Origin: an uncultured bacterium
GTDB lineage: Bacteria; UBP6; UBA1177
Assembly (NCBI GenBank): GCA_905235605.1
Contig: CAJOMF010000001.1
Span: forward strand, 6,967-70,966
DNA: 64,000 bases
Reading direction: 5' to 3'
In this document: positions 1 to 64,000 of the stretch, piece by piece
How positions within the stretch are numbered: position 1 is the first letter of the stretch
Layout of the letters: the number at the start of each line of letters is the position of its first letter
Translations under genes and position numbers: made by a program
Notes under the pieces: model-generated
Databases searched by the model: none
What the model was told of the DNA's origin: nothing
The model's input: only the letters and a program-made list of their open reading frames with translations

Positions 1-2
1 AA

Positions 3-1868
3 GAGGCGCGCTACAAAAAGCAGGCTGACGAACTCGAAGCCGGCAACAAAAAGACTGAAGCTGCGGTCCTCGCTCTTGAAACAAAGAAAAAAGCCAATGA
101 AGAAAAAATCTCCGAACTGGACAAGAAAATGACCGGAGAGCAGGAAAAGTTCGATGAGAACGAAAAGCAGATCATGTCCAGAAACGAAGAAATCAAAATG
201 AAAAACGAGGACGAGGACAGAAAATACAAAGTCGAAGTCGAAAAAGAGTATCAGGCTAAGTTCGACGACCTCAACAAAAAACTTCAGGATTACGATGCTC
301 AGGAATCGGAAGAGCGCGAAAAACTCAAAAAATACGATGCTGCGACTGAAGAATATATGTTTAAAAATGCAGAAGTAATGCAGAAGTATCAGGAAGAGAT
401 CGAAAAAGAGCGCGCTACGGTCGAAGCTGACTGTGCAAAGAATAAAGAGGCAGCTGCCGCAGATGCCGAAAAGGCTTACACCGAAGAACTCGAAAAACTG
501 AACAAGGAAAAGGCAGACATCGAAGCAAAAATAGCTGAAAAAGAGACTCCGGCTCTCAAAAAACAGCTTGCTGCAGCCGAAAAGAAGATTTCGAAACACG
601 AAAGCGGAAAAGACGGTTTCACCGCTAAAAAGATGGCTGCAGTAGAGCAGGAATGCGAAAACAAGAGCATGGCAGTTGATATGAAACTTGCGCAGAAGAG
701 CGACGAACTTAACAAGGATAATACGAAATATCAGAAAGCTCAGCAGGCTGAAAAGAAGAAAGCCGAAGCCAACTTCAAAGCTTTCCAGCAGAGAAAGGCT
801 GCATTCAAAAAGAATATCGACAGCCAGATCAGTGCTGCTCAGAAGGACAGAGACCGCAAGATCGAAGCCCGCGATAAAGAGAGAAGCAAACAGACTGAAA
901 CCTGGAATAAAGAAGCTGCTTCGAGACAGAAAGATCTCGAAAACAGGCAGAGATCAGATAAAAACACAAAAGACCGTCTTGTTAAGGAAAACGAAGGCCT
1001 TGATGCCAATATCGCTATCACAAACGCAAAATGGGCAGACAAGAGAGACGATATTCAGGTAAAGAATCAGGAAAGCAACCAGAAATACGAGAAGGTTTGG
1101 CAGGAAAAATACGACAAGACCGATACTGAGTACAAAGAAAAGAAAGAGGCTATAGAGAATAAATATGCTCAGAAACAGGTCGACGACAAAGACGCTCAGA
1201 AAAGACAGAAAGAGCAGTGGGAAGAGGAAGTTCAGAAGTTGAACGACGAAAAACAGAGAAGAAAAGAAGAGAGACAGGCTATTCTTGCAACTGAGCAGGA
1301 AAAATGGAAAGAGAAAACTGCAAAATGGGAAGAGGAAGAGGCTCAGAGAAAAGAAGAGAAAGCTCAGTTCTCGAAAGATCTGAAGAAACTTGCAGCTGAA
1401 GACAAGAAAGACGCTCAGGATAAAAAGAAAGATGCTGAACAGAACTATCAGGAAAAGACTAAAGAAATCGACGAAAAAGAACTCGAACAGATCCGTGCCA
1501 GATTCAAAGAAGAATACAAAGTCACGAAGTCGAGAGAAGTTGTCGACGTTAAAGGTTCGGATGATATTTACAAGCTTAAGGCTGATGCTTTTGCGAAGAG
1601 CGGTCTTCAGAAACTCAACGAAAAGGATCTTATCGGCGCAAGAAGGGCTTTTGCAGAGGCTCTCATGATCGACAGGAACAACAAAATCGCGCTTGACGGT
1701 ATGAATTCGATCAATGTCACGGCTAAATCGATGTACTGGGAAGCATACGGCAAAAGAGAGACCGACAAGGCGAAGGCTAAAGAGATCTTCACGCTTCTCA
1801 TCAAAACTCTGATGCCTTCAAACGAATTCTTCCTCAAGGCGAAAACCGCTCTTGAAGAGCTTGAATAA
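3..1868 (+). CDS. Large Lys/Glu-rich coiled-coil protein with C-terminal TPR-like helical domain (5'-truncated by window)
   Basis: Frame is open from base 3, upstream of the listed ATG at 129. About 500 aa of K/E/A/Q heptad-like sequence, then a helical-repeat tail (ARRAFAEALMIDRNNKIA...KAKTALEELE). Confidence 0.8.
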   Translation, partial: EARYKKQADELEAGNKKTEAAVLALETKKKANEEKISELDKKMTGEQEKFDENEKQIMSRNEEIKMKNEDEDRKYKVEVEKEYQAKFDDLNKKLQDYDAQESEEREKLKKYDAATEEYMFKNAEVMQKYQEEIEKERATVEADCAKNKEAAAADAEKAYTEELEKLNKEKADIEAKIAEKETPALKKQLAAAEKKISKHESGKDGFTAKKMAAVEQECENKSMAVDMKLAQKSDELNKDNTKYQKAQQAEKKKAEANFKAFQQRKAAFKKNIDSQISAAQKDRDRKIEARDKERSKQTETWNKEAASRQKDLENRQRSDKNTKDRLVKENEGLDANIAITNAKWADKRDDIQVKNQESNQKYEKVWQEKYDKTDTEYKEKKEAIENKYAQKQVDDKDAQKRQKEQWEEEVQKLNDEKQRRKEERQAILATEQEKWKEKTAKWEEEEAQRKEEKAQFSKDLKKLAAEDKKDAQDKKKDAEQNYQEKTKEIDEKELEQIRARFKEEYKVTKSREVVDVKGSDDIYKLKADAFAKSGLQKLNEKDLIGARRAFAEALMIDRNNKIALDGMNSINVTAKSMYWEAYGKRETDKAKAKEIFTLLIKTLMPSNEFFLKAKTALEELE

Positions 1869-1880
1869 AGGAGGTGTGAA

Positions 1881-2303
1881 ATGCAGGATTCAGCAGCTCC
1901 GGTAATAATCAAAGGGCAGTACAAAGGCGGGCTTCGCAATGAAATGACTCACCTTAAATCGAACAATACCATTATGACTGACGCTCCGACCGATAACCAC
2001 GGCAAAGGTGAGGCTTTTTCGCCGACCGATCTCGTCTGCGGTGCTCTGGCTGCGTGCATGATGACGATAATGGGCATCACTGCTCAGACTCACGAATTCG
2101 ATATCGACGGTGCTGCTTACGAGATAAAGAAGACTATGGCAACCGATCCGCGCAGAATCGGACAGATCGATATCGCGATCAACTTCCCGAAGCACGACTA
2201 CACCGACAAACAGAAGGCTATGCTCAAGGCTGCGGCAGACACCTGCCCGGTCGCAAAGACGCTTGGTTCTGAAGTAGTCGTAAACGTCACAATGAATTTC
2301 TAA
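1881..2303 (+). CDS. OsmC/Ohr (YhfA-like) family protein
   Basis: TDAP..G.GEAFSPTDL...LAAC and CPV motifs; GGAGG RBS upstream. Confidence 0.9.
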   Translation: MQDSAAPVIIKGQYKGGLRNEMTHLKSNNTIMTDAPTDNHGKGEAFSPTDLVCGALAACMMTIMGITAQTHEFDIDGAAYEIKKTMATDPRRIGQIDIAINFPKHDYTDKQKAMLKAAADTCPVAKTLGSEVVVNVTMNF

Positions 2304-2380
2304 TTCCCTAAATTTTCTTAAAAAATCAGTATAGATCGACTGCCGGTTCAGGTAATCCGCCGGCACTCCGCTAAAAAAGC

Positions 2381-2436
2381 CGTCATTCTGAGTGCAACGA
2401 AGAATCTATGGATCTTTCGCGATGCTCAAGATGACG
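2381..2436. repeat. REP-like imperfect palindrome CGTCATTCTGAG...CTCAAGATGACG
   Basis: Arms GTCATTCTGAGTGCAACGAAGAATC and GATCTTTCGCGATGCTCAAGATGAC are imperfectly complementary; lies between convergent genes. Confidence 0.6.
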
Positions 2437-2465
2437 TATAATCGTATTGAAATAAAAACTGAAAT

Positions 2466-3053
2466 TTATTCTTGTTTGTTTCCGAGATTTCCTTCGGCCC
2501 AGTGCTTTCTGCAGAGTGCGACGTAGCTTTCGTTTCCTCCGAGCATGACCTGTTCGCCTTCTTTGACAACTTTGCCGTCAACGACTCTGGCGTTCATTAT
2601 AGCTTTTTTCGAGCACCAGCAGACTGTTTTGATCTCTTCGATCGTATCTGCCATGGCGAGAAGGCGTTCGCTTCCCGGGAATAGATTGCCTGCAAAATCA
2701 GCGCGCAGACCGTAAGCGATGACCGGAATATTGAGCTCGTCAACTACGCGGCAGAGCTGCATCACCTGCTCTCCGGTTAGAAACTGTGCCTCGTCGATTA
2801 TCACGCAGTCTATTTTTTTTGCGCCGTTCATTCTGCGGACGGTTTCAAATGCGTCGTCGTCCGGGCTTAGAATATGCGCCTTTTTCGCGAGTCCGATCCT
2901 GCTTTTGACGATGTCGATCCCGTCGCGGGTGTCGATCGAAGGCTTGAAAATTACGGCATTCTGCCCGCGTTCAAAATAGTTGTATTCGACCATCAGTGCA
3001 TTCGAGGTTTTGCTTGCTCCCATCGCGCCGTATCTGAAGTAAAGTTTAGCCAT
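2466..3053 (-). CDS. tdk: Thymidine kinase
   Basis: YGAMGASKT P-loop, IIDEAQF Walker B, YGLRADF, C-terminal zinc-site Cys (CWC...LCRKHW). Confidence 0.95.
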   Translation of the reverse strand: MAKLYFRYGAMGASKTSNALMVEYNYFERGQNAVIFKPSIDTRDGIDIVKSRIGLAKKAHILSPDDDAFETVRRMNGAKKIDCVIIDEAQFLTGEQVMQLCRVVDELNIPVIAYGLRADFAGNLFPGSERLLAMADTIEEIKTVCWCSKKAIMNARVVDGKVVKEGEQVMLGGNESYVALCRKHWAEGNLGNKQE

Positions 3054-3120
3054 GAAATCCTCCTAAAAAAATCAGTCGGCGGGATATTAAAAAAATCGGC
3101 AAAAATGTCCATTTTTCGGA

Positions 3121-3148
3121 TTGACAAATGCAAAGTCGAAATTATATT
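3121..3148 (+). promoter_or_regulatory. Sigma70-like promoter of iscS-iscU (TTGACA-16-TATATT)
   Basis: TTGACA 3121-3126, TATATT 3143-3148. Confidence 0.6.
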
Positions 3149-3186
3149 AGCGGCGGTGAATTTATTGTTTTTTTAGAGGTTTTGTT

Positions 3187-4377
3187 ATGACACACAGAAT
3201 ATACTTCGACAACAGCGCGACAACGCCTGTCAGAAAGGAAGTTGTCGATGAAATCATGCCGTTTTTGACTGAACTCGGCGGCAACCCTTCGAGCAGACAC
3301 TATGAGGGCAGAGTCGTAAGAACGGCAGTAGAAGCTGCAAGAGCGAAAGTTGCGGCTGCAATCAATGCAGATCCGTCGGAAATCTACTTCAATTCATGTG
3401 CAAGCGAAGGCAACAACACGGTGCTGCGCGGCTACATGATGGGACTTGGCAGAAATGCGAAGAAAAACCACATCATCACGACTGCGGTCGAACATCCTAG
3501 CATTTTCAATACCGCTGCGGCACTCGAAAAAGAGGGCTTCGAGATCACTTATCTGCCTGTTGACGGGAAAGGAAACCTCAACCTCGACGATCTCCGCAAT
3601 GCGATAAAGGAAAACACAGGTCTGATTTCGACGATGTTCGTAAACAACGAGATCGGAAACATCTATCCGGTCGAAGAAATCGGAAAAATCGCTCACGAAC
3701 ACAACATCCTTTTCCACGTTGACGCAGTCCAGGCTGTCGGCAAGATCCATGTTGACGTCAAAAAGATCGGATGCGACTTCCTGACTGTTTCGGCGCATAA
3801 ATTCTACGGTTTGAAAGGTGTCGGCGCACTTTTCGTCAAACGCGGAAGAGTGCTGAAAAATCTCCTCACTGGCGGTCATCAGGAAAAGGGCAAAAGACCG
3901 GGAACCGAAAACGTTGTCGGTATAATCGGCATGGGAAAGGCGATCGAACTTGCAGTCGCCGAACTTGATGACGAGGCAAAGAGAGTTGCGGCTCTCAGAG
4001 ACCGCCTCGAAAAGAGAGTTCTTGAAGAGATCCCTTTTACGAGAGTCGTAGGCGATCCGTCGCACAGGGTTCCGACACTTTCGAACATTTCCTTCAGATT
4101 TGTTGAAGGCGAGGGGATCCTGCTCAAACTCGACACCGAAGGCATCGCGGTTTCAACCGGTTCGGCATGTTCTTCGAGCGACCTCAAGGCGAGCCATGTC
4201 ATCACGGCTTTGAACGGCGATCCGGAAGAGGCTCATTCGAGCATCCGTTTCTCGCTCGGAAAATATTCGACGGTCGAAGATGTAGACTACACAGTCGAAA
4301 CTTTGAAAAATACAATTTCGCTTCTTCGCAGTTTTTCACCGATTTACGATGAATTTGTCAACGCAAACAAACATTAA
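3187..4377 (+). CDS. iscS: Cysteine desulfurase (IscS/NifS, group I)
   Basis: YFDNSATT, HVDAVQ, SAHKFYG (PLP Lys), STGSACSS catalytic Cys. Confidence 0.95.
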   Translation: MTHRIYFDNSATTPVRKEVVDEIMPFLTELGGNPSSRHYEGRVVRTAVEAARAKVAAAINADPSEIYFNSCASEGNNTVLRGYMMGLGRNAKKNHIITTAVEHPSIFNTAAALEKEGFEITYLPVDGKGNLNLDDLRNAIKENTGLISTMFVNNEIGNIYPVEEIGKIAHEHNILFHVDAVQAVGKIHVDVKKIGCDFLTVSAHKFYGLKGVGALFVKRGRVLKNLLTGGHQEKGKRPGTENVVGIIGMGKAIELAVAELDDEAKRVAALRDRLEKRVLEEIPFTRVVGDPSHRVPTLSNISFRFVEGEGILLKLDTEGIAVSTGSACSSSDLKASHVITALNGDPEEAHSSIRFSLGKYSTVEDVDYTVETLKNTISLLRSFSPIYDEFVNANKH

Positions 4378-4389
4378 TAGGAGAAAATC

Positions 4390-4770
4390 ATGAATTACAC
4401 AGAAAAAGTTATGGATCATTTCCTTCATCCGCGCAATGTCGGCAAAATCGATAATCCCAATGCTGTCGCCGAGGTCGGGAACGCTCAGTGCGGCGATATC
4501 ATCAAGCTCTTTTTGCGCATCAATCCGGAAGGTATAATCGAAGACATCTCTTTTGAGACTTTCGGCTGCGGTGCTGCGATCGCAACTTCCTCGATGACGA
4601 CCGAAATGGTCAAAGGAAAGCACATCGACGAAGCTCTTCTCGTTACGAGAGACGTCGTTGCAGAAGAGTTGGGCGGTCTTCCGGCAAGCAAAATGCACTG
4701 CTCGAACCTTGCTTCCGAAGCTCTTCACAAAGCGATCCACGAATACAAGGCGAAATACAATCTTCACTAA
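4390..4770 (+). CDS. iscU: Fe-S scaffold IscU/NifU-N
   Basis: DHFLHPRNVG, GNAQCGD, FGCGAAIA, KMHCSNLA. Confidence 0.95.
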   Translation: MNYTEKVMDHFLHPRNVGKIDNPNAVAEVGNAQCGDIIKLFLRINPEGIIEDISFETFGCGAAIATSSMTTEMVKGKHIDEALLVTRDVVAEELGGLPASKMHCSNLASEALHKAIHEYKAKYNLH

Positions 4771-4784
4771 CGAAATCCTTTTTT

Positions 4785-5909
4785 ATGGATCTGTTGAAAA
4801 AAGCCTTTTTTTTGCTTTTTCTTTTTGCATTTATTTTTCCGCTTCATGCTTTTGATGTCGATGAACTTCTCGACGGAGACGGTTTGTCGAGCGGTTTTAC
4901 CCATTTTCTGAGGATCGGGATAAAAACTGACATCGTGTCATTTTCGCTAGAAGGTGACGCCGGTATTTTCGATAAGAAAGAGCGTGCCGTAGGAGAGATT
5001 CAAGGGCACGTGACTGTTGCGGCGGCAAAGGGCGGGATAAAAGTCGGCAGCAAAGTTTTCGGTGAAAATATGCTGAAATTCTCATCCGAGCTTATTCCGA
5101 TCAAATTTGAAGGGAAAATGTTCCGCGGAGAGATCGAAGTTTATCTGAAAAACTCAAAGCTCATCGTTGTCAACAAGCTCGACATAGAAGATTATGTCAA
5201 GGGAGTCATCAACAAAGAGGCTGTTCCGTCGTGGCCGATAGAAGCTAAAAAAACGCAGGCAGTGCTCGCGAGAACTTTTGCGGTTTACCAGAAAATGTTC
5301 AACCCGAGAAGCGAATTTTTCGATCTTGCTCCGACGGTTCTGGATCAGGTTTACGACGGACTCGGAAAAGAGGATGTCACTTCGGTCGAAGCGGTGAATG
5401 CAACGAGAGGCGAAATCATCACGCTCGGCAGTGATCCGGCGAAAATTTACTTCCATTCGACCTGCGGCGGAACGATTTCGAGTTCGGCAGAGATCTGGAA
5501 AAAGGATGAACCTCATCTGCAGGAGCTGAAGTGCCCTTACTGCACGAAGTCCTCGCTTTACCGCTGGAAAAGAAACCTGAAAGCGGCCGATATCGCGAAA
5601 AAACTGGGCGTGAAGTCTGTTAAGTCGGTTTCAGCCGTGCGGGGGAAAACGCGTGTCGATTCGGTAGTCGTTGACGGGAAAAAATTTCCGGTCAACAAAT
5701 TCAGGGAGCTTGTCGGCTTTTCTGTGATCTGGTCCAACGATTTCACCGTGACAAAAAGCGGTGCAAACTTTGTTTTTTCGGGCAAAGGTGCAGGTCACGG
5801 CGTCGGCGTATGCCAGTGGGGCATGGCCGGGATGGCTGCTCAGGGAAAAAATCATTACGAGATCCTGAAATTTTATCTGAAAGGAATTGAAATCAGGAAA
5901 ATGTATTGA
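4785..5909 (+). CDS. SpoIID/LytB-domain peptidoglycan lytic transglycosylase
   Basis: EDYVKGVINKE, EAKKTQAVLART, YFHSTCGG, GAGHGVGVCQWG; signal peptide. Confidence 0.9.
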   Translation: MDLLKKAFFLLFLFAFIFPLHAFDVDELLDGDGLSSGFTHFLRIGIKTDIVSFSLEGDAGIFDKKERAVGEIQGHVTVAAAKGGIKVGSKVFGENMLKFSSELIPIKFEGKMFRGEIEVYLKNSKLIVVNKLDIEDYVKGVINKEAVPSWPIEAKKTQAVLARTFAVYQKMFNPRSEFFDLAPTVLDQVYDGLGKEDVTSVEAVNATRGEIITLGSDPAKIYFHSTCGGTISSSAEIWKKDEPHLQELKCPYCTKSSLYRWKRNLKAADIAKKLGVKSVKSVSAVRGKTRVDSVVVDGKKFPVNKFRELVGFSVIWSNDFTVTKSGANFVFSGKGAGHGVGVCQWGMAGMAAQGKNHYEILKFYLKGIEIRKMY

Positions 5910-5930
5910 TCGCCGGTTTTGTGCCGTCGA

Positions 5931-5954
5931 TATATCGTTATGTCGAAATATCGA
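5931..5954. repeat. AT-rich octamer array (nATnnCGn x3)
   Basis: tatatcgt tatgtcga aatatcga, just after the SpoIID stop. Confidence 0.5.
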
Positions 5955-6046
5955 TATTGCAACAAGGTTCGGCGCAGTATCTTGCCTTTTTTCAACTTTT
6001 CTTTAAAATAGCGCGGTTTTTGATTTTTTTATCAGAGGAGTTTTTA

Positions 6047-7516
6047 ATGAAAAAATTTTTAAGTAGTTCTGTTTTTGCTGTTTGTTTGGCGTTGATTGCT
6101 TCATGCGGCAGCGGATCATCAGGCAGCGGTGGTGAAAGTTTTTACGGTCCGACATGCGGAAACGGTAAAATCGAAGGCAATGAAGTGTGTGACGGTGATG
6201 TGGCATGCGGTGAAGCAGGTCATTTCTACCCGGAAGGCAAGGCAACCTGCAATTCAGACTGTTCTGCTTACGACACCAGCAAATGTGTAGCTCGAGATCC
6301 TAGTGACACATGCGGAAACGGCAGTATCGACAGCGGCGAATCCTGCGAACAGGGAGACACCAAGCCGTGTTCAGAGCTTTCGTCCAGCTTTTCTCAGGGC
6401 GATGCCCAGTGCCGGAGAGACTGCCGCGGCTGGAATACGGAAAACTGCTCAAACGGCGGAAAAACCAAACCTTGTTCATTGATCCTTGACTGTGTAAAGA
6501 AGTGCGGCGGCGACAGTTCCTGCGAATCCGAATGCAAGTCTGCAGGGACCGATCAGGGTGCGGCTCTCTATGCAGATCTTGAGACCTGTGCCGCTTCATG
6601 CGGCGGCGTTGCCGACGAAGAGTGTCTCGAGAAAACATGCTATGATGCTTACTATGCATGCAATCCCAACCGGAAATGCGGAAACGGTGTTCTTGACGAA
6701 AGTGAGATTTGTGAAAATAAAGAGACCAAACCGTGTCAGGAACTCAATACCGATGACAAACAGTGGCAGCCGATAAACGAGGCGGTCTGCAATTCGGAGT
6801 GCTCCGGATGGGACACCTATTCATGCGTTGATATCAATGCTCTCACCTGCTATCAGGTTTACGAATGTACAAAAGAGTGCTCAGATTCGGAATGCGAAGC
6901 GGCCTGCATTGCAAAAACATGGCCTGCTGCAAAAGTTAAATACGACACCATGATGGAATGTTTCAGCGAAAACGAGTGTGTTGTGGAAGAAGAGTGCATG
7001 AGCGGTGTCTGCAAATTCCAGACCGATGCATGCAAAAATCACCTGACTTGCGGAAACGGTGTTGTCAACCCGCCTTATGAAATCTGTGAAAAAGGCGAGC
7101 ATGTCGATTGCGGCGACATCAAAGATTCAAACGGCGAAGCTATGTACGAAGCAGGCACAGGCTCGGCATACTGCAATCAGAACTGCACCGAATACGGCAC
7201 AACGATGTGCTACAGATTCTGCAGCTGTTCCGAAGTCAAGACCTGTATTGAGCAGGAGTGCGGCGGCTATCCGAAGAGCAATGCTGAAAATACCGATGAA
7301 AAGAAAGCCTGCATGGAAACATGCGAAAGCTGGGGCAGCAAAATCGGAAAAGGTGAATCAGCCGGTTACCGCCAGTTGATCGAAAGCTGCTGCGAACAGG
7401 ATCAGCAGGGCAACACAACTGCATGCGGCTGGGATTCAAGCAACTGTATTTCTCAGGCTCCGTCACAGGCTGGTGCAACCTGCGGAACGGAAGACAACGC
7501 TAAGTGTCCTTACTAA
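6047..7516 (+). CDS. Cys-rich surface lipoprotein with myxobacterial-type CGNG repeats and 10-Cys modules
   Basis: GAGGAG RBS then ATG 6047; lipobox LIASC; four CGNG..E.CD/E repeats. Confidence 0.85.
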   Translation: MKKFLSSSVFAVCLALIASCGSGSSGSGGESFYGPTCGNGKIEGNEVCDGDVACGEAGHFYPEGKATCNSDCSAYDTSKCVARDPSDTCGNGSIDSGESCEQGDTKPCSELSSSFSQGDAQCRRDCRGWNTENCSNGGKTKPCSLILDCVKKCGGDSSCESECKSAGTDQGAALYADLETCAASCGGVADEECLEKTCYDAYYACNPNRKCGNGVLDESEICENKETKPCQELNTDDKQWQPINEAVCNSECSGWDTYSCVDINALTCYQVYECTKECSDSECEAACIAKTWPAAKVKYDTMMECFSENECVVEEECMSGVCKFQTDACKNHLTCGNGVVNPPYEICEKGEHVDCGDIKDSNGEAMYEAGTGSAYCNQNCTEYGTTMCYRFCSCSEVKTCIEQECGGYPKSNAENTDEKKACMETCESWGSKIGKGESAGYRQLIESCCEQDQQGNTTACGWDSSNCISQAPSQAGATCGTEDNAKCPY

Positions 7517-7669
7517 ACAAAATCGCACAGACCAATTTTCTAATCGATAAAATTTCCAGGTAAAATCAAAATCTCAAGTTCTTATGTCAGTGTGATGTTC
7601 TTATTGTTTTCCGAGCTTATCCCGATCAAATTCAAGGGAATCAAAATCAGAAAACTGTATTGAGACCGC

Positions 7670-8885
7670 CTACCAGCGGGCTCTTTTTATGAAGATGTGG
7701 ATGAAAAGCAGCAGGAAGTTCACTGTCGCCGGAATGCACGAGAAAACGAGGAAAATATCCAGAAAGTTGAATATAGCGGCGAGCATGACGATGAGCAGGA
7801 TCGAGTCTCTCCAGAAAAGTTTTTTCATATAGCTGAATACAGAAGTCGAACGCTGCACTTCCTTTCTCGGTTTGTAGCATTCCCACCAGAAGTAGAACCC
7901 GAGCCCGTGCTTTCTTTTGCAGTGCCAGTGGATGAGCGCGTATGTGTATGAAGCCTGTGAAAGCGCCGACAGCGAGGAACCAGATGTTAAGATCGGGTTT
8001 GCCGGCCAGATATGCCGGCGGTGTGACGTAAAGGTGGTATCCGATGCCTAAATAGATCAGCGCGCCCAATGTTTCATCGCATATCGAGTCGAGCCATGCT
8101 CCAAGAGCCGAACCCTGATGGCGCATCCTTGCGATCTCTCCGTCTACACCGTCGATTATCGAATTGAGATGAATAGTGATGCCGGCTGCTACAGCCCATT
8201 CCCAGCCAGGGAAGAAGAAGAGTGCCACTGCGATAAGTCCGAGGAAGAAATCGGCTACGGTAACGAAATTAGGTGTTACGAATGAAAAGTTGACAAGAAT
8301 GCGTGACATCCTTATCGAAACAGGGCGGTTCAAGTATTTTGCGACAAGACCGCCGGGTCTGAACTGCAGATATTTGAGGAGGCCCCACTGAGCTTTTTTC
8401 GCCGATCTTCTGTCGGTGAGTTTTGACCAGTACGCCCGCTCGAGTTCGTGGCGGTTCACAGAAATTTCCGGATCTTTTTCACAGAACTCCTCAACTGCGG
8501 AAACAGGATCTTCGGATGTTTTCAGATCCAGAGCCGCGAGTTTATGCAGGGCATCTTTTCCGGCAATGAATATCGGTGCTGTTTTCGATCTGAAAGTCAG
8601 AAACGCGATCCCGTTTTCCGTTACATCCCAGAACAGTTTTTCAGCCGCGAATTCAAGTGTCATGTCATCAAGAATATAGTCTGCAAAGATGACGGTCTCT
8701 TTTCTCGAAGCGTTTCCGAAAGCGGATGAAAGTTCTTCGTATTTTACAAGCTTTATCTCCTTTTTCCCTTCCATTTCTATTTTCTCAACGGCGCGGCGGC
8801 ATCTTCCTACCGGGTCGACTGCGGCAAAGAGCGGCAGTCCTTCTTTTGTCGCAATAATGAACGGAACAGTCCTGATCGCTTCCAT
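7670..8885 (-). pseudogene. CDP-alcohol phosphatidyltransferase (DIPPS-like) with N-terminal extra domain; frameshifted near 7945
   Basis: DGVDGEIAR-x6-GAWLDSICD signature. The hydrophobic C-terminus (YALIHWH...LLLFIHIFIKRARW*) continues in another frame to TAG at 7670-7672. Confidence 0.75.
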
Positions 8886-8886
8886 T

Positions 8887-9993
8887 TTATTCTCCTTTTA
8901 TGAGTCTTTTATATAGTTCGAGATGTTTTTTGCAGGCGTTTTCCCATGAAGTTTCTTTTGCATAATCTTCAACGAGTTTTGATATTTTTGCCCTCATATC
9001 TTTGTCTTCGGCGATCTGTTTCATGGATCTTTTCCATTTTGTGACAGAAGTCATCGGTACAAAAAGAGGAAATTCCGAAAAGAGCTGTCTGGCTTCGGCG
9101 AATTTCGTGCTTTCGGAACAGATAAAAGGTCTTCCTGCTCCGAGTGCAAGGTGGAAAATACCGCTTGCGGAAGCGTATTTCTGCCAGTAAGGCAGAAGGA
9201 CTATGTCGGATATGTGGAGATATTCCTTTAACTTTTTCGTTTCCATAAAGGCAATGTCCCATTTTACACTGGAGTTCCCCGCCAGCATCATGCATATTTT
9301 GAGATAAAGTTTGTTGTACCATTTGTTTCCGCCGGGCCTTCCCGCGACGATGAGCTTCAGCGAACTGTTTTCGGCATGGATCGCTCTGAAAGCTTTGGCA
9401 ACAGTGTGGAGATTTTTCTGAAAGTGTATGAATCCTGCAGAAAGAAAAATTATGTCGTTTTCGGAAAAACCGGCTTCTTTGCGGAGCAGTTCTCTCTCTT
9501 TTTCGAATGATATCAGCGATGTTCCGTGAAAGATCACAGAAACGTTTTCCAGATCTTTGAGTATTTCGCGGCATACTTCGTTGTGGACGATGATGTGTGC
9601 GTATTTTGCCGTTTCCACGTAGAAATCGAGGTCTTTCCGGTTGTCGTAAACTGTGTGAAGAGTAACGGCGATCGGGATATTTCTGTCGTGCAGCGATTTC
9701 AGCAGTGAAAGGAAAAGTTTCTTGTCGGGAAACAGGTCAGGAGCATGCTGAAAGTGGATCATTTCCGGAGTTTCCGGCATTCGGCTGACGGCTTCGAATA
9801 TTTCCGAGGCAAAATCTCCGTGCCTGCTGTAAGTGTTCTTCACCTCGAGCAGTCCGTCGCGTAAGTTTTCGCCGCCTTCAGAGAGAACGACGACCTCTCT
9901 GCCGCTTTTGACAAACTCACCGGTCAGATATTTTGTGTAAGTTGCGATGCCGCATTCGAACGGCGGAAAAGTTGAAACAAAGACGAAAGCCAT
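8887..9993 (-). CDS. Glycosyltransferase family 4 (GT-B)
   Basis: STFPPFECGIATY, HFQH, VTLHTV, LPY..YASASG..HLALGAGRP. Confidence 0.9.
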   Translation of the reverse strand: MAFVFVSTFPPFECGIATYTKYLTGEFVKSGREVVVLSEGGENLRDGLLEVKNTYSRHGDFASEIFEAVSRMPETPEMIHFQHAPDLFPDKKLFLSLLKSLHDRNIPIAVTLHTVYDNRKDLDFYVETAKYAHIIVHNEVCREILKDLENVSVIFHGTSLISFEKERELLRKEAGFSENDIIFLSAGFIHFQKNLHTVAKAFRAIHAENSSLKLIVAGRPGGNKWYNKLYLKICMMLAGNSSVKWDIAFMETKKLKEYLHISDIVLLPYWQKYASASGIFHLALGAGRPFICSESTKFAEARQLFSEFPLFVPMTSVTKWKRSMKQIAEDKDMRAKISKLVEDYAKETSWENACKKHLELYKRLIKGE

Positions 9994-9994
9994 T

Positions 9995-10705
9995 TCAGCA
10001 ACCGCTTTTTTTCAATTCTGCTTCCGCATACTCAAGCTCTTCGGGAGTGTCGATTTCGTACCAGGTCATGTCATCGGAATTTATGATCGACGGCTGGAAT
10101 CCGTCATCGATAAGCTGCTGGATAACCATTTCTACGACAGCTTTTTCTTTTGCATTTTCCGCTGTTTTTGCAGCCGCAATGCGGTATTGCTGCCAGAAAT
10201 CCTTTGTTATGAATGACATTCCGATGTATCCTGCGTTCCAAACGGTCAGTTTTTTCGATATTTTTTCAACTTTTCCGTTGTTTACGAAGACTTTCATGTC
10301 ATCGTCTGTGAGTTTTCTGCATGTATCGGCAAAGATCGCGTAATTTTTTACTTTTTCAAATTCGCTTCCGACTCTTTTTGCAAAAGATGCCGGATAAATG
10401 TGATCAACATTCATGATGAGCGTGTCTTTGCCGAAAAATTCCTCAGCCGCAAGAAGAGAGTAGAGATTCTGCTCTTTATATCTAGTGTTTTCGATAAGCG
10501 TAACGTCTGAAAAATGTTCCGAACAGAACTCTTTCATTTCCGGAAAGTGATAGCCGCCGATGACGACCGTCCTTTCGGGATCGAAGTTTCTTGTCCATTC
10601 ATACTGATACTGAAGCATCGTTTTGCCGCATACCGGAACGAGTGCTTTGGGAAGCCCTTTGCCGAGGCGCGAGCCTAAACCGGCCGCTAAAATGATTATC
10701 TGCAT
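9995..10705 (-). CDS. Sugar/alcohol-phosphate cytidylyltransferase (LicC/IPCT-like NTP transferase)
   Basis: IILAAGLGSRLG..PKAL, DDMKV, WYEIDTPEEL. Confidence 0.9.
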   Translation of the reverse strand: MQIIILAAGLGSRLGKGLPKALVPVCGKTMLQYQYEWTRNFDPERTVVIGGYHFPEMKEFCSEHFSDVTLIENTRYKEQNLYSLLAAEEFFGKDTLIMNVDHIYPASFAKRVGSEFEKVKNYAIFADTCRKLTDDDMKVFVNNGKVEKISKKLTVWNAGYIGMSFITKDFWQQYRIAAAKTAENAKEKAVVEMVIQQLIDDGFQPSIINSDDMTWYEIDTPEELEYAEAELKKSGC

Positions 10706-11361
10706 TCTTTGTACTCCTTGAACATGTCGAAAATCTGAGATATTTTGTCAACACACATGATATCGGGAAATTTTTCCAGAAATTCTTCCTTGGTCCTTAT
10801 CGCAAGGCGTCCGATGAACGGAATTCCGAGTTCTTTCGCAACTTCGCCGTCATGGAGCGAATCTCCGACAAAAATCATGTTTTCCTTAGGGATCTGAAAG
10901 TGTTCTATGACATAGTTAAGATGCGCTTTTCCTTTTGCAAAGCCGTCTCGGTAGCCTAAGATCTCATCAAATGCGAATTCCGGCTGCTGGGCAAAGTAAC
11001 GCTGCACGAAATCGAAGTAATTGTTTGAAGAAACTACTGTTTTTATTCCGATTTTCCGCAGATTTCTTATCGCTCCGAGAGTGTCTTCAGTCGGTCTCAT
11101 GTTGAAAAAAATGTCGAGTTTGCGCCTTTCGAATTCTTTCTGCACTTCAAAATTTCTTGAATCTTCCGGAAACATGACTTCGAGCTGGCATTTGAAGGGA
11201 ATTCCGCTGGTCGTGATGTAGTTGCGCCGCGCCTGCGGAAAAGGAACGCCGTAATCGCGCTCGATCAGCTCTCCGGCGAGGTCGGCAAAACCTTCCATCG
11301 TGTTGATAAGCGTACCGTCAAGATCAAAGAGAATAACTTTCGGAAAAGCATAAAAACGCAT
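10696..11361 (-). CDS. HAD-superfamily phosphatase
   Basis: FDLDGT motif I, VVSSN motif II, KGK, FVGDSLHD motif IV. Confidence 0.9.
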   Translation of the reverse strand: MRFYAFPKVILFDLDGTLINTMEGFADLAGELIERDYGVPFPQARRNYITTSGIPFKCQLEVMFPEDSRNFEVQKEFERRKLDIFFNMRPTEDTLGAIRNLRKIGIKTVVSSNNYFDFVQRYFAQQPEFAFDEILGYRDGFAKGKAHLNYVIEHFQIPKENMIFVGDSLHDGEVAKELGIPFIGRLAIRTKEEFLEKFPDIMCVDKISQIFDMFKEYKECR

Positions 11362-11394
11362 GAGAACCTGTGTAATAAGCCAATAAAGCGCACT

Positions 11395-11422
11395 ATTATA
11401 ATTATTTGTTGCAAAGTGTCAA
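11395..11422 (-). promoter_or_regulatory. Sigma70-like promoter of the HAD-NTase-GT4-CDP-alcohol operon (TTGACA-16-TATAAT)
   Basis: Perfect hexamers on the minus strand: TTGACA 11422-11417, TATAAT 11400-11395. Confidence 0.75.
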
Positions 11423-11435
11423 AAAAGGATTCGCT

Positions 11436-11460
11436 GTAGAGACGTTTCATGAAACGTCTT
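11436..11460. repeat. GTAG-headed REP-like hairpin (intergenic copy)
   Basis: GTAG overlapping the perfect 20-bp palindrome AGACGTTTCATGAAACGTCT, immediately past the peptidase stop. Confidence 0.7.
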
Positions 11461-11465
11461 ATTCA

Positions 11466-13589
11466 TTATTCCACGCCGAGCATTTTAAGGAAGAAACCGA
11501 TTTCCATTGCAGATTCTTTGATACGCGCCTGCATTGATTTGCCCTGACCGTGGCCCGCTTTGGTCTCGACCCAGAGGAATATCGGATTGTTGGATTTGTT
11601 TTCGTACTGAAGGGCTGCAGCCATCTTCTTTGCATGCATCGGGTGCACTCTCGAATCGTGCTCGCCTGCGGTGAGAAGGACTGCCGGGAATCTTCCGTCT
11701 TTTTTGATGTTCTGATAAGGCGAGTATTTGAGGATGTACTCGAACTGCGCCTTGTCGTCGCTTGAGCCGTATTCGCTCACCCAGTATCTTCCGATGAGGA
11801 ATTTGTGGAAACGGAGCATGTCGAGCAGGGGGACTGCAACTACAGCCGCTTTGAAAAGCTCTCCGTACTGAGTGACCATGGCTCCTGTGAGAAGTCCGCC
11901 GTTGCTGCCGCCCCAGATAGCGAGTTTTTCGGGGTTCGTGTATTTTTCATCGGCAAGATATTTCATCGCGTATGCGAAATCGTCGAAAGTATTCTGTTTC
12001 TTGTCGAGCATTCCGGCTCTGTGCCACTTTTCGCCGTATTCACCGCCGCCGCGGATGTTTGCGATCGCCATGATGCCGCCGGTTTCGATCCAGACTGCGT
12101 TAACTGCCGAGAAATACATCGGGTAGTTTACGTTGAAACCGCCGTAACCGCGCAAAAATGTGTGGTTTTTGCCGTTTTTCTCGAGGCCTCTTTTGTAGAT
12201 TATGAACATCGGGATCTTTGTGCCGTCTTTCGAGGTGTAGAAGACCTGTTCGGTGACGATGTCGTCAGTTTTTACAGGCACTTCAGCCTGCCAGAGCTGC
12301 TTCATTCCTGCTTCTTCGGTATATTCGTAGATCGCCGGCGGGAATGCGAAAGACGAGAACGCAACATAAATTTCTTTGTTTACCGGATCGGAGATGAATT
12401 CCGCGCTTCCGAGAGCGGGAAGGGGAATCTCACGCTCGTTTTTGCCTTCAAGGTCGTAAATGCTGAGTTTGCTTGCGACGTCGTGCATCTTGGAAACGAC
12501 GATCCTGCCGTTTGAGATCGAGAAAAATTCGATGACATCCTTTTCGTGTTCGGGAACGGCTGTTGTCCATTCAAGCGTTTCGCAGTTCAATTTCTCGATT
12601 TTCCAGTTAAGTGCGCCGTCCTTGTCGGTCTTGAGAAAAGCGTATCCGCCGTAGACTTCGCCTTCGTAGATGTTGTCGTAGTTGTCAACGACTTTTTTCG
12701 TCTCTTTCGTGCTTGTGTTGTAAAGCGCGAGTTTCGCTTTTCCGCTTGAACCCTGATATTCGGTGAGAAGCAGCCAGAGCCCTTTTTCGTCAAGCGAACT
12801 GACGAGGATCGCCTCTTTTATCGAGCTTTTCGCGATGATTTCGTCATTTTCCGCATCAGTACCTATTTTGTGGAAGCGGACGCTCTGCTCGGTATCGATC
12901 TCGCCCGCGTGGTTGCCGTCAAGTTTTCTCGTGTAGTAAAAACCGCTTTCATCTGGAAGCCAGCCGACTGAAGCGTAGCGGCAGCCGTCGATCGGTTTGT
13001 CTGCTTCAGCGCCCGAATCGGTGTCGAGAAGGTGAAGGACTGACTGCTCCGAGCCGTTCTCGCTGAGGCCGTATGCGATGTATTTCCCGTTTGGAGACGC
13101 ATACCACCAGTCCATCGCGGTCGTTCCGTTCTTATCGATCGTGTTCGGGTTGATGAGCTCTTTTTTAGTGCCGTCAGCAAGCTGCATCATAAGGACCGGC
13201 TGGTTCTGCAGGCCTGTCTGATAGCGGAAAAACAACTTGTCTCCGCGTTTTACCGGCGGCAGCATTTTGTCGTAATTCCAGACTTCACCGAGTCTTTTTT
13301 CGATTTTCGGAGTCTGCGCCCACGAAAAAATCGTCTTTTCGGTAAGTTCGTTCTGAGCCGCAGTCCACTTCTGAACATCTTCAGAATCGTTGTTTTCAAG
13401 ATGACGGTAGTAATCTTCGACTTTTGTGCCGAAGTATTCGTCCGTCACAAGTTTTCGCTTCGTTTCGGGGTAGTTCCAGTTTACCTGCTGCTGTTCCTGC
13501 TTCACAGGGCTTTCCTCCTCTTTTTTAGTTTTCGTGCATCCGGCTAAAATTGCCAGTAAAATCAATGTGATAACTGAGATTTTCTTCAT
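11466..13589 (-). CDS. Prolyl oligopeptidase (S9A), lipoprotein
   Basis: GGAGG RBS, ATG 13589, lipobox LAGC; DYYRHLEN, GYGGFN, WGGSNGG nucleophile, HDSRV, AGHG. Confidence 0.95.
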   Translation of the reverse strand: MKKISVITLILLAILAGCTKTKKEEESPVKQEQQQVNWNYPETKRKLVTDEYFGTKVEDYYRHLENNDSEDVQKWTAAQNELTEKTIFSWAQTPKIEKRLGEVWNYDKMLPPVKRGDKLFFRYQTGLQNQPVLMMQLADGTKKELINPNTIDKNGTTAMDWWYASPNGKYIAYGLSENGSEQSVLHLLDTDSGAEADKPIDGCRYASVGWLPDESGFYYTRKLDGNHAGEIDTEQSVRFHKIGTDAENDEIIAKSSIKEAILVSSLDEKGLWLLLTEYQGSSGKAKLALYNTSTKETKKVVDNYDNIYEGEVYGGYAFLKTDKDGALNWKIEKLNCETLEWTTAVPEHEKDVIEFFSISNGRIVVSKMHDVASKLSIYDLEGKNEREIPLPALGSAEFISDPVNKEIYVAFSSFAFPPAIYEYTEEAGMKQLWQAEVPVKTDDIVTEQVFYTSKDGTKIPMFIIYKRGLEKNGKNHTFLRGYGGFNVNYPMYFSAVNAVWIETGGIMAIANIRGGGEYGEKWHRAGMLDKKQNTFDDFAYAMKYLADEKYTNPEKLAIWGGSNGGLLTGAMVTQYGELFKAAVVAVPLLDMLRFHKFLIGRYWVSEYGSSDDKAQFEYILKYSPYQNIKKDGRFPAVLLTAGEHDSRVHPMHAKKMAAALQYENKSNNPIFLWVETKAGHGQGKSMQARIKESAMEIGFFLKMLGVE

Positions 13590-13619
13590 TTTTTGCCTCC
13601 CAAAAATCAAAAACGCGGA

Positions 13620-13647
13620 ATTGTATTGGAAAATATGAAAAGTGCAA
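13620..13647 (-). promoter_or_regulatory. Sigma70-like promoter of the prolyl oligopeptidase (TTGCAC-16-TACAAT)
   Basis: TTGCAC 13647-13642, TACAAT 13625-13620. Confidence 0.5.
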
Positions 13648-13692
13648 AATTTTAGGATAGAGTGAAAATCGGCTTTTTTTAAGATTTTAGGA

Positions 13693-15165
13693 TTATTGCG
13701 GATCGCAGGCAATCCATTCTTCGTCGTCGGAAATATTACCGCCGTAATCGGGAGTCGCTTTGTAACTGTAAAGTGTTGCGGAACCTTCGAGAGAGATCGT
13801 AGTTGCTCCGAGTTCCCAGCTGATATCATTTATTTTGATGCTGCCGATGCCGAAAGCGTGGTCGCATACAGTTCCGTCGCTCTTTGTTCCTTTTACAAAA
13901 ATCCTTGCTTCAGTCGTCCACTCACCCAGACCGAGAGTGTAGTCTAAGCCGGGTTCTGTAATGGTTGTTACAAGGTGTACTGACGGATATTTGACTTCTG
14001 TACCCTGGTAAGTCTGAACGAATGTAATGTTTTCTGTATCCGGTGCATCTTTGAAATGTGAGATTTGTGCGTATGAGAAAACTTTGTCTGCCGCTGATGG
14101 ATTAATTACAGAAATGTCATTGTTGTTACCGAATGTTCCTGTAACGAAAGTATCCATAATTACATATTCATTACTGATGGTGATCTTGTCATCTTCCGAT
14201 TGCGGTTCTTGATGGAGATAAGGGAATGTTCCGCTGATTGTTACTTCACCGTAAGGGACTGCATAATTCGGGTCGTTGACCATGCCGCAGGTTTCTTCCT
14301 GTTCCAGACAGTGCTCGTAATAGCAGCGGTAGTTGCCGTTGCAGTTGTTTGCTTCGTCACATGCAATAAGATCGTTGTACTGTTCTCTTGCAACAGCGGT
14401 GCTGTTTATATAACAGTTGCCGATGCAGGTGGAGTTTGTTTCATAACAATTGTCCGTGCAAGCCCGGATGTCCGCACATGTTTCCTGCTTGTCGGAAGTG
14501 TCGGTTGCATTTATGCCGGCAGATACGATCTCTATGCATGAACCGTCTTCATCAGCAAGTTTTGCGGAAATTGCTGCACTTATTGCAAAAGTTTCAGGAT
14601 CATAGCTGCTGACAGTGATCGTTCCGCTTTCCTGGAGATATTCCTTCTGAGTGCTTTCGCCGTAATCTTGGATGATAGTCAGGACCGCCTGATCAGAAGA
14701 AAGATCGTAGGAAGTCGTTGTTTCGATATTTTTAAGTTCAAGGGTAACCAGATCGAAAATAGTGTGGTCACCTAAAAATCCGCTTTGTACCTGTCCAAGG
14801 TATTGACCTTTGAGGTATATAAAAAAGTTCGGGTTGAGATAAACTCTGGTGCATCCTTCAGGAACGACCGGGTCAGTCGGATCGGTCGGATCAGTCGGAT
14901 CGGTCGGATCAGTCGGGTCAGTCGGATCGGTCGGATCAGCCGGATCGGTCGGATCAGTCGGATCATCAGTATTGGTCGGGTCATCAGGATTTGCCGGGTC
15001 ATCAGGATTTGTCTGATCGTCGGTTGAATCAGGATTTTCAGTATCAGGGTTGTCGGTATCAGTGGTGCCAGTGTCAGGAATGTCGAGTTCATCAAGTTTT
15101 TTGTCGCTGCAGCCGGTGAAAGCAAAAAGTGCAAAAATTACAAAAATCAAAGAGACTTTTTTCAT
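13693..15165 (-). CDS. Surface lipoprotein with PTD-repeat stalk and 10-Cys module
   Basis: Lipobox FTGC, (DPT)n linker, CADIRACTDNC... module. Confidence 0.85.
   Translation of the reverse strand: MKKVSLIFVIFALFAFTGCSDKKLDELDIPDTGTTDTDNPDTENPDSTDDQTNPDDPANPDDPTNTDDPTDPTDPADPTDPTDPTDPTDPTDPTDPTDPVVPEGCTRVYLNPNFFIYLKGQYLGQVQSGFLGDHTIFDLVTLELKNIETTTSYDLSSDQAVLTIIQDYGESTQKEYLQESGTITVSSYDPETFAISAAISAKLADEDGSCIEIVSAGINATDTSDKQETCADIRACTDNCYETNSTCIGNCYINSTAVAREQYNDLIACDEANNCNGNYRCYYEHCLEQEETCGMVNDPNYAVPYGEVTISGTFPYLHQEPQSEDDKITISNEYVIMDTFVTGTFGNNNDISVINPSAADKVFSYAQISHFKDAPDTENITFVQTYQGTEVKYPSVHLVTTITEPGLDYTLGLGEWTTEARIFVKGTKSDGTVCDHAFGIGSIKINDISWELGATTISLEGSATLYSYKATPDYGGNISDDEEWIACDPQ
14869..14967. 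repeat. Coding 9-bp tandem repeat (CGGATCRGT-like x11) encoding DPT/DPA
   Basis: 11 consecutive 9-mers in the lipoprotein linker. Confidence 0.9.
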
Positions 15166-15318
15166 AACTCTACCTCAAAAGAAATTAGCAAAAAACAAAC
15201 GATTTTAGTGAAAAATCGAAAAAAAAGCAACCCGTTTTCTGCAAAATGTCTATTTTTTGACATTTTTTCGGGAGAGCTTATAAATAACGGTCTTAATTTT
15301 TTGATAAAGGAGAGAAAA

Positions 15319-16323
15319 ATGGCAAAATTGCTCGACACCGTTTTACTGCTGGCTCTTCCCGCTTCGGGAAAGTCGGAAGTCCGCAGATTTATGGAACACC
15401 TCACCAAAGAACAGTGCGAAAACGACATGCACATGGGCGAGACGCTCCAGCTTGACGATTATCCTTACGTTCACTTCATGCACAGGATCGACGACGAGCT
15501 CGAAAAACTCGGCTGGCACTACATTTTCTACAAAGGTGCGACGCGTCCTTTCAAAGACCAGATGGAGTGGTCTACTTTGATCGAACTTCTCAATCAGGAT
15601 TACGAAGACCTCGTAAATTCGACGGTTATCGATGTTCCGTCGGCGGCTCAGTGGCTTTTCGAAAGGATGGACAATGCCCGCGCAAAGTTTGCACTTGGTC
15701 GCGAATTCGGAAAGATCCCGTGGGACATCAGGATCGCTGCAGGAAAGGCGATAGAAGCGGAAGTTGCTGAATTTCTTAAAGAAAAGAATGCAACGGCTGC
15801 GGCAGACAAAACGAATAAGACGATCGTCATCGAACTTGCACGCGGCGGTGCGAACGGTGCGGCAATGCCGCTTACGCCTCCGGAAGGATATGCTGCTTCT
15901 TTTGATACGTTCTCTGAACATATCTTAAACAGATCTTCCATACTTTACGTTTGGGTAACTCCTGAAGAAAGCAGAAGAAAGAACTACGAACGTGCTAAAC
16001 CGAACGGCGAAAGCTCTATCCTCAACCACGGTGTTCCGCTTGAAGTCATGCTCAGCGAATACGGCTGCGACGATATGGCTTATCTCATCGAAACGAGCGA
16101 CAAGCCCAACACGGTCAAAGTCGAGCGCACAGTCACTGTCAAAAAGGACGGGAAAGATGTTTTCGCGACCAAAAAATGGAATATTCCGGTCGCAAGATTC
16201 GACAACCGCGAAGACCTTACGACTTTCATCCGCAAAGATCCGAAAGAGTGGGGAAAGGAAGAGTACGAAAAGATGTACAAAGGTCTTTCCGACGCAATGA
16301 AAACTCTTGCTGAACTTTCGTAA
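15319..16323 (+). CDS. Uncharacterised P-loop NTPase (nucleotide-kinase-like)
   Basis: AGGAG RBS and ATG 15319; N-terminal LLALPASGKSE Walker A, IVIELARG; no further assignment possible. Confidence 0.7.
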   Translation: MAKLLDTVLLLALPASGKSEVRRFMEHLTKEQCENDMHMGETLQLDDYPYVHFMHRIDDELEKLGWHYIFYKGATRPFKDQMEWSTLIELLNQDYEDLVNSTVIDVPSAAQWLFERMDNARAKFALGREFGKIPWDIRIAAGKAIEAEVAEFLKEKNATAAADKTNKTIVIELARGGANGAAMPLTPPEGYAASFDTFSEHILNRSSILYVWVTPEESRRKNYERAKPNGESSILNHGVPLEVMLSEYGCDDMAYLIETSDKPNTVKVERTVTVKKDGKDVFATKKWNIPVARFDNREDLTTFIRKDPKEWGKEEYEKMYKGLSDAMKTLAELS

Positions 16324-16360
16324 ACTGTAATAATTTTAGTGTCTTAACTTTTTAAAAATC

Positions 16361-17230
16361 ATGCTTTACTTCATTTTAACTCTGCTTATTTTCGCTTCAC
16401 TTGAAGTTGTCTCCAAACCGCTCATGCCATACATCGACCCGTTCGCACTCACTTTCTGGCGGTTTTTCATGGGGTTCGTCTTTTTCCTGCTTTATCCCGG
16501 CATGAAAAAACGTTTCGCCGAGATAAAAAATTTCTCGAAAAGCGACTGGTTTTTCCTGTTTATGCTCGGTTTTCTGAACGCTTTCGTCTCTATGAGCCTG
16601 CTTCAGCTCGCAGTCCGCGAAAGCACTCCGGCGACTGCGGCTGCGATTTTCTGCTCGAACCCGCTTTTCGTCATGATAATCTCTTCGATCGCAGGTTACG
16701 AAAAGATCAGCGCGAGAAAGATCATCGGGCTGCTTATCGGTGTTGCCGCGATTTTTGTAATCATGTGGGAAAAAGGCTTTAAGCTGAACTACGGCGCGCT
16801 CTATGCAGTCTCTGCTGCCGTTATTTTTGCGGGATTTACGGTCCTCAGCAAGAAAACAGTCTCCAAGATCAAGCCGTTTTCGGTAAATTTAGTGTCATTT
16901 TTCTTCGGGATAGTCTCACTCTCGGTCTTTATGGTGCTCACCGGAACGAGTTTTGCGCTTGATCCTGTTTTCTTTAAAGATTACGCAAAACTGATCGCCT
17001 TTGTCTATCTCGGTTTCATTGTTACCGGCCTGGGTTATGTAACTTTTTTGGCGACGATCAAGAAATATTCTCCGGTCAGTTCGTCGCTTATTTTCATGCT
17101 CAAACCGGCAGTTGCATCAGTTTTTGCAGTCGTTTTTCTCAGTGAAAAACTTTCGGCATATTTCATCGCCGGATTCGTAATGCTCCTGCTCGGAACCGGC
17201 GCGATAGTTTCTGAAAAAATCTGGAAGTAA
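16361..17230 (+). CDS. EamA/DMT family transporter
   Basis: About 10 TM segments in two repeats; LTFWRF, AIFCSNPLFV, LIFMLKPAVA. Confidence 0.9.
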   Translation: MLYFILTLLIFASLEVVSKPLMPYIDPFALTFWRFFMGFVFFLLYPGMKKRFAEIKNFSKSDWFFLFMLGFLNAFVSMSLLQLAVRESTPATAAAIFCSNPLFVMIISSIAGYEKISARKIIGLLIGVAAIFVIMWEKGFKLNYGALYAVSAAVIFAGFTVLSKKTVSKIKPFSVNLVSFFFGIVSLSVFMVLTGTSFALDPVFFKDYAKLIAFVYLGFIVTGLGYVTFLATIKKYSPVSSSLIFMLKPAVASVFAVVFLSEKLSAYFIAGFVMLLLGTGAIVSEKIWK

Positions 17231-17237
17231 AGTCAGT

Positions 17238-18533
17238 CTATTCGCCTCTGCGGACGCAGCGGACGATATCTGAATTGGATTTGCCGCCGAAATTTACGAT
17301 GCCGTCATAGAAGGTGACATACCATGCGTTTTTCCAGTCATCGGAGGTCGGACTCTTTTTCGCATCACTTGAGGATGTGCGGAAGGAGCGGTTCGGCATC
17401 TCCGGGAAATCTGAGGCAGGGTGGTATTTTGCGTAGTTTGCGAGTGTCGCAAGTTCGTTTTTGTTGGGAAGTCTCCAGTCGGAAAATCCTGCATATTCAA
17501 GGTTTTCGCAGGTGGAAAGGGCGTCTGCGAATTTTTTTACGCTGTCTTTGTAGGTTTTCTGCCAGATGAGACCTGTGACTGAATCTTTGACGATCTCTTC
17601 TTCGCCGATTTTTTCTGTTTCAAACTCTCCGTCAGGCAGAGGTGTGCCGCGGACGCAGCGGACATGCATTTTTTCACTTTCGGTCTTGGCTTTGTGGCTT
17701 AAAAAGCCTTTGTCGAAGCGGACGAACCACGCTTTGTTCTGATCTGCCTCGGCAGTCGAAACGAAATCGGCGGAAGTCCAGAACCATTCATCCGGCGTTT
17801 CGGGAAAATATTCTGTGTTTACTGCCGGATCAGATTTTCCGTTGTCAACGATCGAAAGGAGTTCCTTCGGTGTCGGAAGCCGCCAGCCGTAACTTCCGGC
17901 ATATTCTTGTCCGCAGTAATTTGTGGCACTCTGCCAGTCAAATTCGCCTTCAGGAATCTTCTGCTGCCATTCAAGCTTGAGGTTTTCGTCAAAGACGATT
18001 TTTTCGTCTCCCAAGCCTTTGACCGTGAATTTCTGCGGAATGCATTCGCCTTTTTTTGCATACTGCGCATCCTGGCCGAAGAACGCTTCGCCTTCATCCG
18101 GGCAGGCGATTTCGGCTGTTTCGCTGTAGCATTTGGTCTCGCCGGTGCAGATGTTGCCGAAAACGGCGGGTATGCCGGGTATCACGATGCCGGTATCTTC
18201 GTCGTCAGTCATGTCGGGATCATCGGTAGGATCGGGGTCGTTATCGTTTTCCGGGATATCGATATCGGATATAACGATATCGTCGGCATCGTTTTCCGGA
18301 TCGGTGGTGCCGGGATCGTCTGAATCATTGTTTTCCGAGATATCGATATCGTCTTTGTCATCGTGGTTGTCGGCATCGTTTTCCGATGTATCGATATCGG
18401 ATATAACGATATCATCGTGATCTTCGTTTTCTGACCCGGTGTCAGTCAGTTCTTCCCCGTCATCTTTAGACGAACAGGAAAGAACAAAAAAAGCTGATAA
18501 AACCAGAATGAAAAGCAGATTGAATTTTTTCAT
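17238..18533 (-). CDS. Lipoprotein with two DUF1566 (Lcl C-terminal) domains
   Basis: Lipobox VLSC, acidic linker, two D..(T)GL.WQ...W..A..YC...GWRLP..(K/N)EL...VRCVR domains. Confidence 0.9.
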   Translation of the reverse strand: MKKFNLLFILVLSAFFVLSCSSKDDGEELTDTGSENEDHDDIVISDIDTSENDADNHDDKDDIDISENNDSDDPGTTDPENDADDIVISDIDIPENDNDPDPTDDPDMTDDEDTGIVIPGIPAVFGNICTGETKCYSETAEIACPDEGEAFFGQDAQYAKKGECIPQKFTVKGLGDEKIVFDENLKLEWQQKIPEGEFDWQSATNYCGQEYAGSYGWRLPTPKELLSIVDNGKSDPAVNTEYFPETPDEWFWTSADFVSTAEADQNKAWFVRFDKGFLSHKAKTESEKMHVRCVRGTPLPDGEFETEKIGEEEIVKDSVTGLIWQKTYKDSVKKFADALSTCENLEYAGFSDWRLPNKNELATLANYAKYHPASDFPEMPNRSFRTSSSDAKKSPTSDDWKNAWYVTFYDGIVNFGGKSNSDIVRCVRRGE

Positions 18534-18628
18534 AAGTTTGCCTCCATAACAAAAACTTCTTCCGATTTCGGGCTTATACAGAAGTGATTTTTCAAAGTAA
18601 AGGAAAAAACGATTAAGACAGCGGATTT

Positions 18629-18656
18629 TTGCGACTATTTCAAAAATAACTATAAT
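18629..18656 (+). promoter_or_regulatory. Sigma70-like promoter (TTGCGA-16-TATAAT)
   Basis: 35 nt upstream of the ATG at 18691. Confidence 0.55.
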
Positions 18657-18690
18657 CAGCTGTTTTTGTGTTTATCGAAGGGGTGAAACT

Positions 18691-21087
18691 ATGATTTTTT
18701 CGGCGGTTTTTCTGATTTCGGCGGTGCTTTTCGCACTGGAAGTGCTGCAAACGAGGATATTTTCTTTTTCGTCATGGCATCATCTGACTTATATGGTGGT
18801 CGCTATAGCTATGATGGGTTATGCGGCTGCAGGAACGGTCCTTTCCGTTAAAAAAAATCTCAAAAATTATGAAAAATTCATTCACACCATCTCGATTTTG
18901 TTCGTTTTTTCGATTCCTGTAGCCTTTTTTATGACTTCCCGTATCCCCCTCGACCCGATGATGCAGAACAAATTTTTTATGATAATTTTTCTTCTGTGCG
19001 ACTATTTTTTTCTGGTCATGCCGCACTTTTTCGGCGGTCTCGTACTGCTTTCTGTTTTTCAGAACAACAGCAAAAACGTAAATATAAGTTACTTTGTTTC
19101 AGTTTCGGGCTCTCTGGCCGGTTGTTTTTCAGCTCTTCCTCTCTTAGAAGCTCTCGGCATGGAAGGCGCATTGACTGCAACGGTTTTATGTGCTGCGGCT
19201 GCCTCGATGTTTACCGCTTTTGCAGCTAAGAGAGGAGTCACAGGCAGAGTTTTTTCGGCATTTCTTATTGTATTTGCACTTCTTTTGTTTCCTTTAAAGA
19301 ACAGTGTTTTCAGTGTAAGACCTGCTTTTTCAAAAGTCCTGTCGTCGATCCCTGCAAACACTGAAATGACTGAGTGGAACAGGGCGGGCAGAGTTGATAT
19401 TTCCCGGTCGGACGGGCTTGTTTTCAAGTATATTTTGGAAGATCTGCGGAGAGGAGTCACGACTATTGACGGAGATGCTGCTTCTTTTATCTACGATTTT
19501 TCCGATGAACCTGAACGGGTGGCATCTACGCTTTATTCGGCAGGATATTTCGGGCTTTCGGATCCTGATGTTTTTGTCGCAGGGCTTTCTACGACCGACA
19601 TCGCAGCGGCACTTTTCTGGCGGGCAAAATCGGTTACATCGGTTGAGGTAAACAGCTCTGTTATAAACTTAAATATGCGTAAATATTCAACTTTTAAGAA
19701 TAATATCCTGAAAAATGAAAAAGTTGCGATCGTCCACGGCGAAGTACGCTCGTTTTTGGAATCGACGGACAGAAAATACGATCTGATCCAGTTTTCCGGT
19801 ACGGACACGCCGTCTGCGCTGATGAACGGTGCCTATATAATGAATGAAAGCTATCTGTATACAAAAGAGGCTTTCGCAACTTATTTGGATCATCTGAACG
19901 ACAATGGAACGCTTGCAGTTGTCAGGTGGGTGCTCTGGCCTCCGAGAGAGACACTTAAAGTTGCCGTCACGGCCTCTATAGTGCTCAAGGAAGCCGGTTT
20001 CGAGCATCCTGAAAACAATATTGTCATCATCGGTGACGGAACTTTTGCGAGTGTTCTTGTCAAAAAACGCAGCTATACATGGGCGGAGCTGAACGAAATC
20101 GCAGCTATCGTGGCGGAAACACCCGATTTAAGGATCATATACGCTCCGGGATTTTCGGCAGGAGCGAGATATTACGATCCGATCGTGAGCAGGGTGAATT
20201 TTTCGAGCGAGCAGGCGGTCGACTTGATAAAAAGCGGCTTTGTTTACTTTTTCAGGGATCTCGAACATGGGAACCAGGACAGGTTTATTGATGATTATCC
20301 CTATAATATCAAGCCTGTAACCGACGATTTGCCCTTCTTTTTCAACTATTTTAAATTCGGTGGAGATGAATTGCCCGCTGATATTAGGGATATTTTCGGA
20401 AAAGAGCTTCCGTTTCAGTTCATAATTTTGCTGCTTACTTTCGCACAACTTTTATTTTTCTCGCTTTCCCTGCTTTCGGCACCGTTTTTTTTCATGTCAA
20501 AAGATGAAAAAAGGTATTTTCCGCTTCTCCAGATTCTTGCTTCTGCCGCTCTAGGCTTCGGTTTTATGTTTGTTGAAATGAGTTTTATACAGAAATTCAC
20601 CCTGCTTTTCGGCGATCCTGCGACTTCTGCCGCGACAGCCGTCGGGATGCTTCTTCTTTTATCGGCAGCAGGTTCACTTTTCAGCAAAAAGATATTGATT
20701 TTGCTCGGAGAAAAATCTTTTTTCAGCATTCTGGCTGTAGTTCTTCCTCTTATGATCCTGGGGTATGCTGTGATCATACCTCATTTTTCAGCATTCTGCA
20801 CAACATTCACTTTTGCTCAAAAACTTTTGCTGACAGCAGTTTTTACAGCGCCTCTTGGTTTTATAATGGGAACGGTTTTTCCGGTATCGATGCTTCTCAT
20901 CGGAGAGAAAAAAACGTTCTTTATCCCGCTGGCAGCCGGTGCAAACGGAGCGGCTTCTGTTCTTGCAACGGTAACTTCCGTAATAATTGCTCTTGTTTAC
21001 GGTTTTAAATTTGTTTTTGTGATTTCGGCTTTCTGCTATTTTTTCGCCCTTTCGGCAATGCTTTATTTCGTAAAAAAACGGTTTTGA
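18691..21087 (+). CDS. Polytopic membrane protein with central spermidine-synthase-like SAM-binding domain
   Basis: About 7 N-terminal TMs, EWN..GRVD, IDGDA, VEVN, YDLIQFSGTDT, ESYLYTKEAF..YLDHL, PVTDDLPFF, C-terminal TMs. Confidence 0.8.
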   Translation: MIFSAVFLISAVLFALEVLQTRIFSFSSWHHLTYMVVAIAMMGYAAAGTVLSVKKNLKNYEKFIHTISILFVFSIPVAFFMTSRIPLDPMMQNKFFMIIFLLCDYFFLVMPHFFGGLVLLSVFQNNSKNVNISYFVSVSGSLAGCFSALPLLEALGMEGALTATVLCAAAASMFTAFAAKRGVTGRVFSAFLIVFALLLFPLKNSVFSVRPAFSKVLSSIPANTEMTEWNRAGRVDISRSDGLVFKYILEDLRRGVTTIDGDAASFIYDFSDEPERVASTLYSAGYFGLSDPDVFVAGLSTTDIAAALFWRAKSVTSVEVNSSVINLNMRKYSTFKNNILKNEKVAIVHGEVRSFLESTDRKYDLIQFSGTDTPSALMNGAYIMNESYLYTKEAFATYLDHLNDNGTLAVVRWVLWPPRETLKVAVTASIVLKEAGFEHPENNIVIIGDGTFASVLVKKRSYTWAELNEIAAIVAETPDLRIIYAPGFSAGARYYDPIVSRVNFSSEQAVDLIKSGFVYFFRDLEHGNQDRFIDDYPYNIKPVTDDLPFFFNYFKFGGDELPADIRDIFGKELPFQFIILLLTFAQLLFFSLSLLSAPFFFMSKDEKRYFPLLQILASAALGFGFMFVEMSFIQKFTLLFGDPATSAATAVGMLLLLSAAGSLFSKKILILLGEKSFFSILAVVLPLMILGYAVIIPHFSAFCTTFTFAQKLLLTAVFTAPLGFIMGTVFPVSMLLIGEKKTFFIPLAAGANGAASVLATVTSVIIALVYGFKFVFVISAFCYFFALSAMLYFVKKRF

Positions 21088-21103
21088 TTTTATGTTTTTT
21101 TAA

Positions 21104-21937
21104 GTGTATGATCGCGCGTTGTTTTTTCTGGGGGATCCGGTGCGCGACTTCATTGAACGGTTGGGATTCAAAGCAATAAGCACTTTCAGGAATGTTTCAG
21201 GTTTTTTTGTATTCTGCCTGAAATGCCTGCGCGAATTTTTGACGGGGTCGTTTTTCAACCGTGCCGCATTCGACATCCTCGTCATGCAGATATTCTTCAC
21301 GGCGTATCAGCTTCTCAGCTTGTTTATCGTTCTGAGCGCGGTTTTCGGCAGTATTTTTATCGGGATCGTTTTTCAGACTGTCAAAAGTCTTGGACTTGTA
21401 CAGTATCTGGGCAGTATCGTCATGGGGGTCGTCGTTTTGGAGTTTTCGCCGCTTATCACGGTCGTTCTCCTTGCTCTGCGAAGTTCTTCTGCCGTCAATT
21501 CCGAGATCGCGGTCATGAAGGTAAACCGCGAAATAGACGCGCTTGAGTCTTTCGGGATAGATCCTGTCGTCTACCTTTTTCTGCCCAGGATCATCAGTTT
21601 CATAATAAGCGTGACGATCCTTTCATCACTTTTTGCAATAATCGTCCTTTTCAGCGGTTTTGCGTTCAGCAGCATAATTTTTGAAATGAGTGCCGGAATC
21701 TTTTCGGAAATGATAACAAAATCGATTTCTGTTTTTGACATAATAATATTCTATGTGAAAACGGTTGTATTCGGCTTTTTTATATCGGTCATCCCGCTTT
21801 ACAACGGCTGGAAGACCCAGTACCGCCCGACTGACATTCCAGTTTCGGTGCTTCGCGGGATGATGGGTGTTTTCATGTCAATAGTTTTTGTGGAGATTGT
21901 GTCATTAGTGGCAAGATTTTTCCTGAATTCTTTGTGA
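21104..21937 (+). CDS. mlaE: MlaE-family ABC permease
   Basis: VLEFSPLITVVLLALRSSSAVNSEIAVMKVNREIDALESFGIDP..YLFLPRI. Confidence 0.9.
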   Translation: MYDRALFFLGDPVRDFIERLGFKAISTFRNVSGFFVFCLKCLREFLTGSFFNRAAFDILVMQIFFTAYQLLSLFIVLSAVFGSIFIGIVFQTVKSLGLVQYLGSIVMGVVVLEFSPLITVVLLALRSSSAVNSEIAVMKVNREIDALESFGIDPVVYLFLPRIISFIISVTILSSLFAIIVLFSGFAFSSIIFEMSAGIFSEMITKSISVFDIIIFYVKTVVFGFFISVIPLYNGWKTQYRPTDIPVSVLRGMMGVFMSIVFVEIVSLVARFFLNSL

Positions 21938-22362
21938 GCGAGGCTGAGCTCAAAGCCCGCGCCAAAGCGATTGGCGCCGAACAGCGTGCCGGTTTTGTGT
22001 CGCCCGATATCCCTCTTCTTTCGAATTTGAGTGTTTACGACAACATTTCGCTTGTTCCGCGTTATCTGACGGCTGAAAAAGATGCCTCTATCCGCGCCGA
22101 AATCGAAAGAATGCTTGCTCTTTTGGATATTCCGGATGCAACGAACAAAAAGACATTTCAGCTTGATTCCGGGACACTTTTCAAAGTGAAACTGCTTCGT
22201 GCTCTGATGCTGAAGGATTCTGTCACAGTCATTGACAGACCGTTCGTCATGCTGAACACCGCAGCCGATATAAAACCAGTTGTGAAAATGCTGGACACGC
22301 TTGAGGTGGACGGAAAAAAAGTCATATTTTTCGATTTTGAGTGGAATAAAAACAAATATTAA
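21934..22362 (+). CDS. Truncated/degenerate ABC ATPase-like protein (MlaF-like fragment)
   Basis: GTG start overlapping the mlaE stop; GFVS...LLSNLSVYDNISL retained; no Walker A; LDSGT and VIDRP at the signature and Walker B positions. Confidence 0.65.
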   Translation: MSEAELKARAKAIGAEQRAGFVSPDIPLLSNLSVYDNISLVPRYLTAEKDASIRAEIERMLALLDIPDATNKKTFQLDSGTLFKVKLLRALMLKDSVTVIDRPFVMLNTAADIKPVVKMLDTLEVDGKKVIFFDFEWNKNKY

Positions 22363-22366
22363 TCGG

Positions 22367-22437
22367 AATCCCGAGATTCCGGAATCCGGTTCGCGCCGCC
22401 GGGATCCCGAGATCCCGTAATCCCGAGATCCCGGTAT
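22367..22437. repeat. GC-rich octamer-array element (copy A)
   Basis: aatcccga gattccgg aatccggt ... gccgccgg gatcccga gatcccgt aatcccga gatcccgg tat; 22395-22437 matches 38873-38915 at 40/43. Confidence 0.85.
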
Positions 22438-22447
22438 TATTTCGTCG

Positions 22448-23818
22448 TTAAATGTGAATCGCTCTTCCCAAAGCGCCGAGCAGCGCTTCAAGTGATGCTT
22501 CCGAAAGTGTCGGATGCGGATGGATCGATTCGACGATCTCTTCAGCGGTGAGTCCTGCGTTCATTGCCGGAATAAATTCAGAAATTAGGTCTGTTGCGCC
22601 GTTGCCGATGATGTGAACGCCGAGAAGTTTGTGCGTTTCTTCGTCAATTATGACTTTTACAAAACCGGTCGTGTGGTTTGCCGCAACTGCTTTTCCGTTT
22701 GCGCTGAAGGGGAATTTGCCGACTTTGAATTTGAGCCCTTTTTCAGCCGCCTGAGCTTCTTTGAGACCCATCGACGCGATCGAAGGAGTGCAGTAGATAC
22801 AAGCCGGATTGTAGAGGTAGTTTATCGGTTTAAGGTTTTTCATTCCCGCGATCTGCTCGACTGCAAGTATTCCTTCGTGCTCTGCCGTGTGTGCGAGCAT
22901 CGGAGTAAAAATGACGTCGCCGACCGCGTAGATTCCGGGAACATTCGTGCGGCAGAATTCGTCAACAGGGATGAAACCGCGTCTGTCCGGAGTGATCCCT
23001 GCAGCTTCGAGGTTGAGGTTTGCCGTATTGGGAGAACGTCCGACGCACGAAAGGACCTGCTCGGCTTCAACAACGTTTCCGTTTGCGAGGGTGAGGGTTA
23101 CCCCGGCATCGTTTTTTTCTGCCTTTTCAACGGAAGTACCTGTAATTATTTTGATTTTTTTCTTCTTAAACTCTTTTGTAAGTTCTTTGGAGATCTCAGC
23201 GTCTTCCATCGGGATAATGGTGTTCATCGCTTCGATTATCGTTACTTCGACTCCGAATGTGCGGTAGACGAATCCGAGCTCGACTCCGATCACGCCGCCG
23301 CCTATTATTGCAAGGCTTTTCGGCAGTTCAGCCTGGAAAAGAGCCTGATCTGAGCTGATGATTTTTTTGTTGTCGATCGAAAAATTGGGGAAATCGCGGA
23401 CGACTGAACCAGTAGCGATTATGATGTTTTCAGCGTCAAATTCGGTTTCACCTGCTTTCACGGTGTGTGCGGAAGTGAATTTCGCTTCAGCCTGAACTAG
23501 ACGGATATTGTTTTTCTTGAAAAGATATGCGATACCCGCTCTGTTTTTTGATGCCGCATTTTTAGCGTGCTCATTCACTTTTGTCCAGTCAAATTCAGCA
23601 TTTGCAGTAATTCCCAAAGCAGTTGCACTGAGTATCGAATTGAAGGTTTCAGCCGCCGAAATGAGTGCTTTTGTAGGGATGCAGCCGCGGTTGAGGCATG
23701 TTCCGCCCAAAAATCCGCGTTCGATGACGACCGGCTCTAACCCGAGCTGAGCCGCTCTGATTGCCGCAACATAACCGCCGGGACCAGCGCCGATGATGAG
23801 AAGTTTTACTTTTTCCAT
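22448..23818 (-). CDS. lpdA: Dihydrolipoamide dehydrogenase
   Basis: IGAGPGGYVAAIRAAQLG, GGTCLNRGCIP, IGGGVIGVE, HPHPTLSE. Confidence 0.95.
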   Translation of the reverse strand: MEKVKLLIIGAGPGGYVAAIRAAQLGLEPVVIERGFLGGTCLNRGCIPTKALISAAETFNSILSATALGITANAEFDWTKVNEHAKNAASKNRAGIAYLFKKNNIRLVQAEAKFTSAHTVKAGETEFDAENIIIATGSVVRDFPNFSIDNKKIISSDQALFQAELPKSLAIIGGGVIGVELGFVYRTFGVEVTIIEAMNTIIPMEDAEISKELTKEFKKKKIKIITGTSVEKAEKNDAGVTLTLANGNVVEAEQVLSCVGRSPNTANLNLEAAGITPDRRGFIPVDEFCRTNVPGIYAVGDVIFTPMLAHTAEHEGILAVEQIAGMKNLKPINYLYNPACIYCTPSIASMGLKEAQAAEKGLKFKVGKFPFSANGKAVAANHTTGFVKVIIDEETHKLLGVHIIGNGATDLISEFIPAMNAGLTAEEIVESIHPHPTLSEASLEALLGALGRAIHI

Positions 23819-23898
23819 TATTTCCTCCTTAAAAAATAAAAAAGAATCAGCAAATTGCGCGCAATGTTAGGAAAAAGCGTGAAAAAGGCAAATTTTAA

Positions 23899-24018
23899 CG
23901 GCGGCGGCAGATAATCACGGGATCACGGGATTACGGAATCTCGGGATCTCGGTGCCGCCGTCGGGATCTCGGTGCCGCCGTCGGGATCTCGGAATCACGT
24001 AATCACGGAATCCCGGTA
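23899..24018. repeat. GC-rich octamer-array element (compound copy B)
   Basis: 10 nATnnCGn octamers plus a duplicated tgccgccgtcgg-gatctcgg unit; 23973-24018 aligns to copy C. Confidence 0.85.
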
Positions 24019-24038
24019 GGAATCAGCAGCTGAAAAAA

Positions 24039-24066
24039 TTGCCTTTTTTATTCAAGGTTATATTCT
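24039..24066 (+). promoter_or_regulatory. Sigma70-like promoter of the radical SAM gene (TTGCCT-16-TATTCT)
   Basis: Hexamer matches upstream of ATG 24116. Confidence 0.4.
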
Positions 24067-24115
24067 GGTGACGCCTTGATTTGTGAAGGCTTGGTTTGAT
24101 TTTTGGTTGAATAAA

Positions 24116-25363
24116 ATGGAACTTATTGAAAAACTTGAGATTTTAGGCGCTGCGGCAAAGTTCGACGCAAGCTGTTCTTCAAGCGGAAGCAGCAGAAAAG
24201 GTGCCGCAGGAGGCATCGGGAGCGCGTACAGAGCCGGGATCTGTCACAGCTGGGCGGCTGACGGCAGGTGCATAAGTCTGCTCAAAGTTTTGTTCACGAA
24301 CTACTGCATAAACGACTGTGCATACTGCATCAACAGGCGCAGTAACGACGTGAAGCGGGCGACTTTTACGGTTGACGAGCTTGTGTCACTCACGATGAAT
24401 TTCTACAAAAGAAACTACATTGAAGGGCTTTTTCTGAGTTCCGGTATCATAAAAAACGCCGATTTTACTATGGAAAAGCTGATCGCGGTGGCAAAAAAAC
24501 TTAGAGATGAAGAAAGTTTCAACGGCTATATCCACCTCAAAGTTATCCCGGGAGCGAGTGACATTCTGATAAAAGAGGCGGGGCTTTATGCCGACAGAGT
24601 TTCTGTAAATATCGAACTTCCTTCAGAAAAAAGCCTGAAACTGCTCACTGAAAAAAGTAAGGAATCTATCATAAAACCGATGGGTGATATTTGCGGAGAC
24701 ATTGTCGAGAACCGCGAAGAGAGGAGAAAAACGAAAAAACTGCCGCTTTTTGCACCAGCCGGGCAGACGACTCAGCTCATTGTCGGTGCAACGCCTGAAA
24801 CCGACCGGAAAATTGTGAAACTGACCGAGGCATTTTATAAAAAATTCAGTATGAAAAGGGTCTACTATTCGGCATTCGTGCCGGTAAATTCCGACAAGCG
24901 CCTTCCGGTCGTTTCGCTGCCGCCGCTTGACCGGGAACACAGGCTCTATCAGGCCGACTGGCTCATGCGCTTTTACGGTTTTCAGGCTGATGAGATCGTG
25001 ACTGACGAAAATCCCTTTCTTTCAGATGACATTGATCCGAAGGCGGTCTGGGCGATGCGGAACATGCACCTTTTTCCGCTTGAAATCAACACAGCTGCGT
25101 TCGAAATGATCCTGCGTGTGCCGGGAATAGGGCGGCAGTCGGCAGTCAGAATAGTTTCGGCAAGAAGGAACGGCTCTCTTGATTTCGACGATCTCAAAAG
25201 GATCGGTGTCGTCCTCAAGAGGGCGCGCTATTTCATTACCTGCAAAGGAAAAATGATGCCTGAGACGGTTATTACCGAGAAAAATGTTTTTGAGGCGATG
25301 AAAACGACGAGCACTAAAGCCGGTGCGCCGGACCACACTATTGAGCAGCTTTCACTGTTTTGA
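24116..25363 (+). CDS. Putative DNA modification/repair radical SAM protein (TIGR03916-like)
   Basis: KLEILGAAAKFDASCSSSG, GICHSWAADGRCISLLK, CINDCAYC, HhH RVPGIGRQSA, REHRLYQADWL. Confidence 0.9.
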   Translation: MELIEKLEILGAAAKFDASCSSSGSSRKGAAGGIGSAYRAGICHSWAADGRCISLLKVLFTNYCINDCAYCINRRSNDVKRATFTVDELVSLTMNFYKRNYIEGLFLSSGIIKNADFTMEKLIAVAKKLRDEESFNGYIHLKVIPGASDILIKEAGLYADRVSVNIELPSEKSLKLLTEKSKESIIKPMGDICGDIVENREERRKTKKLPLFAPAGQTTQLIVGATPETDRKIVKLTEAFYKKFSMKRVYYSAFVPVNSDKRLPVVSLPPLDREHRLYQADWLMRFYGFQADEIVTDENPFLSDDIDPKAVWAMRNMHLFPLEINTAAFEMILRVPGIGRQSAVRIVSARRNGSLDFDDLKRIGVVLKRARYFITCKGKMMPETVITEKNVFEAMKTTSTKAGAPDHTIEQLSLF

Positions 25364-25367
25364 AACT

Positions 25368-26129
25368 ATGATTTTTTTATACGACGGCACATTCGAAGGT
25401 TTTCTGAGCGCGGTTTTTGACGCTTTTTCTGCCAAAGATGAAGTTGAGATTGAAAAAAAAGAGGGCTGGCAGCCGCAGCTTTTTGCTGATCCGGTAGAAG
25501 TCGAAACTGTGCAGGAAAAAGCGGAAAGAGTTGTAAATAAACTTCTTTCAATATGCGGGCGCCGCGGATTTTCGGCGATGATCCAGATTTTTCTTTCCGA
25601 AGAGGAAAACGCTGAAACATATACGTTTTACCTCATTAAATCGGTGATAAAATACGGTTCGAAGGCGTTTTCGCGCTTTCAGGACGAAAAAATCACGCGA
25701 GCTATGGAATTTAGAAAAAGAGTCTCTAAGGAGTGTGACAAAATTTTGGGAATTCTGCGCTTTACAGAGCTTGCAAACGGCGTTTTCTATGCTCCGTTCG
25801 AGCCTGATCACAATATTCTTCCTCTCATTACCGGTCATTTTTACGAGCGTCTTTCAGGATGCCGCTGGATGATCCACGACCTGAGACGCGGAATTGCAGT
25901 CTGTCACAGCGACGGAAAGATGGAAAATGTCGAATTTGCTGATGAAATGACATCTCACCTGAATATGGCGGATCTTCTGGGAAAATCTGAAAACGAAGAG
26001 GATTTCGCAAAAATGTGGCGCGGCTACTTCAAAATCATAGCCATTGAAACCCGCACGAATCCTAAATTACAAAGGCAGTTCATGCCGAAGCGTTACTGGA
26101 AATACATGACAGAAAAGAAAAACGGATGA
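25368..26129 (+). CDS. DUF4130 / TIGR03915-like putative DNA metabolism protein
   Basis: YDGTFEGFLSAVF, GILRF, FEPDHNILPL...HF..R, WMIHD, QRQFMPKRYWKYM. Confidence 0.9.
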   Translation: MIFLYDGTFEGFLSAVFDAFSAKDEVEIEKKEGWQPQLFADPVEVETVQEKAERVVNKLLSICGRRGFSAMIQIFLSEEENAETYTFYLIKSVIKYGSKAFSRFQDEKITRAMEFRKRVSKECDKILGILRFTELANGVFYAPFEPDHNILPLITGHFYERLSGCRWMIHDLRRGIAVCHSDGKMENVEFADEMTSHLNMADLLGKSENEEDFAKMWRGYFKIIAIETRTNPKLQRQFMPKRYWKYMTEKKNG

Positions 26130-26140
26130 TGGCTGCGTTG

Positions 26141-26168
26141 TTGACTTTATCTGCCGCAAACCGATAAT
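26141..26168 (+). promoter_or_regulatory. Possible sigma70-like promoter of the 760-aa orphan (TTGACT-16-GATAAT)
   Basis: Lies in the 87-bp gap before ATG 26217. Confidence 0.4.
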
Positions 26169-26216
26169 GCGGCATCTTTTGTTTATTGACTTATAGAGAG
26201 TAAATCACAAAAAAAT

Positions 26217-28499
26217 ATGAGTAAATTTCCTAAATTCGATGAAAAAGAAACCAAAGAAGGAAACATCAGGCGTGTTTTCTCTATATTTTTGGGAAAACTC
26301 GAAAATGAAAGACTGAGTCTGTGCCCCAAAGAAGCAAGGGAGGATTGGGCTGCCTTCAAAAAAGAGGCTCCGGCAGATGAATACGACAAACGGCTCCTCA
26401 GCGTCTGCAGCCAGGCACAGAGAGAAGAGCTGATGAAAGTGACATCTGAGCTTCTGACTGAAGAAGAGGCTAAGCAGCTGCTCGAAATCGCAAATCACGA
26501 TGACAAAAAGTTTTGGTTTGCAGATAAGTCTCTGAGTGACAAGGAGAAGTTTGTAGGAGGTTTTTATCACAAAGTCCTGCCGACGGTAATGTCGGTTTTT
26601 AATCCCCGTTTTGATGCGGTCAGAGTCGATTTTCTCAGGTATTTCATACTTTGGGACAACTTTGCGGAAGAACGGCGTTATGAAAAGGAAAACGAGAGTT
26701 TTTCGGATCATTTTTTTGTGCCGAAAGAGAGTTTTGATGCCTTTAAAAGCGGAGACACTCTTAAAAAACTTCAAACTGTCAGTGATATTCCTGCGTTATA
26801 TAAATTCGCGGCTGATGAAATTACCGCTGTGAGCCTGATAAAGCGCTTTGACAGAGAGTTCTATCCAAGTGAAAACGAATATTTGAGAGACTCGATTTCA
26901 ATCTCGGATTACAATAATGCGGCCAGGTGTTTTTACGAAATCTGCAAAGGAATTCTCAACAATACCGGCTTTCTGACTGCCGCCATAGATCAGGATCTGC
27001 TTTCCGCAAAGTTTGTTTTTGAAACTTTGAAATACAAGGAATATGTGGAAAAATGCCATGAAATTCTGGCCACAGCTTCCAAAATACTGATGACTGCAAA
27101 AACTGATGAGGAAGTTTTGTCTTTACGGAAGGAGCATGAAGGTAAAGGGATATTTGTCGTCAAAGTCGAAAGCGACGACGAGGATTCTTTGAAGAAAATT
27201 ATGTTTGAGCATGACTCTTATGACGAAATTCTTGAACGGGAAACAAAAGAGAAGCTCGCCGGAATCTTCTTTGAAAGTGAAGAAATGAAAAATTACCTTG
27301 CCGAAAAAGTTTCCGGGTTCGGTATTGGTATTGATGAATTCAGAAACAGAGAGTTTTTCTCTTTTATGATGAAACTCAATCCTGAGTATAGAAAGCCGAT
27401 AAAAAGGCGTGTGTTTAAAATAAATTTAAAAAATTTGGAGGAGTTGAAAGACGCCGGCGATCTTTTTGTGAATTTTGGCGAGATTTTGCTTGGACAGCTT
27501 GGACGCTGCTGCAACGGTGAAGCGGCGGAGTCTAAGGAAGAGGCACTTGAGTATCTCAAAGACTTTCTTGGAGAGTGGGTGCTCGGAAAATGGTATTTTA
27601 CGGAACTTCCGGAACTTTTTCAGAAAATAGTCTTGGTTTTGCAGACCTTGGATTTTTGCGGAAAAAGTGCCGATTTTTCCGAAGTCGGAATCGACAAAGA
27701 TGCTTTGAAAAAAGAGATAGACACGTTTTTGGGTGAGCTTAAAAAAATTGCTGCATCGGGTGGTAAACCGTCTGATTATTATGAAAACAAGCCTTTAGAG
27801 TCATATAATCTTCCTAATGTTGAATCCTATATCTCGACTCAGGCGTTTCACGCAGCCGTCTTGTTTTTGAGAGACTGCTTCGGTGCATGGAAAGCTGCAA
27901 AACCGATGCTCGCGATTTTCAGAAATCTCAAAGAACAGGCTTATTCGATCGATATGGAACATTACGAGTATGACCGTTACACCTGGGCTTTCGTGCCGGT
28001 GCGCATTACTCCGCTTCTCGGTGCGCTGGAAGGGGAAGAAGCTGCGAAAGTGTGCGAAGAGTGGTTCAAGCATCTTGCCGATCAGCTCAAATCTGCAGAT
28101 GATTTTGCAATAAACAAGCGCAGGGAAAACCCGGAAGAAGTGCCGGAAGAGTTCCGCGAGGGTTACGATATTACGGTCATTGAGCCGCATCCGCTCTGGA
28201 GAGAGGCTTTCTGTGAAGCGGCAGGGGATTTGAGAGTAAATTCCGGCTGCAAGTCAGTATTCAACCACCTGAAAAAAAATGATATCGACAAGGATGTCAG
28301 GGAAGCGGCGGCAAAAACTCTGGAGCGTATTGAAAAAATCAAGGGAAAATTCGATTCCGGTTCGAGAAAACGGGCGCTTCTCAACGCGTGGTGGTGGTAC
28401 AGAGTCGCTCACCTGAAAAGTCTTGGCATAGATTTCGACTGGGTTTCCGCGCAAAACCTTAAGAGCAAGGAAGTCAAAATAAATTATCCGAAAAATTAA
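26217..28499 (+). CDS. Hypothetical 760-aa cytoplasmic protein, predicted largely alpha-helical
   Basis: Long uninterrupted ORF; no signal peptide or recognised catalytic motif; HEAT-like DKDVREAAAKTL near the C-terminus. Confidence 0.8.
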   Translation: MSKFPKFDEKETKEGNIRRVFSIFLGKLENERLSLCPKEAREDWAAFKKEAPADEYDKRLLSVCSQAQREELMKVTSELLTEEEAKQLLEIANHDDKKFWFADKSLSDKEKFVGGFYHKVLPTVMSVFNPRFDAVRVDFLRYFILWDNFAEERRYEKENESFSDHFFVPKESFDAFKSGDTLKKLQTVSDIPALYKFAADEITAVSLIKRFDREFYPSENEYLRDSISISDYNNAARCFYEICKGILNNTGFLTAAIDQDLLSAKFVFETLKYKEYVEKCHEILATASKILMTAKTDEEVLSLRKEHEGKGIFVVKVESDDEDSLKKIMFEHDSYDEILERETKEKLAGIFFESEEMKNYLAEKVSGFGIGIDEFRNREFFSFMMKLNPEYRKPIKRRVFKINLKNLEELKDAGDLFVNFGEILLGQLGRCCNGEAAESKEEALEYLKDFLGEWVLGKWYFTELPELFQKIVLVLQTLDFCGKSADFSEVGIDKDALKKEIDTFLGELKKIAASGGKPSDYYENKPLESYNLPNVESYISTQAFHAAVLFLRDCFGAWKAAKPMLAIFRNLKEQAYSIDMEHYEYDRYTWAFVPVRITPLLGALEGEEAAKVCEEWFKHLADQLKSADDFAINKRRENPEEVPEEFREGYDITVIEPHPLWREAFCEAAGDLRVNSGCKSVFNHLKKNDIDKDVREAAAKTLERIEKIKGKFDSGSRKRALLNAWWWYRVAHLKSLGIDFDWVSAQNLKSKEVKINYPKN

Positions 28500-28889
28500 A
28501 GAAAAAATTTGATTTTTGTTCCGAAATCCCTAAAATACACCGTTTATTGTTGCTGATAAGTAGCAGATGTTATTTGTGCGATCTGGGAAGGTTTCCCGCT
28601 TGTCGCGAACGGCATACATTTTGCCGGCAGATAACGAAGTTACGGAAAGCTTAAAAGTTTTTTGTGACTTCGGATGGTTGTTTATCGGGTATAAACAGTC
28701 ATTTTTACTCAGCATAACATTGGAATTTGTTTTTACCGGCATGGGCGGCGAGTGTTTTTAAGGTATTAGCCTGATTTTTTTGAACCTTTCCGTTTTCTAT
28801 TGCCGGCAAAACAAAAAAGTTGCATACCAAAATGGTAGCATTTTTTTCAACAAGGGCAGTTCTATGTTTTTGAAAACCCGGGAGACAAA

Positions 28890-29363
28890 ATGACGAAAAA
28901 AACAGATGTTATGGTTTTGATCGATCTGGTTAGGGCGCTCGGTTATAAAAATCCCGAAAAGCTCGCAAACTGGATCCGCGACATTATTAAAAACAAGGAA
29001 GATTTCGACAAACGGTTTCATGTTGCAGGACCTGAGCGCGATTTCGGCAGGCGGGAAGAAAAATTCCTGCTTGATGCCGATGCCGTCGTGCTGGTGGAAA
29101 ATCTCTGCTTTCTCAAGCCTTACATGTCGTGTTTCGGAAAGTCGATGGAGGACAGTCGGGAATTTCAGCCCTACAGGATCCTTGCAAAAGACAAAGGCTT
29201 CGACAGGAAGGAGCTTGAAAGAAAATATAAACGGCTTCACGCCGAACTTCAGGCGATGAAAGAGGAGAGTGAGAAAGCACTCAAGGAACTCGAGATTTTC
29301 CATTCTATTCTTATGAACGGCAAACCTGTTGATATTACTAAGGAAAAACTGGTGAAAAAATAA
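28890..29363 (+). CDS. Putative DNA-binding protein, Bro-N/antirepressor-like N-terminus with coiled-coil tail
   Basis: GGAG RBS; LIDLVRALGYKNP resembles the Bro-N DVA.ALGY.NP motif. Confidence 0.5.
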   Translation: MTKKTDVMVLIDLVRALGYKNPEKLANWIRDIIKNKEDFDKRFHVAGPERDFGRREEKFLLDADAVVLVENLCFLKPYMSCFGKSMEDSREFQPYRILAKDKGFDRKELERKYKRLHAELQAMKEESEKALKELEIFHSILMNGKPVDITKEKLVKK

Positions 29364-29434
29364 TTCTTGTCAACCAATTTGGTAGATTTATCTGGTCTTT
29401 GTTTTGTTTGTTTACTATTTTTTAGGAGGAAAAA

Positions 29435-30529
29435 ATGAACAAATTTCTTGTTTGCGCAGCTCTTTTGACTGCAATGGTTCTTACGATTTCCTGCGGCGGC
29501 AGCAGCAGTGGCGGTGAAAGTTATTATCAGGAATGTACTTATGGAGCTCATGTCTGCAAATACGGGAATTCCTACTACTGCGGCTATTCAGGAAACTATT
29601 TGATTTGGCAGCTGTCCGAATATTGTAGTTACGGATGTGATTCCTGGACTGGAAAATGTTCCGATAGTCAAAGCTCTGATTCGGAATGTTCTTCCGGAGA
29701 ATATAAGTGTTCCGGCTCTTATTCCTACTCGTGTTACAATGGTTACTGGAGCTATGATGAATACTGCGATTACGGCTGTAACTCTTCTACAGGAAAATGC
29801 AACAGCAGCTCCCTGAATTTGTCCTGTATGTCGATTTACAGCTGTTATGCTGATTGTGAAGACAACGCATGTGCGCGAAAGTGTGTGGACAACGGTTCTG
29901 AAACCGGTCAGCGTCAATTTTATGCAATGTATAACTGTTGGACAGACAACTGCTCTGATGCAGAGACTAATGAAGAATTTACAGACTGTGTCTACGGCAA
30001 CTGTGCAAAAGAAATGAAAGACTGCGGATTTACTGTTCCGGACGGCAATGATGATCCCAGTGATCCCACAGAGCAGGCTTCTGATGACTGTGCCGAAGGT
30101 TTGTTCTACTACCAGGGTTCATGCCAGAGTCCGTGGGGCAAAAAATGGATAGTCACTTTTGTAGACGCAAAAGTTACTGAAAAAAATGCGGACGGAGAGG
30201 CTTGGGATGCGCTGGGCGGACTTCCGGATCTTTTCGCGGTTGTAAAAATCAACGGCAAAGAGGTTTTCAGAACAAACGAAGGCAGCGACTCTACTGCTGC
30301 GACATGGAATGAAGATGCTACAATAGATTTTTCTGCAAAAACAGACAAAATCACCTATTGTCTTTACGACGGTGATGCTGTAGGCGGCGATACCAGTTCC
30401 GATATGGTATCTTCAAACGATGAAGTAGGTTGCTGGGATCATGAATTCGAATGGTTCAGCCTTGATAAAGTAACCGTTACTTCAGATGTCGTTGACCACT
30501 TTGATTTTTCTCTTGAACCTGCATGGTAA
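29435..30529 (+). CDS. Cys-rich lipoprotein with 10-Cys module and C-terminal C2-like domain
   Basis: Lipobox TISC; YCxYGCxSxTGKC repeats; WDALGGLPDLFAVV...TWNE...LYDGD. Confidence 0.8.
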   Translation: MNKFLVCAALLTAMVLTISCGGSSSGGESYYQECTYGAHVCKYGNSYYCGYSGNYLIWQLSEYCSYGCDSWTGKCSDSQSSDSECSSGEYKCSGSYSYSCYNGYWSYDEYCDYGCNSSTGKCNSSSLNLSCMSIYSCYADCEDNACARKCVDNGSETGQRQFYAMYNCWTDNCSDAETNEEFTDCVYGNCAKEMKDCGFTVPDGNDDPSDPTEQASDDCAEGLFYYQGSCQSPWGKKWIVTFVDAKVTEKNADGEAWDALGGLPDLFAVVKINGKEVFRTNEGSDSTAATWNEDATIDFSAKTDKITYCLYDGDAVGGDTSSDMVSSNDEVGCWDHEFEWFSLDKVTVTSDVVDHFDFSLEPAW

Positions 30530-30702
30530 ACAAAAATTCCTGTCGTCTACTAAGCTGAAAATCCGCTTCTCTTGATTTAGCCGAATAAATCACTAAAATC
30601 CAACAGTTTTCAACTTTTTTGGAAAAAAGTTCATTTTAGAGTCAGAAAAATTGACACTTGGTGAAACTAAATAACAGTGTTTTTTGATTTTTGGAGGCAA
30701 AA

Positions 30703-31386
30703 ATGAAAAAGATTTCTTTGTTTATGTTAATGATTTTCGGAATTTTCATGCTTTTTGCTACTGATGCTGCACCTGAGACTGCTCAGGAAAATGCTGCTGC
30801 TCCCGAAACGGCTCAAACACCCGCAGAACCTGCTGCTGAACAGGCTCAACCCGCTGAAACCGCACAGGAACCCGCCGCTGAACCGGCTCAGGAACCAGCC
30901 GGAAATGCACCGGAACCTGTAGAGACGTCACCTGAGACGTCTCAAGAACCTGTAGAAAACACAATGGAACCGGTCTCTGAGGTTGTTGAAGAACCGGTAA
31001 AAAAGGCACCTCGTGCAGGAAAGCCGCAGAAAATCAAATACTACAGACCTTACTTGGGTGCCGGAATCCCGCTTATCGTCATCGGTTCGGTATCTTTTGC
31101 ACTTATGATGCCGGCGATGGGAACTATGGCGTTTGCCGCATCGGACGCATGCGAAGGCAAGGACTGGGGTTTCTGCGAACAGCTTCATGACAACAATAAG
31201 AAACACCACACCGCATGGACTGTCGGTGCAGTTATGACGGGTGTCGTAGGTGCCGGCATGATCGCAGTCGGATCGTGGCTCACAAGTATTCAGAAACCGA
31301 GAGAAAATCAGTGCGTTACACTGGAAGGTGTAGCAGTCCTTCCGACCAAAGACGGAATGTACGCTTCCATAGGTCTGGGTTTCTGA
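30703..31386 (+). CDS. Exported protein with Ala/Pro/Glu-rich stalk, hydrophobic hairpin and terminal Phe
   Basis: GGAGG RBS and ATG 30703; signal peptide; ends GMYASIGLGF. Confidence 0.75.
   Translation: MKKISLFMLMIFGIFMLFATDAAPETAQENAAAPETAQTPAEPAAEQAQPAETAQEPAAEPAQEPAGNAPEPVETSPETSQEPVENTMEPVSEVVEEPVKKAPRAGKPQKIKYYRPYLGAGIPLIVIGSVSFALMMPAMGTMAFAASDACEGKDWGFCEQLHDNNKKHHTAWTVGAVMTGVVGAGMIAVGSWLTSIQKPRENQCVTLEGVAVLPTKDGMYASIGLGF
30919..30943 (+). repeat. GTAG-headed REP-like hairpin, in frame (VETSPETS)
   Basis: GTAGAGACGTCACCTGAGACGTCTC; stem GAGACGTC/GACGTCTC; identical to 34611-34635. Confidence 0.75.
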
Positions 31387-31431
31387 CCGCATTTTTCCTG
31401 ATTTCCGAATCCGAAAAATCGTCTTCTTAAA

Positions 31432-31459
31432 TTGACAATTCACTCTCCATCTTTAGAAT
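31432..31459 (+). promoter_or_regulatory. Sigma70-like promoter of the leuC-family operon (TTGACA-16-TAGAAT)
   Basis: TTGACA 31432-31437, TAGAAT 31454-31459. Confidence 0.65.
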
Positions 31460-31491
31460 AAGCCGCTTATGTTTTTTGGAGGGGAAAAATT

Positions 31492-32703
31492 ATGGGAAAG
31501 ACTGTCATTGAAAAGATTTTTTACGACCATCTGATCGACAAAAATGAGCCCGTTACGCCGGGTTCGATCGTCTGGATCAATATTGACTACAAAAGTGCCA
31601 GGGATTTCGGCGGCGCAAATGTCGTCAACAACCTTGAAAGCAAGTTTTCAGGCTCTCTTATCGCCGATAAAGAGCGCACAATGTTTACTTTTGACTGCGT
31701 TGCACCGGCAAAAACGATCCCTTATGCCGTAAATCAGCAGAGATGCAGGGTTTTTGCAAGAAAGGAAGGGCTCAAAGTCTACGATGTCGATTCGGGGATC
31801 GGGTCTCACATCCTTATCGACGAATACGCAAAGCCGGGAATGACGATCGTCAGCACTGACAGCCACTTCAACATCATGGGTGCTATAAGCTGCTTCGGTC
31901 AGGGAATGGGAGACGTCGATATTTCATACATCTGGAAAACAGGCAGGACCTGGTTCGAAGTGCCGCAGAGCGTGAAACTTACTCTCAAGGGAACACGCAA
32001 GCCCGGCATAAAAGCTAAAGATATCGTTCTTTTCATGCTGAAAAAGTTCGGTTCGCGTACTTTTCTCGGTCAGGTCGTCGAACTCTACGGCGAAGAGGCT
32101 GCTAAACTCACTCTCGACGAAAGAGTCACGATCGCCAGCATGGGAACCGAGATGGGTGTAATTTCGATAATGATCCCGACGACAGGGCTTGAAGGTTTCA
32201 AAGAGATCAAGGCTGATCCCGATGCAAAATATGCCGCTGAATACGAGCTTGACCTCGATGCACTCACTGAGCCGCAGGTAGCAGCTCCGCCGCATCCGCA
32301 CAACGTCCACAACGTCAGCGAATTTGCGGGAAAGGCGGTTGATACGGTATTCATCGGAAGCTGCACGAACGGCAGGATCTCCGATTTTGAAGATGTTGCC
32401 AGAATAGTCAAAGGCAAAAAGATCAAAACGAACGGATACATTGTTCCGTCATCACGCAGGATCTACGGCGAACTTATGAAATCGGGCATTCTCGAGATAC
32501 TTTTCGATGCAGGTTTCGTAATCGCAAATCCGGGCTGCGGCGGCTGTGCTTCAGGTCAGATCGGAATGACGGGCGACGGCGAAGTCATCGTTTCGACTTC
32601 GAACCGCAACTTCAAAGGCAAACAGGGAAACGGCGAAGTCCACTTGGCAAGCCCTGCAACGGCTGCATACTCGGCATTGAAAGGGGAGATCTGTGGATTC
32701 TGA
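31492..32703 (+). CDS. leuC: Isopropylmalate/homocitrate dehydratase family large subunit (short type); substrate uncertain
   Basis: STDSH, FIGSCTNGR, NPGCGGC, STSNRNFKGKQG, HLASPATAA. Confidence 0.85.
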   Translation: MGKTVIEKIFYDHLIDKNEPVTPGSIVWINIDYKSARDFGGANVVNNLESKFSGSLIADKERTMFTFDCVAPAKTIPYAVNQQRCRVFARKEGLKVYDVDSGIGSHILIDEYAKPGMTIVSTDSHFNIMGAISCFGQGMGDVDISYIWKTGRTWFEVPQSVKLTLKGTRKPGIKAKDIVLFMLKKFGSRTFLGQVVELYGEEAAKLTLDERVTIASMGTEMGVISIMIPTTGLEGFKEIKADPDAKYAAEYELDLDALTEPQVAAPPHPHNVHNVSEFAGKAVDTVFIGSCTNGRISDFEDVARIVKGKKIKTNGYIVPSSRRIYGELMKSGILEILFDAGFVIANPGCGGCASGQIGMTGDGEVIVSTSNRNFKGKQGNGEVHLASPATAAYSALKGEICGF

Positions 32704-34111
32704 GAATTTGATCTCGCTCCTCTTTGTTTTGGATTCGTCTCCGCAGAGCGACGCGTCCCTTGCATTTTTCAACAGTTTTATTGAGCAGCTTATCGACTGC
32801 ATGGCTGAAAAAGCTGCTCTGACTGTGTTTTATCCCGAATTTTCGGACAAAGAGGAACATTTTTCGCTCAGCATAACGCAAATGCCGAAATACCGCCGCA
32901 TGGTAACGTACATTCCGACGCGGCTCGAATCTTTCAGCGAAACTTATCTCAACGAAAAAATGGAAGGTGTTTTCAGCTTCATTCTGAAGGAAGACCACTT
33001 TGACACGATCCACATCTGGAGCCTCAAAAACCACTCTTTCAACTATCCTGCAATCGCGAAAGAGCGCGGGATTCCGGTGGTTTACACTTTCTGCGACGGA
33101 TTCCTTTTTTCAAATTCGATTTTCGAAAAAGGCTTGGGCGAAAACGGTGAAAAAGTCAGAGTTTCAAATTTTGTGAACTCTTCGGTAACCTCTTTTGTCC
33201 GCAGATTGTTCAGCGCCGTCAAGCCGAAACCGCGCTCGTACTGGTTTGAAAACATCGGCAGATTCAGCCGTTACTACAACCGCACATCCGAAAGCGGGAT
33301 CGACCCCGAAGTGTTTGAAGAACGTGCCGGAATAGCTGATGAAGTCATATCTTTCTGCGACAAGTTCGTGTTCTTTTCGGAACTTGAATACAACCTCTTT
33401 TACCGCCCGCTGATTCCCGAAAGCAAGGTTGCTTTCATGGAGCAGGGGATAATGCGTGAACTCGATTTCTGGAACCGTCCTTTTGAGATCGAAGGAGCAG
33501 TCAAATTCTGTTTCACGGGTGAAATCCTGCCGGAAGAGGGGATCTTTGAACTTGTCGAAGCGTTCAACATCCTTTACAGCGAAGGATTCCGCAACGAACT
33601 GCATGTCTACGGCGAAACGCACGAAAATTCGCCTTATTTCAGCAGGCTCAAACAGCGCGTAAAAAGCCCGGACATTTTTTTCCACGGCTCGATTCAGGGG
33701 GGAAGGATAAACGCCGCACTCAATACGGCAGATGTTCTGATCGTGCCTGCAAAATGGATGCGCAGCGATACTTTTCTCGTCAACAACGCTGTTTCCGAAA
33801 GAAAGGCACTCATAGTCTCGGGAAGGAATGCGCTTGCCGAAAAAGTGAGAAAGTCGGGCAGGGGGATCATTCTTGACGAAGTGACTCCCCGCGCGATCGC
33901 AGACGCTGTTTCGGAGCTTGAGCGCAACAGAAAAAGGCTTTACTATTTCATGCGGGTCACCGACGATTTCAGAGTGCCGGATATAAACGAAAACTGCGAG
34001 GCACTGAATTCGCTTTACGGTGAAATTGCCAAAAATTATAAAGAAGCTGATCCGCTTTTACTGGCGAGAAAACTTAACAGAAGAAGAAAAGAGAGGCAGC
34101 AACGTGGATAA
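32693..34111 (+). CDS. GT4-like glycosyltransferase-fold protein with degenerate motif
   Basis: GTG start overlapping leuC; IHIWSL..AKERGIPVVYT, FTGEILPEEG, ADVLIVPAKW. Confidence 0.7.
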   Translation: MDSENLISLLFVLDSSPQSDASLAFFNSFIEQLIDCMAEKAALTVFYPEFSDKEEHFSLSITQMPKYRRMVTYIPTRLESFSETYLNEKMEGVFSFILKEDHFDTIHIWSLKNHSFNYPAIAKERGIPVVYTFCDGFLFSNSIFEKGLGENGEKVRVSNFVNSSVTSFVRRLFSAVKPKPRSYWFENIGRFSRYYNRTSESGIDPEVFEERAGIADEVISFCDKFVFFSELEYNLFYRPLIPESKVAFMEQGIMRELDFWNRPFEIEGAVKFCFTGEILPEEGIFELVEAFNILYSEGFRNELHVYGETHENSPYFSRLKQRVKSPDIFFHGSIQGGRINAALNTADVLIVPAKWMRSDTFLVNNAVSERKALIVSGRNALAEKVRKSGRGIILDEVTPRAIADAVSELERNRKRLYYFMRVTDDFRVPDINENCEALNSLYGEIAKNYKEADPLLLARKLNRRRKERQQRG

Positions 34112-34967
34112 ATTGAAAAACAGCGGCACTCCTACGCCGGCTTTGGTCGTAAAACTTGTAATCGTACTTGTTTTTCTGCTCACGGCAGCTTTTGTGAGCG
34201 GAGTAGTCATAGGGAAAAACGGCAGGCGGAATGTCGACAGAACGAGTTCCGACGAAGAAGGGATAAATGAAAAACTTTCAAACTGCATTTTCAATTCAGA
34301 CGAACTTCGTGAAAAATACCTGAAACTCAGGGATGCGGCGCGTGAAAAAGGGCTTGTAGACGAGAATGACGTCGTCAACAGCAAGGTTGTCTGCAAACCT
34401 GAAACAAAACCCGTGGAAAAACCGGTTGAGCCTGAACCTGCACCCGTAGAGACGTCTCCTGAAACGTCTCCGGCAGGCAAACCCGACGAACCTGAATCCG
34501 TAGAGACGTCGCCTGAGACGTCTCAAAAAGAACCGTCTGAACCGGAAAAACCGAAACCTGTCGAAACAAAACCTGAAGAAAAACCCGTAGAAAAACCTGC
34601 AGACAAAAAAGTAGAGACGTCACCTGAGACGTCTCAAAAAGAACCCGCAAAACCGGAGAAAACCGAAAAACCTGATAAAAACAAGACGATCGATGAAATA
34701 CTGACAGAGAAAAAAGCGGAACCTGCGAAAGAAAAAGGGCAGAAGTGCCGCTATTCGATACAGATTTTTGCCGCAAACACAAAAGAGCAGGCTGATGCGG
34801 CTGCCAAAAAGCTGAAATCTCTGAAACCGCGCATTGTCAGCGGCGGGGACAAAGGTAAAACTTGGTATAAGCTGAGAACCGGCTGTTTCGATTCGGTAGA
34901 AGCCGCTGAAGCTGAATTGCCGAAAGTCAAAAAATCGGAAAAATCGGCATATATTGTCTCGGAATAA
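34104..34967 (+). CDS. SPOR-domain membrane protein (FtsN/DedD-like)
   Basis: GTG 34104 after GAGAGG; single TM, P/E/K-rich linker, YSIQIFAA...WYKLRTGCF SPOR domain. Confidence 0.85.
   Translation: MDKLKNSGTPTPALVVKLVIVLVFLLTAAFVSGVVIGKNGRRNVDRTSSDEEGINEKLSNCIFNSDELREKYLKLRDAAREKGLVDENDVVNSKVVCKPETKPVEKPVEPEPAPVETSPETSPAGKPDEPESVETSPETSQKEPSEPEKPKPVETKPEEKPVEKPADKKVETSPETSQKEPAKPEKTEKPDKNKTIDEILTEKKAEPAKEKGQKCRYSIQIFAANTKEQADAAAKKLKSLKPRIVSGGDKGKTWYKLRTGCFDSVEAAEAELPKVKKSEKSAYIVSE
34446..34635 (+). repeat. Three in-frame GTAG REP-like hairpins (34446-34470, 34500-34524, 34611-34635)
   Basis: GTAGAGACGTCNCCTGARACGTCTC, each encoding VETSPETS. Confidence 0.75.
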
Positions 34968-34988
34968 TAATTTTTAAAGGAGGAATCC

Positions 34989-35492
34989 ATGGCAATCATC
35001 AAAGGAAAGGTTTTCGTTTACGGACACGATGTGAACACCGACGTCATTTTCCCCGGAAAATACACATACACCGTGACTGACCCGAAAGAGATCGCGTCTC
35101 ATGCGCTTGAAGACGAAGATCCGGATTTTATTAAAGAAGTTAAACCAGGAGACATTATTGTAGCCGGCAAAAACTTCGGCTGCGGCTCATCACGAGAACA
35201 GGCTGCTTTCTGTTTCAAGTACCTGGGCATGGGTGCTGTGATCGCCGAATCGTACAGCAGAATTTATTTCAGAAACTGCATCAACGCAGGACTTCCCGCA
35301 CTCGAGATCAAAAACCTTCTCGGCAAAGTCAAAAGGGGAGACACCCTTGAAATCAACACTGAAACCGGAACGGTTTTCCTTCCTGACGGTTCGACTGTCA
35401 CATTCCCGCCGCTTCCTCCAGAAGTTGACGAAATCATGCAGAAAGGCGGTCTCGACGAATATATCAAGGCAAAACTGGCTGCGAAAAATTAA
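34989..35492 (+). CDS. leuD: Isopropylmalate/homocitrate dehydratase family small subunit
   Basis: [41 protein letters not shown]. Confidence 0.9.
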
Positions 35493-35513
35493 TTTCTTAA
35501 AATTCAATCTCTA

Positions 35514-35537
35514 TATATCGATATTTCGATATCACGA
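35514..35537. repeat. AT-rich octamer array (nATnnCGn x3)
   Basis: tatatcga tatttcga tatcacga, between convergent stops. Confidence 0.6.
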
Positions 35538-35539
35538 TA

Positions 35540-36343
35540 TTAAAGACTGAGGGATTTCCTCGGTTTTTCAGGTCTTGGATTGTCTGAAGTTGCCGTGTAG
35601 TCGAAGTTTACTTCAACTTCGTCGTCGCTGTCTCCTTTCGGGAAGACGGTGTCTTCAAGTTTTTCGACAGTACAGTTGATAACGTATTTGTCGGTGAAAG
35701 TGTTGTTTCTGAGTTTGATGTCGTAAACTTCGCCGTCAGGGTCGATTGTGAATTTGAGTGTGAATTTTCCCTGTAATTTCGGGTTCTTTGCTTTGCGGTT
35801 ATCGAAGCATTCCTTGAACTTCTTCATCTTTGCAAGCGAAGCTATCGTCTGTGTGCGCAGATCGTTTACTTTATGTTTCTCCTTAGCTCTGTGTTTTTCT
35901 TTTACGACCTTGTAGGAAAGAGTGAATTCGGCATCTCTGGAATTTCCGGGTCTTACACCGATCTGTTCCATCTCTTTTTTGATGCATTTCGCGATTTTGT
36001 TGGCATTTTTCGATTTCATTTTCTCGATTTCGATCGTTTCGAAAAAGCCTTCATCGTCGATATTGAGGTCAAAACCGATATTCATGTTTTCGGCTTCGCC
36101 GGGTTTTACAGTGACCTGGTAGCAGTTGATAAAATCCTCATCGAGCATCTTCATTTTGCGGGCGACTTCGTTATCTTTTGAGTATCCGTAGACTTTAAGC
36201 GTTTCGCCGCCTTCGATTTCGACGTATCCTATTTCGGAGTTGTCACTTTTTTTCGTGTTTTTTTTGGAAGATTTTTTTCCCGATGAACAGGAAAAAACAG
36301 CGCTCAGGCAAACAATTAGAAAGATAACGAATAATTTCTTCAC
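35540..36343 (-). CDS. Lipoprotein with two AgmX/PglI-C (TonB-C-like) domains
   Basis: GTG start overlapping the upstream TGA; lipobox VFSC; KECFDN..KNPKLQGKFTLKFTIDPDG.V...NC. Confidence 0.8.
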   Translation of the reverse strand: MKKLFVIFLIVCLSAVFSCSSGKKSSKKNTKKSDNSEIGYVEIEGGETLKVYGYSKDNEVARKMKMLDEDFINCYQVTVKPGEAENMNIGFDLNIDDEGFFETIEIEKMKSKNANKIAKCIKKEMEQIGVRPGNSRDAEFTLSYKVVKEKHRAKEKHKVNDLRTQTIASLAKMKKFKECFDNRKAKNPKLQGKFTLKFTIDPDGEVYDIKLRNNTFTDKYVINCTVEKLEDTVFPKGDSDDEVEVNFDYTATSDNPRPEKPRKSLSL

Positions 36344-36984
36344 ATCAACCTCTTCTTTAAAAGTTCCGATAGTGAACTGAATACCGGAGCGCCGGTGCTT
36401 TTCAATACTTCCGCCGTGTTGTGACCGCGTGAAACGAGCGCAGCCTCGCATCCGGCCGCTTTAGCCGTTTCGTAGTCGTGGCATGTATCGCCGACAAAAA
36501 GGATTTCGTTTTCTGAATAACCCGATTCGTCGAGGATTTTTCTGCAGAGGTGGGTCTTTCCTTCGGCGTAGTAGTTTTCGATCCCTTCGATAAAGCGGAA
36601 ATATTTGTTTATTCTCAGCATTTCAACATGTCTGTTGAGCATTTTGTGCTCCATCGCAGAAAGGATGCTGACTTCAATTCCGGCTTTGGTAAGCTCTTCA
36701 AGCACGGGAACGACGTCGGGAAATAGTTTCACCTTTTCTATGTCTGCAATGTAGAGTTTCCCGAACTCCTGCGCTATCTCATCCCATTCACCTTTGACGT
36801 CAAGCCCGAGTTCTTTGTAGAAAAGTGATACTGGAAATTGGAAATTTTCTCTGTAATATTCGGTCATTATCGGCTTCATTCTGCGCTTTTCCAAAACGCC
36901 GTTTATCGCGTTGAGATTGAGCCAGACATCGTCGATCAGAGTACCGTTCCAATCGAAAATTATCATTTTTTTTGAGTTTGCCAT
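36340..36984 (-). CDS. HAD phosphatase (Gph-like)
   Basis: FDWNGTL, ILSAM, FVGDTCHD. Confidence 0.9.
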   Translation of the reverse strand: MANSKKMIIFDWNGTLIDDVWLNLNAINGVLEKRRMKPIMTEYYRENFQFPVSLFYKELGLDVKGEWDEIAQEFGKLYIADIEKVKLFPDVVPVLEELTKAGIEVSILSAMEHKMLNRHVEMLRINKYFRFIEGIENYYAEGKTHLCRKILDESGYSENEILFVGDTCHDYETAKAAGCEAALVSRGHNTAEVLKSTGAPVFSSLSELLKKRLM

Positions 36985-36987
36985 TTT

Positions 36988-37575
36988 CTACTCCACGGAA
37001 TAGCTTACAAGTTCGGTCGTCGTCTGCGGGATCACCTTGTTTTCACGGACATCTTCGAGGACCGTGACGATCTTTACGATCCCGACTTTGAGCGCGAAGT
37101 AGTGGTATGAGTGGAGCACTTTTTTGTCCGGAAGTTCTACGGTCGAGTGAACTTTTACCGTGCCTTTAAAAGTACCTGCCGGAACCGTAACTGTTTCGTC
37201 AACGCCTTCGGTTTTTCTGATTTCGCGCATTTTCTGCTTGATTATCGTGATCCAGGACTCTCTCTGGAGCGGGAACATCAGAAGATAACGTTCTGCGTCT
37301 CTGATCCCGTGCCTGTCGGTTTTGAGCCTGCCGCCTTTGTTGTCGAGGAACCACTCTCCGTCGGTGCCGACGATGCTGATTTCCTGCTCGCCGCTCTGAC
37401 CGAAGTAGTTGACCTTGTATTTCCAGCTGTTGCCGACTGCGAGCGGAAGAAAGCGGTCTGCCGATTCCTTGTAGTCCGAAAGGTAGTATTTTTCATCTTT
37501 CTTTTTGTCGGCGCTGCCGCATGAAACCATGAAAGCCGTGACGAAAACCAATAAAACCAGAAGTGTTTTTTTCAT
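36988..37575 (-). CDS. Hypothetical lipoprotein
   Basis: ATG 37575, lipobox MVSC; PLAVGNSWKY, VTVPAGTF, YFALKVGIVK (DUF3108-like). Confidence 0.8.
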   Translation of the reverse strand: MKKTLLVLLVFVTAFMVSCGSADKKKDEKYYLSDYKESADRFLPLAVGNSWKYKVNYFGQSGEQEISIVGTDGEWFLDNKGGRLKTDRHGIRDAERYLLMFPLQRESWITIIKQKMREIRKTEGVDETVTVPAGTFKGTVKVHSTVELPDKKVLHSYHYFALKVGIVKIVTVLEDVRENKVIPQTTTELVSYSVE

Positions 37576-37675
37576 AATGATCCTCATTTTTTAAATGCCT
37601 CAAAAATGCCGCAGGATTATAATGATTTATTTGGAAAGGGCAAAAGAATCTTAGAAATTTATATTTGCTCTTTAT

Positions 37676-37703
37676 TTGACTTAAAAACTGCCGCAAATAA
37701 ACT
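37676..37703 (+). promoter_or_regulatory. Sigma70-like promoter of the aminopeptidase (TTGACT-16-TAAACT)
   Basis: Hexamers upstream of ATG 37742. Confidence 0.55.
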
Positions 37704-37741
37704 TTTGCGTTTTTTGTTTTTATTCAACTTTGGAGGGAAAA

Positions 37742-38863
37742 ATGAAAGATCCGAGAATCGCAAAGGTCGCGAAAAATCTTATCCGTTACAGCACTCATGT
37801 TCAACCCGGCGAAAACGTTCTGATCGAGCTCAGAGACCACTGGCCGCTTCCGCTTGTCCACGCTCTGATCGAAGAGGTCAAAGCTGCGGGCGGTAGAGCA
37901 TTTGTCAACTACACAGACTATCAGCTTCAGAGAAAGCTCCTTCTCAATGCTGACGACGAATGGTTCGACACGATGTGCGAAGTCGACCTTCTCCGCATGA
38001 AAAAAATGCAGGCTTACATATCGGTCAACGGCAGAAACAACAGCTACGAACTTTCTGACGTTCCGGCTGATATCCAGAAGAAAAACGGCGAAAAATACCT
38101 CATTCCGGTCCACTTCAAACAGAGAGTAAACCACACGAAGTGGTGCATCCTTGCATACCCGAACCCCTCTTATGCACAGGCTTCGTCAATGAGTACCGAG
38201 GCTTTCGAGGACTTCTATTTCGATGTCTGCTCGCTCGACTACGCAAAGATGGACAAGGCTATGGATCCGCTCAAGGCCCTGATGGACAAGACTGACAAAG
38301 TCCGTCTGCTCGGCCCGGGAAGAACAGACCTCACCTTCTCGATCAAAGGGCTTCCAGGCATCAAATGCTCCGGTCAGTGCAACATTCCGGACGGTGAAGT
38401 TTATTCGGCTCCGGTAAAGGATTCTGTAAACGGCGTCATTGAATACAACACTCCGACAGTTTACCAGGGCTCGAAGTTCGATAAAGTCATCCTCACTTTC
38501 AAAGACGGTAAAATCGTTAAAGTCGAAGGCTCTGATGTCGAGAAACTCGAGAAGATATTCAACACCGACGAAGGTGCAAGGTATGTCGGTGAGTTCGCTA
38601 TCGGCGTCAATCCGTATGTTACAAGGCCGATGGTCGATATTCTTTTCGACGAAAAGATCTGCGGATCGATCCACTTCACTCCGGGCGAATGCTATGAAGA
38701 CTGTGACAACGGCAACCAGTCGGCGATCCACTGGGATCTCGTCATGATCCAGACTCCGGAATACGGCGGCGGCGAGATCTACTTCGACGACGTTCTCATC
38801 AGAAAGGACGGCCGCTTCGTTCTGCCCGAACTCGAGGGTCTTAACCCCGAAAACCTCAAATAG
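37742..38863 (+). CDS. Aminopeptidase, M29 (AmpS/PepS) family
   Basis: MKDPRI, NIPDGEVY, YVGEFAIG, LFDEKI.GSIHFTPG..Y, SAIHWDLV. Confidence 0.92.
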   Translation: MKDPRIAKVAKNLIRYSTHVQPGENVLIELRDHWPLPLVHALIEEVKAAGGRAFVNYTDYQLQRKLLLNADDEWFDTMCEVDLLRMKKMQAYISVNGRNNSYELSDVPADIQKKNGEKYLIPVHFKQRVNHTKWCILAYPNPSYAQASSMSTEAFEDFYFDVCSLDYAKMDKAMDPLKALMDKTDKVRLLGPGRTDLTFSIKGLPGIKCSGQCNIPDGEVYSAPVKDSVNGVIEYNTPTVYQGSKFDKVILTFKDGKIVKVEGSDVEKLEKIFNTDEGARYVGEFAIGVNPYVTRPMVDILFDEKICGSIHFTPGECYEDCDNGNQSAIHWDLVMIQTPEYGGGEIYFDDVLIRKDGRFVLPELEGLNPENLK

Positions 38864-38869
38864 TTTTTT

Positions 38870-38927
38870 GCCGCCGCCGGGATCCCGTGATTCCGTAATC
38901 CCGAGATTCCGGTATAAATACGGCGGC
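38870..38927. repeat. GC-rich octamer-array element (copy C) with terminal inverted repeats
   Basis: GCCGCCG ... gatcccgt gattccgt aatcccga gattccgg ... CGGCGGC, 7 nt after a stop. Confidence 0.85.
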
Positions 38928-39007
38928 TAATAAAAAAATTGATAAAATTTATTCTTGTTGTTATAAAGCAGCGGTTTTTTGTTTTTAATATTTTTTTGGA
39001 GTCAGAA

Positions 39008-40618
39008 ATGAAAAAATTTTTCGTGCTTATGATTTGCCTGCTTTCCATTGTTGCATGCGGAAACAGTCACGACGTGATGATGCAGAAAATGGAAGAGGCT
39101 GCTGAAAGAAACAAAGCCTATAAAGAGGCTGAAGAGGCAAAAAAGAAAGAAAAACCGAAATTCGTAGACGATGAAATCAAAGAAGAGCTTCCGGCGATCG
39201 TAGATGCTGCCGCAAAAGGCGATTTATCAAAAGTAAAGGCTGAGATCGGTAAGGGAACTCTCGTCGATACCAAGGACGGACGCGGCAGAACTCCGCTTTA
39301 TATGGCTGCTGCTGAAGGCAAAAAAGATGTCGCCCTTTACCTCATCGAAGAGGGTGCAAACGTCAACACGAAGCGCGATGACGGAGATACTCCTCTCATG
39401 GCAGCTGCAAGAAAAGGCAGTCTTGAAGTTGTTTCTGCGCTTGTCGACGCAAAAGCAGACCTTGCACAGGCAGACAACTTCGGCAGGACTCCGCTCATGA
39501 TGGCGGCTTCCAGCGGTTCTAAGGAACTCGTCGACTATATGCTTTCAAAAGGTGCTGACCTCAATGCGACCGACAAATACGAGCTTTCGGCTCTTATTTT
39601 CGCGATGAAGGCTCACAAAATGGATCTTGCGAAATATCTCCTCAGCAAAGGTGCAAAAGTATGGAAAGCGAAACCCCTCGTAATCAAGGAAAAGCCCCTC
39701 GTTCTCAAGATCGAAGGAAAGGTTCAGCCGGGAATGGAAGAAATCATCGAAAATCTCGATAAAAAAGATGTTCATCTCCGCCAGAAAACCGAGCTTTTCT
39801 ACGCTGTCGAAACCGGTGATCTCGACCTTGTAAAACTTCTTGTCCAGAAAGGATCTCCTGTTCTTGTTGACGATGTCGAACAGAGCCGTGAAACGATAAT
39901 TTATGAATTCGGTCAGGGCAAGGAAGAAGAGCGCGATATGCTTTTCCAGAGAAAAATCACGAGAACTTCATACGACCGCGACCAGAAAAACCTTCTTCAC
40001 TACGCTGCTGAAGGCGGATATGTCGAAATCATGAAGTTCCTCATTTCCAAAGGCGCAAGACTTGAAGAGACCGACGGTGAGAACGTCCGCGGCCCGCTCT
40101 TCTATGTCGTAGCTCAGGAACTTGACCCGAAGGATCCGGGCAAAGAGGCGAGACTTGTCGCAACTGCCGACTACATCATCGAAGAGGGCAAAAAGACCTG
40201 GACGAAGAGAGTCAGACTCACCAAAAAAGAACTCGACAAGATGAGAGATAAGGAAAAATCGAAAAACTGGTGGGAAAAGAACCCGTTCGACACCGAATGG
40301 AAAGACGTCACCGCTCAGAAAGTAGACATCGAGGAATACGACTACGAAGGCTGGCACGTTCTTGCTCTTGCAGCAAAATACGGCCACACCGATATCGTAA
40401 AACTTCTCATCAACAAAGGGGCGAACATCAACCACAAAGAGAGAAAAATGGGAAACACCGCACTTATTTACTCGAGAGTCGGCAAATTCAAAGAAATGGA
40501 ACAGTTCCTGCTTGCACACTGCGCAAAAGAAGGCATCAACTTCGACCACGAAGAACTTGCAAAACAGGGCTGGAAATGCGTTGACGGCAAGGAAGTCTTC
40601 GAAAAACCGGCTGAATAA
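39008..40618 (+). CDS. Ankyrin-repeat lipoprotein
   Basis: Lipobox IVAC; multiple GRTPLxxAA..G...V..LL..GA repeats. Confidence 0.9.
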   Translation: MKKFFVLMICLLSIVACGNSHDVMMQKMEEAAERNKAYKEAEEAKKKEKPKFVDDEIKEELPAIVDAAAKGDLSKVKAEIGKGTLVDTKDGRGRTPLYMAAAEGKKDVALYLIEEGANVNTKRDDGDTPLMAAARKGSLEVVSALVDAKADLAQADNFGRTPLMMAASSGSKELVDYMLSKGADLNATDKYELSALIFAMKAHKMDLAKYLLSKGAKVWKAKPLVIKEKPLVLKIEGKVQPGMEEIIENLDKKDVHLRQKTELFYAVETGDLDLVKLLVQKGSPVLVDDVEQSRETIIYEFGQGKEEERDMLFQRKITRTSYDRDQKNLLHYAAEGGYVEIMKFLISKGARLEETDGENVRGPLFYVVAQELDPKDPGKEARLVATADYIIEEGKKTWTKRVRLTKKELDKMRDKEKSKNWWEKNPFDTEWKDVTAQKVDIEEYDYEGWHVLALAAKYGHTDIVKLLINKGANINHKERKMGNTALIYSRVGKFKEMEQFLLAHCAKEGINFDHEELAKQGWKCVDGKEVFEKPAE

Positions 40619-40661
40619 TTCTTAAAACTCTTATTTTTTTCTCAATAAACCGAGGTGTTCA

Positions 40662-41693
40662 ATGAAAAAGATCTTTTTGATTCTTTTTGCGCTTCTTTTG
40701 ATCGCTGCCTGCGGAGACGATCCTGAAATCAAATCTGTTGCGGTGCAGGGAACTGCGGGAGGAGAGTGTTATCCGAACAAGACTTGCAACGACAGTCTGG
40801 TTTGCTCGGAAAACAATATTTGTGTTAAAAACGGTGATAATGACATCACAGACTCCGGTGAGATTTCAGAACCGGACAGTGACAGTACAGATTCCGCAGA
40901 TTCCTCAGATTCCTCAGATCCGACTGACGACAATGACGGAAAAGATGCTGAATGCGGAAACGGCGTAAAGGAGACCGGCGAAGTCTGCGAAAAGGGCGAG
41001 TATGTACAGTGCTCGACCGTCAATGAACAATATTCCAATTCGAATTTCGCAACCTGCAACGATTTCTGCAACGCCTGGAACACAGATGCCTGTGAAGATT
41101 CCACACAGGGTGGTGTTCAGCCGCTTGCGAGTTTCCCGGCAAGAACTCATGAACTGAAATATCTTTACAACGGTCTGAGTGCTTTTAATGAAATGGCGAA
41201 TCAGGAAGACGAGCTCTGGAAGTCAGCTCTTTTCAACGCTTCGATCTCTATGAGCGGTGCAACCTATTCTATTCCGAATCCTCAGGCCAATGTTCACTGG
41301 ATCGCGGCTTACTACGATTCTTATGCACTCTATTTCTACCAGAGCTCGTACGCATGCGATGACGAAATGAACTGCCAGTACGCGACTCCGGATGTAATGT
41401 TCGGAGCTGCTTTGTCAGCTCTAAAAGCAGGCGAAGAGCTTTCTATCGGTATTTCCGATGAAAATCAGGTCAATATACTTGTAGAAGATGTCATGACTAC
41501 AAATTCGGAACAAGACTGCGTAATGCTTGTAGGATACGGTACTTTGAAAGTCGATTCGGTCAATATTTCTGCCGGAGATAGCGGAAATTTCACGTTCACG
41601 ACTTCAAAAATCGATTTGTATCTGCCGGCTGCAACACCGGAAGGCGATATGACGGCAGAACTTGAAAAAGTGGGGTATACGATATGCAAATAA
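40662..41693 (+). CDS. Cys-rich surface lipoprotein (CGNG repeat)
   Basis: Lipobox IAAC; GGECYPNKTC...C, ECGNGVKETGEVC. Confidence 0.85.
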   Translation: MKKIFLILFALLLIAACGDDPEIKSVAVQGTAGGECYPNKTCNDSLVCSENNICVKNGDNDITDSGEISEPDSDSTDSADSSDSSDPTDDNDGKDAECGNGVKETGEVCEKGEYVQCSTVNEQYSNSNFATCNDFCNAWNTDACEDSTQGGVQPLASFPARTHELKYLYNGLSAFNEMANQEDELWKSALFNASISMSGATYSIPNPQANVHWIAAYYDSYALYFYQSSYACDDEMNCQYATPDVMFGAALSALKAGEELSIGISDENQVNILVEDVMTTNSEQDCVMLVGYGTLKVDSVNISAGDSGNFTFTTSKIDLYLPAATPEGDMTAELEKVGYTICK

Positions 41694-42994
41694 ACATTAA
41701 AACATCAATAATTTCAGCGATTTTTGTTTGTTTATTCTTTGTTGTTTCCTGCGGTGACTCTTCGAAGGAAGAACCGAAGAATGATACCGATAGCGAAACC
41801 ACGGATGACAACGAAATATCCGATGAAGACGGAGCAGGCGATGACGGTGAAACAGCGGATGATACCGAGGCGGAAAGCGGTAGGGCGACTGTTTCTTCGA
41901 TAAAATTCACGATTCCGGAAGAGGCTTCAACTGTAGCCGGTGATTCGGGGCATTTTGCGTTTCCTGACGTGGTAAAACTGGCAAACGGAAAGTTGATGGC
42001 AGTTTACAGAAACGGCAGTACGCATGTTGACAAAAGCGGTTTGATAATCGTTTCGATATCCGATGACGGCATAAACTGGGGCGAACCGGATATTCTTCTG
42101 GATGATCCTGCAATCGATGACCGGGATCCGTCGATCGCCGTTCTTTCAGACGGAAGAGTGGTTATGAACTGGTTCAAATACCGTTATCCGGCTGACTATT
42201 CAGAGCCGTGGGTTCACCACCTGTTTTTCGCAGTTTCAGACAAAAGCGGACTCAATTTCGGGGAACACATTCAGGTCGACGACGGTGTTTTCGACTATTC
42301 TGAAACGGCTGAAATGGATGATTTAGGAATTTGGGTAGATGAAAACGGTGAAGAAATCACTGTTGCAGCATCTTCAAGTTCTGTAATAGAACACGAAGGA
42401 AAGATAATAATCCCGGCTTATTTCGGCAACGCACTCAACTGGCAGTCTATGGCTAAAACTCCGAAGACGAGAGTCGTTCTTTACGAAAGCGCGGACGGCG
42501 GTGCAACCTGGACTCCGAACGAAGTCAAAGCCGAAATCAATGAAAAAACGTGGCTTCAGGAGCCGGCTCTGCTCAAAGTTACCGATAAACGCTGGATTAT
42601 TCAGGCGAGAACAGGTGTCGGTTCAAGCCCGAGCAACAAAGGAGATCTTGTCCAAAGCGTATCAGAGGACGGCGGCAAAACATGGTCGGCTTACAAAAGT
42701 CTCGGTTTCGTGGCACACGCACCGGAGCTGCTGAAACTGGAAAACGGCGTCATTGTCAGCTCTTTCCGCTGGCTCGACTGGGGCACGAACGTAAACAGAG
42801 AAGCCGTTTCGATGGTTTATTCGCTTGACGGAGGCGAAACGTGGTCGGATCTTATTGAAATTCTCGACTGCGGCAAGGCTGAATGCGGCTATCCCGGCAT
42901 GGTCGAACTTCCTGACAACAAAATTCTTATCGTTTACTACACCCCCGGCGGAACAGGGATCGAATCCAAAATCATAACTTTCGAAGCTGAATAA
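41684..42994 (+). CDS. Sialidase-fold (BNR/Asp-box) lipoprotein
   Basis: Lipobox VVSC; Asp-boxes SDDGINW, SADGGATW, SEDGGKTW, SLDGGETW; AFP and GYP motifs. Confidence 0.85.
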   Translation: MQINIKTSIISAIFVCLFFVVSCGDSSKEEPKNDTDSETTDDNEISDEDGAGDDGETADDTEAESGRATVSSIKFTIPEEASTVAGDSGHFAFPDVVKLANGKLMAVYRNGSTHVDKSGLIIVSISDDGINWGEPDILLDDPAIDDRDPSIAVLSDGRVVMNWFKYRYPADYSEPWVHHLFFAVSDKSGLNFGEHIQVDDGVFDYSETAEMDDLGIWVDENGEEITVAASSSSVIEHEGKIIIPAYFGNALNWQSMAKTPKTRVVLYESADGGATWTPNEVKAEINEKTWLQEPALLKVTDKRWIIQARTGVGSSPSNKGDLVQSVSEDGGKTWSAYKSLGFVAHAPELLKLENGVIVSSFRWLDWGTNVNREAVSMVYSLDGGETWSDLIEILDCGKAECGYPGMVELPDNKILIVYYTPGGTGIESKIITFEAE

Positions 42995-43000
42995 TTGTTT

Positions 43001-43059
43001 TGCCGCAGCCTGGATTCAGTAATCGCGAAATCTCGAGATCCAGGTATTTTACGGCGGCA
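43001..43059. repeat. Diverged GC-rich octamer-array element (copy D)
   Basis: TGCCGC..cctg gattcagt aatcgcga aatctcga gatccagg tatttta..GCGGCA; same layout as copy C. Confidence 0.75.
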
Positions 43060-43063
43060 GAAT

Positions 43064-43091
43064 TTGATTTATTTCTTTTTCTAATTATAAT
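43064..43091 (+). promoter_or_regulatory. Sigma70-like promoter (TTGATT-16-TATAAT)
   Basis: Upstream of ATG 43135. Confidence 0.6.
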
Positions 43092-43134
43092 AATTTGCTT
43101 ATGTTTTTTGTAACTTATTTTGACGGAGTTAAAA

Positions 43135-43995
43135 ATGAAAAAAATTTTCCCGGTCATGCTTGTTTGTATGCTCCTTTTTGTTCTTTCCTGCGGCAGCAGC
43201 GATAAAAAGGACGGAAAGACCTCTCTTATCGAAAAGAAGGTCGAAATGATCAAAAACGACAATCAGGGCAAGCCTGTAAAACAGATGGTCGAAATCCTCA
43301 AACTTAAAGGAGAAAATGAGGAATTCGTAAAGAAATCCATCATGAAGATCTATTCGGAAATCACCGGAAAAGTCGCTCCTCATCAGCTTGCACAGTTCAA
43401 GGAATCGCCTAACAGAAACGTTCAGATCCCGGGAAATGTCTCAAGGATCCACATCAAAAGCGACTATGTTTCAAGTGCTAACGTAATGCTTTTCCTTATG
43501 AAAGGTAAAGAGCCGGTCGTTTGGGATGAACTTGAGTTCAACACCGAGAAAAAATATGATTTTGCTCCCGGCAGCTACGATTTCATTATGATCGTCGACA
43601 GACCGGACAACAACAATGTTTATGTTTTCAAGTATGACCGCAGCTTCAAAGGCGGCGAGCTTTACCTCGGCGAATTCAAAATCGTCGGCAAATACAGCAA
43701 TTCCGGCGAATGTGCAGCAGGTTATCTCCGTGACGATGCCGAGACCTGCATAGCTCCTTCGTTCAAGATCTTCGACAACTGCGACGCAGGAACGCACCTT
43801 GTTGAGCACCTCTGCTGCGAAGAAGGATTCAACTTCATCATGGAAGGTCAGTGCTCGAGATACAGCGACACCGTTGAAAACGTTATCTGCCCGGCCGGCT
43901 ATCATGAGGCAGGCAAGGGGAGATGCTGCCCGACCGGTCAGCTCTTCATTGACAACAAATGCCAGGTCCCGCCGAAAGAAGAACCTGCAAAATAG
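43135..43995 (+). CDS. Hypothetical lipoprotein with Cys-rich C-terminus
   Basis: GGAG RBS, lipobox VLSC; CPAGY...CCP motifs. Confidence 0.8.
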   Translation: MKKIFPVMLVCMLLFVLSCGSSDKKDGKTSLIEKKVEMIKNDNQGKPVKQMVEILKLKGENEEFVKKSIMKIYSEITGKVAPHQLAQFKESPNRNVQIPGNVSRIHIKSDYVSSANVMLFLMKGKEPVVWDELEFNTEKKYDFAPGSYDFIMIVDRPDNNNVYVFKYDRSFKGGELYLGEFKIVGKYSNSGECAAGYLRDDAETCIAPSFKIFDNCDAGTHLVEHLCCEEGFNFIMEGQCSRYSDTVENVICPAGYHEAGKGRCCPTGQLFIDNKCQVPPKEEPAK

Positions 43996-44010
43996 TGAAA
44001 TTTCTATCTT

Positions 44011-44349
44011 ATGGATCAAAAACTTCTTCCCGAAATAAAACTTTTCAAAGAGCGGTTTCGCGAATTTCTTGAAAGTGAAGCCGCTGCCTGCGGCAAACTG
44101 CTCGTGCGGGAACTGATCTTCCGTTTTGCGATGGTACAGTTCAGGGATACGCACGGTTTCGAGGCGGGGAAAGTCGAATACATCGCCAAAGTTTTTGACG
44201 AAGCACAGGCTGAATTCGGGAAGATTTTCGAGGAGTTCGCTGTTTTTTGTTTTGACAACGGTTTTGACGGGACTTTTATAAACTCAGAGATGAAGAAATG
44301 GCTGACCGAAATTTCGCAAGAAATGGAACTCGAAAAAGCGGAAAGCTGA
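44011..44349 (+). CDS. Hypothetical protein
   Basis: 112-aa ORF filling the gap, protein-like composition; overlaps the next ORF by 52 nt. Confidence 0.55.
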   Translation: MDQKLLPEIKLFKERFREFLESEAAACGKLLVRELIFRFAMVQFRDTHGFEAGKVEYIAKVFDEAQAEFGKIFEEFAVFCFDNGFDGTFINSEMKKWLTEISQEMELEKAES

Positions 44350-45377
44350 TTATTTTCATCCTGCTCTCCGTTCTTCTCCACGGGCTGATTTTCTTAATAA
44401 AAATTGACCTTTCGACCGATAAAAGTGAAGAGGAAAGTCTCGTTTCGATAAAGTATCTGGACGATTCAGGTGCAAAACTCCCGGCAACTCCGGTTCTGCC
44501 GCCCAAACCTGAAAAAAAGAAAGAGGATAACAAGCCGAAAGGTCAGCTTGTCGATATCGCAAAACCGAAAATCGAGAAAAAGCCTTCCAAAAGTCAGTTT
44601 CTTTCGGAATTTGACAGCTCTGTCGAAAATGAAACCGTTGCATCCGAGCACGACGACAATATCAATGTGCGCGGCGAAAGGCTGAAAAGGCAGCTTGCAA
44701 CAAAGGCTGAAAACGTGAATGTCGAGTCGGACGAAAGCATGATGAGGCCGATGCAGTCTGCTGATTCGCAGAAACCGGAACAGGCTAAGGCCGAAAAAAT
44801 CAAAAAGGGCGAACTCAAAGGGTTTGAAGGCGATGACGGAGATTACGCGGCTGGAAAAGACAAGGAGATCGCCGGAAAACTCGATGCTAATGACGATAAG
44901 GATGAAGAAGGACGCGTGAATGTCGGCGGAAGATGGATCCCGAAGAAACTTCTTCCTTATCTCAACGGTTCAGACGCAGTTCTGATGAGCCCTTCGAACG
45001 ATTTTCTCGAAGATGTCAAAAAGGGGAATGAGACTTATCTCAACACGAGAAAATTCGCCTACGCGGCATATTTCAACAAGATGAAACAGGCGATCTCACG
45101 GAACTGGAGTCCTGGAACTGCGATCATTGTGAATGACCCGACCGGCAGGATGTACGGCAGAAAGGACAGGTTCACGAAACTCCAGGTCTTTATTTCCGAC
45201 AAAGGAAAGCTGGTCAAAGCCAAGGTCATTACGAGCTGCGGAGTCGATTTTCTCGACAGAGAGGCGATAAACGCTTTTAAAATGGCGGCTCCTTTCGCTC
45301 CGCCGCCCGAAGTTCTTCTCAACGAAGACAAACAACTTGAAATACGGTTCGGATTTATGGTGACAACTCATGAATGA
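44298..45377 (+). CDS. TonB/TolA-family energy transducer
   Basis: TM SVLLHG, P/K-rich linker, C-terminal YFNKMKQAI..NW...SCGVDFLDREAINAF..AAPF..PP; start uncertain. Confidence 0.85.
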   Translation: MADRNFARNGTRKSGKLIIFILLSVLLHGLIFLIKIDLSTDKSEEESLVSIKYLDDSGAKLPATPVLPPKPEKKKEDNKPKGQLVDIAKPKIEKKPSKSQFLSEFDSSVENETVASEHDDNINVRGERLKRQLATKAENVNVESDESMMRPMQSADSQKPEQAKAEKIKKGELKGFEGDDGDYAAGKDKEIAGKLDANDDKDEEGRVNVGGRWIPKKLLPYLNGSDAVLMSPSNDFLEDVKKGNETYLNTRKFAYAAYFNKMKQAISRNWSPGTAIIVNDPTGRMYGRKDRFTKLQVFISDKGKLVKAKVITSCGVDFLDREAINAFKMAAPFAPPPEVLLNEDKQLEIRFGFMVTTHE

Positions 45378-46053
45378 TTCAAAAAAAGCGGTCGTCCTTT
45401 TCAGCGGCGGCCTCGATTCAACAACGGTTTTAGTTTATGCGCTGAAACATGGATACGGCGTTTATCCGCTCACTTTTTCCTACGGTCAGAGGCACGCGAT
45501 CGAAATAAAACAGTCGGAAAGAACGCTTGAAAAATACGGGCTTCTGAACCGGCAGACGATATTTTCGATTGACCTCACGCCTTTTGTTAACTGCTCGCTC
45601 ATCAACAAAAATCTTGAAGTTCCCGAATTTGCCGAAAACAGGATCCCTTCGACCTACGTGCCGTCGCGGAACCTGATTTTTCTCTCGGTTGCTTCGGGTT
45701 TCGCCGAAACTTTGGGCGCGGAAAAGATTTTCATCGGCGTCAATTCGGTCGATTACTCGGGCTACCCGGACTGCCGTCCTGAATTTGTCGATGCCTTCAA
45801 CAAAACTATCGCCGTCGGCACGAAGCAGGGTGTCGAGAGCGGAATTGAAGTTGCTGCACCGATCCTCAACATGTCGAAAAAGGAGATAGTTGAGCTCGGA
45901 ATGTCGCTCGGAGTCGATTATTCGCTCACTCACAGCTGCTACAATCCGACTCCCGACGGGTTTTCCTGCGGGGTCTGCGACAGCTGCCGCCTTCGTCTGG
46001 AGGGTTTCAGGCAGGCAGGATTTGCTGATCCGCTCAATTACGTGCACCGATAA
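45370..46053 (+). CDS. queC: 7-cyano-7-deazaguanine synthase
   Basis: VVLFSGGLDSTT, YGQRH, TYVPSRN, YPDCRPEF, CGVCDSC. Confidence 0.95.
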   Translation: MNDSKKAVVLFSGGLDSTTVLVYALKHGYGVYPLTFSYGQRHAIEIKQSERTLEKYGLLNRQTIFSIDLTPFVNCSLINKNLEVPEFAENRIPSTYVPSRNLIFLSVASGFAETLGAEKIFIGVNSVDYSGYPDCRPEFVDAFNKTIAVGTKQGVESGIEVAAPILNMSKKEIVELGMSLGVDYSLTHSCYNPTPDGFSCGVCDSCRLRLEGFRQAGFADPLNYVHR

Positions 46054-46056
46054 AAC

Positions 46057-46084
46057 TTGTTTTTCATCTGATTTTCTTTAAAAT
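46057..46084 (+). promoter_or_regulatory. Possible sigma70-like promoter (TTGTTT-16-TAAAAT)
   Basis: Upstream of ATG 46117. Confidence 0.35.
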
Positions 46085-46116
46085 TTCTGCCGTTTGATCT
46101 TTTTTAGGAGGAAAAA

Positions 46117-47277
46117 ATGAAGAAATTCTGGTCAGTTTTGATTTTTGCTTGCATTTTTGTTCTTTCGAGTTGCGGAGACAGTAAAGCTCCGACAAAAGTT
46201 GAAGAACCGGATGAACCGGAGGAAACGGCTGATACTGCTGAAGAAGTTCCTGATGCTGAAGTTCCGGAAGAACCTACGGAGGAAAACAAGGAGTTCGACC
46301 CTGAAAATCCAGGTTACACCGTTGAATTCAACATTATTGACACTGAAATGATGGGGCAGGGTCAGTCGATGGCTATCGGATATTTCATGAAGACTGCGCG
46401 AGAGGATCTTGAATCTGAAACTGCTGCGGACGTAACGCTGGATACATGTGTCATCGGTGAATCCTCACCCAGAGTTCCCAGCTGCACGAGCAATGCTGAC
46501 TGTGCTCCTGAACAGGAGTGCGTGCCCGAGTACGACAGTCAAAGCGGTCAGGCGATAGAAAACAGCGAGCACTGTGAAACTCCGAACAGAGCGTCACTTG
46601 ATGTCGGACCTGTTGAGATCGAAGGATTCAACGGCGGACCTTACACTTTTGCTTATGAACCGGGAGATCAGGTTTATAAACTCAACGGAACAGGTGACGG
46701 AAGTATCGACAGAAGCCTTATCGCATACGGTGTCGATTATACGATACGCGGCGAAAATATGACTCCTGACGATCTTAATTCGCTTTCGGCAACATTCAGA
46801 ATGCCTCCTGCTCTGCAGCTTATCGAACCGGCTGCAACGGAAGGCGGGATGTTCGGTTCTGCGATCGCGATCGATAACACGAAACCGCTCAAATTCGTCT
46901 GGGAAGGCAACGGCGGACAGGGTTATATCGATATTACGATCACGGCGGCTCAGTCTCTTGCCAATACGGTTTCCGTAACATGCAAAGTCATTGACGACGG
47001 CGAATTTACAGTTCCGGAAGAGTTTGCTTCACAGCTTGTTTTCGGCGGCGGCGGCGACGGAATGATGGATCAGATGCTGCAGATGATGAATATGGTGATT
47101 TTTGACCGTCATGCTGAATCACCGATCACCGGTGACGGTATTTCTGTAGGCAGAGTTTCATCGGAACAGCTCATCATGGCAAATGTCCTGCCGACAGGTT
47201 ATACTCCGGATCCTGAACCTACAACTGATCCTACTACCGAACCTGAACCTGCGCCTGAAGAACCGGAAGGCGAATAA
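46117..47277 (+). CDS. Hypothetical surface lipoprotein
   Basis: AGGAGG RBS, lipobox LSSC; acidic linkers; SVTCKVIDDGEFTVP. Confidence 0.85.
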   Translation: MKKFWSVLIFACIFVLSSCGDSKAPTKVEEPDEPEETADTAEEVPDAEVPEEPTEENKEFDPENPGYTVEFNIIDTEMMGQGQSMAIGYFMKTAREDLESETAADVTLDTCVIGESSPRVPSCTSNADCAPEQECVPEYDSQSGQAIENSEHCETPNRASLDVGPVEIEGFNGGPYTFAYEPGDQVYKLNGTGDGSIDRSLIAYGVDYTIRGENMTPDDLNSLSATFRMPPALQLIEPAATEGGMFGSAIAIDNTKPLKFVWEGNGGQGYIDITITAAQSLANTVSVTCKVIDDGEFTVPEEFASQLVFGGGGDGMMDQMLQMMNMVIFDRHAESPITGDGISVGRVSSEQLIMANVLPTGYTPDPEPTTDPTTEPEPAPEEPEGE

Positions 47278-47285
47278 TCTCCGTA

Positions 47286-47825
47286 ATGAAAATCATCCGC
47301 GTCAACAAAGATCTGATCCTCAAGGAACTGGAACTTTCTGACGCGGAACATATCTTCAAAACAATCGATTCGCAGCGCGGATATCTCGGCGAATGGCTGC
47401 CGTTCGTCGAATTTACGAAAAGTATCAAAGACTCCCTTGATTACGTCAATTCAGTCGTGACTATGCCGGAAGAGTGTAAAGAATGGCAGTTCGCTGTTTT
47501 CTGCGGCGGTGATTTTGCCGGACTTGCCGGATTCAAAGGAACTGACAGGCTCAACCGCAAAAGCGAGATCGGCTACTGGCTTAGAGAGGAGTTCCAGGGC
47601 CGCGGCATAATGACCGAATCAGTCCGTGCTCTGATAAATTTCGGCTTTTCTGAGCTCGGTCTCAACAGGATCCAGATAAAATGCGCTCCCGACAACATCA
47701 AAAGCAACAAAATCCCGCAAAGACTCGGTTTTCATCTTGAAGGGATAGAGCGCGACAGCGAATTTGTGCGCGAAAACGTTTTCCGTGACGCCAATGTCTG
47801 GAGTCTTCTGAAAAAAGAGCTCTGA
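47286..47825 (+). CDS. GNAT acetyltransferase, RimL/RimJ family
   Basis: YLGEWLPFV, EIGYWL..EFQGRGIMT, N..SNKIPQRLGF.LEG. Confidence 0.9.
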   Translation: MKIIRVNKDLILKELELSDAEHIFKTIDSQRGYLGEWLPFVEFTKSIKDSLDYVNSVVTMPEECKEWQFAVFCGGDFAGLAGFKGTDRLNRKSEIGYWLREEFQGRGIMTESVRALINFGFSELGLNRIQIKCAPDNIKSNKIPQRLGFHLEGIERDSEFVRENVFRDANVWSLLKKEL

Positions 47826-47855
47826 TATCGTTATTTCGATATCTCGATATTACGA
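47824..47855. repeat. AT-rich octamer array (nATnnCGn x4) overlapping two convergent gene ends
   Basis: gatatcgt tatttcga tatctcga tattacga; overlaps the GNAT TGA and encodes the lipA tail and its TAA. Confidence 0.65.
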
Positions 47856-48700
47856 TCAATCATGCTTTGGTGGATTTCCTTTGCGTTGAATGAGCTTCTG
47901 ACGAATCTGCCTGAGTAAACTTCTTTGAATCCGATTTCCAAACCGTAGTCGCGCAGTGCGTCAAATTCAGCCTGAGTGTAGTCCTTTTCGACCGGAATGT
48001 GTTGCAGCGACGGGCGGAAATACTGTCCGATCGTCATGATATCGCAGCCGACATCGCGCAGATCGCGCATCAGAGCGTGCACTTCGTCAACTGTTTCGCC
48101 GACGCCGAGCATTATTCCCGATTTCGTGATGAAACCTTTGCGCTTCATGTAACAGAGAACGTCAAGCGAGCGCCTGTAATCGGCCTGCGGGCGCACTTTT
48201 GAGTATAAAGACGGGATCGTTTCGACATTGTGGTTGAAAACGTCTATCGGCGAATCGGCAACGATGTCGAGATTTTCTTTTATTCCGAGGAAATCGGGAG
48301 TGAGCACTTCGACCAGTGTGTCTGGAGATAACCCCTTGACTTTTTTGACTGTTTCGGCAAAGTGCGTCGCTCCGCAGTCGGGCAGGTCGTCTCTTGTTAC
48401 CGAGGTTATTACGGTGTAAAGCAGGCCTAAATCCTTAACGGCAAGTGCAAGGTTCATAGGCTCATTCGGATCGGGAAGGGGAATGTTTTCATTATGGACT
48501 ATGTTGCAGAAGCGGCAGTTGCGCGTGCAGCTGTTCCCGAGGATCAGGAAAGTCGCCGTTCTTTTCTTAAAGCAGTCGCCGATATTCGGGCAGTGCGCCG
48601 ATTCGCAGACCGAATGAAGGTGGTGCAGACGCAGAATTTTTTTCATTTCGGCGACAAAAGGGGATTTGAAAGTCGATTTTTTGAGCATTTCTTCAGCCAT
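47831..48700 (-). CDS. lipA: Lipoyl synthase
   Basis: CESAHCPNIGDC (CX4CX5C), CTRNCRFC, VRSS. Confidence 0.95.
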   Translation of the reverse strand: MAEEMLKKSTFKSPFVAEMKKILRLHHLHSVCESAHCPNIGDCFKKRTATFLILGNSCTRNCRFCNIVHNENIPLPDPNEPMNLALAVKDLGLLYTVITSVTRDDLPDCGATHFAETVKKVKGLSPDTLVEVLTPDFLGIKENLDIVADSPIDVFNHNVETIPSLYSKVRPQADYRRSLDVLCYMKRKGFITKSGIMLGVGETVDEVHALMRDLRDVGCDIMTIGQYFRPSLQHIPVEKDYTQAEFDALRDYGLEIGFKEVYSGRFVRSSFNAKEIHQSMIDRNIEISK

Positions 48701-48764
48701 GATTTGCCTCATTGAACATTCATAAAACGCGGGATTTAAGCCTTTGCAAAGGCTGTTGTCAAGG

Positions 48765-49784
48765 TTAATTTTTTACTCTTCCGAGCTGTCCGCATGCAGC
48801 GAGTTTGTCTCCGCCGCGCGATTTTCTGATGAGTGCGGTTACATTTTTGGCAATCAGGATATTCTGGAAGTCAATGATTTTTTTTATCGGTGTCGGCTCG
48901 AAAGCGGCTCCGTCAAAGGTGTTGAAGGGGATGAGATTGACTTTTGAATCGTATCTTTTCGCGATTTTTGCGAGTTTTTCGGCGTCCTCGGGAGTGTCGT
49001 TGAAATTCTTGAGCATGACGTATTCGAGTACGACCATTTTTCGCGTGACCGGATAGGAGTCTATCGCTCTGAGCAGTGCCGAAAGCGGATATTTCTTGTT
49101 TATCGGCATGATTTTGTTTCGTTTTTCGTCAGTAACGGCATGAAGTGAAACTGCAAGGTTGACTTTCGTCTTTTCGCCGAGTTCGACGATTTTATCGGCA
49201 ATTCCCGAAGTCGAAACGGTGATTTTCCTGTTTGAAAAGTTGAAGCAGAAATCGTCAAGGAGGATATCTATTGCATCAAGCAGGTTTTCGAAGTTGAGGA
49301 GCGGCTCTCCCATTCCCATGAAAACGAGGTTCGTTATCCTTTTTCCGCTTTTTTCGGCTTCGATCTGTGCCGCCAAAACCTGACCTGTGATCTCTGAAAC
49401 CGTGAGATCCCGCTTGAAACCGAGGCTTCCTGTCCGGCAGAAAGCGCAGTGGAGCGGGCATCCCGCCTGAGTCGAGACGCAGAGCGTGCAGCGGGTTTCT
49501 TCGGGAATGATGACAGTTTCGACCACGTTTCCGTCGGAAAGTTTGAAAGCGAGTTTCTGCGTGCCGTCAGACGAGGTAAAGACTTCTTCGGGCTGCATCG
49601 GCGTGATCGTGAAAAGTTCTGCAAGTTTCGCACGGTCGTCCTTGCTGATGTTGCTCATTTCATCGAACGAAAAGACTCTTTTCTGGTAGATCCACTGAGT
49701 AATCTGTGTCGCCCTGAATTTTGCAAAGCCGTTGTCAAGTAGCGCACTTTCTAAATTTTTTCTAGTAATATCAAATATTTCCAT
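48765..49784 (-). CDS. rlmN: 23S rRNA/tRNA m2A methyltransferase
   Basis: CVSTQAGCPLHCAFC, MGMGEP, AACGQL. Confidence 0.95.
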   Translation of the reverse strand: MEIFDITRKNLESALLDNGFAKFRATQITQWIYQKRVFSFDEMSNISKDDRAKLAELFTITPMQPEEVFTSSDGTQKLAFKLSDGNVVETVIIPEETRCTLCVSTQAGCPLHCAFCRTGSLGFKRDLTVSEITGQVLAAQIEAEKSGKRITNLVFMGMGEPLLNFENLLDAIDILLDDFCFNFSNRKITVSTSGIADKIVELGEKTKVNLAVSLHAVTDEKRNKIMPINKKYPLSALLRAIDSYPVTRKMVVLEYVMLKNFNDTPEDAEKLAKIAKRYDSKVNLIPFNTFDGAAFEPTPIKKIIDFQNILIAKNVTALIRKSRGGDKLAACGQLGRVKN

Positions 49785-49788
49785 TTTT

Positions 49789-50655
49789 TTACCAGCCGAA
49801 AAAGAATGAAAGCATTGAATTTATGATTTCAGTCGGAAGCAGGAACATGACGAGGCCTCCGAAAGCGAGGAACGGGCCGAAATAAATCGCGTGTTCGACA
49901 TCCTTTTCCTCTTTTGAATTGAGGTCTTCAGCCGAAATGTTTCCGGCGATGCGTTTTTTGCCGAATATGAGTTTCGCCGCGAGATAGAAAATTATGCCGC
50001 CGAGCGATGCAATTAAAAGAATGAAAGGGATCAAAGTCGGGCCTGTGAATGCGCCGATCGCTGCAAGGATGTAGACGTCACCCAGCCCCATGCCGATTTT
50101 TCTGGTTACGAGGTAGAAAAGAAGTATTGCAAGCAGAAGGAATCCCGCGCCGACGCCGATCCCGATGAGAGACTGCTGCCAGCTGAAAGTCGGCTCGAAA
50201 AAGCTCCACAAAATCCCCATGAAAACCGGAGGGATTATGACTTTTGAGTAGACGAACTGCGTTCTGTAATCAATCGCTGCCGTCACGACAAGTGCCGAAA
50301 TGAAGTAAAGCGGGAGTATCAGGCGCAGATGAAGCCCGAATTTAAGGAATGCAAAAAGGTATAAAAACGCGTTCAGAAGCTCGATCGTCGGGTAAATCAG
50401 CGAGATTTTTTCGCCGCAGCCCGAACATTTTCCGCGAAGAAATATCCAGCTTAAAACGGGAATATTTTCGTACCACGTGATTTTGTGGTTGCATTTCGTG
50501 CAGGAACTCGGCGGAAATACGATGCTTTTGCCGAGCGGGATGCGGTAAATGCAGACATTGAGAAAACTGCCGAAAAGAAGCCCGTAAATAAAGACAAAAA
50601 CTGCGGAAAATGCCGCAAAACGCGGCGAATTTAAAAGCTCGAAAAATTCTTCCAT
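49789..50655 (-). CDS. pilD: Prepilin peptidase (A24)
   Basis: GSFLNVCIYRIP, SSCTKC, LRGKCSGC, IDY, GMGLGDV, FGPFL. Confidence 0.9.
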   Translation of the reverse strand: MEEFFELLNSPRFAAFSAVFVFIYGLLFGSFLNVCIYRIPLGKSIVFPPSSCTKCNHKITWYENIPVLSWIFLRGKCSGCGEKISLIYPTIELLNAFLYLFAFLKFGLHLRLILPLYFISALVVTAAIDYRTQFVYSKVIIPPVFMGILWSFFEPTFSWQQSLIGIGVGAGFLLLAILLFYLVTRKIGMGLGDVYILAAIGAFTGPTLIPFILLIASLGGIIFYLAAKLIFGKKRIAGNISAEDLNSKEEKDVEHAIYFGPFLAFGGLVMFLLPTEIINSMLSFFFGW

Positions 50656-50723
50656 GAAAAAACCTCGAATCAACAAAAAACCAGTAATTTTTGACATGTT
50701 TTAATAAAAGTCAATCAAATTCG

Positions 50724-50786
50724 GCGGCGCAGATCGTGATCCCGTGATTCCGTTATTCCGTGATCCCGGCAAGACTTCGGCGCCGC
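50724..50786. repeat. GC-rich octamer-array element (copy E)
   Basis: GCGGCGC ... gatcccgt gattccgt tattccgt gatcccgg ... GCGCCGC. Confidence 0.8.
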
Positions 50787-50844
50787 TCTTGTTTTTCCCC
50801 CGGCTTTTCTTTAAAATCTGCTCAACTTGTTTTTGGAGGACGAA

Positions 50845-51435
50845 ATGAAAATAGTTTTTGCATCGGGAAACAAGGGAAAATTGATGGAAGCATCGGAAAT
50901 TTTCAAAGGTTTTGAGATCGTTCCGATAAGCGCTTTTTCTGCTTGGCATGCGCCGGATGAAAACGGTTCGACTTTCCTGCAGAACGCGGTGATAAAGGCT
51001 GAAGCGGCAGCAGAGGCGGCTGAAGGAGAGATCGTTCTGGCTGATGATTCCGGCCTGGTTGTTCCCGCTTTGAACGGTGCTCCCGGCATTTTTTCGGCAC
51101 GTTTTTCTGCGGAGGGGACCGATGCCGCAAACAGAAAAAAATTGCTCTGCGAACTTTCAAAAGTCAGCGACAGAAGCGCATACTTCATCTGCACGGCCGT
51201 CCTTATTTTTCCGGACAGAACCGTGATTGCCGCAGAGGGAAGGTGCTGCGGAAAAATAATTGAAACCGAGCGCGGAGAAAACGGCTTCGGCTACGATCCG
51301 GTTTTTGTTCCGGAAGGTTACGGCAAAACTCTGGCGGAACTGTCCGAAGAAGAGAAAAACGCGGTCAGCCACCGCGGAAAAGCGTTTCGGAAATTGATTT
51401 CCCGCGCCGCAGATCTTCACGGGATCACGGGATAA
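50845..51435 (+). CDS. rdgB: Non-canonical purine NTP pyrophosphatase (RdgB/HAM1)
   Basis: FASGNKGK, ENG.TF..NA..KA, ADDSGL, GFGYDPVF, SHRGKA. Confidence 0.95.
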   Translation: MKIVFASGNKGKLMEASEIFKGFEIVPISAFSAWHAPDENGSTFLQNAVIKAEAAAEAAEGEIVLADDSGLVVPALNGAPGIFSARFSAEGTDAANRKKLLCELSKVSDRSAYFICTAVLIFPDRTVIAAEGRCCGKIIETERGENGFGYDPVFVPEGYGKTLAELSEEEKNAVSHRGKAFRKLISRAADLHGITG

Positions 51436-51494
51436 CGGAATCACGGAATTCCGAAGCGGCGCAATGCCTGGATCTCGTGATCTCGAGAACCCGA
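51404..51494. repeat. GC-rich octamer-array element (copy F) overlapping the rdgB 3' end
   Basis: GCGCCGC ... gatcacgg gataacgg aatcacgg aattccga ... GCGGCGC, then gatctcgt gatctcga. Confidence 0.8.
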
Positions 51495-51585
51495 TAATGA
51501 CGCCGCTGAATTTTTTTGACTTTTAAAGGCTCTTCAATATAAAGGCTCGTTTTTTTGTTTTAATTTCTATTTCTTGGAGGAAATT

Positions 51586-52326
51586 ATGGCTTTAAAGCTT
51601 AGAGGAGCAAGAAAAGCTAAGAAAAAAGAGCTCGAAACGGCGGCAAATATCGTTGAAAATGACGCTTTTCAGGAGCAGGGAAAGAAAGTTGTTCTCGAAC
51701 ATCCTTACTTTATTTTCGGTTGTGTCGCAGCGATCGTTGTCGTTGTGATTGTCGCGATGATCATTTCAACGGCTGTAAAGTCGGCATCCGACGCGAAATC
51801 GGTCGAATATGCGGCTGCTACGGAACTTCTTGACAAGGCAGACGACGATTCTTCTGAAAATGCAAAAGCAGTTTACGAACAGGCACTTGCAGCTTTCGAC
51901 AAGGTTATAAAAAATCAGTCCGGTTCGATGAATGCGGCTGCTTCGATGGTTTTTTCAGGCCGTATTTATAAAGAAAGTATGAACAACTGCGACAAGGCGG
52001 TAGATTTCTTCAGACAGGCACGCACCAGCGGGAAACTCAGCACGGATATCCGCTTCGTAGCTTACGAAGGCGAGGCAATGTGCTACTTCGACAAAGGCGA
52101 TTTCGAAAAAGCTGCAAACCTTTGGAAGGAATGGCTTAACCAGAAAACCGATATTTATAAGGATTACGCGCTTTACTACACGGGTATGACCTATGAAAAA
52201 CTCGGCAAAGCCGATGAAGCGGCTCAATACTACAACAGACTTAAAGACGAATATCCGAAGAGCCTTCTTCTTGCAAAAATCACGGGCAAAGTTACAACAA
52301 AAGAGCCTGAAAAAGCACAGAATTAA
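51586..52326 (+). CDS. Membrane-anchored TPR protein (YfgM-like)
   Basis: Single TM then TPR helices ending YNRLKDEYPKS; adjacent to a BamB-like gene. Confidence 0.8.
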   Translation: MALKLRGARKAKKKELETAANIVENDAFQEQGKKVVLEHPYFIFGCVAAIVVVVIVAMIISTAVKSASDAKSVEYAAATELLDKADDDSSENAKAVYEQALAAFDKVIKNQSGSMNAAASMVFSGRIYKESMNNCDKAVDFFRQARTSGKLSTDIRFVAYEGEAMCYFDKGDFEKAANLWKEWLNQKTDIYKDYALYYTGMTYEKLGKADEAAQYYNRLKDEYPKSLLLAKITGKVTTKEPEKAQN

Positions 52327-53537
52327 TGTTTCCGCGTAAATTTTTTCCACTTTTTTTCATTTTTTTATTTTTGTTTCCGGTTTTTGCTGAATTTAACGAA
52401 TTTGATAAAAATATCGGCAAGGCACCGGAATTTGTAAGAAACGGCGGACCGCGTCTTGCAGTTGAATGGGCGGTTCCGCTCAAGAAAAATCAGGTTCAGG
52501 TAAACAGGCGCGAAGAGGCCGGCGTGACTCTTTTCGGAGAGGATATCCTCGTTGCAACGAGGGCGGGCGAACTTCATCTTTTCGGAAAAAACGGAGAACT
52601 CAAAGTGACAGCCGTTTTTGAAGGCGAATGCACCGTGGCACCTGTTGCGGTCGATGAAACACACGCGCTCGTTCCTGTTTCGAATTCTGTTTTTATGATG
52701 GAACTTGTGACTGAAAAAAGTGGAAAAAAGGTCGAATACAGTTGGAAAGTTCTTTGGAATATCGCGGGAAAGGCAACTGTCGCAGCTCAGCCTTTCGTCT
52801 ATGAAAACAAACTTGTGCTGATACAGTTCCACGACAGTGTGATCTATGTCATAGACAAGGAGAGCGGCGAGCTCAAAAACATGTACAGCGATTACGAAAA
52901 CAGCGAAGAGTTGTCTATTGTACGCCTTGCTCAGCCGATATTTGTCGAAGGAAAGATCGTTTTCGGCTTTTCTGACGGGACGATAACATTTTTCATGCTG
53001 CGCGACGAAGGCAAGGTCGATTTGATTCCGTACTACAAATTCAAAACGGCGAACTCTATGAAAAGGTTCGAGAAGCGCGATTTTTTTGATCTTCTTTCCT
53101 TTGTTCAGATCGAAGACTCGATCCTTTTTTCAGGCGGGGAATTCGGCGGCGTTATCGTTGACGGAAAGCCTGTAAAACTTGAAAATATGGAGGAACTCGA
53201 GCTTTTCAAATATGAAAGCGGGTTTGCCGGATTCGGCCGCCGCGGGATTTTTCTTTTCGATGAAAACGGAAAGTTCAGAACGCAGCCTTTCAAGTCGATG
53301 AATTACGTAACAAATCTTGTTCAGGGAAACGGTTTCGCTGTCGCTATGACGTCCGGCGAGGGACCGATGCTGGGTGACACGGATGCTTTTATTTATCTGC
53401 TTTCACCTGATTTTACGAAAGTGCATTACTCCATGATGATACCGAACGGAGTCTCAAGCAGTGCTGTTTGTGACAGTTCCTCAGTGTACTTTGTTTCGGA
53501 CATGGGAGTTTTTTATAAGTTTAAAGTGTTAAAATAA
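52326..53537 (+). CDS. PQQ-type beta-propeller protein (BamB-like)
   Basis: Signal peptide; repeated A.P...(E/D)G.....G.....D..SG motifs; start overlaps the yfgM-like stop. Confidence 0.65.
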   Translation: MFPRKFFPLFFIFLFLFPVFAEFNEFDKNIGKAPEFVRNGGPRLAVEWAVPLKKNQVQVNRREEAGVTLFGEDILVATRAGELHLFGKNGELKVTAVFEGECTVAPVAVDETHALVPVSNSVFMMELVTEKSGKKVEYSWKVLWNIAGKATVAAQPFVYENKLVLIQFHDSVIYVIDKESGELKNMYSDYENSEELSIVRLAQPIFVEGKIVFGFSDGTITFFMLRDEGKVDLIPYYKFKTANSMKRFEKRDFFDLLSFVQIEDSILFSGGEFGGVIVDGKPVKLENMEELELFKYESGFAGFGRRGIFLFDENGKFRTQPFKSMNYVTNLVQGNGFAVAMTSGEGPMLGDTDAFIYLLSPDFTKVHYSMMIPNGVSSSAVCDSSSVYFVSDMGVFYKFKVLK

Positions 53538-53618
53538 TGTAAAATTTTCTTGCAATATCGCAAAAAATGATTAGAAATGAGCGGCTTTTTTGAGATGAGA
53601 CTTTTTATGGAGGAATGA

Positions 53619-53894
53619 ATGAATAAGTCGAATTTAATTGCTGTTTTTTCAGAAAAAGCAAACCTTTCAAAGAGAAATGCGGAACAGTTCGTAAACATCA
53701 TGATTGATTCAATGATCAAAGCACTCAAAAACGGCGAGCGCGTTGAAATCAGAGGCTTCGGCAGTTTCGTAGTACGCACTTACGGTGCTTATGAAGGCAG
53801 AAATCCCAAGACCGGCGAAACGATAAACGTCGATCAGAAGAAACTTCCTTTTTTCAAGGCTGGAAAAGATCTTCTTTCCCGCATCAATGACTGA
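53619..53894 (+). CDS. ihfB: Integration host factor beta / HU family
   Basis: MNKS.LI, ERVEIRGFGSF, GRNPKTG, LPFFKAGK. Confidence 0.85.
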   Translation: MNKSNLIAVFSEKANLSKRNAEQFVNIMIDSMIKALKNGERVEIRGFGSFVVRTYGAYEGRNPKTGETINVDQKKLPFFKAGKDLLSRIND

Positions 53895-53910
53895 TTAACT
53901 TCAGTTTTTT

Positions 53911-53931
53911 GCCGCTTCGGCGGCTTTTTTT
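53911..53931 (+). terminator. Intrinsic terminator after ihfB
   Basis: GCCGC-TTCG-GCGGC followed by T7. Confidence 0.85.
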
Positions 53932-53948
53932 ATTTTTTCGGATAACTC

Positions 53949-56459
53949 ATGTCGTTCAAAGCTGAGCTTTATTTTACGGCGGAAGCCATCCGGCTCGCGA
54001 GGTATTTTATTTCGCAGAACGACGGAAACGAAATCGTTATGGTCGGCAAAGTCAATGCTGACGGAAAAGTCTGCGATCTCCGCCGTGCAGCAATGGGAGA
54101 TTCGGGCTCTGTTCCTGCGGTTATTGCAACTGCCGCACCTGGTGAGATCCTTATCCACAACCATCCTGGCGGAAATGTAAATCCGAGTGCCGCAGATATC
54201 GAAGTTGCTGCCCGCGCTGCCGAAAAAAGCGTCGGTTCATACATCGTTGACAATGATGTGCTGAATGTTTTTCCTGTCGTTGAAAGGATCGAACCTGAAA
54301 ACACCGAAATCGAGCCGGTCGATCTTGAAGAAGTCACGGAGATCTTCAGCAAAAACGGAAGGCTTGCACAGTCCGACAGCGCGTTTGAGTTCAGACGTCC
54401 ACAGACTGAAATGGCTCTCAGGGTTGCCGAAGCGGTAAACTCTTCATCGGTTTTAGTTTCGGAAGCGGGAACGGGAACTGGAAAAAGTTTCGCATACCTT
54501 GTTCCTGCACTGCTTTACGTCTCGAAAAACAAAGGGAAGAGAGTTGTTGTCAGCACTTCGACGATAGCCTTGCAGGAACAGCTTTTCAACAAGGATATCC
54601 CCTCACTTCTCAAAAAACTTGACATCGGCGATATTGGAACTGTCGTTCTGAAAGGAAGAGGAAACTATCTCTGCAAAAGGCGCTATGCCGCTTTCAGAAT
54701 GGGAAGTATCCAGACAAAAATCGACGAGGCTTCGTCGCAAAGGACTGTTGAAACTGTCGAAGAGATCGACCGCTGGCTCAACTACACTGACGACGGATCG
54801 CGCTCGAACATGAATTCTGCTGTTTCTCTCGATATCTGGAACGAGATATGCGCAGACGAGCTGGCCTGCGAAAAAAGCAAATGCCGTTTTTTCAGTTCAT
54901 GCTTCTTTTTCAAGGCGAGAAGGCGTGCGAATTTTGCCTCGCTGATTTTGGTGAACCACCATCTTTTGATGGCTGATGTCTCGATGAAATCAGCGGAAGA
55001 CGAGGGCGAAGGTATTCTGCCGAAGTTCGATATCCTGGTGATCGACGAGGCTCACAACATTTTTAAAAGTGCTGTCAGTTTTCTGGGTGAATCGGTCTCT
55101 TCAAATTCTCTCAGAAAACTGCTCGGAAAACTTTACAACACCAATTCGGGGCAGGGGCTTCTGACTAAAATCCTCAACAACAATGCGAACTCAGCGCTGC
55201 TTCAGCCGTTTGAAAAGGCGGTGAATATACTTTCGGGAGGTTTCCAGGCAAAACTTGCTCACTCGTTTATTCCGGAACTTATTTCGATTTTAAGCAAAAA
55301 CAGCGACGAAAACCTTTACGAACTTGACGACTCTGAAAAACGGAAGGAAATGACCGATGTTCTGGGAAAAATTGTAACTGTTGTGACAGATGTTACTGAT
55401 TTGATTGCTCCGGTCGTAAAACTTTTGAAGGAAAAGGATGCCGGGCAGACGGAACTTCGCACAGTCATGGACGATATGAACCGCTCGCTTCTTACCGACC
55501 TTGAAGGAGTGGTTGTGAAACTTGCCTCCTACGCCGGATTCTACAGCGAATTCTGCATCGGGACTAACACCGAAAACCAGGTTTTCTGGGGCGAAAAAAA
55601 CGGAGAAGCGCTCACTCTGACGATAAGTCCGCTCGATGTCCAGAGGATCTTGGCGGAAAACCTCTACAAAGATACCAAGAGCATAATTTTCACTTCGGCT
55701 ACTCTCACTACAAGCCGCGACGAGCACGGTTTCGACTTTTTCTACCGCGAAAGCGGTTTATCTATGACCGGCAGGGAAAAGAAATCGATAAGTCTGGAGA
55801 GCTGCTTCGACTATGCTTCTCAGATAAAGGCTTTCATCGGCGGCGATATGCCCGATCCTGCTCGTGACCGCGAGCTTTTCGATTCGGCAAGCATTGAGGC
55901 TGCACACGACATCGTCAAGGCTTCAGGGGGCGGCGCGCTAGTCCTTTTCACTTCGATAAGCCACCGCGAAGCTGCCCTAAAATATTTTTCCGACCTTGAT
56001 TTTGAGGTCTTTTCACAGGGAAAGATGCCTGTTCAGGCGATAATGAAAAAGTTCCGCGAAGACGTGAACGCGACTCTTCTTGCCACCGAGACTTTCTGGG
56101 AAGGGATCGACATGAAGGGCGATACTCTGCGCAATCTGGTGATAATCAAGCTTCCTTTCCGATATCCGAGTCATCCGTTTATCAAGCGTTATGTCGCGTG
56201 TCTCGAACAGGAAACGGGGAAAAGCGGATTCCTAGTCTACACTCTGCCGAATGCCGTGCTCAAATTCAAGCAGGGTTTCGGCAGGCTCATCCGTACTAAA
56301 AACGACATCGGAACTGTTACTGTGCTCGACAAGCGCATCGCCGAAAAGAATTACGGCCGCGATTTTATCAGGTCTGCACCCGCCGGAGTGAAGTTCAACG
56401 TTCTTCCTGTTGCCGAAATTAGGCGTCAGATCGAAGAATTTTTTTGCAGAAACGATTGA
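53949..56459 (+). CDS. dinG: DinG/XPD-family helicase with N-terminal JAB/MPN (RadC-like) domain
   Basis: HNHPGGNVNPSAAD JAMM motif; EAGTGTGKS; KGRGNYLC plus Fe-S Cys; DEAH; FWEGID; QGFGRLIR. Confidence 0.9.
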   Translation: MSFKAELYFTAEAIRLARYFISQNDGNEIVMVGKVNADGKVCDLRRAAMGDSGSVPAVIATAAPGEILIHNHPGGNVNPSAADIEVAARAAEKSVGSYIVDNDVLNVFPVVERIEPENTEIEPVDLEEVTEIFSKNGRLAQSDSAFEFRRPQTEMALRVAEAVNSSSVLVSEAGTGTGKSFAYLVPALLYVSKNKGKRVVVSTSTIALQEQLFNKDIPSLLKKLDIGDIGTVVLKGRGNYLCKRRYAAFRMGSIQTKIDEASSQRTVETVEEIDRWLNYTDDGSRSNMNSAVSLDIWNEICADELACEKSKCRFFSSCFFFKARRRANFASLILVNHHLLMADVSMKSAEDEGEGILPKFDILVIDEAHNIFKSAVSFLGESVSSNSLRKLLGKLYNTNSGQGLLTKILNNNANSALLQPFEKAVNILSGGFQAKLAHSFIPELISILSKNSDENLYELDDSEKRKEMTDVLGKIVTVVTDVTDLIAPVVKLLKEKDAGQTELRTVMDDMNRSLLTDLEGVVVKLASYAGFYSEFCIGTNTENQVFWGEKNGEALTLTISPLDVQRILAENLYKDTKSIIFTSATLTTSRDEHGFDFFYRESGLSMTGREKKSISLESCFDYASQIKAFIGGDMPDPARDRELFDSASIEAAHDIVKASGGGALVLFTSISHREAALKYFSDLDFEVFSQGKMPVQAIMKKFREDVNATLLATETFWEGIDMKGDTLRNLVIIKLPFRYPSHPFIKRYVACLEQETGKSGFLVYTLPNAVLKFKQGFGRLIRTKNDIGTVTVLDKRIAEKNYGRDFIRSAPAGVKFNVLPVAEIRRQIEEFFCRND

Positions 56460-56510
56460 TTGTGCTATGAATGACTGTAATTTGTTATATAATTTTTTAA
56501 GGAGAATTTA

Positions 56511-58235
56511 ATGAGAGTCAGTCAGCTTTTTTTCCAGACATTGAAAGAAGTTCCCAAAGAGGCGCAGATCGAAAGCCATCGTCTGCTTTACCGCGCCGGA
56601 ATGATACAGAAACTTGCGAGCGGCGTTTACAACTACCTTCCGCTTGCACTCAGAAGCATCAGAAAACTTGAAGACATAATCCGCGAAGAGCTCAACAAGC
56701 GCGGCTGTCAGGAAGTCCTCATGCCGTCGGTCCAGCCGGCAGAACTCTGGCAGGAAAGCGGCAGATGGAGCTACTACGGTCCCGAACTTCTCCGCCTGAA
56801 AGACAGAAAAGGGGGTGATTTCTGCCTCGGTCCGACACACGAAGAAGTCATCACCGACATGGTCCGCAGGAACCTCAGAAGCTACAAGCAGCTTCCTTAC
56901 AACCTTTACCAGTTCCAGAGCAAGTTCCGTGACGAAGTCCGTCCGCGCTTCGGCCTGATGAGAGGACGCGAGTTCATAATGAAAGACGGTTATTCGTTTG
57001 ACGTCAGCGAGGAGAAGGCTAAGGAATCCTACAAAAAAATGTATGAGGCTTACAACGCGATTTTTTCGAGAAGCGGCCTTAAATTCAAGCCGGTCGATGC
57101 TGCAACGGGTGCTATCGGCGGCGATATGAGCCACGAATTTCAGGTTTTGGCCGATGCAGGCGAAGACACGATCCTTTCGTGCAGCAAGTGCAGCTATGCG
57201 GCAAACCTTGAGAAAGCGACATCAGTTTACTGCGACAATCAGCTTGATTTTTCTGCTGTTCCGGAAATGAAAGATGTTTCAACTCCAGACCAGAGATCTG
57301 TCGAAGAAGTTGCTGCATTTTTGGGTAAAACCACGAAAGAAATAATGAAATCAATGATTTACATGGTCGATGAAGAGCCTGTCCTCATTCTTGTCAGAGG
57401 CGACAAGGAGATCAACGAAGCGAAAGTTCAGGCTTTCTGCAAAGGAAACGCGGTCGAACTTGCAAGTGATGCCGTCATTGAAGATATTTCGGGCGCTCCG
57501 CACGGATTTATCGGACCGATAAACCTCAGAAAACAGATCAGAATTCTGGCTGACTATTCGATAACGACCATGCCTTCACTTACGGCAGGCGCAAACAAAG
57601 AGGGCTACCACATCGAAAACGTCGTTATGCGCAGAGATTTCACACCGGACGCGGTCGGTGATTTCGTAGTTACGACGGCAGGAGAAAGATGTCCGCACTG
57701 TGACGGCGTGCTCGAAGAGTGCCGCGGCATCGAAGTAGGGCAGGTCTTCTATCTCGGAACGAAATACAGCTCGAAAATGAAATGTGAATTCATTGATGAA
57801 AGCGGTGCTTCAGTTCCGGCAGTCATGGGTTGCTACGGAATAGGTGTCGGCAGAACAGTCCAGGCCGCGATCGAGCAGAACCACGACGAATTCGGCATAA
57901 TCTGGCCGATGGCGCTCGCTCCGTATGAAGCGATCGTCCTTCCGCTCCAGATGAATAAAGAAGAAGTCAAAAACGCGGCGTTCGATTTCTACGAAAAGCT
58001 CAATGCTGCCGGAGTCGAAACGGTGATCGACGACCGAGACGAAAGGGCCGGTTTCAAGTTCAACGACGCCGACCTTGTCGGATATCCGGTCCAGATAATT
58101 TTCGGCGCAAAATCGCTTGAAAAAGGCGTTGTCGAGGTCAAGATCCGCAGAACAAACGAGAAACAGGAGATGAAAATCGAAGACGCAGTTGATTTTGTTG
58201 TCAATTTCAAGAGGGAAGAACTGAAAATCAAATGA
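56511..58235 (+). CDS. proS: Prolyl-tRNA synthetase (with INS editing domain)
   Basis: SHRLLYRAGMI, LGPTHEE, FRDEVRPRFGLMRGREF, MGCYGIGVGR. Confidence 0.97.
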   Translation: MRVSQLFFQTLKEVPKEAQIESHRLLYRAGMIQKLASGVYNYLPLALRSIRKLEDIIREELNKRGCQEVLMPSVQPAELWQESGRWSYYGPELLRLKDRKGGDFCLGPTHEEVITDMVRRNLRSYKQLPYNLYQFQSKFRDEVRPRFGLMRGREFIMKDGYSFDVSEEKAKESYKKMYEAYNAIFSRSGLKFKPVDAATGAIGGDMSHEFQVLADAGEDTILSCSKCSYAANLEKATSVYCDNQLDFSAVPEMKDVSTPDQRSVEEVAAFLGKTTKEIMKSMIYMVDEEPVLILVRGDKEINEAKVQAFCKGNAVELASDAVIEDISGAPHGFIGPINLRKQIRILADYSITTMPSLTAGANKEGYHIENVVMRRDFTPDAVGDFVVTTAGERCPHCDGVLEECRGIEVGQVFYLGTKYSSKMKCEFIDESGASVPAVMGCYGIGVGRTVQAAIEQNHDEFGIIWPMALAPYEAIVLPLQMNKEEVKNAAFDFYEKLNAAGVETVIDDRDERAGFKFNDADLVGYPVQIIFGAKSLEKGVVEVKIRRTNEKQEMKIEDAVDFVVNFKREELKIK

Positions 58236-58810
58236 GAAAACTCTTTTCTCTGATCATTGTTATTTGTTTAACCTGTCCCGTTTTTGCCGAAAAAGTAAAG
58301 TATGATCCCGAAATAAAAGTCGGTGAAAATCTCACCATTCCGCTAAGGAATTACGGCGTTTTTGCACCGGCTTCGTTCTCCCTTTATGCGATCGGGCTTT
58401 ATGTCGAAGGAACAGAAACCGACAACATGAAACTCAAAGATGCCGACCGTCCGATGGCGATCCGTCTCGTTTCGCTTTCAAGCCTGCTTGGAATGAACAG
58501 GCTTATAAAAGAGCTGCGTCGTGGTTTCAGCTACGGAATGGATCATGATAAGGAATTTTTGAAAACGATCCAGACCCGGATCGACACATTTCTCAATATG
58601 CTTGAAAAATGCGGTAAAAAACCTAAAAAATATGCAAAAATAACTTTCCTCTACAATTCAAAGCATGAAACGGAAGTTTATTTTGAATCCACTTTGCTTG
58701 GGAAAATAAAAGGGCACGATTTTAAACGGGCTCTTTTCGGGATATGGTTCAACAACAACTGCGCCGACAAAAAACTTCGCGATGAAGCGATAAAAATAAG
58801 AAAAAAGTGA
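58232..58810 (+). CDS. Chalcone-isomerase-fold exported protein
   Basis: Signal peptide; LRNYG....SLYAIGLY, FKRALFGIWF..N.AD.KLR. Confidence 0.75.
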   Translation: MRKLFSLIIVICLTCPVFAEKVKYDPEIKVGENLTIPLRNYGVFAPASFSLYAIGLYVEGTETDNMKLKDADRPMAIRLVSLSSLLGMNRLIKELRRGFSYGMDHDKEFLKTIQTRIDTFLNMLEKCGKKPKKYAKITFLYNSKHETEVYFESTLLGKIKGHDFKRALFGIWFNNNCADKKLRDEAIKIRKK

Positions 58811-58817
58811 GGCTGTT

Positions 58818-59714
58818 TTGAGTGAAAAACAAAGTTTAACAAAAATTCCGATACTTTCACAGAACACTCTTTCGACATATATCCGCAGTGTCCTTTCTGT
58901 TCCCGATCTGACGCGGGAAGAAGAAGCCGATCTTTTCAGGACGTTCAAGGAGACTCAGAGCAAGGAGGCGGCGCAGAAAATCGTCGTCAGCAACCTTAAA
59001 CTTGTTGTAAATCTTGCGTACAAATTCAGAAATTTCCGAGATGTTCCCGATCTTATCCAGGAGGGAAGTCTCGGGCTTCTCACGGCTCTGCAGAAATTTG
59101 ATCTTGACAAGGGTGTCCGCTTTGCGACTTACGCCACATGGTGGATCCGCGCTAAAATTCAGGAGTTCATCATCAGCCAGATGAGTATCGTCCGCTTCGG
59201 AAAAAGCAGAGACGAGCGCAAACTTTTTTTCAACATGATGGCGACCATCAAAGACATCCAGAGTTACGACAAAGACGGAGAAATATCGAAAGAAGAACTG
59301 ATTCAGGAAGTGGCACGCCGGCTCAACGTCACGCCGGACAAAGTCATAGACGCGCTTCAGGTCGTATCTTCCTACAACGACATTTCGATTGACCAGACGA
59401 TCGAAGGGAGCGATGAAAAACTGATCGAACTCAAGGATAAAAGCGATTTTGATCAGGAAATCGACGACGAAGATATGAAAATCAAACTCCAGAATGCTAT
59501 AAGTACGCTGAACGAAAGAGAAAAATTCGTTATCTGGAACCGTTATCTTGCCGATGAAACCATGACTTTGGAAGAAATCGGCGAGAAATACGGCATTTCA
59601 AAGGAGCGCGTAAGACAGATCGAATCCCGTGCTCTTGCCAAAATAAAAATGTTCACGATGAAAGAGCCGAAACTTCTGCCGCAGGCTTCCAGCGGCATCG
59701 AAGACGCTTTTTAA
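58818..59714 (+). CDS. rpoH: Sigma70-family factor, RpoH/sigma32-like
   Basis: TTG start; LVVNLA, DLIQEG.LGL, RFATYATWWIRAKIQEFI...SIVR, ERKLFF RpoH-box-like, SKERVRQIE. Confidence 0.8.
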   Translation: MSEKQSLTKIPILSQNTLSTYIRSVLSVPDLTREEEADLFRTFKETQSKEAAQKIVVSNLKLVVNLAYKFRNFRDVPDLIQEGSLGLLTALQKFDLDKGVRFATYATWWIRAKIQEFIISQMSIVRFGKSRDERKLFFNMMATIKDIQSYDKDGEISKEELIQEVARRLNVTPDKVIDALQVVSSYNDISIDQTIEGSDEKLIELKDKSDFDQEIDDEDMKIKLQNAISTLNEREKFVIWNRYLADETMTLEEIGEKYGISKERVRQIESRALAKIKMFTMKEPKLLPQASSGIEDAF

Positions 59715-59715
59715 A

Positions 59716-60936
59716 TCATAGTTTCGAGCCGAAAAGCCTTCCTTTTTCGAATGAAAGTTTTACCTTTACGAGTTCACGCGGTTTGAATGAGCCTTTGACG
59801 TTGACTGTCTGATATTTTGAAGAAGTCGAAGCAAAGAGGTTTTCATCGATTTTTTCTTCGATTATGACTTCATCAACTGAGCCGGAAAGCGATTTCTGGA
59901 AAGTCTCTTTTTTTGCATGGAAAATGTCGCGCAGGATCGCGGCACGCTCTTTTTTTACCTGTTTCGGAACGGGATTTTCATGCTCCATTTTCTCAGCCGG
60001 AGTCCCGGGGCGGGCGGAAAACGGAAAAACGTGACCGTAGGCGAATGGAAGCGACTCTATGAACTTTTTTGTTTCTTCAAAATCGGCATCAGTTTCTCCA
60101 GGAAAGCCTGTTATCACGTCGGTGCCGAAAGCGGGAAGAGAATCGTAACATTCAATAACTTTTTCAACAGAGAGCCTGAAAGCGTCGGTTTTATACGGTC
60201 TGCGCATGTCATGCAGGGTTTTGTCGCAGCCGCTCTGCAGCGGTATATGCCAGTGGGGCAGGATCATTCCGTTTTTCGCATATTCGAAAAGTCTTTCGTC
60301 GATTTCGGGTGATTCAAGCGAGCCGAGACGTACTCTTCCGACGGTTTCGAAAGCTGACTTGACGACATCGGCCAGAGTCGTGCCGTCGCTTAAGTCTTTT
60401 CCGTATTTCCCGATGTGGATGCCTGTGAGAACGACTTCCTTGAAGTTTTCGTCTCTGATTTTTTCAAGCAGAGCCCTGATCTCATGCAGCGGAACGCTTT
60501 TGAGCGGACCTCTCAGATACGGGATTATGCAGTATGCGCAGAACTGGTCGCAGCCGGTTTGTATTTTGATGAAAGGGCGGCTACGCGTGAAAAAGGCGTC
60601 GTAGGAAAGCTGTGAGCCCAGCATTTCGGCTACATCTTTTATATCCGGCACGATCTCTGTGTTTTCAAAGCAGTTTTCGTCCTTTATTTTGCGGGCGTAA
60701 CATCCCGTAAGTATGACTCTGCCGCGCTTTGAAAGGCGTCTTACCATGTTTCTCGCCTGACTTTCTGCAGTCGCCGTGACGGCACAGCTGTTGATCACGA
60801 AAATGTCGGCATCTTCGTCGCAGCTGACGATTTCAACATTCCGAAGCGATTTTTTGAGCTGGTCGCTTTCAAACAGGTTGACCTTGCAGCCGAAAGTGTA
60901 GAAGGCAACTTTCAAAGTGCGTTCCGAAGAGTTCAT
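59716..60936 (-). CDS. mtaB: tRNA t6A37 methylthiotransferase
   Basis: TFGCKVN, INSCAVT, GCDQFCAYC, HIPLQSG, GFPGET. Confidence 0.88.
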   Translation of the reverse strand: MNSSERTLKVAFYTFGCKVNLFESDQLKKSLRNVEIVSCDEDADIFVINSCAVTATAESQARNMVRRLSKRGRVILTGCYARKIKDENCFENTEIVPDIKDVAEMLGSQLSYDAFFTRSRPFIKIQTGCDQFCAYCIIPYLRGPLKSVPLHEIRALLEKIRDENFKEVVLTGIHIGKYGKDLSDGTTLADVVKSAFETVGRVRLGSLESPEIDERLFEYAKNGMILPHWHIPLQSGCDKTLHDMRRPYKTDAFRLSVEKVIECYDSLPAFGTDVITGFPGETDADFEETKKFIESLPFAYGHVFPFSARPGTPAEKMEHENPVPKQVKKERAAILRDIFHAKKETFQKSLSGSVDEVIIEEKIDENLFASTSSKYQTVNVKGSFKPRELVKVKLSFEKGRLFGSKL

Positions 60937-60953
60937 TCACTACTCCTGAATAC

Positions 60954-60977
60954 AAAAAAAGGGCACCGAAGTGCCCC
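60954..60977 (-). terminator. Intrinsic terminator after rpsA
   Basis: Minus strand GGGCAC-TTCG-GTGCCC followed by T7. Confidence 0.85.
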
Positions 60978-60998
60978 TTAAAATCATGAAGGAAAAAC

Positions 60999-62672
60999 TT
61001 ATTCAGCTTTTTCTTCAGACTTTTCCTCGGCAGCTTTGAATGCAGCAGCCATCGAACCGAGTTTCTCCGGAACTTTTTCAACGACAGCTTCAGCTTCTTC
61101 GACGATCTTCTGATTTTCTTCGTCGCTTACAGCTTTTACGCTGAGAGAAACCTTTCTGTCGGTATCGGAGATCGATTTGATGATGACTTCGAGTTTGTCG
61201 CCCGGCTGGTATTCTTTGTTGTCTTCGAATTCAGTTTTGTGGACAAGACCTTCGATCGTGTCGAAAACTTTTACGAAAACGCCGAATTCAGCAACTTTTA
61301 CGACTTCGACTTCAATTTTGTCGCCTACGTTGTGCTGATCTTTGAAGATTTTCCAAGGATCTTCGGTAAGCTGTTTGATGCCGAGAGAGAATCTCTGTTT
61401 TTCGGAGTCGATATTGAGAACGACAGCTTCGATCTCGTCGCCTTTCTTGTAGTATTCCGACGGGTGTTTCAGTTTTCTGTCCCATGTAATATCGCTGGTT
61501 CTTACGAGACCGTCGATACCCTCTTCAACACCTACGAAAAGACCGAAATCGGTGATGTTGCGGATCGTTCCCTTTACGATGGTTCCTACAGGATATTTGT
61601 CTTTGAGAAGTTCCCACGGATTCGGCTCGATCTGCTTCATACCGAGAGAAATTCTTCTGTTTTCGACGTCGATTTCAAGGATCTTGACTTCGACTTCGTC
61701 GCCGATAGCAACCATTTTGCCCGGGTGTTTGATCCTTCTCGTCCAGGACATTTCGGAAATGTGGATGAGACCTTCAACGCCTTTTTCGAGCTCAACGAAA
61801 GCGCCGTAATCTTCAAGAGAAACGACAACGCCTTTAACCGTTTTGCCTGCTGCGTATTTTTCGGTAGCGTGGATCCACGGATCGTCGGTGATCTGTTTTA
61901 CGCCGAGGCTGACTCTTTCGGAATCTTTGTCATATTTAAGGACTTTAACGTCAACTTCGTCGCCGATCTTGAACATTTCGGACGGATGATTTACTCTGCC
62001 CCATGACATATCGGTGATGTGAAGAAGACCGTCGATGCCGCCGAGGTCAACGAAAACACCGTAGTAGGTGATGTTCTTGACAAGACCTTTGACGATCGCG
62101 CCTTCCTGAAGTTTTTCGAGAGTCGTGTTTTTGAGAGCTTCTCTTTCTTTCTCAAGAAGATCTCTTCTCGAAATGACGATGTTGCCTTTCTTCTTGTCGA
62201 ATTTGATGACTTTGAAGTCGTAGTTTTTGCCGATGAGGTCATCGACGTTTTTGATGGGTCTCAGGGCAACCTGTGAGTTGGGAAGGAACGCCTTGACACC
62301 GATATCAACAGCAAGACCGCCGTTGACTTTCGCAACGATAGTACCGTTGACGAGTGTGCCGTCCTGGAAAGCTTTTTCAACAACTTCCCATACTTTGAGC
62401 TTGGAAGCCTTCTCTTTGGAAAGAGACATGCCTCTGTCGCCGTCCCAGTTCTCTACAACGACTTCGATCTCGTCGTTGACTTTGAGGTTTGCAAGTTCTT
62501 CCGGCGTGAATTCGCTTGCCGAAATAACTCCGTCGCTCTTCAGACCGACATCAACGATGATGACGTCCTTTCTGATTGCGCGAACGATTCCCTTACTGAT
62601 TTTTTCGCCTGAATTTTCTTCTTTGTTCGGAAGATAACTTTCAAGCAGTTCTGCAAAAGTTTCTTGTGACAT
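60999..62672 (-). CDS. rpsA: 30S ribosomal protein S1
   Basis: Six S1 repeats; DVGLKSDG, AFLPNSQV, DGLLHITDMSWGRVNHP. Confidence 0.97.
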   Translation of the reverse strand: MSQETFAELLESYLPNKEENSGEKISKGIVRAIRKDVIIVDVGLKSDGVISASEFTPEELANLKVNDEIEVVVENWDGDRGMSLSKEKASKLKVWEVVEKAFQDGTLVNGTIVAKVNGGLAVDIGVKAFLPNSQVALRPIKNVDDLIGKNYDFKVIKFDKKKGNIVISRRDLLEKEREALKNTTLEKLQEGAIVKGLVKNITYYGVFVDLGGIDGLLHITDMSWGRVNHPSEMFKIGDEVDVKVLKYDKDSERVSLGVKQITDDPWIHATEKYAAGKTVKGVVVSLEDYGAFVELEKGVEGLIHISEMSWTRRIKHPGKMVAIGDEVEVKILEIDVENRRISLGMKQIEPNPWELLKDKYPVGTIVKGTIRNITDFGLFVGVEEGIDGLVRTSDITWDRKLKHPSEYYKKGDEIEAVVLNIDSEKQRFSLGIKQLTEDPWKIFKDQHNVGDKIEVEVVKVAEFGVFVKVFDTIEGLVHKTEFEDNKEYQPGDKLEVIIKSISDTDRKVSLSVKAVSDEENQKIVEEAEAVVEKVPEKLGSMAAAFKAAEEKSEEKAE

Positions 62673-62730
62673 ACGAAAATACCTCCTTTGTTTTTCGTCA
62701 CCGCCGGTTATCCGGCAAAGTGCGGGCGAA

Positions 62731-62758
62731 ATTATAGGGAAAGAGGACTTCTTGTCAA
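62731..62758 (-). promoter_or_regulatory. Sigma70-like promoter of rpsA (TTGACA-16-TATAAT)
   Basis: Perfect hexamers: TTGACA 62758-62753, TATAAT 62736-62731. Confidence 0.8.
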
Positions 62759-62781
62759 TAATTTTTGTAATAATATAATAA

Positions 62782-63213
62782 CTAGTTTTTTCTTTTTACC
62801 GCATACAGCGCAGCTGACAGGGAAAATCCTCTCGAAACGAGCTTTGTGACTAGTTTTTCTTCTTCGCATTCTCCGAGTTTTGCAAGCGCTTTTTCTGCCG
62901 CGGCGCACTCTTCTTCAAACGGGTAAAACTCGGCTAAATCAAGCGAATAGAGCAGGGCGGAGCACCCTTTTTCGTAAAGTTTCTGCTTTAAATAGTTGAT
63001 CCCTTTGCCTTTTGCGGAAATTTCGGAAATGTATTTTCTGAGAACTTGTGAATCGTCTAAATAGTTGAATCTGTTGAGTTTTTCTATTGCTGCTGCCGCT
63101 TCTTCCGCAGTCGCTCCTTTGGCAATTATTTTCTGCCGCAGCTCTTCTGTGAAGTAGTCTCTTTTTGCAAGAAGTCTGCAAGCGAAATCAAAATATTTAT
63201 TCGATTGATCCAT
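62782..63213 (-). CDS. recX: Regulatory protein RecX
   Basis: A.RLLAKRDYFTEELRQKI, YLDD, KG..YLKQKLYEKG, KLVSRGF; ATG overlaps the upstream TGA. Confidence 0.85.
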   Translation of the reverse strand: MDQSNKYFDFACRLLAKRDYFTEELRQKIIAKGATAEEAAAAIEKLNRFNYLDDSQVLRKYISEISAKGKGINYLKQKLYEKGCSALLYSLDLAEFYPFEEECAAAEKALAKLGECEEEKLVTKLVSRGFSLSAALYAVKRKN

Positions 63214-63776
63214 CAAAGTTTTCCAAGACCAAGTTCAACGGAGGATTCCTTCATTCCTTCGTGAACTATCGTGATGAAGTCTTCGAGAGTGAGCGGAAAG
63301 TTTTCAGTCGCGCTTGCGATCTGTTCTCTGTTTGCACCTGCCGCAAAGCGTTTTTCCTTGAAGCGCTTCATCATGAAACCCATGTCGAGAAAATGGATGT
63401 TTTTAGTCGGTGACATGAGGACGCACGCCGTGATGAAGCCTGTTGTCGGATCGACTGCATAAAGCGCCTTTCCCATAGCAGATGTTGCCGGAATATTGCC
63501 GGAATGCATTACTATCGCATCAAGGATCTCTGTATCGTCAAAACTTTCTTTCCTGAGGATCTCGCCCGTCACAAGGCCGTGTTTCGGGAAGTCATCCTTT
63601 GTTTTTTCATAGTCGAGATCGTGGAGAAGCCCTGACATAGCCCATCTTTCGACATCTTTAACGCCCAGGAATTCAGCCATTTTTCTCATTCCAGCTTCGA
63701 CTGCGATGCTGTGCTTGATGAGATTTTTGTTCGGCAGATGCAGTTCAAGGAGTTTCAGCGCATCGTTTCTATTCAT
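63213..63776 (-). CDS. HDIG-domain phosphohydrolase
   Basis: NLIKHSIAVEA.M, GLLHDLDYE, HG, ALYAVD..TGFI.A, FAAGANRE. Confidence 0.9.
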   Translation of the reverse strand: MNRNDALKLLELHLPNKNLIKHSIAVEAGMRKMAEFLGVKDVERWAMSGLLHDLDYEKTKDDFPKHGLVTGEILRKESFDDTEILDAIVMHSGNIPATSAMGKALYAVDPTTGFITACVLMSPTKNIHFLDMGFMMKRFKEKRFAAGANREQIASATENFPLTLEDFITIVHEGMKESSVELGLGKL

Positions 63777-63999
63777 CGTCATCCTCTTTGTTGAACGGTA
63801 AAGATTCTTTTGCTGCCTGGGATGCAGGAGCTATTCTGACATTTTTCCTCGATTTTTTCTGTTCTTCGGTTTCAAGCCTAGAAAGGCACTCCTTGCAGAT
63901 GATCTTTCCGTTTTCCTTTTTCGGAGCATAGAAAGCGTGCCTGAACTCGTGGCAGAATTCGCAGATGAAGTCAAACATATATTTTTCGTTTTTCGGGTC
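63769..63999 (-). CDS. C-terminal part of a protein with a CxxC-x18-CxxC zinc-ribbon (CxxC-x17-CxxC-like); probably 5'-truncated
   Basis: Frame open to the window end; MFDFICEFC...CKECL. Confidence 0.55.
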   Translation of the reverse strand, partial: DPKNEKYMFDFICEFCHEFRHAFYAPKKENGKIICKECLSRLETEEQKKSRKNVRIAPASQAAKESLPFNKEDDDE

Positions 64000-64000
64000 G

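What the first reader, a model, noticed from the sequence alone, without database searches (positions are those of the whole stretch)
22367..51494. Dispersed family of 8-bp-unit arrays built on a self-complementary ATnnCGnn frame
Seen: six GC-rich clusters (A 22367-22437, B 23899-24018, C 38870-38927, D 43001-43059, E 50724-50786, F 51404-51494). Each has 4-10 tandem octamers such as GATCCCGA, GATTCCGT, AATCCCGA and GATCACGG. AT and CG are nearly fixed at 4-bp spacing while the other positions vary. Because the reverse complement of ATnnCGnn is a permutation of itself, the array has a dyad every 4 bp. Copies are capped by GCCGC(C)G/CGGCGGC or GCGGCGC/GCGCCGC inverted ends, and A and C match at 40/43. 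Several start within 10 nt of a stop codon. Inference: this is a lineage-specific REP/MITE-like element or a cooperative protein-binding array. I do not recognise it as a described REP/BIME/ERIC class. Many units contain GATC, so methylation could control binding.
Basis: partly seen in the sequence, partly recalled or inferred. Interest (0 to 1): 0.8.

Follow-up and report, generated by a model that had tools for sequence, protein, structure and literature searches.

The report
GC-clamped octamer hairpin repeat family
The window carries a real, apparently undescribed family of about 58-base non-coding hairpin repeats scattered between housekeeping genes of an uncultured ruminant-gut bacterium; they behave like the REP/BIME repeats of E. 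coli (copied, inverted, gained and lost between strains) but have an unusual interior of four fixed-frame octamers.

Summary
All six clusters exist at the stated coordinates. The regex gives 9 hits against 0.01 in shuffles.

The clusters are not open-ended arrays. They are modules of 57-60 nt: a G/C-only 6-7 bp inverted clamp, then (T)TCG, then exactly four nnATnnCG units, then an A/T-rich spacer of about 10 nt, then the closing clamp.

The window holds 8 full modules and 4 partial arrays. All lie in the 5.5% of the window that is intergenic.

Several modules form head-to-head inverted doublets.

The same module occurs in other unclassified ruminant-gut MAGs. It is absent from more distant relatives.

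Syntenic loci show:
- a clean empty site (D);
- a 24-nt, three-unit slippage deletion (E);
- a whole-insert inversion;
- a 56/60-identical module at a different locus;
- replacement of the interior by other short-unit families (9-mer CCTTAAGGA, octamer CGTCACGN) within clamps of similar size.

Best reading: a lineage-specific REP/BIME-like dispersed hairpin repeat. Its mobilising enzyme is unknown.

It lacks the GTAG motif, and no RAYT gene was found. Interior variable positions do not covary. GATC is not enriched.

Terminator and protein-array readings are not excluded for individual copies, but nothing supports either as the general role.

The parts
5911..5974 (+). Capped module with A/T-rich octamer interior (CGCCGG ... 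TCGGCG). It lies between the SpoIID-like gene stop and the next gene.
   Evidence: cap search; fold -26 kcal/mol; CM 29 bits, E 1e-4, full length.
22364..22390 (.). A1: partial array (about 3 units) abutting the central cap of cluster A. It starts 2 nt after the stop of the ABC-ATPase-like gene.
   Evidence: weak CM hits.
22391..22448 (+). A2: full module with a degenerate 3' cap, between convergent genes. It is 45/51 identical to C.
   Evidence: (62.6 bits).
23901..23960 (-). B1: full module, the left half of a head-to-head doublet in the Lpd / radical-SAM divergent spacer.
   Evidence: (61 bits).
23941..23992 (.). Perfect 20-bp tandem duplication (unit + cap, TCGGGATCTCGGTGCCGCCG x2.6) between B1 and B3.
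   Evidence: TRF: period 20, 100% matches.
23973..24030 (+). B3: module with no clear 3' cap, the right half of the doublet. The whole cluster is nested in the palindromic flanks AAAAAGGCAAATTTT ... AAAAATTGCCTTTTT.
   Evidence: (49 bits).
35507..35546 (.). Uncapped A/T-rich array in the same ATnnCGnn frame, between convergent genes.
   Evidence: interior-only hit.
38869..38927 (+). C: full module starting 6 nt after the M29 peptidase stop.
   Evidence: 61.3 bits. The orthologous site is occupied by other interior families in relatives.
43001..43058 (+). D: full module starting 7 nt after the BNR/sialidase-like gene stop. It has CAG for CCG at both outer units (a compensated pair). It is absent from the orthologous site in relatives with 82-86% BNR identity.
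   Evidence: 47 bits; empty site.
47817..47864 (.). Uncapped A/T-rich array at the acetyltransferase / radical-SAM convergent junction. The radical-SAM ORF ends inside it.
50724..50786 (+). E: full module in the divergent spacer between the prepilin peptidase and Ham1 genes. Strains with a 99%-identical BNR protein lack exactly 3 of its units (24 nt).
   Evidence: (59.6 bits).
51404..51462 (-). F1: full module. The Ham1 ORF reads about 10 codons into it (stop at 51433-51435). Its core is 27/28 identical to E in inverted orientation.
   Evidence: (61.8 bits).
51456..51506 (+). F2: shorter module sharing the central cap GCGGCGC with F1 and followed by TGAATTTTTTT. It is a plausible Ham1 terminator hairpin.
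   Evidence: In L206 the same stem encloses a 13-nt loop.

Best explanation
These are copies of a lineage-specific, non-coding, dispersed hairpin repeat. It is of the REP/BIME (REPIN-like) kind but has its own architecture.

**Architecture.** One module is about 58 nt. A G/C-only 6-7 bp inverted clamp encloses about 45 nt. Those 45 nt are (T)TCG, four direct octamers on an invariant nnATnnCG frame, and an A/T-rich spacer of about 10 nt on one side only. When single-stranded (DNA or RNA), the clamp closes. The interior can then form a weak, mismatch-punctuated hairpin held by the self-complementary AT and CG dinucleotides and their R/Y flanks.

**Shown:**
- Modules are copied as whole units, clamps included, to new intergenic sites.
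- They are found alone, in tandem, or as head-to-head inverted doublets.
- They are gained or lost, and inverted, between close relatives.
- Their interior changes by slippage in whole octamers.
- Related species carry differently tuned interiors (other 8- or 9-nt palindrome-cored units) in clamps of the same overall size.

**Inferred:**
- They propagate at the DNA level through a hairpin intermediate. This would involve either a dedicated enzyme of the RAYT/Y1 type, not yet found, or template-switch/gene-conversion processes at quasi-palindromes.
- Most copies are neutral or selfish passengers of intergenic DNA.
- A few copies (F2, the Lpd-proximal side of A, and the convergent-gene sites) have been co-opted as 3'-end or terminator hairpins.
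For: **Reality and specificity.**
- Regex: 9 hits against 0.01 in shuffles.
- 22 modules from 10 loci align without gaps. AT x4 and CG x5 are invariant, and cap-to-cap length is 57-60 nt.
- The covariance model gives 47-68 bits for full modules in this lineage. It gives <=43 bits for octamer arrays of 100 other loci. It gives nothing in relatives with 72% Lpd identity or 58-74% BNR identity.

**Intergenic only.** All 9 sites lie in the 5.5% of the window that is non-coding.

**Dispersal and mobility.**
- A2 and C are 45/51 identical.
- The E core and the F1 core are 27/28 identical in inverted orientation.
- The L183 module and the L208 module, at different loci, are 56/60 identical including the clamps.
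- Site D is filled in the window and in strains with 98-99% BNR identity. It is empty in relatives with 82-86% identity.
- The insert at the B site is inverted between L174 and L183: 81/86 identity as reverse complement, within conserved flanks.

**Slippage.** There is a 24-nt (3-unit) deletion at E in L200/L201 and a perfect 20-bp duplication in B.

**Doublets.** Head-to-head pairs occur at B, F, L070, L108, L116 and L140.

**Family turnover.** Sites C, E and F in L206/L207/L213 hold clamped 5 x CCTTAAGGA modules. Site C in L208/L209 holds a clamped CGTCACGN module.

**No match to known RNAs.** Rfam gives no hit even at E<=1.
Against: - No transposase of any kind was seen in the window or in about 0.6 Mb of related loci. 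tblastn with E. coli RayT gave only a hit in an unrelated Sphingomonas locus and a spurious one. Pfam lists for L200-L213 show none.
- There is no conserved GTAG-like tetranucleotide beside the hairpin.
- Only one clean empty site was found. Its target duplication (AATTG/AATTTG) is uncertain.
- Site C is occupied in every relative examined. That could also mean a hairpin is needed there.
- The invariant AT/CG, together with uncompensated variable positions, is not explained by hairpin selection alone.
- Copy number per genome could not be measured.
Confidence: 0.6

Rival explanations
1. The modules are primarily functional RNA hairpins: intrinsic terminators, 3'-end stabilisers, or RNase III-type processing sites with a lower stem, an asymmetric internal loop and an upper stem. 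They are maintained by selection at each gene end. The repeat character is then a by-product of slippage and gene conversion.
For: - Seven of the 9 window sites lie downstream of at least one stop codon.
- F2, E and the Lpd side of A are followed by T-rich tracts. The scan flags 22381-22364(-) as terminator-like.
- Canonical terminators in the same window use the same G/C-only stems, for example GCCGC-TTCG-GCGGC + T7 at 53911-53924.
- At site F of L206 the same stem + T8 encloses a plain 13-nt loop.
- Sites C, A and the acetyltransferase/radical-SAM junction carry some hairpin array in every relative, though its sequence differs.
Against: - About one third of sites lie between divergently transcribed genes: B, E, L093, L108a, L140 and L138-1588.
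- There is no consistent orientation relative to transcription.
- C and its orthologues are followed by an A-run, not a T-run.
- The sense strand has no folding advantage over the antisense strand.
- Site D is simply absent in relatives.
Confidence: 0.15
2. The octamer array is a cooperative binding platform for a multimeric DNA- or RNA-binding protein that reads AT and CG in an 8-nt register. This would be in the manner of ribbon-helix-helix operators: MetJ metboxes, omega heptads, ParG tetramer boxes. Binding might be modulated by GATC methylation.
For: - AT and CG are invariant in 22/22 aligned modules. The neighbouring positions vary without compensation, and those flanking CG are unpaired in 17/22 and 13/21.
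- The unit number is fixed at four.
- Units within a module are direct repeats with a consistent asymmetry, as shown by the CM strand preference of about 60 against about 35 bits.
- The same frame recurs, without clamps, in rumen Bacteroidales MAGs and in a viral contig.
Against: - No candidate protein was identified and no operator-like association with particular genes was seen. The sites flank unrelated housekeeping genes in every orientation.
- Sister modules at the same sites use completely different units (CCTTAAGGA, CGTCACGN).
- GATC occurs in 12/33 units, no more than the base frequencies at positions 1 and 4 predict. It is absent from the A/T-rich and 9-mer subfamilies.
- The Bacteroidales arrays were found with a pattern that imposed this frame.
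Confidence: 0.12
3. The arrays are ordinary hypermutable short tandem repeats (microsatellite or contingency-type) that arise in situ in the loops of pre-existing GC-stem hairpins. There would be no copying between sites.
For: - Unit-number change by slippage is seen at E in L200/L201 and as the 20-bp duplication in B.
- Perfect octamer microsatellites of this frame occur in many phyla.
- F2 occupies the loop of what is a plain terminator stem in L206.
Against: - Full modules, including clamps and spacer, share sequence between different loci: 45/51 and 56/60.
- Unit number is fixed at four in 22 modules.
- At site D the clamps are absent together with the array in the empty allele.
- The interior families are shared across sites within a genome.
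Confidence: 0.08

Closest known systems
REP / BIME elements and REPINs of Enterobacteria and Pseudomonas (RAYT-associated)
   Same: - Short non-coding imperfect palindromes confined to intergenic DNA, often just after stop codons.
- High local density, here about one per 5-8 kb.
- They occur singly, in clusters, or as inverted doublets.
- They are variable between strains at orthologous sites.
- The sequence class changes between related species.
   Different: - Modules are 57-60 nt rather than 20-40 nt.
- The stem is a G/C-only clamp of variable sequence, plus an interior of four direct octamers on an invariant ATnnCG frame.
- There is no GTAG/GTGG tetranucleotide.
- No RAYT gene was found in the DNA available.
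- About one third of copies lie between divergent genes.
STRR (short tandemly repeated repetitive) heptamer arrays of filamentous cyanobacteria, and the heptamer repeats of Beggiatoa
   Same: Dispersed intergenic arrays of 7-9 nt units that can form hairpins. Their function is unknown but has been suggested to be transcript stability or translational coupling (PMC2670836; bioRxiv 10.1101/2022.06.06.494920).
   Different: - Here the units are 8 nt (9 nt in a sister family).
- The copy number is fixed at four (five in the sister family).
- The array is enclosed by a G/C clamp with a one-sided spacer, which makes a discrete module.
- The phylum is different.
Terminator-like dispersed repeats (for example SPRITE of Streptococcus pneumoniae, Correia elements of Neisseria). 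Named from my own knowledge; not checked here.
   Same: Repeats that look like, and sometimes act as, transcription terminators at gene ends. The canonical terminators in this window share the clamp-type stem.
   Different: Most modules here lack the U-tract, and many are not downstream of a gene. The tandem-octamer interior has no counterpart.
Tandem 8-bp operator arrays of ribbon-helix-helix repressors (MetJ metbox AGACGTCT; ParG 4+4 bp boxes; omega WATCACW heptads). Named from my own knowledge.
   Same: Head-to-tail short units with internal two-fold symmetry, and CG recurring every 8 bp.
   Different: - The metbox frame is CGnnTAnn, not CGnnATnn.
- Operators are few and gene-specific. They are not clamped and are not dispersed at hundreds of sites.
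- No cognate protein was identified.

Membership tests
REP/BIME (RAYT-associated REP, REPIN) | Dispersed, multi-copy, strictly extragenic imperfect palindromes | tested here: met
   There are 8 full and 4 partial copies at 9 sites in the 5.5% of the window that is non-coding. Copies occur in at least 4 other MAGs. Predicted folds are -25 to -62 kcal/mol.
REP/BIME (RAYT-associated REP, REPIN) | Conserved GTAG/GTGG tetranucleotide at the 5' foot of the hairpin | tested here: not met
   Flank composition of 22 oriented modules shows only TT before the clamp and weak A-richness after it. No GTAG is present.
REP/BIME (RAYT-associated REP, REPIN) | Cognate RAYT (Y1 HUH transposase) gene in the genome, typically flanked by REPs | tested here: inconclusive
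   tblastn of E. coli RayT against all 1.77 Mb held gave no hit in lineage loci. The only hits were L074 (Sphingomonas) and a spurious one in L108. Only a small fraction of any genome of this lineage was available.
REP/BIME (RAYT-associated REP, REPIN) | Clusters or inverted doublets of units | tested here: met
   Head-to-head doublets occur at B, F, L070, L108, L116 and L140. Direct tandems occur in L138.
MITE | Terminal inverted repeats matching a transposase's ends, and target-site duplication | tested here: inconclusive
   The clamps are only 6-7 bp, G/C-only, and variable in sequence. The single filled/empty comparison (site D) is compatible with an AATTG/AATTTG duplication, but the flanks have diverged.
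Integron attC site | R''/R' core sites (RYYYAAC ... GTTRRRY) at the ends of a structured 57-141 bp palindrome, in cassette arrays next to intI | tested here: not met
   The ends are G/C-only clamps and no GTTRRRY is present. The flanking genes are syntenic housekeeping genes, not cassettes, and no integrase was seen.
Intrinsic (Rho-independent) terminator | G+C-rich hairpin immediately followed by a U-tract on the transcribed strand, downstream of a gene | tested here: inconclusive
   The feature is met for F2, E(+) and A(-). It is not met for C, D (weak) or B. About one third of sites are between divergent genes.
Cyanobacterial STRR arrays | Tandem heptamer units of a few fixed sequences, in variable number, in heterocystous cyanobacteria | tested here: not met
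   Units are 8 nt (9 nt in the sister family) and the number is fixed. The host's ProRS is closest to Spirochaetia at 59-65% identity.
CsrA/Rsm-sequestering RNA | Multiple GGA motifs presented in loops | tested here: not met
   GGA occurs per unit only on one strand of the G/C-rich subfamily. It is absent from the CGAAATTT and CCTTAAGGA modules at the same sites. Rfam gives no hit.
Any Rfam family | Covariance-model match | tested here: not met
   There are no matches at gathering score in the window. There are none at E<=1 in 22000-52000.

The most novel reading that the evidence does not exclude
The invariant AT/CG frame is the recognition code of a trans-acting multimeric protein that reads single- or double-stranded nucleic acid in an 8-nt register. 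The observations behind this reading are:
- the frame has uncompensated variable positions;
- the unit number is fixed (four octamers, or five nonamers, filling the same interior of about 45 nt);
- the frame recurs without clamps in rumen Bacteroidales and in a viral contig.

The protein could be a new kind of hairpin-repeat mobilisation enzyme, or a genome-wide structural or regulatory factor. Its specificity would switch between species (GATCCCGW, CGAAATTT, CGTCACGN, CCTTAAGGA), much as RAYT/REP pairs co-evolve.
Probability: 0.15. Interest if true: 0.8.

Novelty: new variant of a known kind. Interest (0 to 1): 0.5.

Why it matters
**If the reading is right.** This adds a structurally distinct class to the REP/BIME/REPIN and STRR world. 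The host is an uncultured, probably Spirochaetota-related, ruminant-gut lineage.

The class is a discrete clamped module. Its interior is a fixed-number tandem array, and the unit sequence is swapped between sister species while the size and the sites are kept.

That pattern is a natural experiment on what such repeats are selected for: size and foldability rather than sequence. It also points to an unidentified mobilising or binding factor.

**Practical consequences.**
- The modules extend or truncate annotated ORFs (Ham1 and a radical-SAM protein end inside them).
- They are likely to break short-read assemblies.
- They would give strain-typing markers analogous to REP- or STRR-PCR.
- They are hotspots of strain-level variation, which matters when comparing MAGs.

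Tried and rejected
- **Rfam.** Searches at gathering score and at E<=1 found nothing.
- **Literature.** Full-text searches for nine characteristic strings found no relevant paper.
- **Taxonomy.** A look-up of RGIG7134, RGIG2292 and RGIG10212 in the supplements of PMC8199421 found nothing in the held text.
- **RAYT search.** tblastn with E. coli RayT gave only an unrelated Sphingomonas hit. A weak L108 hit lies antisense inside a real membrane-protein gene, so it was rejected.
- **attC.** Rejected: no R'/R'' cores, no cassettes, no integrase.
- **CRISPR-like array.** Rejected: the modules are dispersed, with no spacers.
- **Coding repeat.** Rejected: an 8-nt period and an intergenic location.
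- **CsrA sponge and GATC/Dam control.** Rejected as family-wide explanations, because the sister subfamilies lack GGA and GATC.
- **RNA-strand signature.** The sense-versus-antisense folding energy showed no consistent difference.
- **Orientation.** No rule was found relative to flanking genes.
- **Generic inverted-repeat finder.** The tool was uninformative at window scale.
- **Cap complementarity.** The own-versus-cross comparison is circular, because the modules were chosen by their caps. It was replaced by the non-circular test.

Full report
**1. Observation**

Each is a G+C-rich island (about 60% G+C in a 46% window). Each is made of octamers such as GATCCCGA, GATTCCGT, AATCCCGA and GATCACGG, bracketed by G/C-only inverted heptamers.

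The suggested regex gives 9 hits in the window. In 100 dinucleotide-preserving shuffles the mean was 0.01 and the maximum 1. A looser frame score gives 34 positions against 0.13.

Tandem Repeats Finder independently reports period-8 arrays at A, B, E and F, and a perfect 20-bp duplication inside B.

Over 36 units, the composition is A2 33/36, T3 35/36, C6 30/36 and G7 35/36. These counts include three mis-framed F2 units, which account for part of the departures. Position 1 is R, position 4 is Y, and positions 5 and 8 are free.

- a capped module at 5911-5974;
- an uncapped A/T-rich array at 35507-35546;
- an uncapped A/T-rich array at 47817-47864.

**2. Anatomy**

I searched for G/C-only inverted pentamers or hexamers around arrays, in the window and in related loci. 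The cap-to-cap length came out remarkably constant at 57-60 nt.

Twenty-two modules from the window and nine other loci align without internal gaps. The order is:
- clamp;
- (T)TCG;
- four copies of nnATnnCG, so AT x4 and CG x5 are invariant;
- a spacer of about 10 nt, A/T-rich, whose third base is nearly always A;
- clamp.

The 'arrays of 4-10 octamers' are therefore discrete modules with a fixed unit number. The long clusters are doublets.

The module is asymmetric. A covariance model built from the alignment scores full-length hits at 47-63 bits on one strand. On the other strand it scores only the interior, at about 35 bits.

By that criterion the window holds these full modules: A2(+), B1(-), B3(+), C(+), D(+), E(+), F1(-) and the 5911 module (+).

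B and F are head-to-head inverted pairs that share or abut the central clamp. The same arrangement is seen in L070, L108, L116 and L140. L138 has direct tandems.

Clamps are not an artefact of my selection:
- 14/32 lineage arrays defined by skeleton alone have perfect G/C-only inverted caps;
- 5/143 arrays from other genomes do;
- 57/4500 random positions do.

**3. Is the interior a hairpin?**

Minimum-free-energy folds close the clamp and pair the interior. I then counted pairs on the alignment for the full symmetric interior helix:
- The AT and CG dinucleotides pair in 100% of cells, because they are invariant and self-complementary.
- The R/Y positions next to AT pair in about 70%.
- The two positions flanking each CG are unpaired in 17/22 and 13/21 sequences.

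Covariation is barely above the shuffles (26/500 reach the observed score). RNAalifold's covariation term is -0.09 kcal/mol.

Within a module the units are direct repeats with one polarity. They read AT-Y-C-CG-W-R or its complement. That polarity produces the systematic C.A and C.U mismatches.

So the interior is at best a weak, interrupted helix. The invariance of AT and CG is not accounted for by compensatory hairpin evolution. This is the one feature I cannot explain.

**4. Context**

The window encodes ordinary chromosomal genes:
- MlaE/MlaF-like proteins, dihydrolipoyl dehydrogenase and radical-SAM proteins;
- LeuC/LeuD-type dehydratase subunits, M29 peptidase, an ankyrin protein and a BNR/sialidase-like protein;
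- QueC, prepilin peptidase and Ham1/RdgB;
- ProRS, ribosomal protein S1 and a sigma factor.

No tRNA gene was found and no Rfam family. No transposase was seen.

With my gene set, coding density is 94.5%. All nine element sites fall in the remaining 5.5%. Four sites lie between co-directional genes, three between convergent genes and two between divergent genes. That is about what the intergenic lengths predict.

In the other MAG loci, several copies also lie between divergent genes. There is no orientation rule relative to transcription.

The Ham1 ORF reads about 10 codons into F1 (stop at 51433-51435). A radical-SAM ORF ends inside the 47817-47864 array.

**5. Distribution**

I ran a pattern scan of one genome per species. 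It found the same clamped module in unclassified ruminant-gut MAGs:
- RGIG7134 (water buffalo);
- RGIG2292 (goat);
- RGIG10212 (yak);
- Tb.RUG.391.

Their scores with the model are 56-68 bits.

The remaining hits fall into two groups. Some are perfect octamer microsatellites from many phyla. Others are unclamped, variable ATnnCGnn arrays that fill short spacers between genes in rumen Bacteroidales, Prevotella and Muribaculaceae MAGs. None of these exceeds 43 bits.

The window's own source is an ENA metagenome assembly. Its proteins are labelled only '[bacterium]' in public records. The nearest named ProRS relatives are Spirochaetia at 59-65% identity. I therefore infer a Spirochaetota-related uncultured lineage.

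These relatives have no module:
- those with 72% Lpd identity, from sludge and digesters;
- those with 58-74% BNR identity.

**6. Comparative evidence for turnover**

I obtained syntenic loci around Lpd and around the BNR gene. They gave five kinds of event.

(a) Presence or absence at site D. The site carries the module in the window and in all strains with 98-99% BNR identity. In relatives with 86% and 82% identity, the stop codon is followed directly by the conserved promoter-like A/T-rich sequence. The clamps are missing together with the array, so the clamp belongs to the inserted unit.

(b) Slippage at site E. In L200/L201 the site lacks exactly 24 nt, which is three octamers, between two GTGATCCCG repeats.

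(c) Inversion upstream of Lpd. The insert in L183 is the reverse complement of that in L174 (81/86 identity). Both sit between the same flanks, which are themselves an inverted repeat: AAAAAGGCAATTTT ... AAAATTGCCTTTTT.

(d) Dispersal. A2 and C are 45/51 identical. The module after Lpd in L183 is 56/60 identical, clamps included, to one at a different locus in L208/L209. E and F1 share a 27/28 core that contains a rare TTAT unit, in opposite orientation.

(e) Family replacement.
- In L206/L207/L213, sites C, E and F hold clamped modules of similar size. Their interior is five copies of the nonamer CCTTAAGGA.
- In L208/L209, site C holds a clamped module of CGTCACGN octamers.
- Around Lpd, close relatives carry CGAAATTT-type and GTGACG-type arrays where the window has GATCCCGW.

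The interior between the clamps stays near 45 nt in all of these families. Every unit type has a short palindromic core: GATC, TCGA/AATT, ACGT or CTTAAG.

**7. What it most likely is**

These properties together are those of a REP/BIME- or REPIN-like dispersed hairpin repeat:
- strict intergenic location and high local density;
- whole-module sequence similarity between loci;
- a filled and an empty allele;
- inversion and inverted doublets;
- species-specific sequence classes at conserved sites.

That is my best explanation (0.6). The step I cannot show is the mobilising activity. No RAYT/Y1 or other transposase is present in the roughly 0.6 Mb of lineage DNA I could read. The GTAG foot that defines RAYT-type REPs is also absent. 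So I do not file the element as a REP in the strict sense.

**8. Rivals**

A terminator or 3'-hairpin role is plausible for some copies:
- F2 is followed by T7.
- The scan flags the Lpd side of A.
- Bona fide terminators in this window use identical clamp-type stems, for example GCCGC-TTCG-GCGGC + T7 at 53911-53924.

It fails as the general rule for these reasons:
- Many copies lie between divergent genes.
- Orientation is random.
- C is followed by an A-run.
- Neither strand folds better than the other.
- D is dispensable.

A protein-binding array in the RHH-operator manner is the reading that best fits the invariant, uncompensated AT/CG frame and the fixed unit number. It has no positive evidence. 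It is also hard to square with the unrelated units used at the same sites by sister species.

The GATC/methylation idea is weakened. GATC occurs in 12/33 units, as expected from the base frequencies, and it is absent from the sister families.

Pure in-situ microsatellite evolution explains the slippage. It does not explain the inter-locus identity, the fixed number, or the loss of clamps at the empty site.

**9. Known relatives and novelty**

The closest known kinds are:
- REP/BIME/REPIN, for behaviour;
- the STRR heptamer arrays of filamentous cyanobacteria, for make-up. These are short intergenic tandem units that can form hairpins and have no known function (PMC2670836; bioRxiv 10.1101/2022.06.06.494920).

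Neither has the clamp + fixed four-unit + one-sided-spacer module. I found no description of this family in Rfam or in the searchable literature.

I rate it a new variant of a known kind. Interest is moderate. It is a solid, well-delimited new repeat family with one puzzling feature, the invariant frame. It also has a suggestive but biased echo in rumen Bacteroidales and in a viral contig.

Noticed in passing
L058, L064, L086, L095, L099, L104, L106, L123, L134, L137, L150 (rumen Bacteroidales/Prevotella/Muribaculaceae MAGs): Unclamped, variable arrays in the same ATnnCGnn frame, with 4 to about 30 units (for example GGGATTAC/GGGATCAC, AAATCCCG/AAATCTCG). Most fill short spacers between genes, often from the stop codon to a few bases before the next start; L086 and one of the three L064 arrays lie inside ORFs. 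They were found with a pattern that imposed the frame, so over-representation is untested.
   Followed up: partly
L018 + L020 (IMGVR_UViG_3300032007_000471, 17.8 kb): One viral contig carries seven dispersed unclamped ATnnCGnn octamer arrays of the Bacteroidales type (TCATTTCG/ACATTTCG, AAATCTCG/AAATCCCG).
   Followed up: no
L074 3283-3954 and 4528 onward (Sphingomonas MAG); also L076, L100, L105, L127, L135, L154, L163: The perfect microsatellite (GGAATTAC)n recurs in unrelated phyla. In L074 it lies about 570 bp from a RAYT/IS200-like ORF, which was the only RayT tblastn hit in 1.77 Mb.
   Followed up: partly
L206/L207/L213 sites C, E, F; L208/L209 site C; L171, L172, L174, L200 near Lpd or the acetyltransferase gene: Sister module families sit in clamps of the same size: five nonamers of CCTTAAGGA (palindromic CTTAAG core), and octamers of CGTCACGN/GTRACGNN.
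   Followed up: partly
window 53911-53924 and 60958-60979(-): Canonical intrinsic terminators (GCCGC-TTCG-GCGGC + T7; GGGCAC-TTCG-GTGCCC + T-run). The first uses the same G/C-only stem and TTCG start as the modules. It could be a collapsed module or the ancestral form.
   Followed up: partly
window 51404-51435 and 47831-47864: The Ham1/RdgB ORF and a radical-SAM ORF terminate inside elements. Their C-termini therefore differ between strains that carry different inserts.
   Followed up: partly
window 14869-15084: Period-9/18/27 tandem repeat (CGGATCAGT and variants, about 11 copies) inside the 490-aa ORF 13693-15165(-), which has no family match. It is probably a repetitive low-complexity protein segment.
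   Followed up: no
window 34449-34635 and about 11439-11460; L208/L209 about 3790-3815: Recurrent GAGACGTCTC / GAGACGTTTC...GAAACGTCTC palindromes. Three lie inside the SPOR-domain gene region, one forms an intergenic hairpin, and a similar one occurs in relatives.
   Followed up: no
window about 2382-2438; L208/L209 about 3650-3730: A hairpin of the type GTCATTCTGAG...CTCAAGATGAC occurs in an intergenic spacer of the window. A similar one occurs at another site in relatives. This may be a second dispersed hairpin family.
   Followed up: no
L208 about 3730-3800 (and L209): A 21-bp tandem repeat, GGCGGCCGATCACCGCAAACA, with 3 copies in L208 and 2 in L209. It lies at the site where the window has the 35507-35546 array.
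   Followed up: no

Follow-up and report, generated by a model that had tools for sequence, protein, structure and literature searches.

The locus examined here raises the question of why one short, GTAG-headed hairpin should be read in frame, as the octapeptide VETSPETS, in two unrelated proteins. REPs are usually treated as extragenic, and copies within genes have been noted and regarded as tolerated accidents. An earlier note on this DNA had described four such in-frame copies and a related intergenic one, and had attributed them to a REP-type element that seeds P/E/K/T-rich disordered linkers of envelope proteins. A pattern search of the 64-kb window (the whole stretch of DNA that was analyzed) located all of them (Table 1). 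The four genic positions match GTAGAGACGTCNCCTGARACGTCTC with 0 mismatches, all on the plus strand, the intergenic position matches it with 3 mismatches, and chance matches appeared in 0 of 100 dinucleotide-preserving shuffles. One exact copy lies in the ORF ending at 31386 and three in the ORF ending at 34967, the product of which has a C-terminal SPOR domain (Pfam PF05036, 43.3 bits). All four (4/4) are read in frame as GTA GAG ACG TCN CCT GAR ACG TCT, the copies at 30919 and 34611, which lie in different genes and for which 25 identical nt had been claimed, have a run of 27 identical nt (GTAGAGACGTCACCTGAGACGTCTCAA), and the GTAG tetranucleotide is present in 5 of 5 window copies.

Table 1. 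Positions of the REP copies, their host genes and an empty site in the 64-kb window
Feature	Position	Strand	Description
Intergenic REP	11436..11460	+	Canonical TTTCATGAAA type, 3' foot degraded; between prolyl-oligopeptidase stop and HAD hydrolase promoter
Empty site	17231..17237		Junction occupied in syntenic Tb.RUG.391 contig
Host gene 1	30703..31386	+	Signal/TM segment, A/E/P/Q-rich linker, C-terminal membrane region; no significant family
REP copy, C:G subtype	30919..30943	+	GTAGAGACGTCACCTGAGACGTCTC; VETSPETS in exported/membrane protein linker; 8-bp stem, -8.0 kcal/mol
Host gene 2	34104..34967	+	Membrane-anchored SPOR-domain protein, P/E/K/T-rich linker
REP copy 1, SPOR linker	34446..34470	+	TCT/GAA form; C-A mismatch at stem pair 8
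REP copy 2, SPOR linker	34500..34524	+	TCG/GAG form
REP copy 3, SPOR linker	34611..34635	+	TCA/GAG form

DNA element or peptide motif

As single-stranded DNA, the exact copies form the 7-8-bp stem that had been read from the letters, the loop measures 6-8 nt, the 5' GTA is left unpaired, and the folds of the window copies range from -6 to -8 kcal/mol (z -2.4 to -3.9). The 10-bp palindrome GAGACGTCTC, which codes for E-T-S, is found in 4 copies against 0.09 expected and, because it is palindromic, a peptide that repeats ETS directly, as ETS-P-ETS does, necessarily has an inverted repeat in its DNA. The intergenic copy, which begins 5 nt past the stop of the minus-strand prolyl-oligopeptidase gene, does contain a perfect 20-nt palindrome (AGACGTTTCATGAAACGTCT, closing pair G-T). 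It was rejected as an intrinsic terminator: the terminator-like site is on the plus strand only and both flanking genes are on the minus strand, with no T-run after the hairpin.

If VETSPETS were under selection as a peptide, being glycosylated or processed there, for instance, the common DNA would merely reflect codon bias or common descent. Two observations speak for this explanation. In the RGIG2292 ortholog of the 30919 copy, the aligned site (GTAGAAACTTCACCTGAAACACCC) mostly retains the peptide despite four synonymous codon changes, and the hairpin is gone, so that DNA-level constraint is not universal; a few rumen MAG copies (L033, L043, L060, L080, and L084) also use other codons for VETSPETS. 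However, the canonical codons are non-preferred in the window (GTA 16%, GAG 27%, ACG 27%, CCT 25%, and TCT 16%), and their joint probability for VETSPETS under window codon usage is 5e-6. When 596 Gb were scanned with back-translated VETSPETS, 32 of approximately 97 hits used 8 of the 4,096 possible spellings, and all 32 were in rumen or gut MAGs. Identical DNA is also found between genes, flanking RAYT genes, and in reversed orientation, where it encodes other peptides, and the DNA stems are constant even though residue 4 can be S, F, L, or C. The back-translated scan and the codon usage largely refute the peptide-motif explanation, which we regard as highly improbable; the repeat is a DNA-level element.

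The hairpin family and the RAYT genes of close relatives

The full form of the family is a GTAG-headed 28-bp palindrome, GTAGAGACGTTTCATGAAACGTCTCTAC. A scan with GAGACGTNNCNTGANACGTCTC recovered this perfect palindrome and its variants from rumen Bacteroidales, UBP6-like MAGs, many cyanobacteria, and other phyla, which bears out the proposal of a GTAG-tagged, REP-type hairpin family. GTAG is present in most of 118 family hits and invariant in 16 of 16 aligned representatives, and stems of 7-12 bp give folds of -6 to -10.8 kcal/mol (z -2.4 to -6.4). The 64 kb hold 5 copies, and related MAGs have several copy-bearing contigs each. Genome searches with the sequence and with VETSPETS also found the intergenic copies expected beyond the window; many copies of subtype A, subtype B, and the canonical type are extragenic, as is the 11436 copy. 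A sequencing or assembly artefact was ruled out, since the element recurs in MAGs of several independent studies and in isolate cyanobacterial genomes. With regard to phage carriage, 0 copies were found in 2.9 million viral contigs.

Two paired positions that the search had left free are Watson-Crick in 118 of 122 copies, with all four pair types present. Across the 16 family representatives, a set that was chosen in part with a perfect-hairpin finder and is biased towards pairing, both sides change in 7 of 12 pairs and 92.7% of cells are paired, compared with 32-53% when partners are slid, and 0 of 500 shuffles reach 92.7%. The stem covaries across subfamilies and phyla and is maintained by compensatory changes.

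A cognate RAYT is also present in the lineage. Close relatives, uncultured rumen "UBP6" MAGs, carry two RAYT paralogs, and the genes in L199/L205 and L155 code for HUH-Y1 proteins (Pfam Y1_Tnp, 27.6 bits, cutoff 23). Against NCBIfam REP_Tyr_transpos they reach E 1e-13 and approximately 50 bits, which is under the curated equivalog cutoff of 80. Their motifs are PNHIH, AWQ(T/S)RFHDH, and YIENNV, of which HuH, WQ, and Y-I-x-N align with E. coli TnpA_REP (PDB 4ER8), and a tblastn search with the E. coli protein had no hits other than L155 and L199. The flanks of paralog A carry GTAGAGACGTGACCTGACACGTCTC and those of paralog B carry GTAGAGACGTTTCCTGAAACGTCTC; REP-flanked RAYT genes of subtypes A and B are found in sister genomes L205-L213, and each paralog is interrupted in frame by its own REP subtype. 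RAYT orthologs co-occur with VETSPETS in the same MAGs, among them RGIG2292 (89% identity to the window). Regular expressions for the motifs detected no RAYT gene in the 64-kb window or beside sampled REP copies. At the empty site of the window, the Tb.RUG.391 contig has a 2.9-kb island with a Fic protein, a small lipoprotein, and a REP-flanked RAYT-A.

As judged by motifs and architecture rather than by phylogeny, these RAYTs match the arrangement of RAYT/TnpA_REP subclass 2.4 (Bertels group 4). For this subclass, Quentin, Siguier, Chandler & Fichant 2018 (PMC6006769) described double-foot GTAG...CTAC REPs, in-frame REPs inside tnpA_REP, the signature NH[IFV]H / WQ / YIxNNP, and a distribution over Cyanobacteria, Bacteroidetes, and scattered phyla. 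The present system has in common with it the 5' GT[AG]G and 3' C[TC]AC feet, the REP-flanked RAYT, the motif signature, and the phylum spread. However, the Y motif is YIENNV here and not NNP, the survey does not name the present host group (uncultured rumen "UBP6"), and in our case two paralogs have their own REP subtype each and a third subtype occurs solely in host genes that are unrelated to one another. The REP/BIME elements and TnpA_REP of E. coli (4ER8) are alike in the 5' GTAG tag beside a hairpin and in an HUH-Y1 enzyme with HuH, WQ, and Y motifs, but the enzyme belongs to subclass 2.2, the REPs are GC-rich and essentially extragenic, and identity to the RAYT described here is approximately 27%. 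Head-out REP doublets with 8-49-nt spacers, one of which lies in frame inside MmeI-type restriction-modification (RM) genes, recall the inverted REP pairs that form units in REPINs (Bertels & Rainey 2011, PMC3116915); in contrast, the doublets here are few and variable in spacing, and the window copies are singlets.

Palindromic repeats that stand in frame in unrelated protein genes and add peptide segments are also found among the Rickettsia RPEs, with which the earlier note had drawn an analogy. The likeness holds for behavior and not for family: the element described here is 25-28 nt long, is GTAG-tagged, and is unrelated in sequence, whereas Rickettsia RPEs are approximately 100-150 bp long and CGTC-tagged, and are not known to have a dedicated transposase. 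The small dispersed repeats of cyanobacteria, reportedly described by Elhai et al. in 2008, are said to be mobile-looking palindromes of 21-27 nt in the same cyanobacterial genera. A literature search for the exact sequence or its peptides found no paper.

Reading frames and the gene-only subtype

We consider it likely that the hairpins are a GTAG-tagged REP family with a cognate RAYT (TnpA_REP, an HUH-Y1 single-strand DNA transposase) of the subclass 2.4 type, the gene copies of which are filtered by reading frame. The lower stem and tag, GTAGAGACG...CGTCTC[TAC], are fixed, presumably because the RAYT reads them, and the upper stem is free to covary. Copies are normally positioned just outside genes. 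An intragenic copy would survive only in the stop-free frame, which is VETSPETS in the forward orientation, and only where eight extra hydrophilic residues are harmless, as in disordered linkers, tails, or inter-domain loops. We infer the movement of copies by the RAYT, as we do the route by which the C:G subtype spread.

The reading frames agree with such a filter. VETSPETS is the sole stop-free forward frame, as TAG opens frame 2 and frame 3 runs into TGA, and the readings that the filter predicts for the reverse orientation, ETSQVTSL/ETCQVTSL and DVSG[DHN]VS, are seen in other genes. This rule explains which peptide a REP can become. Change in genic copies is concentrated at one upper-stem pair, corresponding to the second base of codon 4 and the third base of codon 6. 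At this pair, C:G gives Ser and Glu with the stem kept, G:C and A:T give the stops TGA and TAA, respectively, and T:A gives Phe or Leu. These readings would account for the gene-only VETSPETS subtype.

REPs inside genes are already known. Di Nocera, De Gregorio & Rocco 2013 (PMC3733652) reported intragenic GTAG/CGTC-tagged REPs that lie wholly inside ORFs of known proteins, with their residues tolerated, and argued against functional constraint; the present sequence and peptides are absent from the text and supplements searched. The system described here differs in having a subtype that is restricted to genes and shows conservation of its synonymous sites between species. What is new is this gene-only subtype and the lineage, an uncultured rumen group in which a REP family and its RAYT are now documented.

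The VETSPETS subtype, defined by the C:G stem pair, lies inside genes in 39 of 39 exact copies, distributed over approximately nine gene families, and the predominantly extragenic location of REPs, as a rule just 3' of genes, does not apply to it. Among 31 genome, 4 window, and 8 metagenome copies, it was never found between genes or beside a RAYT, and genome contigs and one JGI metagenome contained no intergenic or RAYT-flanking master of it. If a genic master transposed at random, many neutral copies between genes would be expected; therefore, RAYT-driven spread of the C:G subtype is doubtful.

It is possible, though on balance we do not think it probable, that the genic copies are REP-derived and no longer mobile. 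The subtype would have arisen in a gene, and gene conversion, unequal recombination, and tandem duplication would have spread it, without the RAYT, among genic REP copies that already existed and comparable linkers rich in Pro and Glu, with protein selection filtering Ser over Phe, Leu, Cys, or a stop. The exclusively genic distribution fits this explanation, as do tandem units with 69- and 75-bp periods and identical flanks. SPOR copies 2 and 3 have a common 3' flank, CAAAAAGAACC, which suggests that they derive from an intragenic duplication. Moreover, one orthologous FtsY site has the form TTT/GAA, TTA/GAA, TCA/GAA, or TCA/GAG across close species while the other four-fold sites of the copy are unchanged, a pattern that resembles patch replacement more than point mutation. 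However, the same 25-mer is found in unrelated gene families, including that of an MmeI-type RM enzyme without Pro/Glu-rich flanks, conversion tracts so short between unlinked loci would need to be frequent, and the entry of the first REP copies into genes is left unexplained. A frame-filtered REP family with a cognate RAYT remains our preferred explanation.

Synonymous sites, orthologs, and linker length

Synonymous sites do preserve the stem. In FtsY from 9 species, four-fold sites in the REP octapeptides show 3 differences in 330 pairwise comparisons against 131.6 expected from the NG domain, and one FtsY copy that could not have been selected by any search pattern shows 0 of 75 differences against 24.1 expected. 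These near-frozen sites imply DNA-level constraint or concerted evolution. Under the preferred explanation, the DNA of a genic copy would be kept to the consensus of the family either by selection on the hairpin or by gene conversion among copies.

The hairpins might instead be kept for a host nucleic-acid function, as an mRNA hairpin that delays ribosomes in a linker downstream of a signal or anchor segment, as a determinant of mRNA stability, or as a protein-binding DNA site. The excess conservation of four-fold sites in the stems over the rest of FtsY and the covariation of stem pairs are in line with this proposal, and many hosts are membrane-anchored or exported proteins with the copy immediately downstream of their N-terminal anchor (FtsY, SPOR, the 30703 protein, and the L008 protein). 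Nevertheless, copies are also found in cytoplasmic enzymes and at extreme C-terminal tails, the number of copies per linker varies from 1 to 4 between sister species, and the ortholog in RGIG2292 has no hairpin. Furthermore, 12 genic copies have a C-A mismatch on the sense strand that becomes a G-T wobble on the antisense strand only, which does not favor mRNA structure. On these sequence comparisons, a host function appears unlikely.

A further reading, speculative and in our view rather doubtful, is that VETSPETS is a REP subtype adapted to genes. The flip from G:C to C:G would drop the in-frame TGA and keep the hairpin, the synonymous sites would be actively maintained, and the copies could be recombination- or RAYT-dependent "joints" that tune envelope linkers (FtsY, SPOR, exported proteins) or functional hairpins in coding sequences. 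If true, the REP family would occupy a niche in coding sequences, constrained both as DNA and as protein, and its genic copies would be more than accidents that the host tolerates. If the conservation reflects function or RAYT-linked maintenance, the element would offer a tractable case of simultaneous hairpin and protein constraint on one DNA stretch, and it would suggest a mechanism by which the linkers of cell-envelope proteins come to differ in length.

Presence and absence in orthologs gave a favorable result for the element. SPOR copy 1 has a counterpart at the orthologous site both in RGIG2292, where it is identical, and in UBA1196, where it takes the TCA/GAG form, and copy 2 is present in RGIG2292 and absent from UBA1196. 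The proposal that the element seeds linkers fared differently: the UBA1196 SPOR ortholog has a linker of equal length with 1 copy only, and no further decayed copies were found in the 64-kb window with up to 8 of 25 mismatches allowed. Nor is the element restricted to envelope proteins, as it is also found in the cytoplasmic folded proteins EPSP synthase, MmeI-type RM enzyme, transglutaminase-like protein, and the RAYT itself. Orthologs of the SPOR gene, the 30703 gene, FtsY, and the Bacteroidales transglutaminase-like gene showed no clean 24- or 27-nt insertion boundaries; the indels in these comparisons are larger units or replacements, and thus no target site is definable. REPs colonize tolerant linkers and loops and resize them as units are duplicated or lost; no evidence was found that REPs created the linkers. 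Later duplication or loss of REP-plus-flank units would vary linker length between species. On the practical side, such repeats give spurious "homology" between unrelated proteins and false small ORFs, and they can confuse annotation and MAG assembly.

A nucleotide-level repeat encoding VETSPETS

The element that encodes the octapeptide VETSPETS is a nucleotide-level repeat. The pattern GTAGAGACGTCNCCTGARACGTCTC matches the window with 0 mismatches at four positions and with 3 mismatches at 11436, while 0 of 100 dinucleotide-preserving shuffles of the window contained a match. All four exact copies read GTA GAG ACG TCN CCT GAR ACG TCT, and those at 30919 and 34611 match each other exactly across 27 nt. 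In single-stranded form, the window copies are predicted to fold into a stem of 7-8 bp with the 5' GTA unpaired. The earlier note had reported these in-frame hairpins and their relative at 11436, and that observation stands as written.

The back-translated pattern GTNGARACNTCNCCNGARACNTC, scanned against one genome per species (185,579 species), gave about 97 matches, 32 of which share just 8 of 4,096 potential spellings and come without exception from rumen or gut MAGs. The remaining matches occur singly across a scatter of unrelated taxa, and many fall outside long ORFs. The canonical codons are not preferred in the window, and the probability of the spelling given the peptide is 5e-6. The exact 25-mer pattern occurs in 31 copies at 23 loci, always in open frame as VETSPETS and in unrelated proteins: FtsY linkers, SPOR proteins, the tail of an ankyrin-repeat protein, MmeI-type restriction-modification (RM) enzymes, a Bacteroidales EPSP synthase with four family copies, and a transglutaminase-like protein. 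The few spellings and the non-preferred codons make a selected peptide motif very unlikely.

Coordinates of features in the window and in loci returned from searches of other genomes (L numbers)
Feature	Position	Context
REP copy	30919	In gene 30703-31386; A/E/P/Q-rich linker of an exported or membrane protein
REP copies	34446, 34500, 34611	In gene 34104-34967; P/E/K/T-rich linker of a SPOR-domain protein (SPOR score 43.3 bits)
REP copy	11436	Intergenic; begins 5 nt beyond the stop of a minus-strand prolyl oligopeptidase gene, upstream of the next gene's perfect sigma-70-like promoter
Promoter	11395-11422 (- strand)	TTGACA, 16 nt, TATAAT (12/12 sigma-70-type match); between the intergenic REP and the HAD hydrolase gene start at 11361
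Lipoprotein genes	13693-15165, 17238-18533 (- strand)	Long Asp/Pro/Thr-rich low-complexity N-terminal regions (e.g. DPTDPTDPT repeats), unrelated to the REP
Spacer	17231-17237	7 bp; junction occupied by the RAYT island in Tb.RUG.391
RAYT island	L199 1782-4681	2.9 kb, Tb.RUG.391; one boundary adjoins a REP
RAYT gene	L155	Bacteroidales; 217-aa HUH-Y1 gene; canonical REPs at start, two past the stop, one in frame within
RAYT gene	L199	Tb.RUG.391; 219-aa gene; GTAGAGACGTGACCTGACACGTCTC on both flanks in inverted orientation
Half-REP units	L199 2060-2125 (= L205)	Within the RAYT gene; 3 tandem 21-nt units GGAGACGTGTCAGGTCACGGA read GDVSGHG x3, then a full REP
EPSP synthase	L007 1414-2691	Bacteroidales; 4 in-frame REPs (3 VETFPETS, 1 VETSPETS)
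REP pairs	L022 6422-6500, L016 4748-4826, L020 3540-3618	79-nt head-out inverted pair (REPIN-like) in MmeI-family type IIG RM enzymes

RAYT enzymes and the REP family

With E. coli TnpA_REP as query (sequence checked against PDB 4ER8), tblastn returned two loci, L155 and L199. Both match NCBIfam REP_Tyr_transpos at E 1e-13 but fall under its equivalog cutoff, L199 exceeds the Pfam Y1_Tnp cutoff, and the HuH, WQ and Y-I-x-N motifs match up in alignment with 4ER8. The interior of the L199 gene holds REP-derived units read as GDVSGH, and the number of half-REP units varies between orthologs, which suggests slippage on REP sequence within the transposase gene. When genomes were scanned with the L199 protein, orthologs turned up in the VETSPETS-carrying MAGs RGIG7134, RGIG2292, Red_deer_3_mag_66, RUG11946 (two paralogs), UBA1196 and RGIG9961. 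The GTGACCTGACAC subtype always flanks paralog RAYT-A and the TTTCCTGAAA subtype always flanks RAYT-B, and each gene also contains its own subtype in frame. More distant RAYT relatives (Leptolyngbya, Turneriella, Blastocatellia, Flavobacterium) have GTAGAGACG-xxxx-CGTCTCTAC with different but self-complementary upper stems, and clostridial relatives have GTAGGGGCG-type REPs.

The same architecture is found in TnpA_REP subclass 2.4, which has 'double-foot' REPs and in-frame REPs within the transposase gene and is known from Cyanobacteria, Bacteroidetes and scattered phyla (PMC6006769); REPs wholly inside ORFs of other proteins were also reported earlier (PMC3733652). The element is a GTAG-tagged REP of RAYT subclass 2.4 type, including its already-known in-frame genic location. 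The earlier note was right to read it as a RAYT-linked REP.

A looser family scan with GAGACGTNNCNTGANACGTCTC returned at least 118 loci, and the commonest form among the matches listed is the perfect 28-bp palindrome GTAGAGACGTTTCA|TGAAACGTCTCTAC. This palindrome (GTAGAGACGTTTCATGAAACGTCTCTAC) is identical in rumen Bacteroidales, the UBP6-like clade of the window, many cyanobacteria (Dolichospermum, Phormidium, Crocosphaera, Cylindrospermum and others; loci L089-L204), and single Patescibacteria and other MAGs. REPs are usually regarded as species- or genus-specific, so such identity across phyla is unusual. No copy was found among 2.9 million viral contigs searched for phage carriage. At the two paired positions left free by the pattern, a test without selection bias, 118 of 122 copies among the matches listed are Watson-Crick, with T:A, C:G, G:C and A:T all present. 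In 16 representatives, a set partly biased by the use of a perfect-hairpin finder to choose some sequences, both sides change in 7 of 12 stem pairs and 92.7% of cells pair, versus 32-53% with slid partners. The GTAG tag and lower stem are invariant, and covariation lies in the upper stem.

Contigs of the related rumen MAGs RGIG2292, RUG11946 and Tb.RUG.391 share 88-89% identity with the window. In Tb.RUG.391, an island encoding a Fic-domain protein, a small Cys-rich lipoprotein and RAYT-A with flanking REPs separates an EamA-type transporter gene from a DUF1566-like lipoprotein gene, and in the window the spacer between these two genes is 7 bp; no RAYT gene is present within the 64-kb window.

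A gene-only subtype with frozen synonymous sites

Genuinely unusual are a subtype confined to genes and its frozen synonymous sites. Forward frame 2 starts with TAG and frame 3 runs into TGA, so VETSPETS is the sole open forward frame; the reverse complement can be read through as ETSQVTSL and DVSGDVS, and both reading types are found in other genes. The RAYT-A subtype cannot exist forward within a gene because it reads GTA GAG ACG TGA. The commonest VETSPETS form (TCA...GAG), found only in the UBP6-like clade, differs from it solely by one stem pair flipped from G:C to C:G. Of the four states of this pair, T:A encodes Phe or Leu, G:C and A:T produce TGA and TAA respectively, and C:G encodes Ser and Glu; C:G alone therefore preserves the stem while specifying a hydrophilic residue. 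FtsY also contains VETLPETS, which is the T:A form on this backbone. Bacteroidales VETSPETS copies are all TCT...GAA, a single transition from the B subtype.

Copies of the C:G subtype lie inside genes in 31/31 cases from genomes, 4/4 from the window and 8/8 further JGI metagenome copies of the commonest spelling, across about nine gene families, and none was seen adjoining a RAYT among the RAYT loci examined. Had the subtype transposed at random from a genic master, many neutral intergenic copies should have resulted; we therefore think that it was propagated chiefly by conversion or recombination between copies that genes already contained, with protein-level selection acting as a filter. 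REPs, we infer, probably first entered genes via the RAYT route.

FtsY carries one to four REP-derived octapeptides in each of nine species of the clade, and the species differ by indels the size of one unit or by tandem duplications whose period is 69-75 nt. Four-fold degenerate sites of the NG domain differ by a mean of 39% between species, whereas those of the octapeptides differ in 3 of 330 pairwise comparisons (131.6 expected). The copy GTACAGACGTTTCCCGAAACGTCT, present in six species and beyond selection by any search pattern, shows 0/75 differences against 24.1 expected. Variation in the octapeptides occurs only at codon 4 and at position 3 of codon 6, the positions of the covarying pair of the stem and of its neighbour. 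A counter-example is the RGIG2292 ortholog of the 30919 copy, GTAGAAACTTCACCTGAAACACCC, in which four synonymous changes have abolished the hairpin.

In the SPOR gene, copy 1 occupies an orthologous site shared by the window, RGIG2292 and UBA1196, while copies 2 and 3 have a common 3' flank and are not present in UBA1196. The proposal that REPs seed the disordered linkers of envelope proteins was an over-reach: neither a search for further copies in the window nor comparison of the SPOR ortholog supported linkers built out of decayed REPs.

Unusual host genes

The Bacteroidales EPSP synthase retains a nearly full-length Pfam profile match (214.6 bits) despite its REP copies. The MmeI-family pair reads VETSPETS-HKRKTVANAK-ETCQVTSL and separates the target-recognition domain from the C-terminal domain, with one arm of the C:G subtype and the other of the RAYT-A subtype. 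At L004, a minus-strand 309-aa open frame of no Pfam family, a basic Pro-rich C-terminal tail holds about six segments derived from REPs, oriented both ways (VETFPETS, VQTLHETS, VETSPETS, VQTSPEAS and FQETSL twice).
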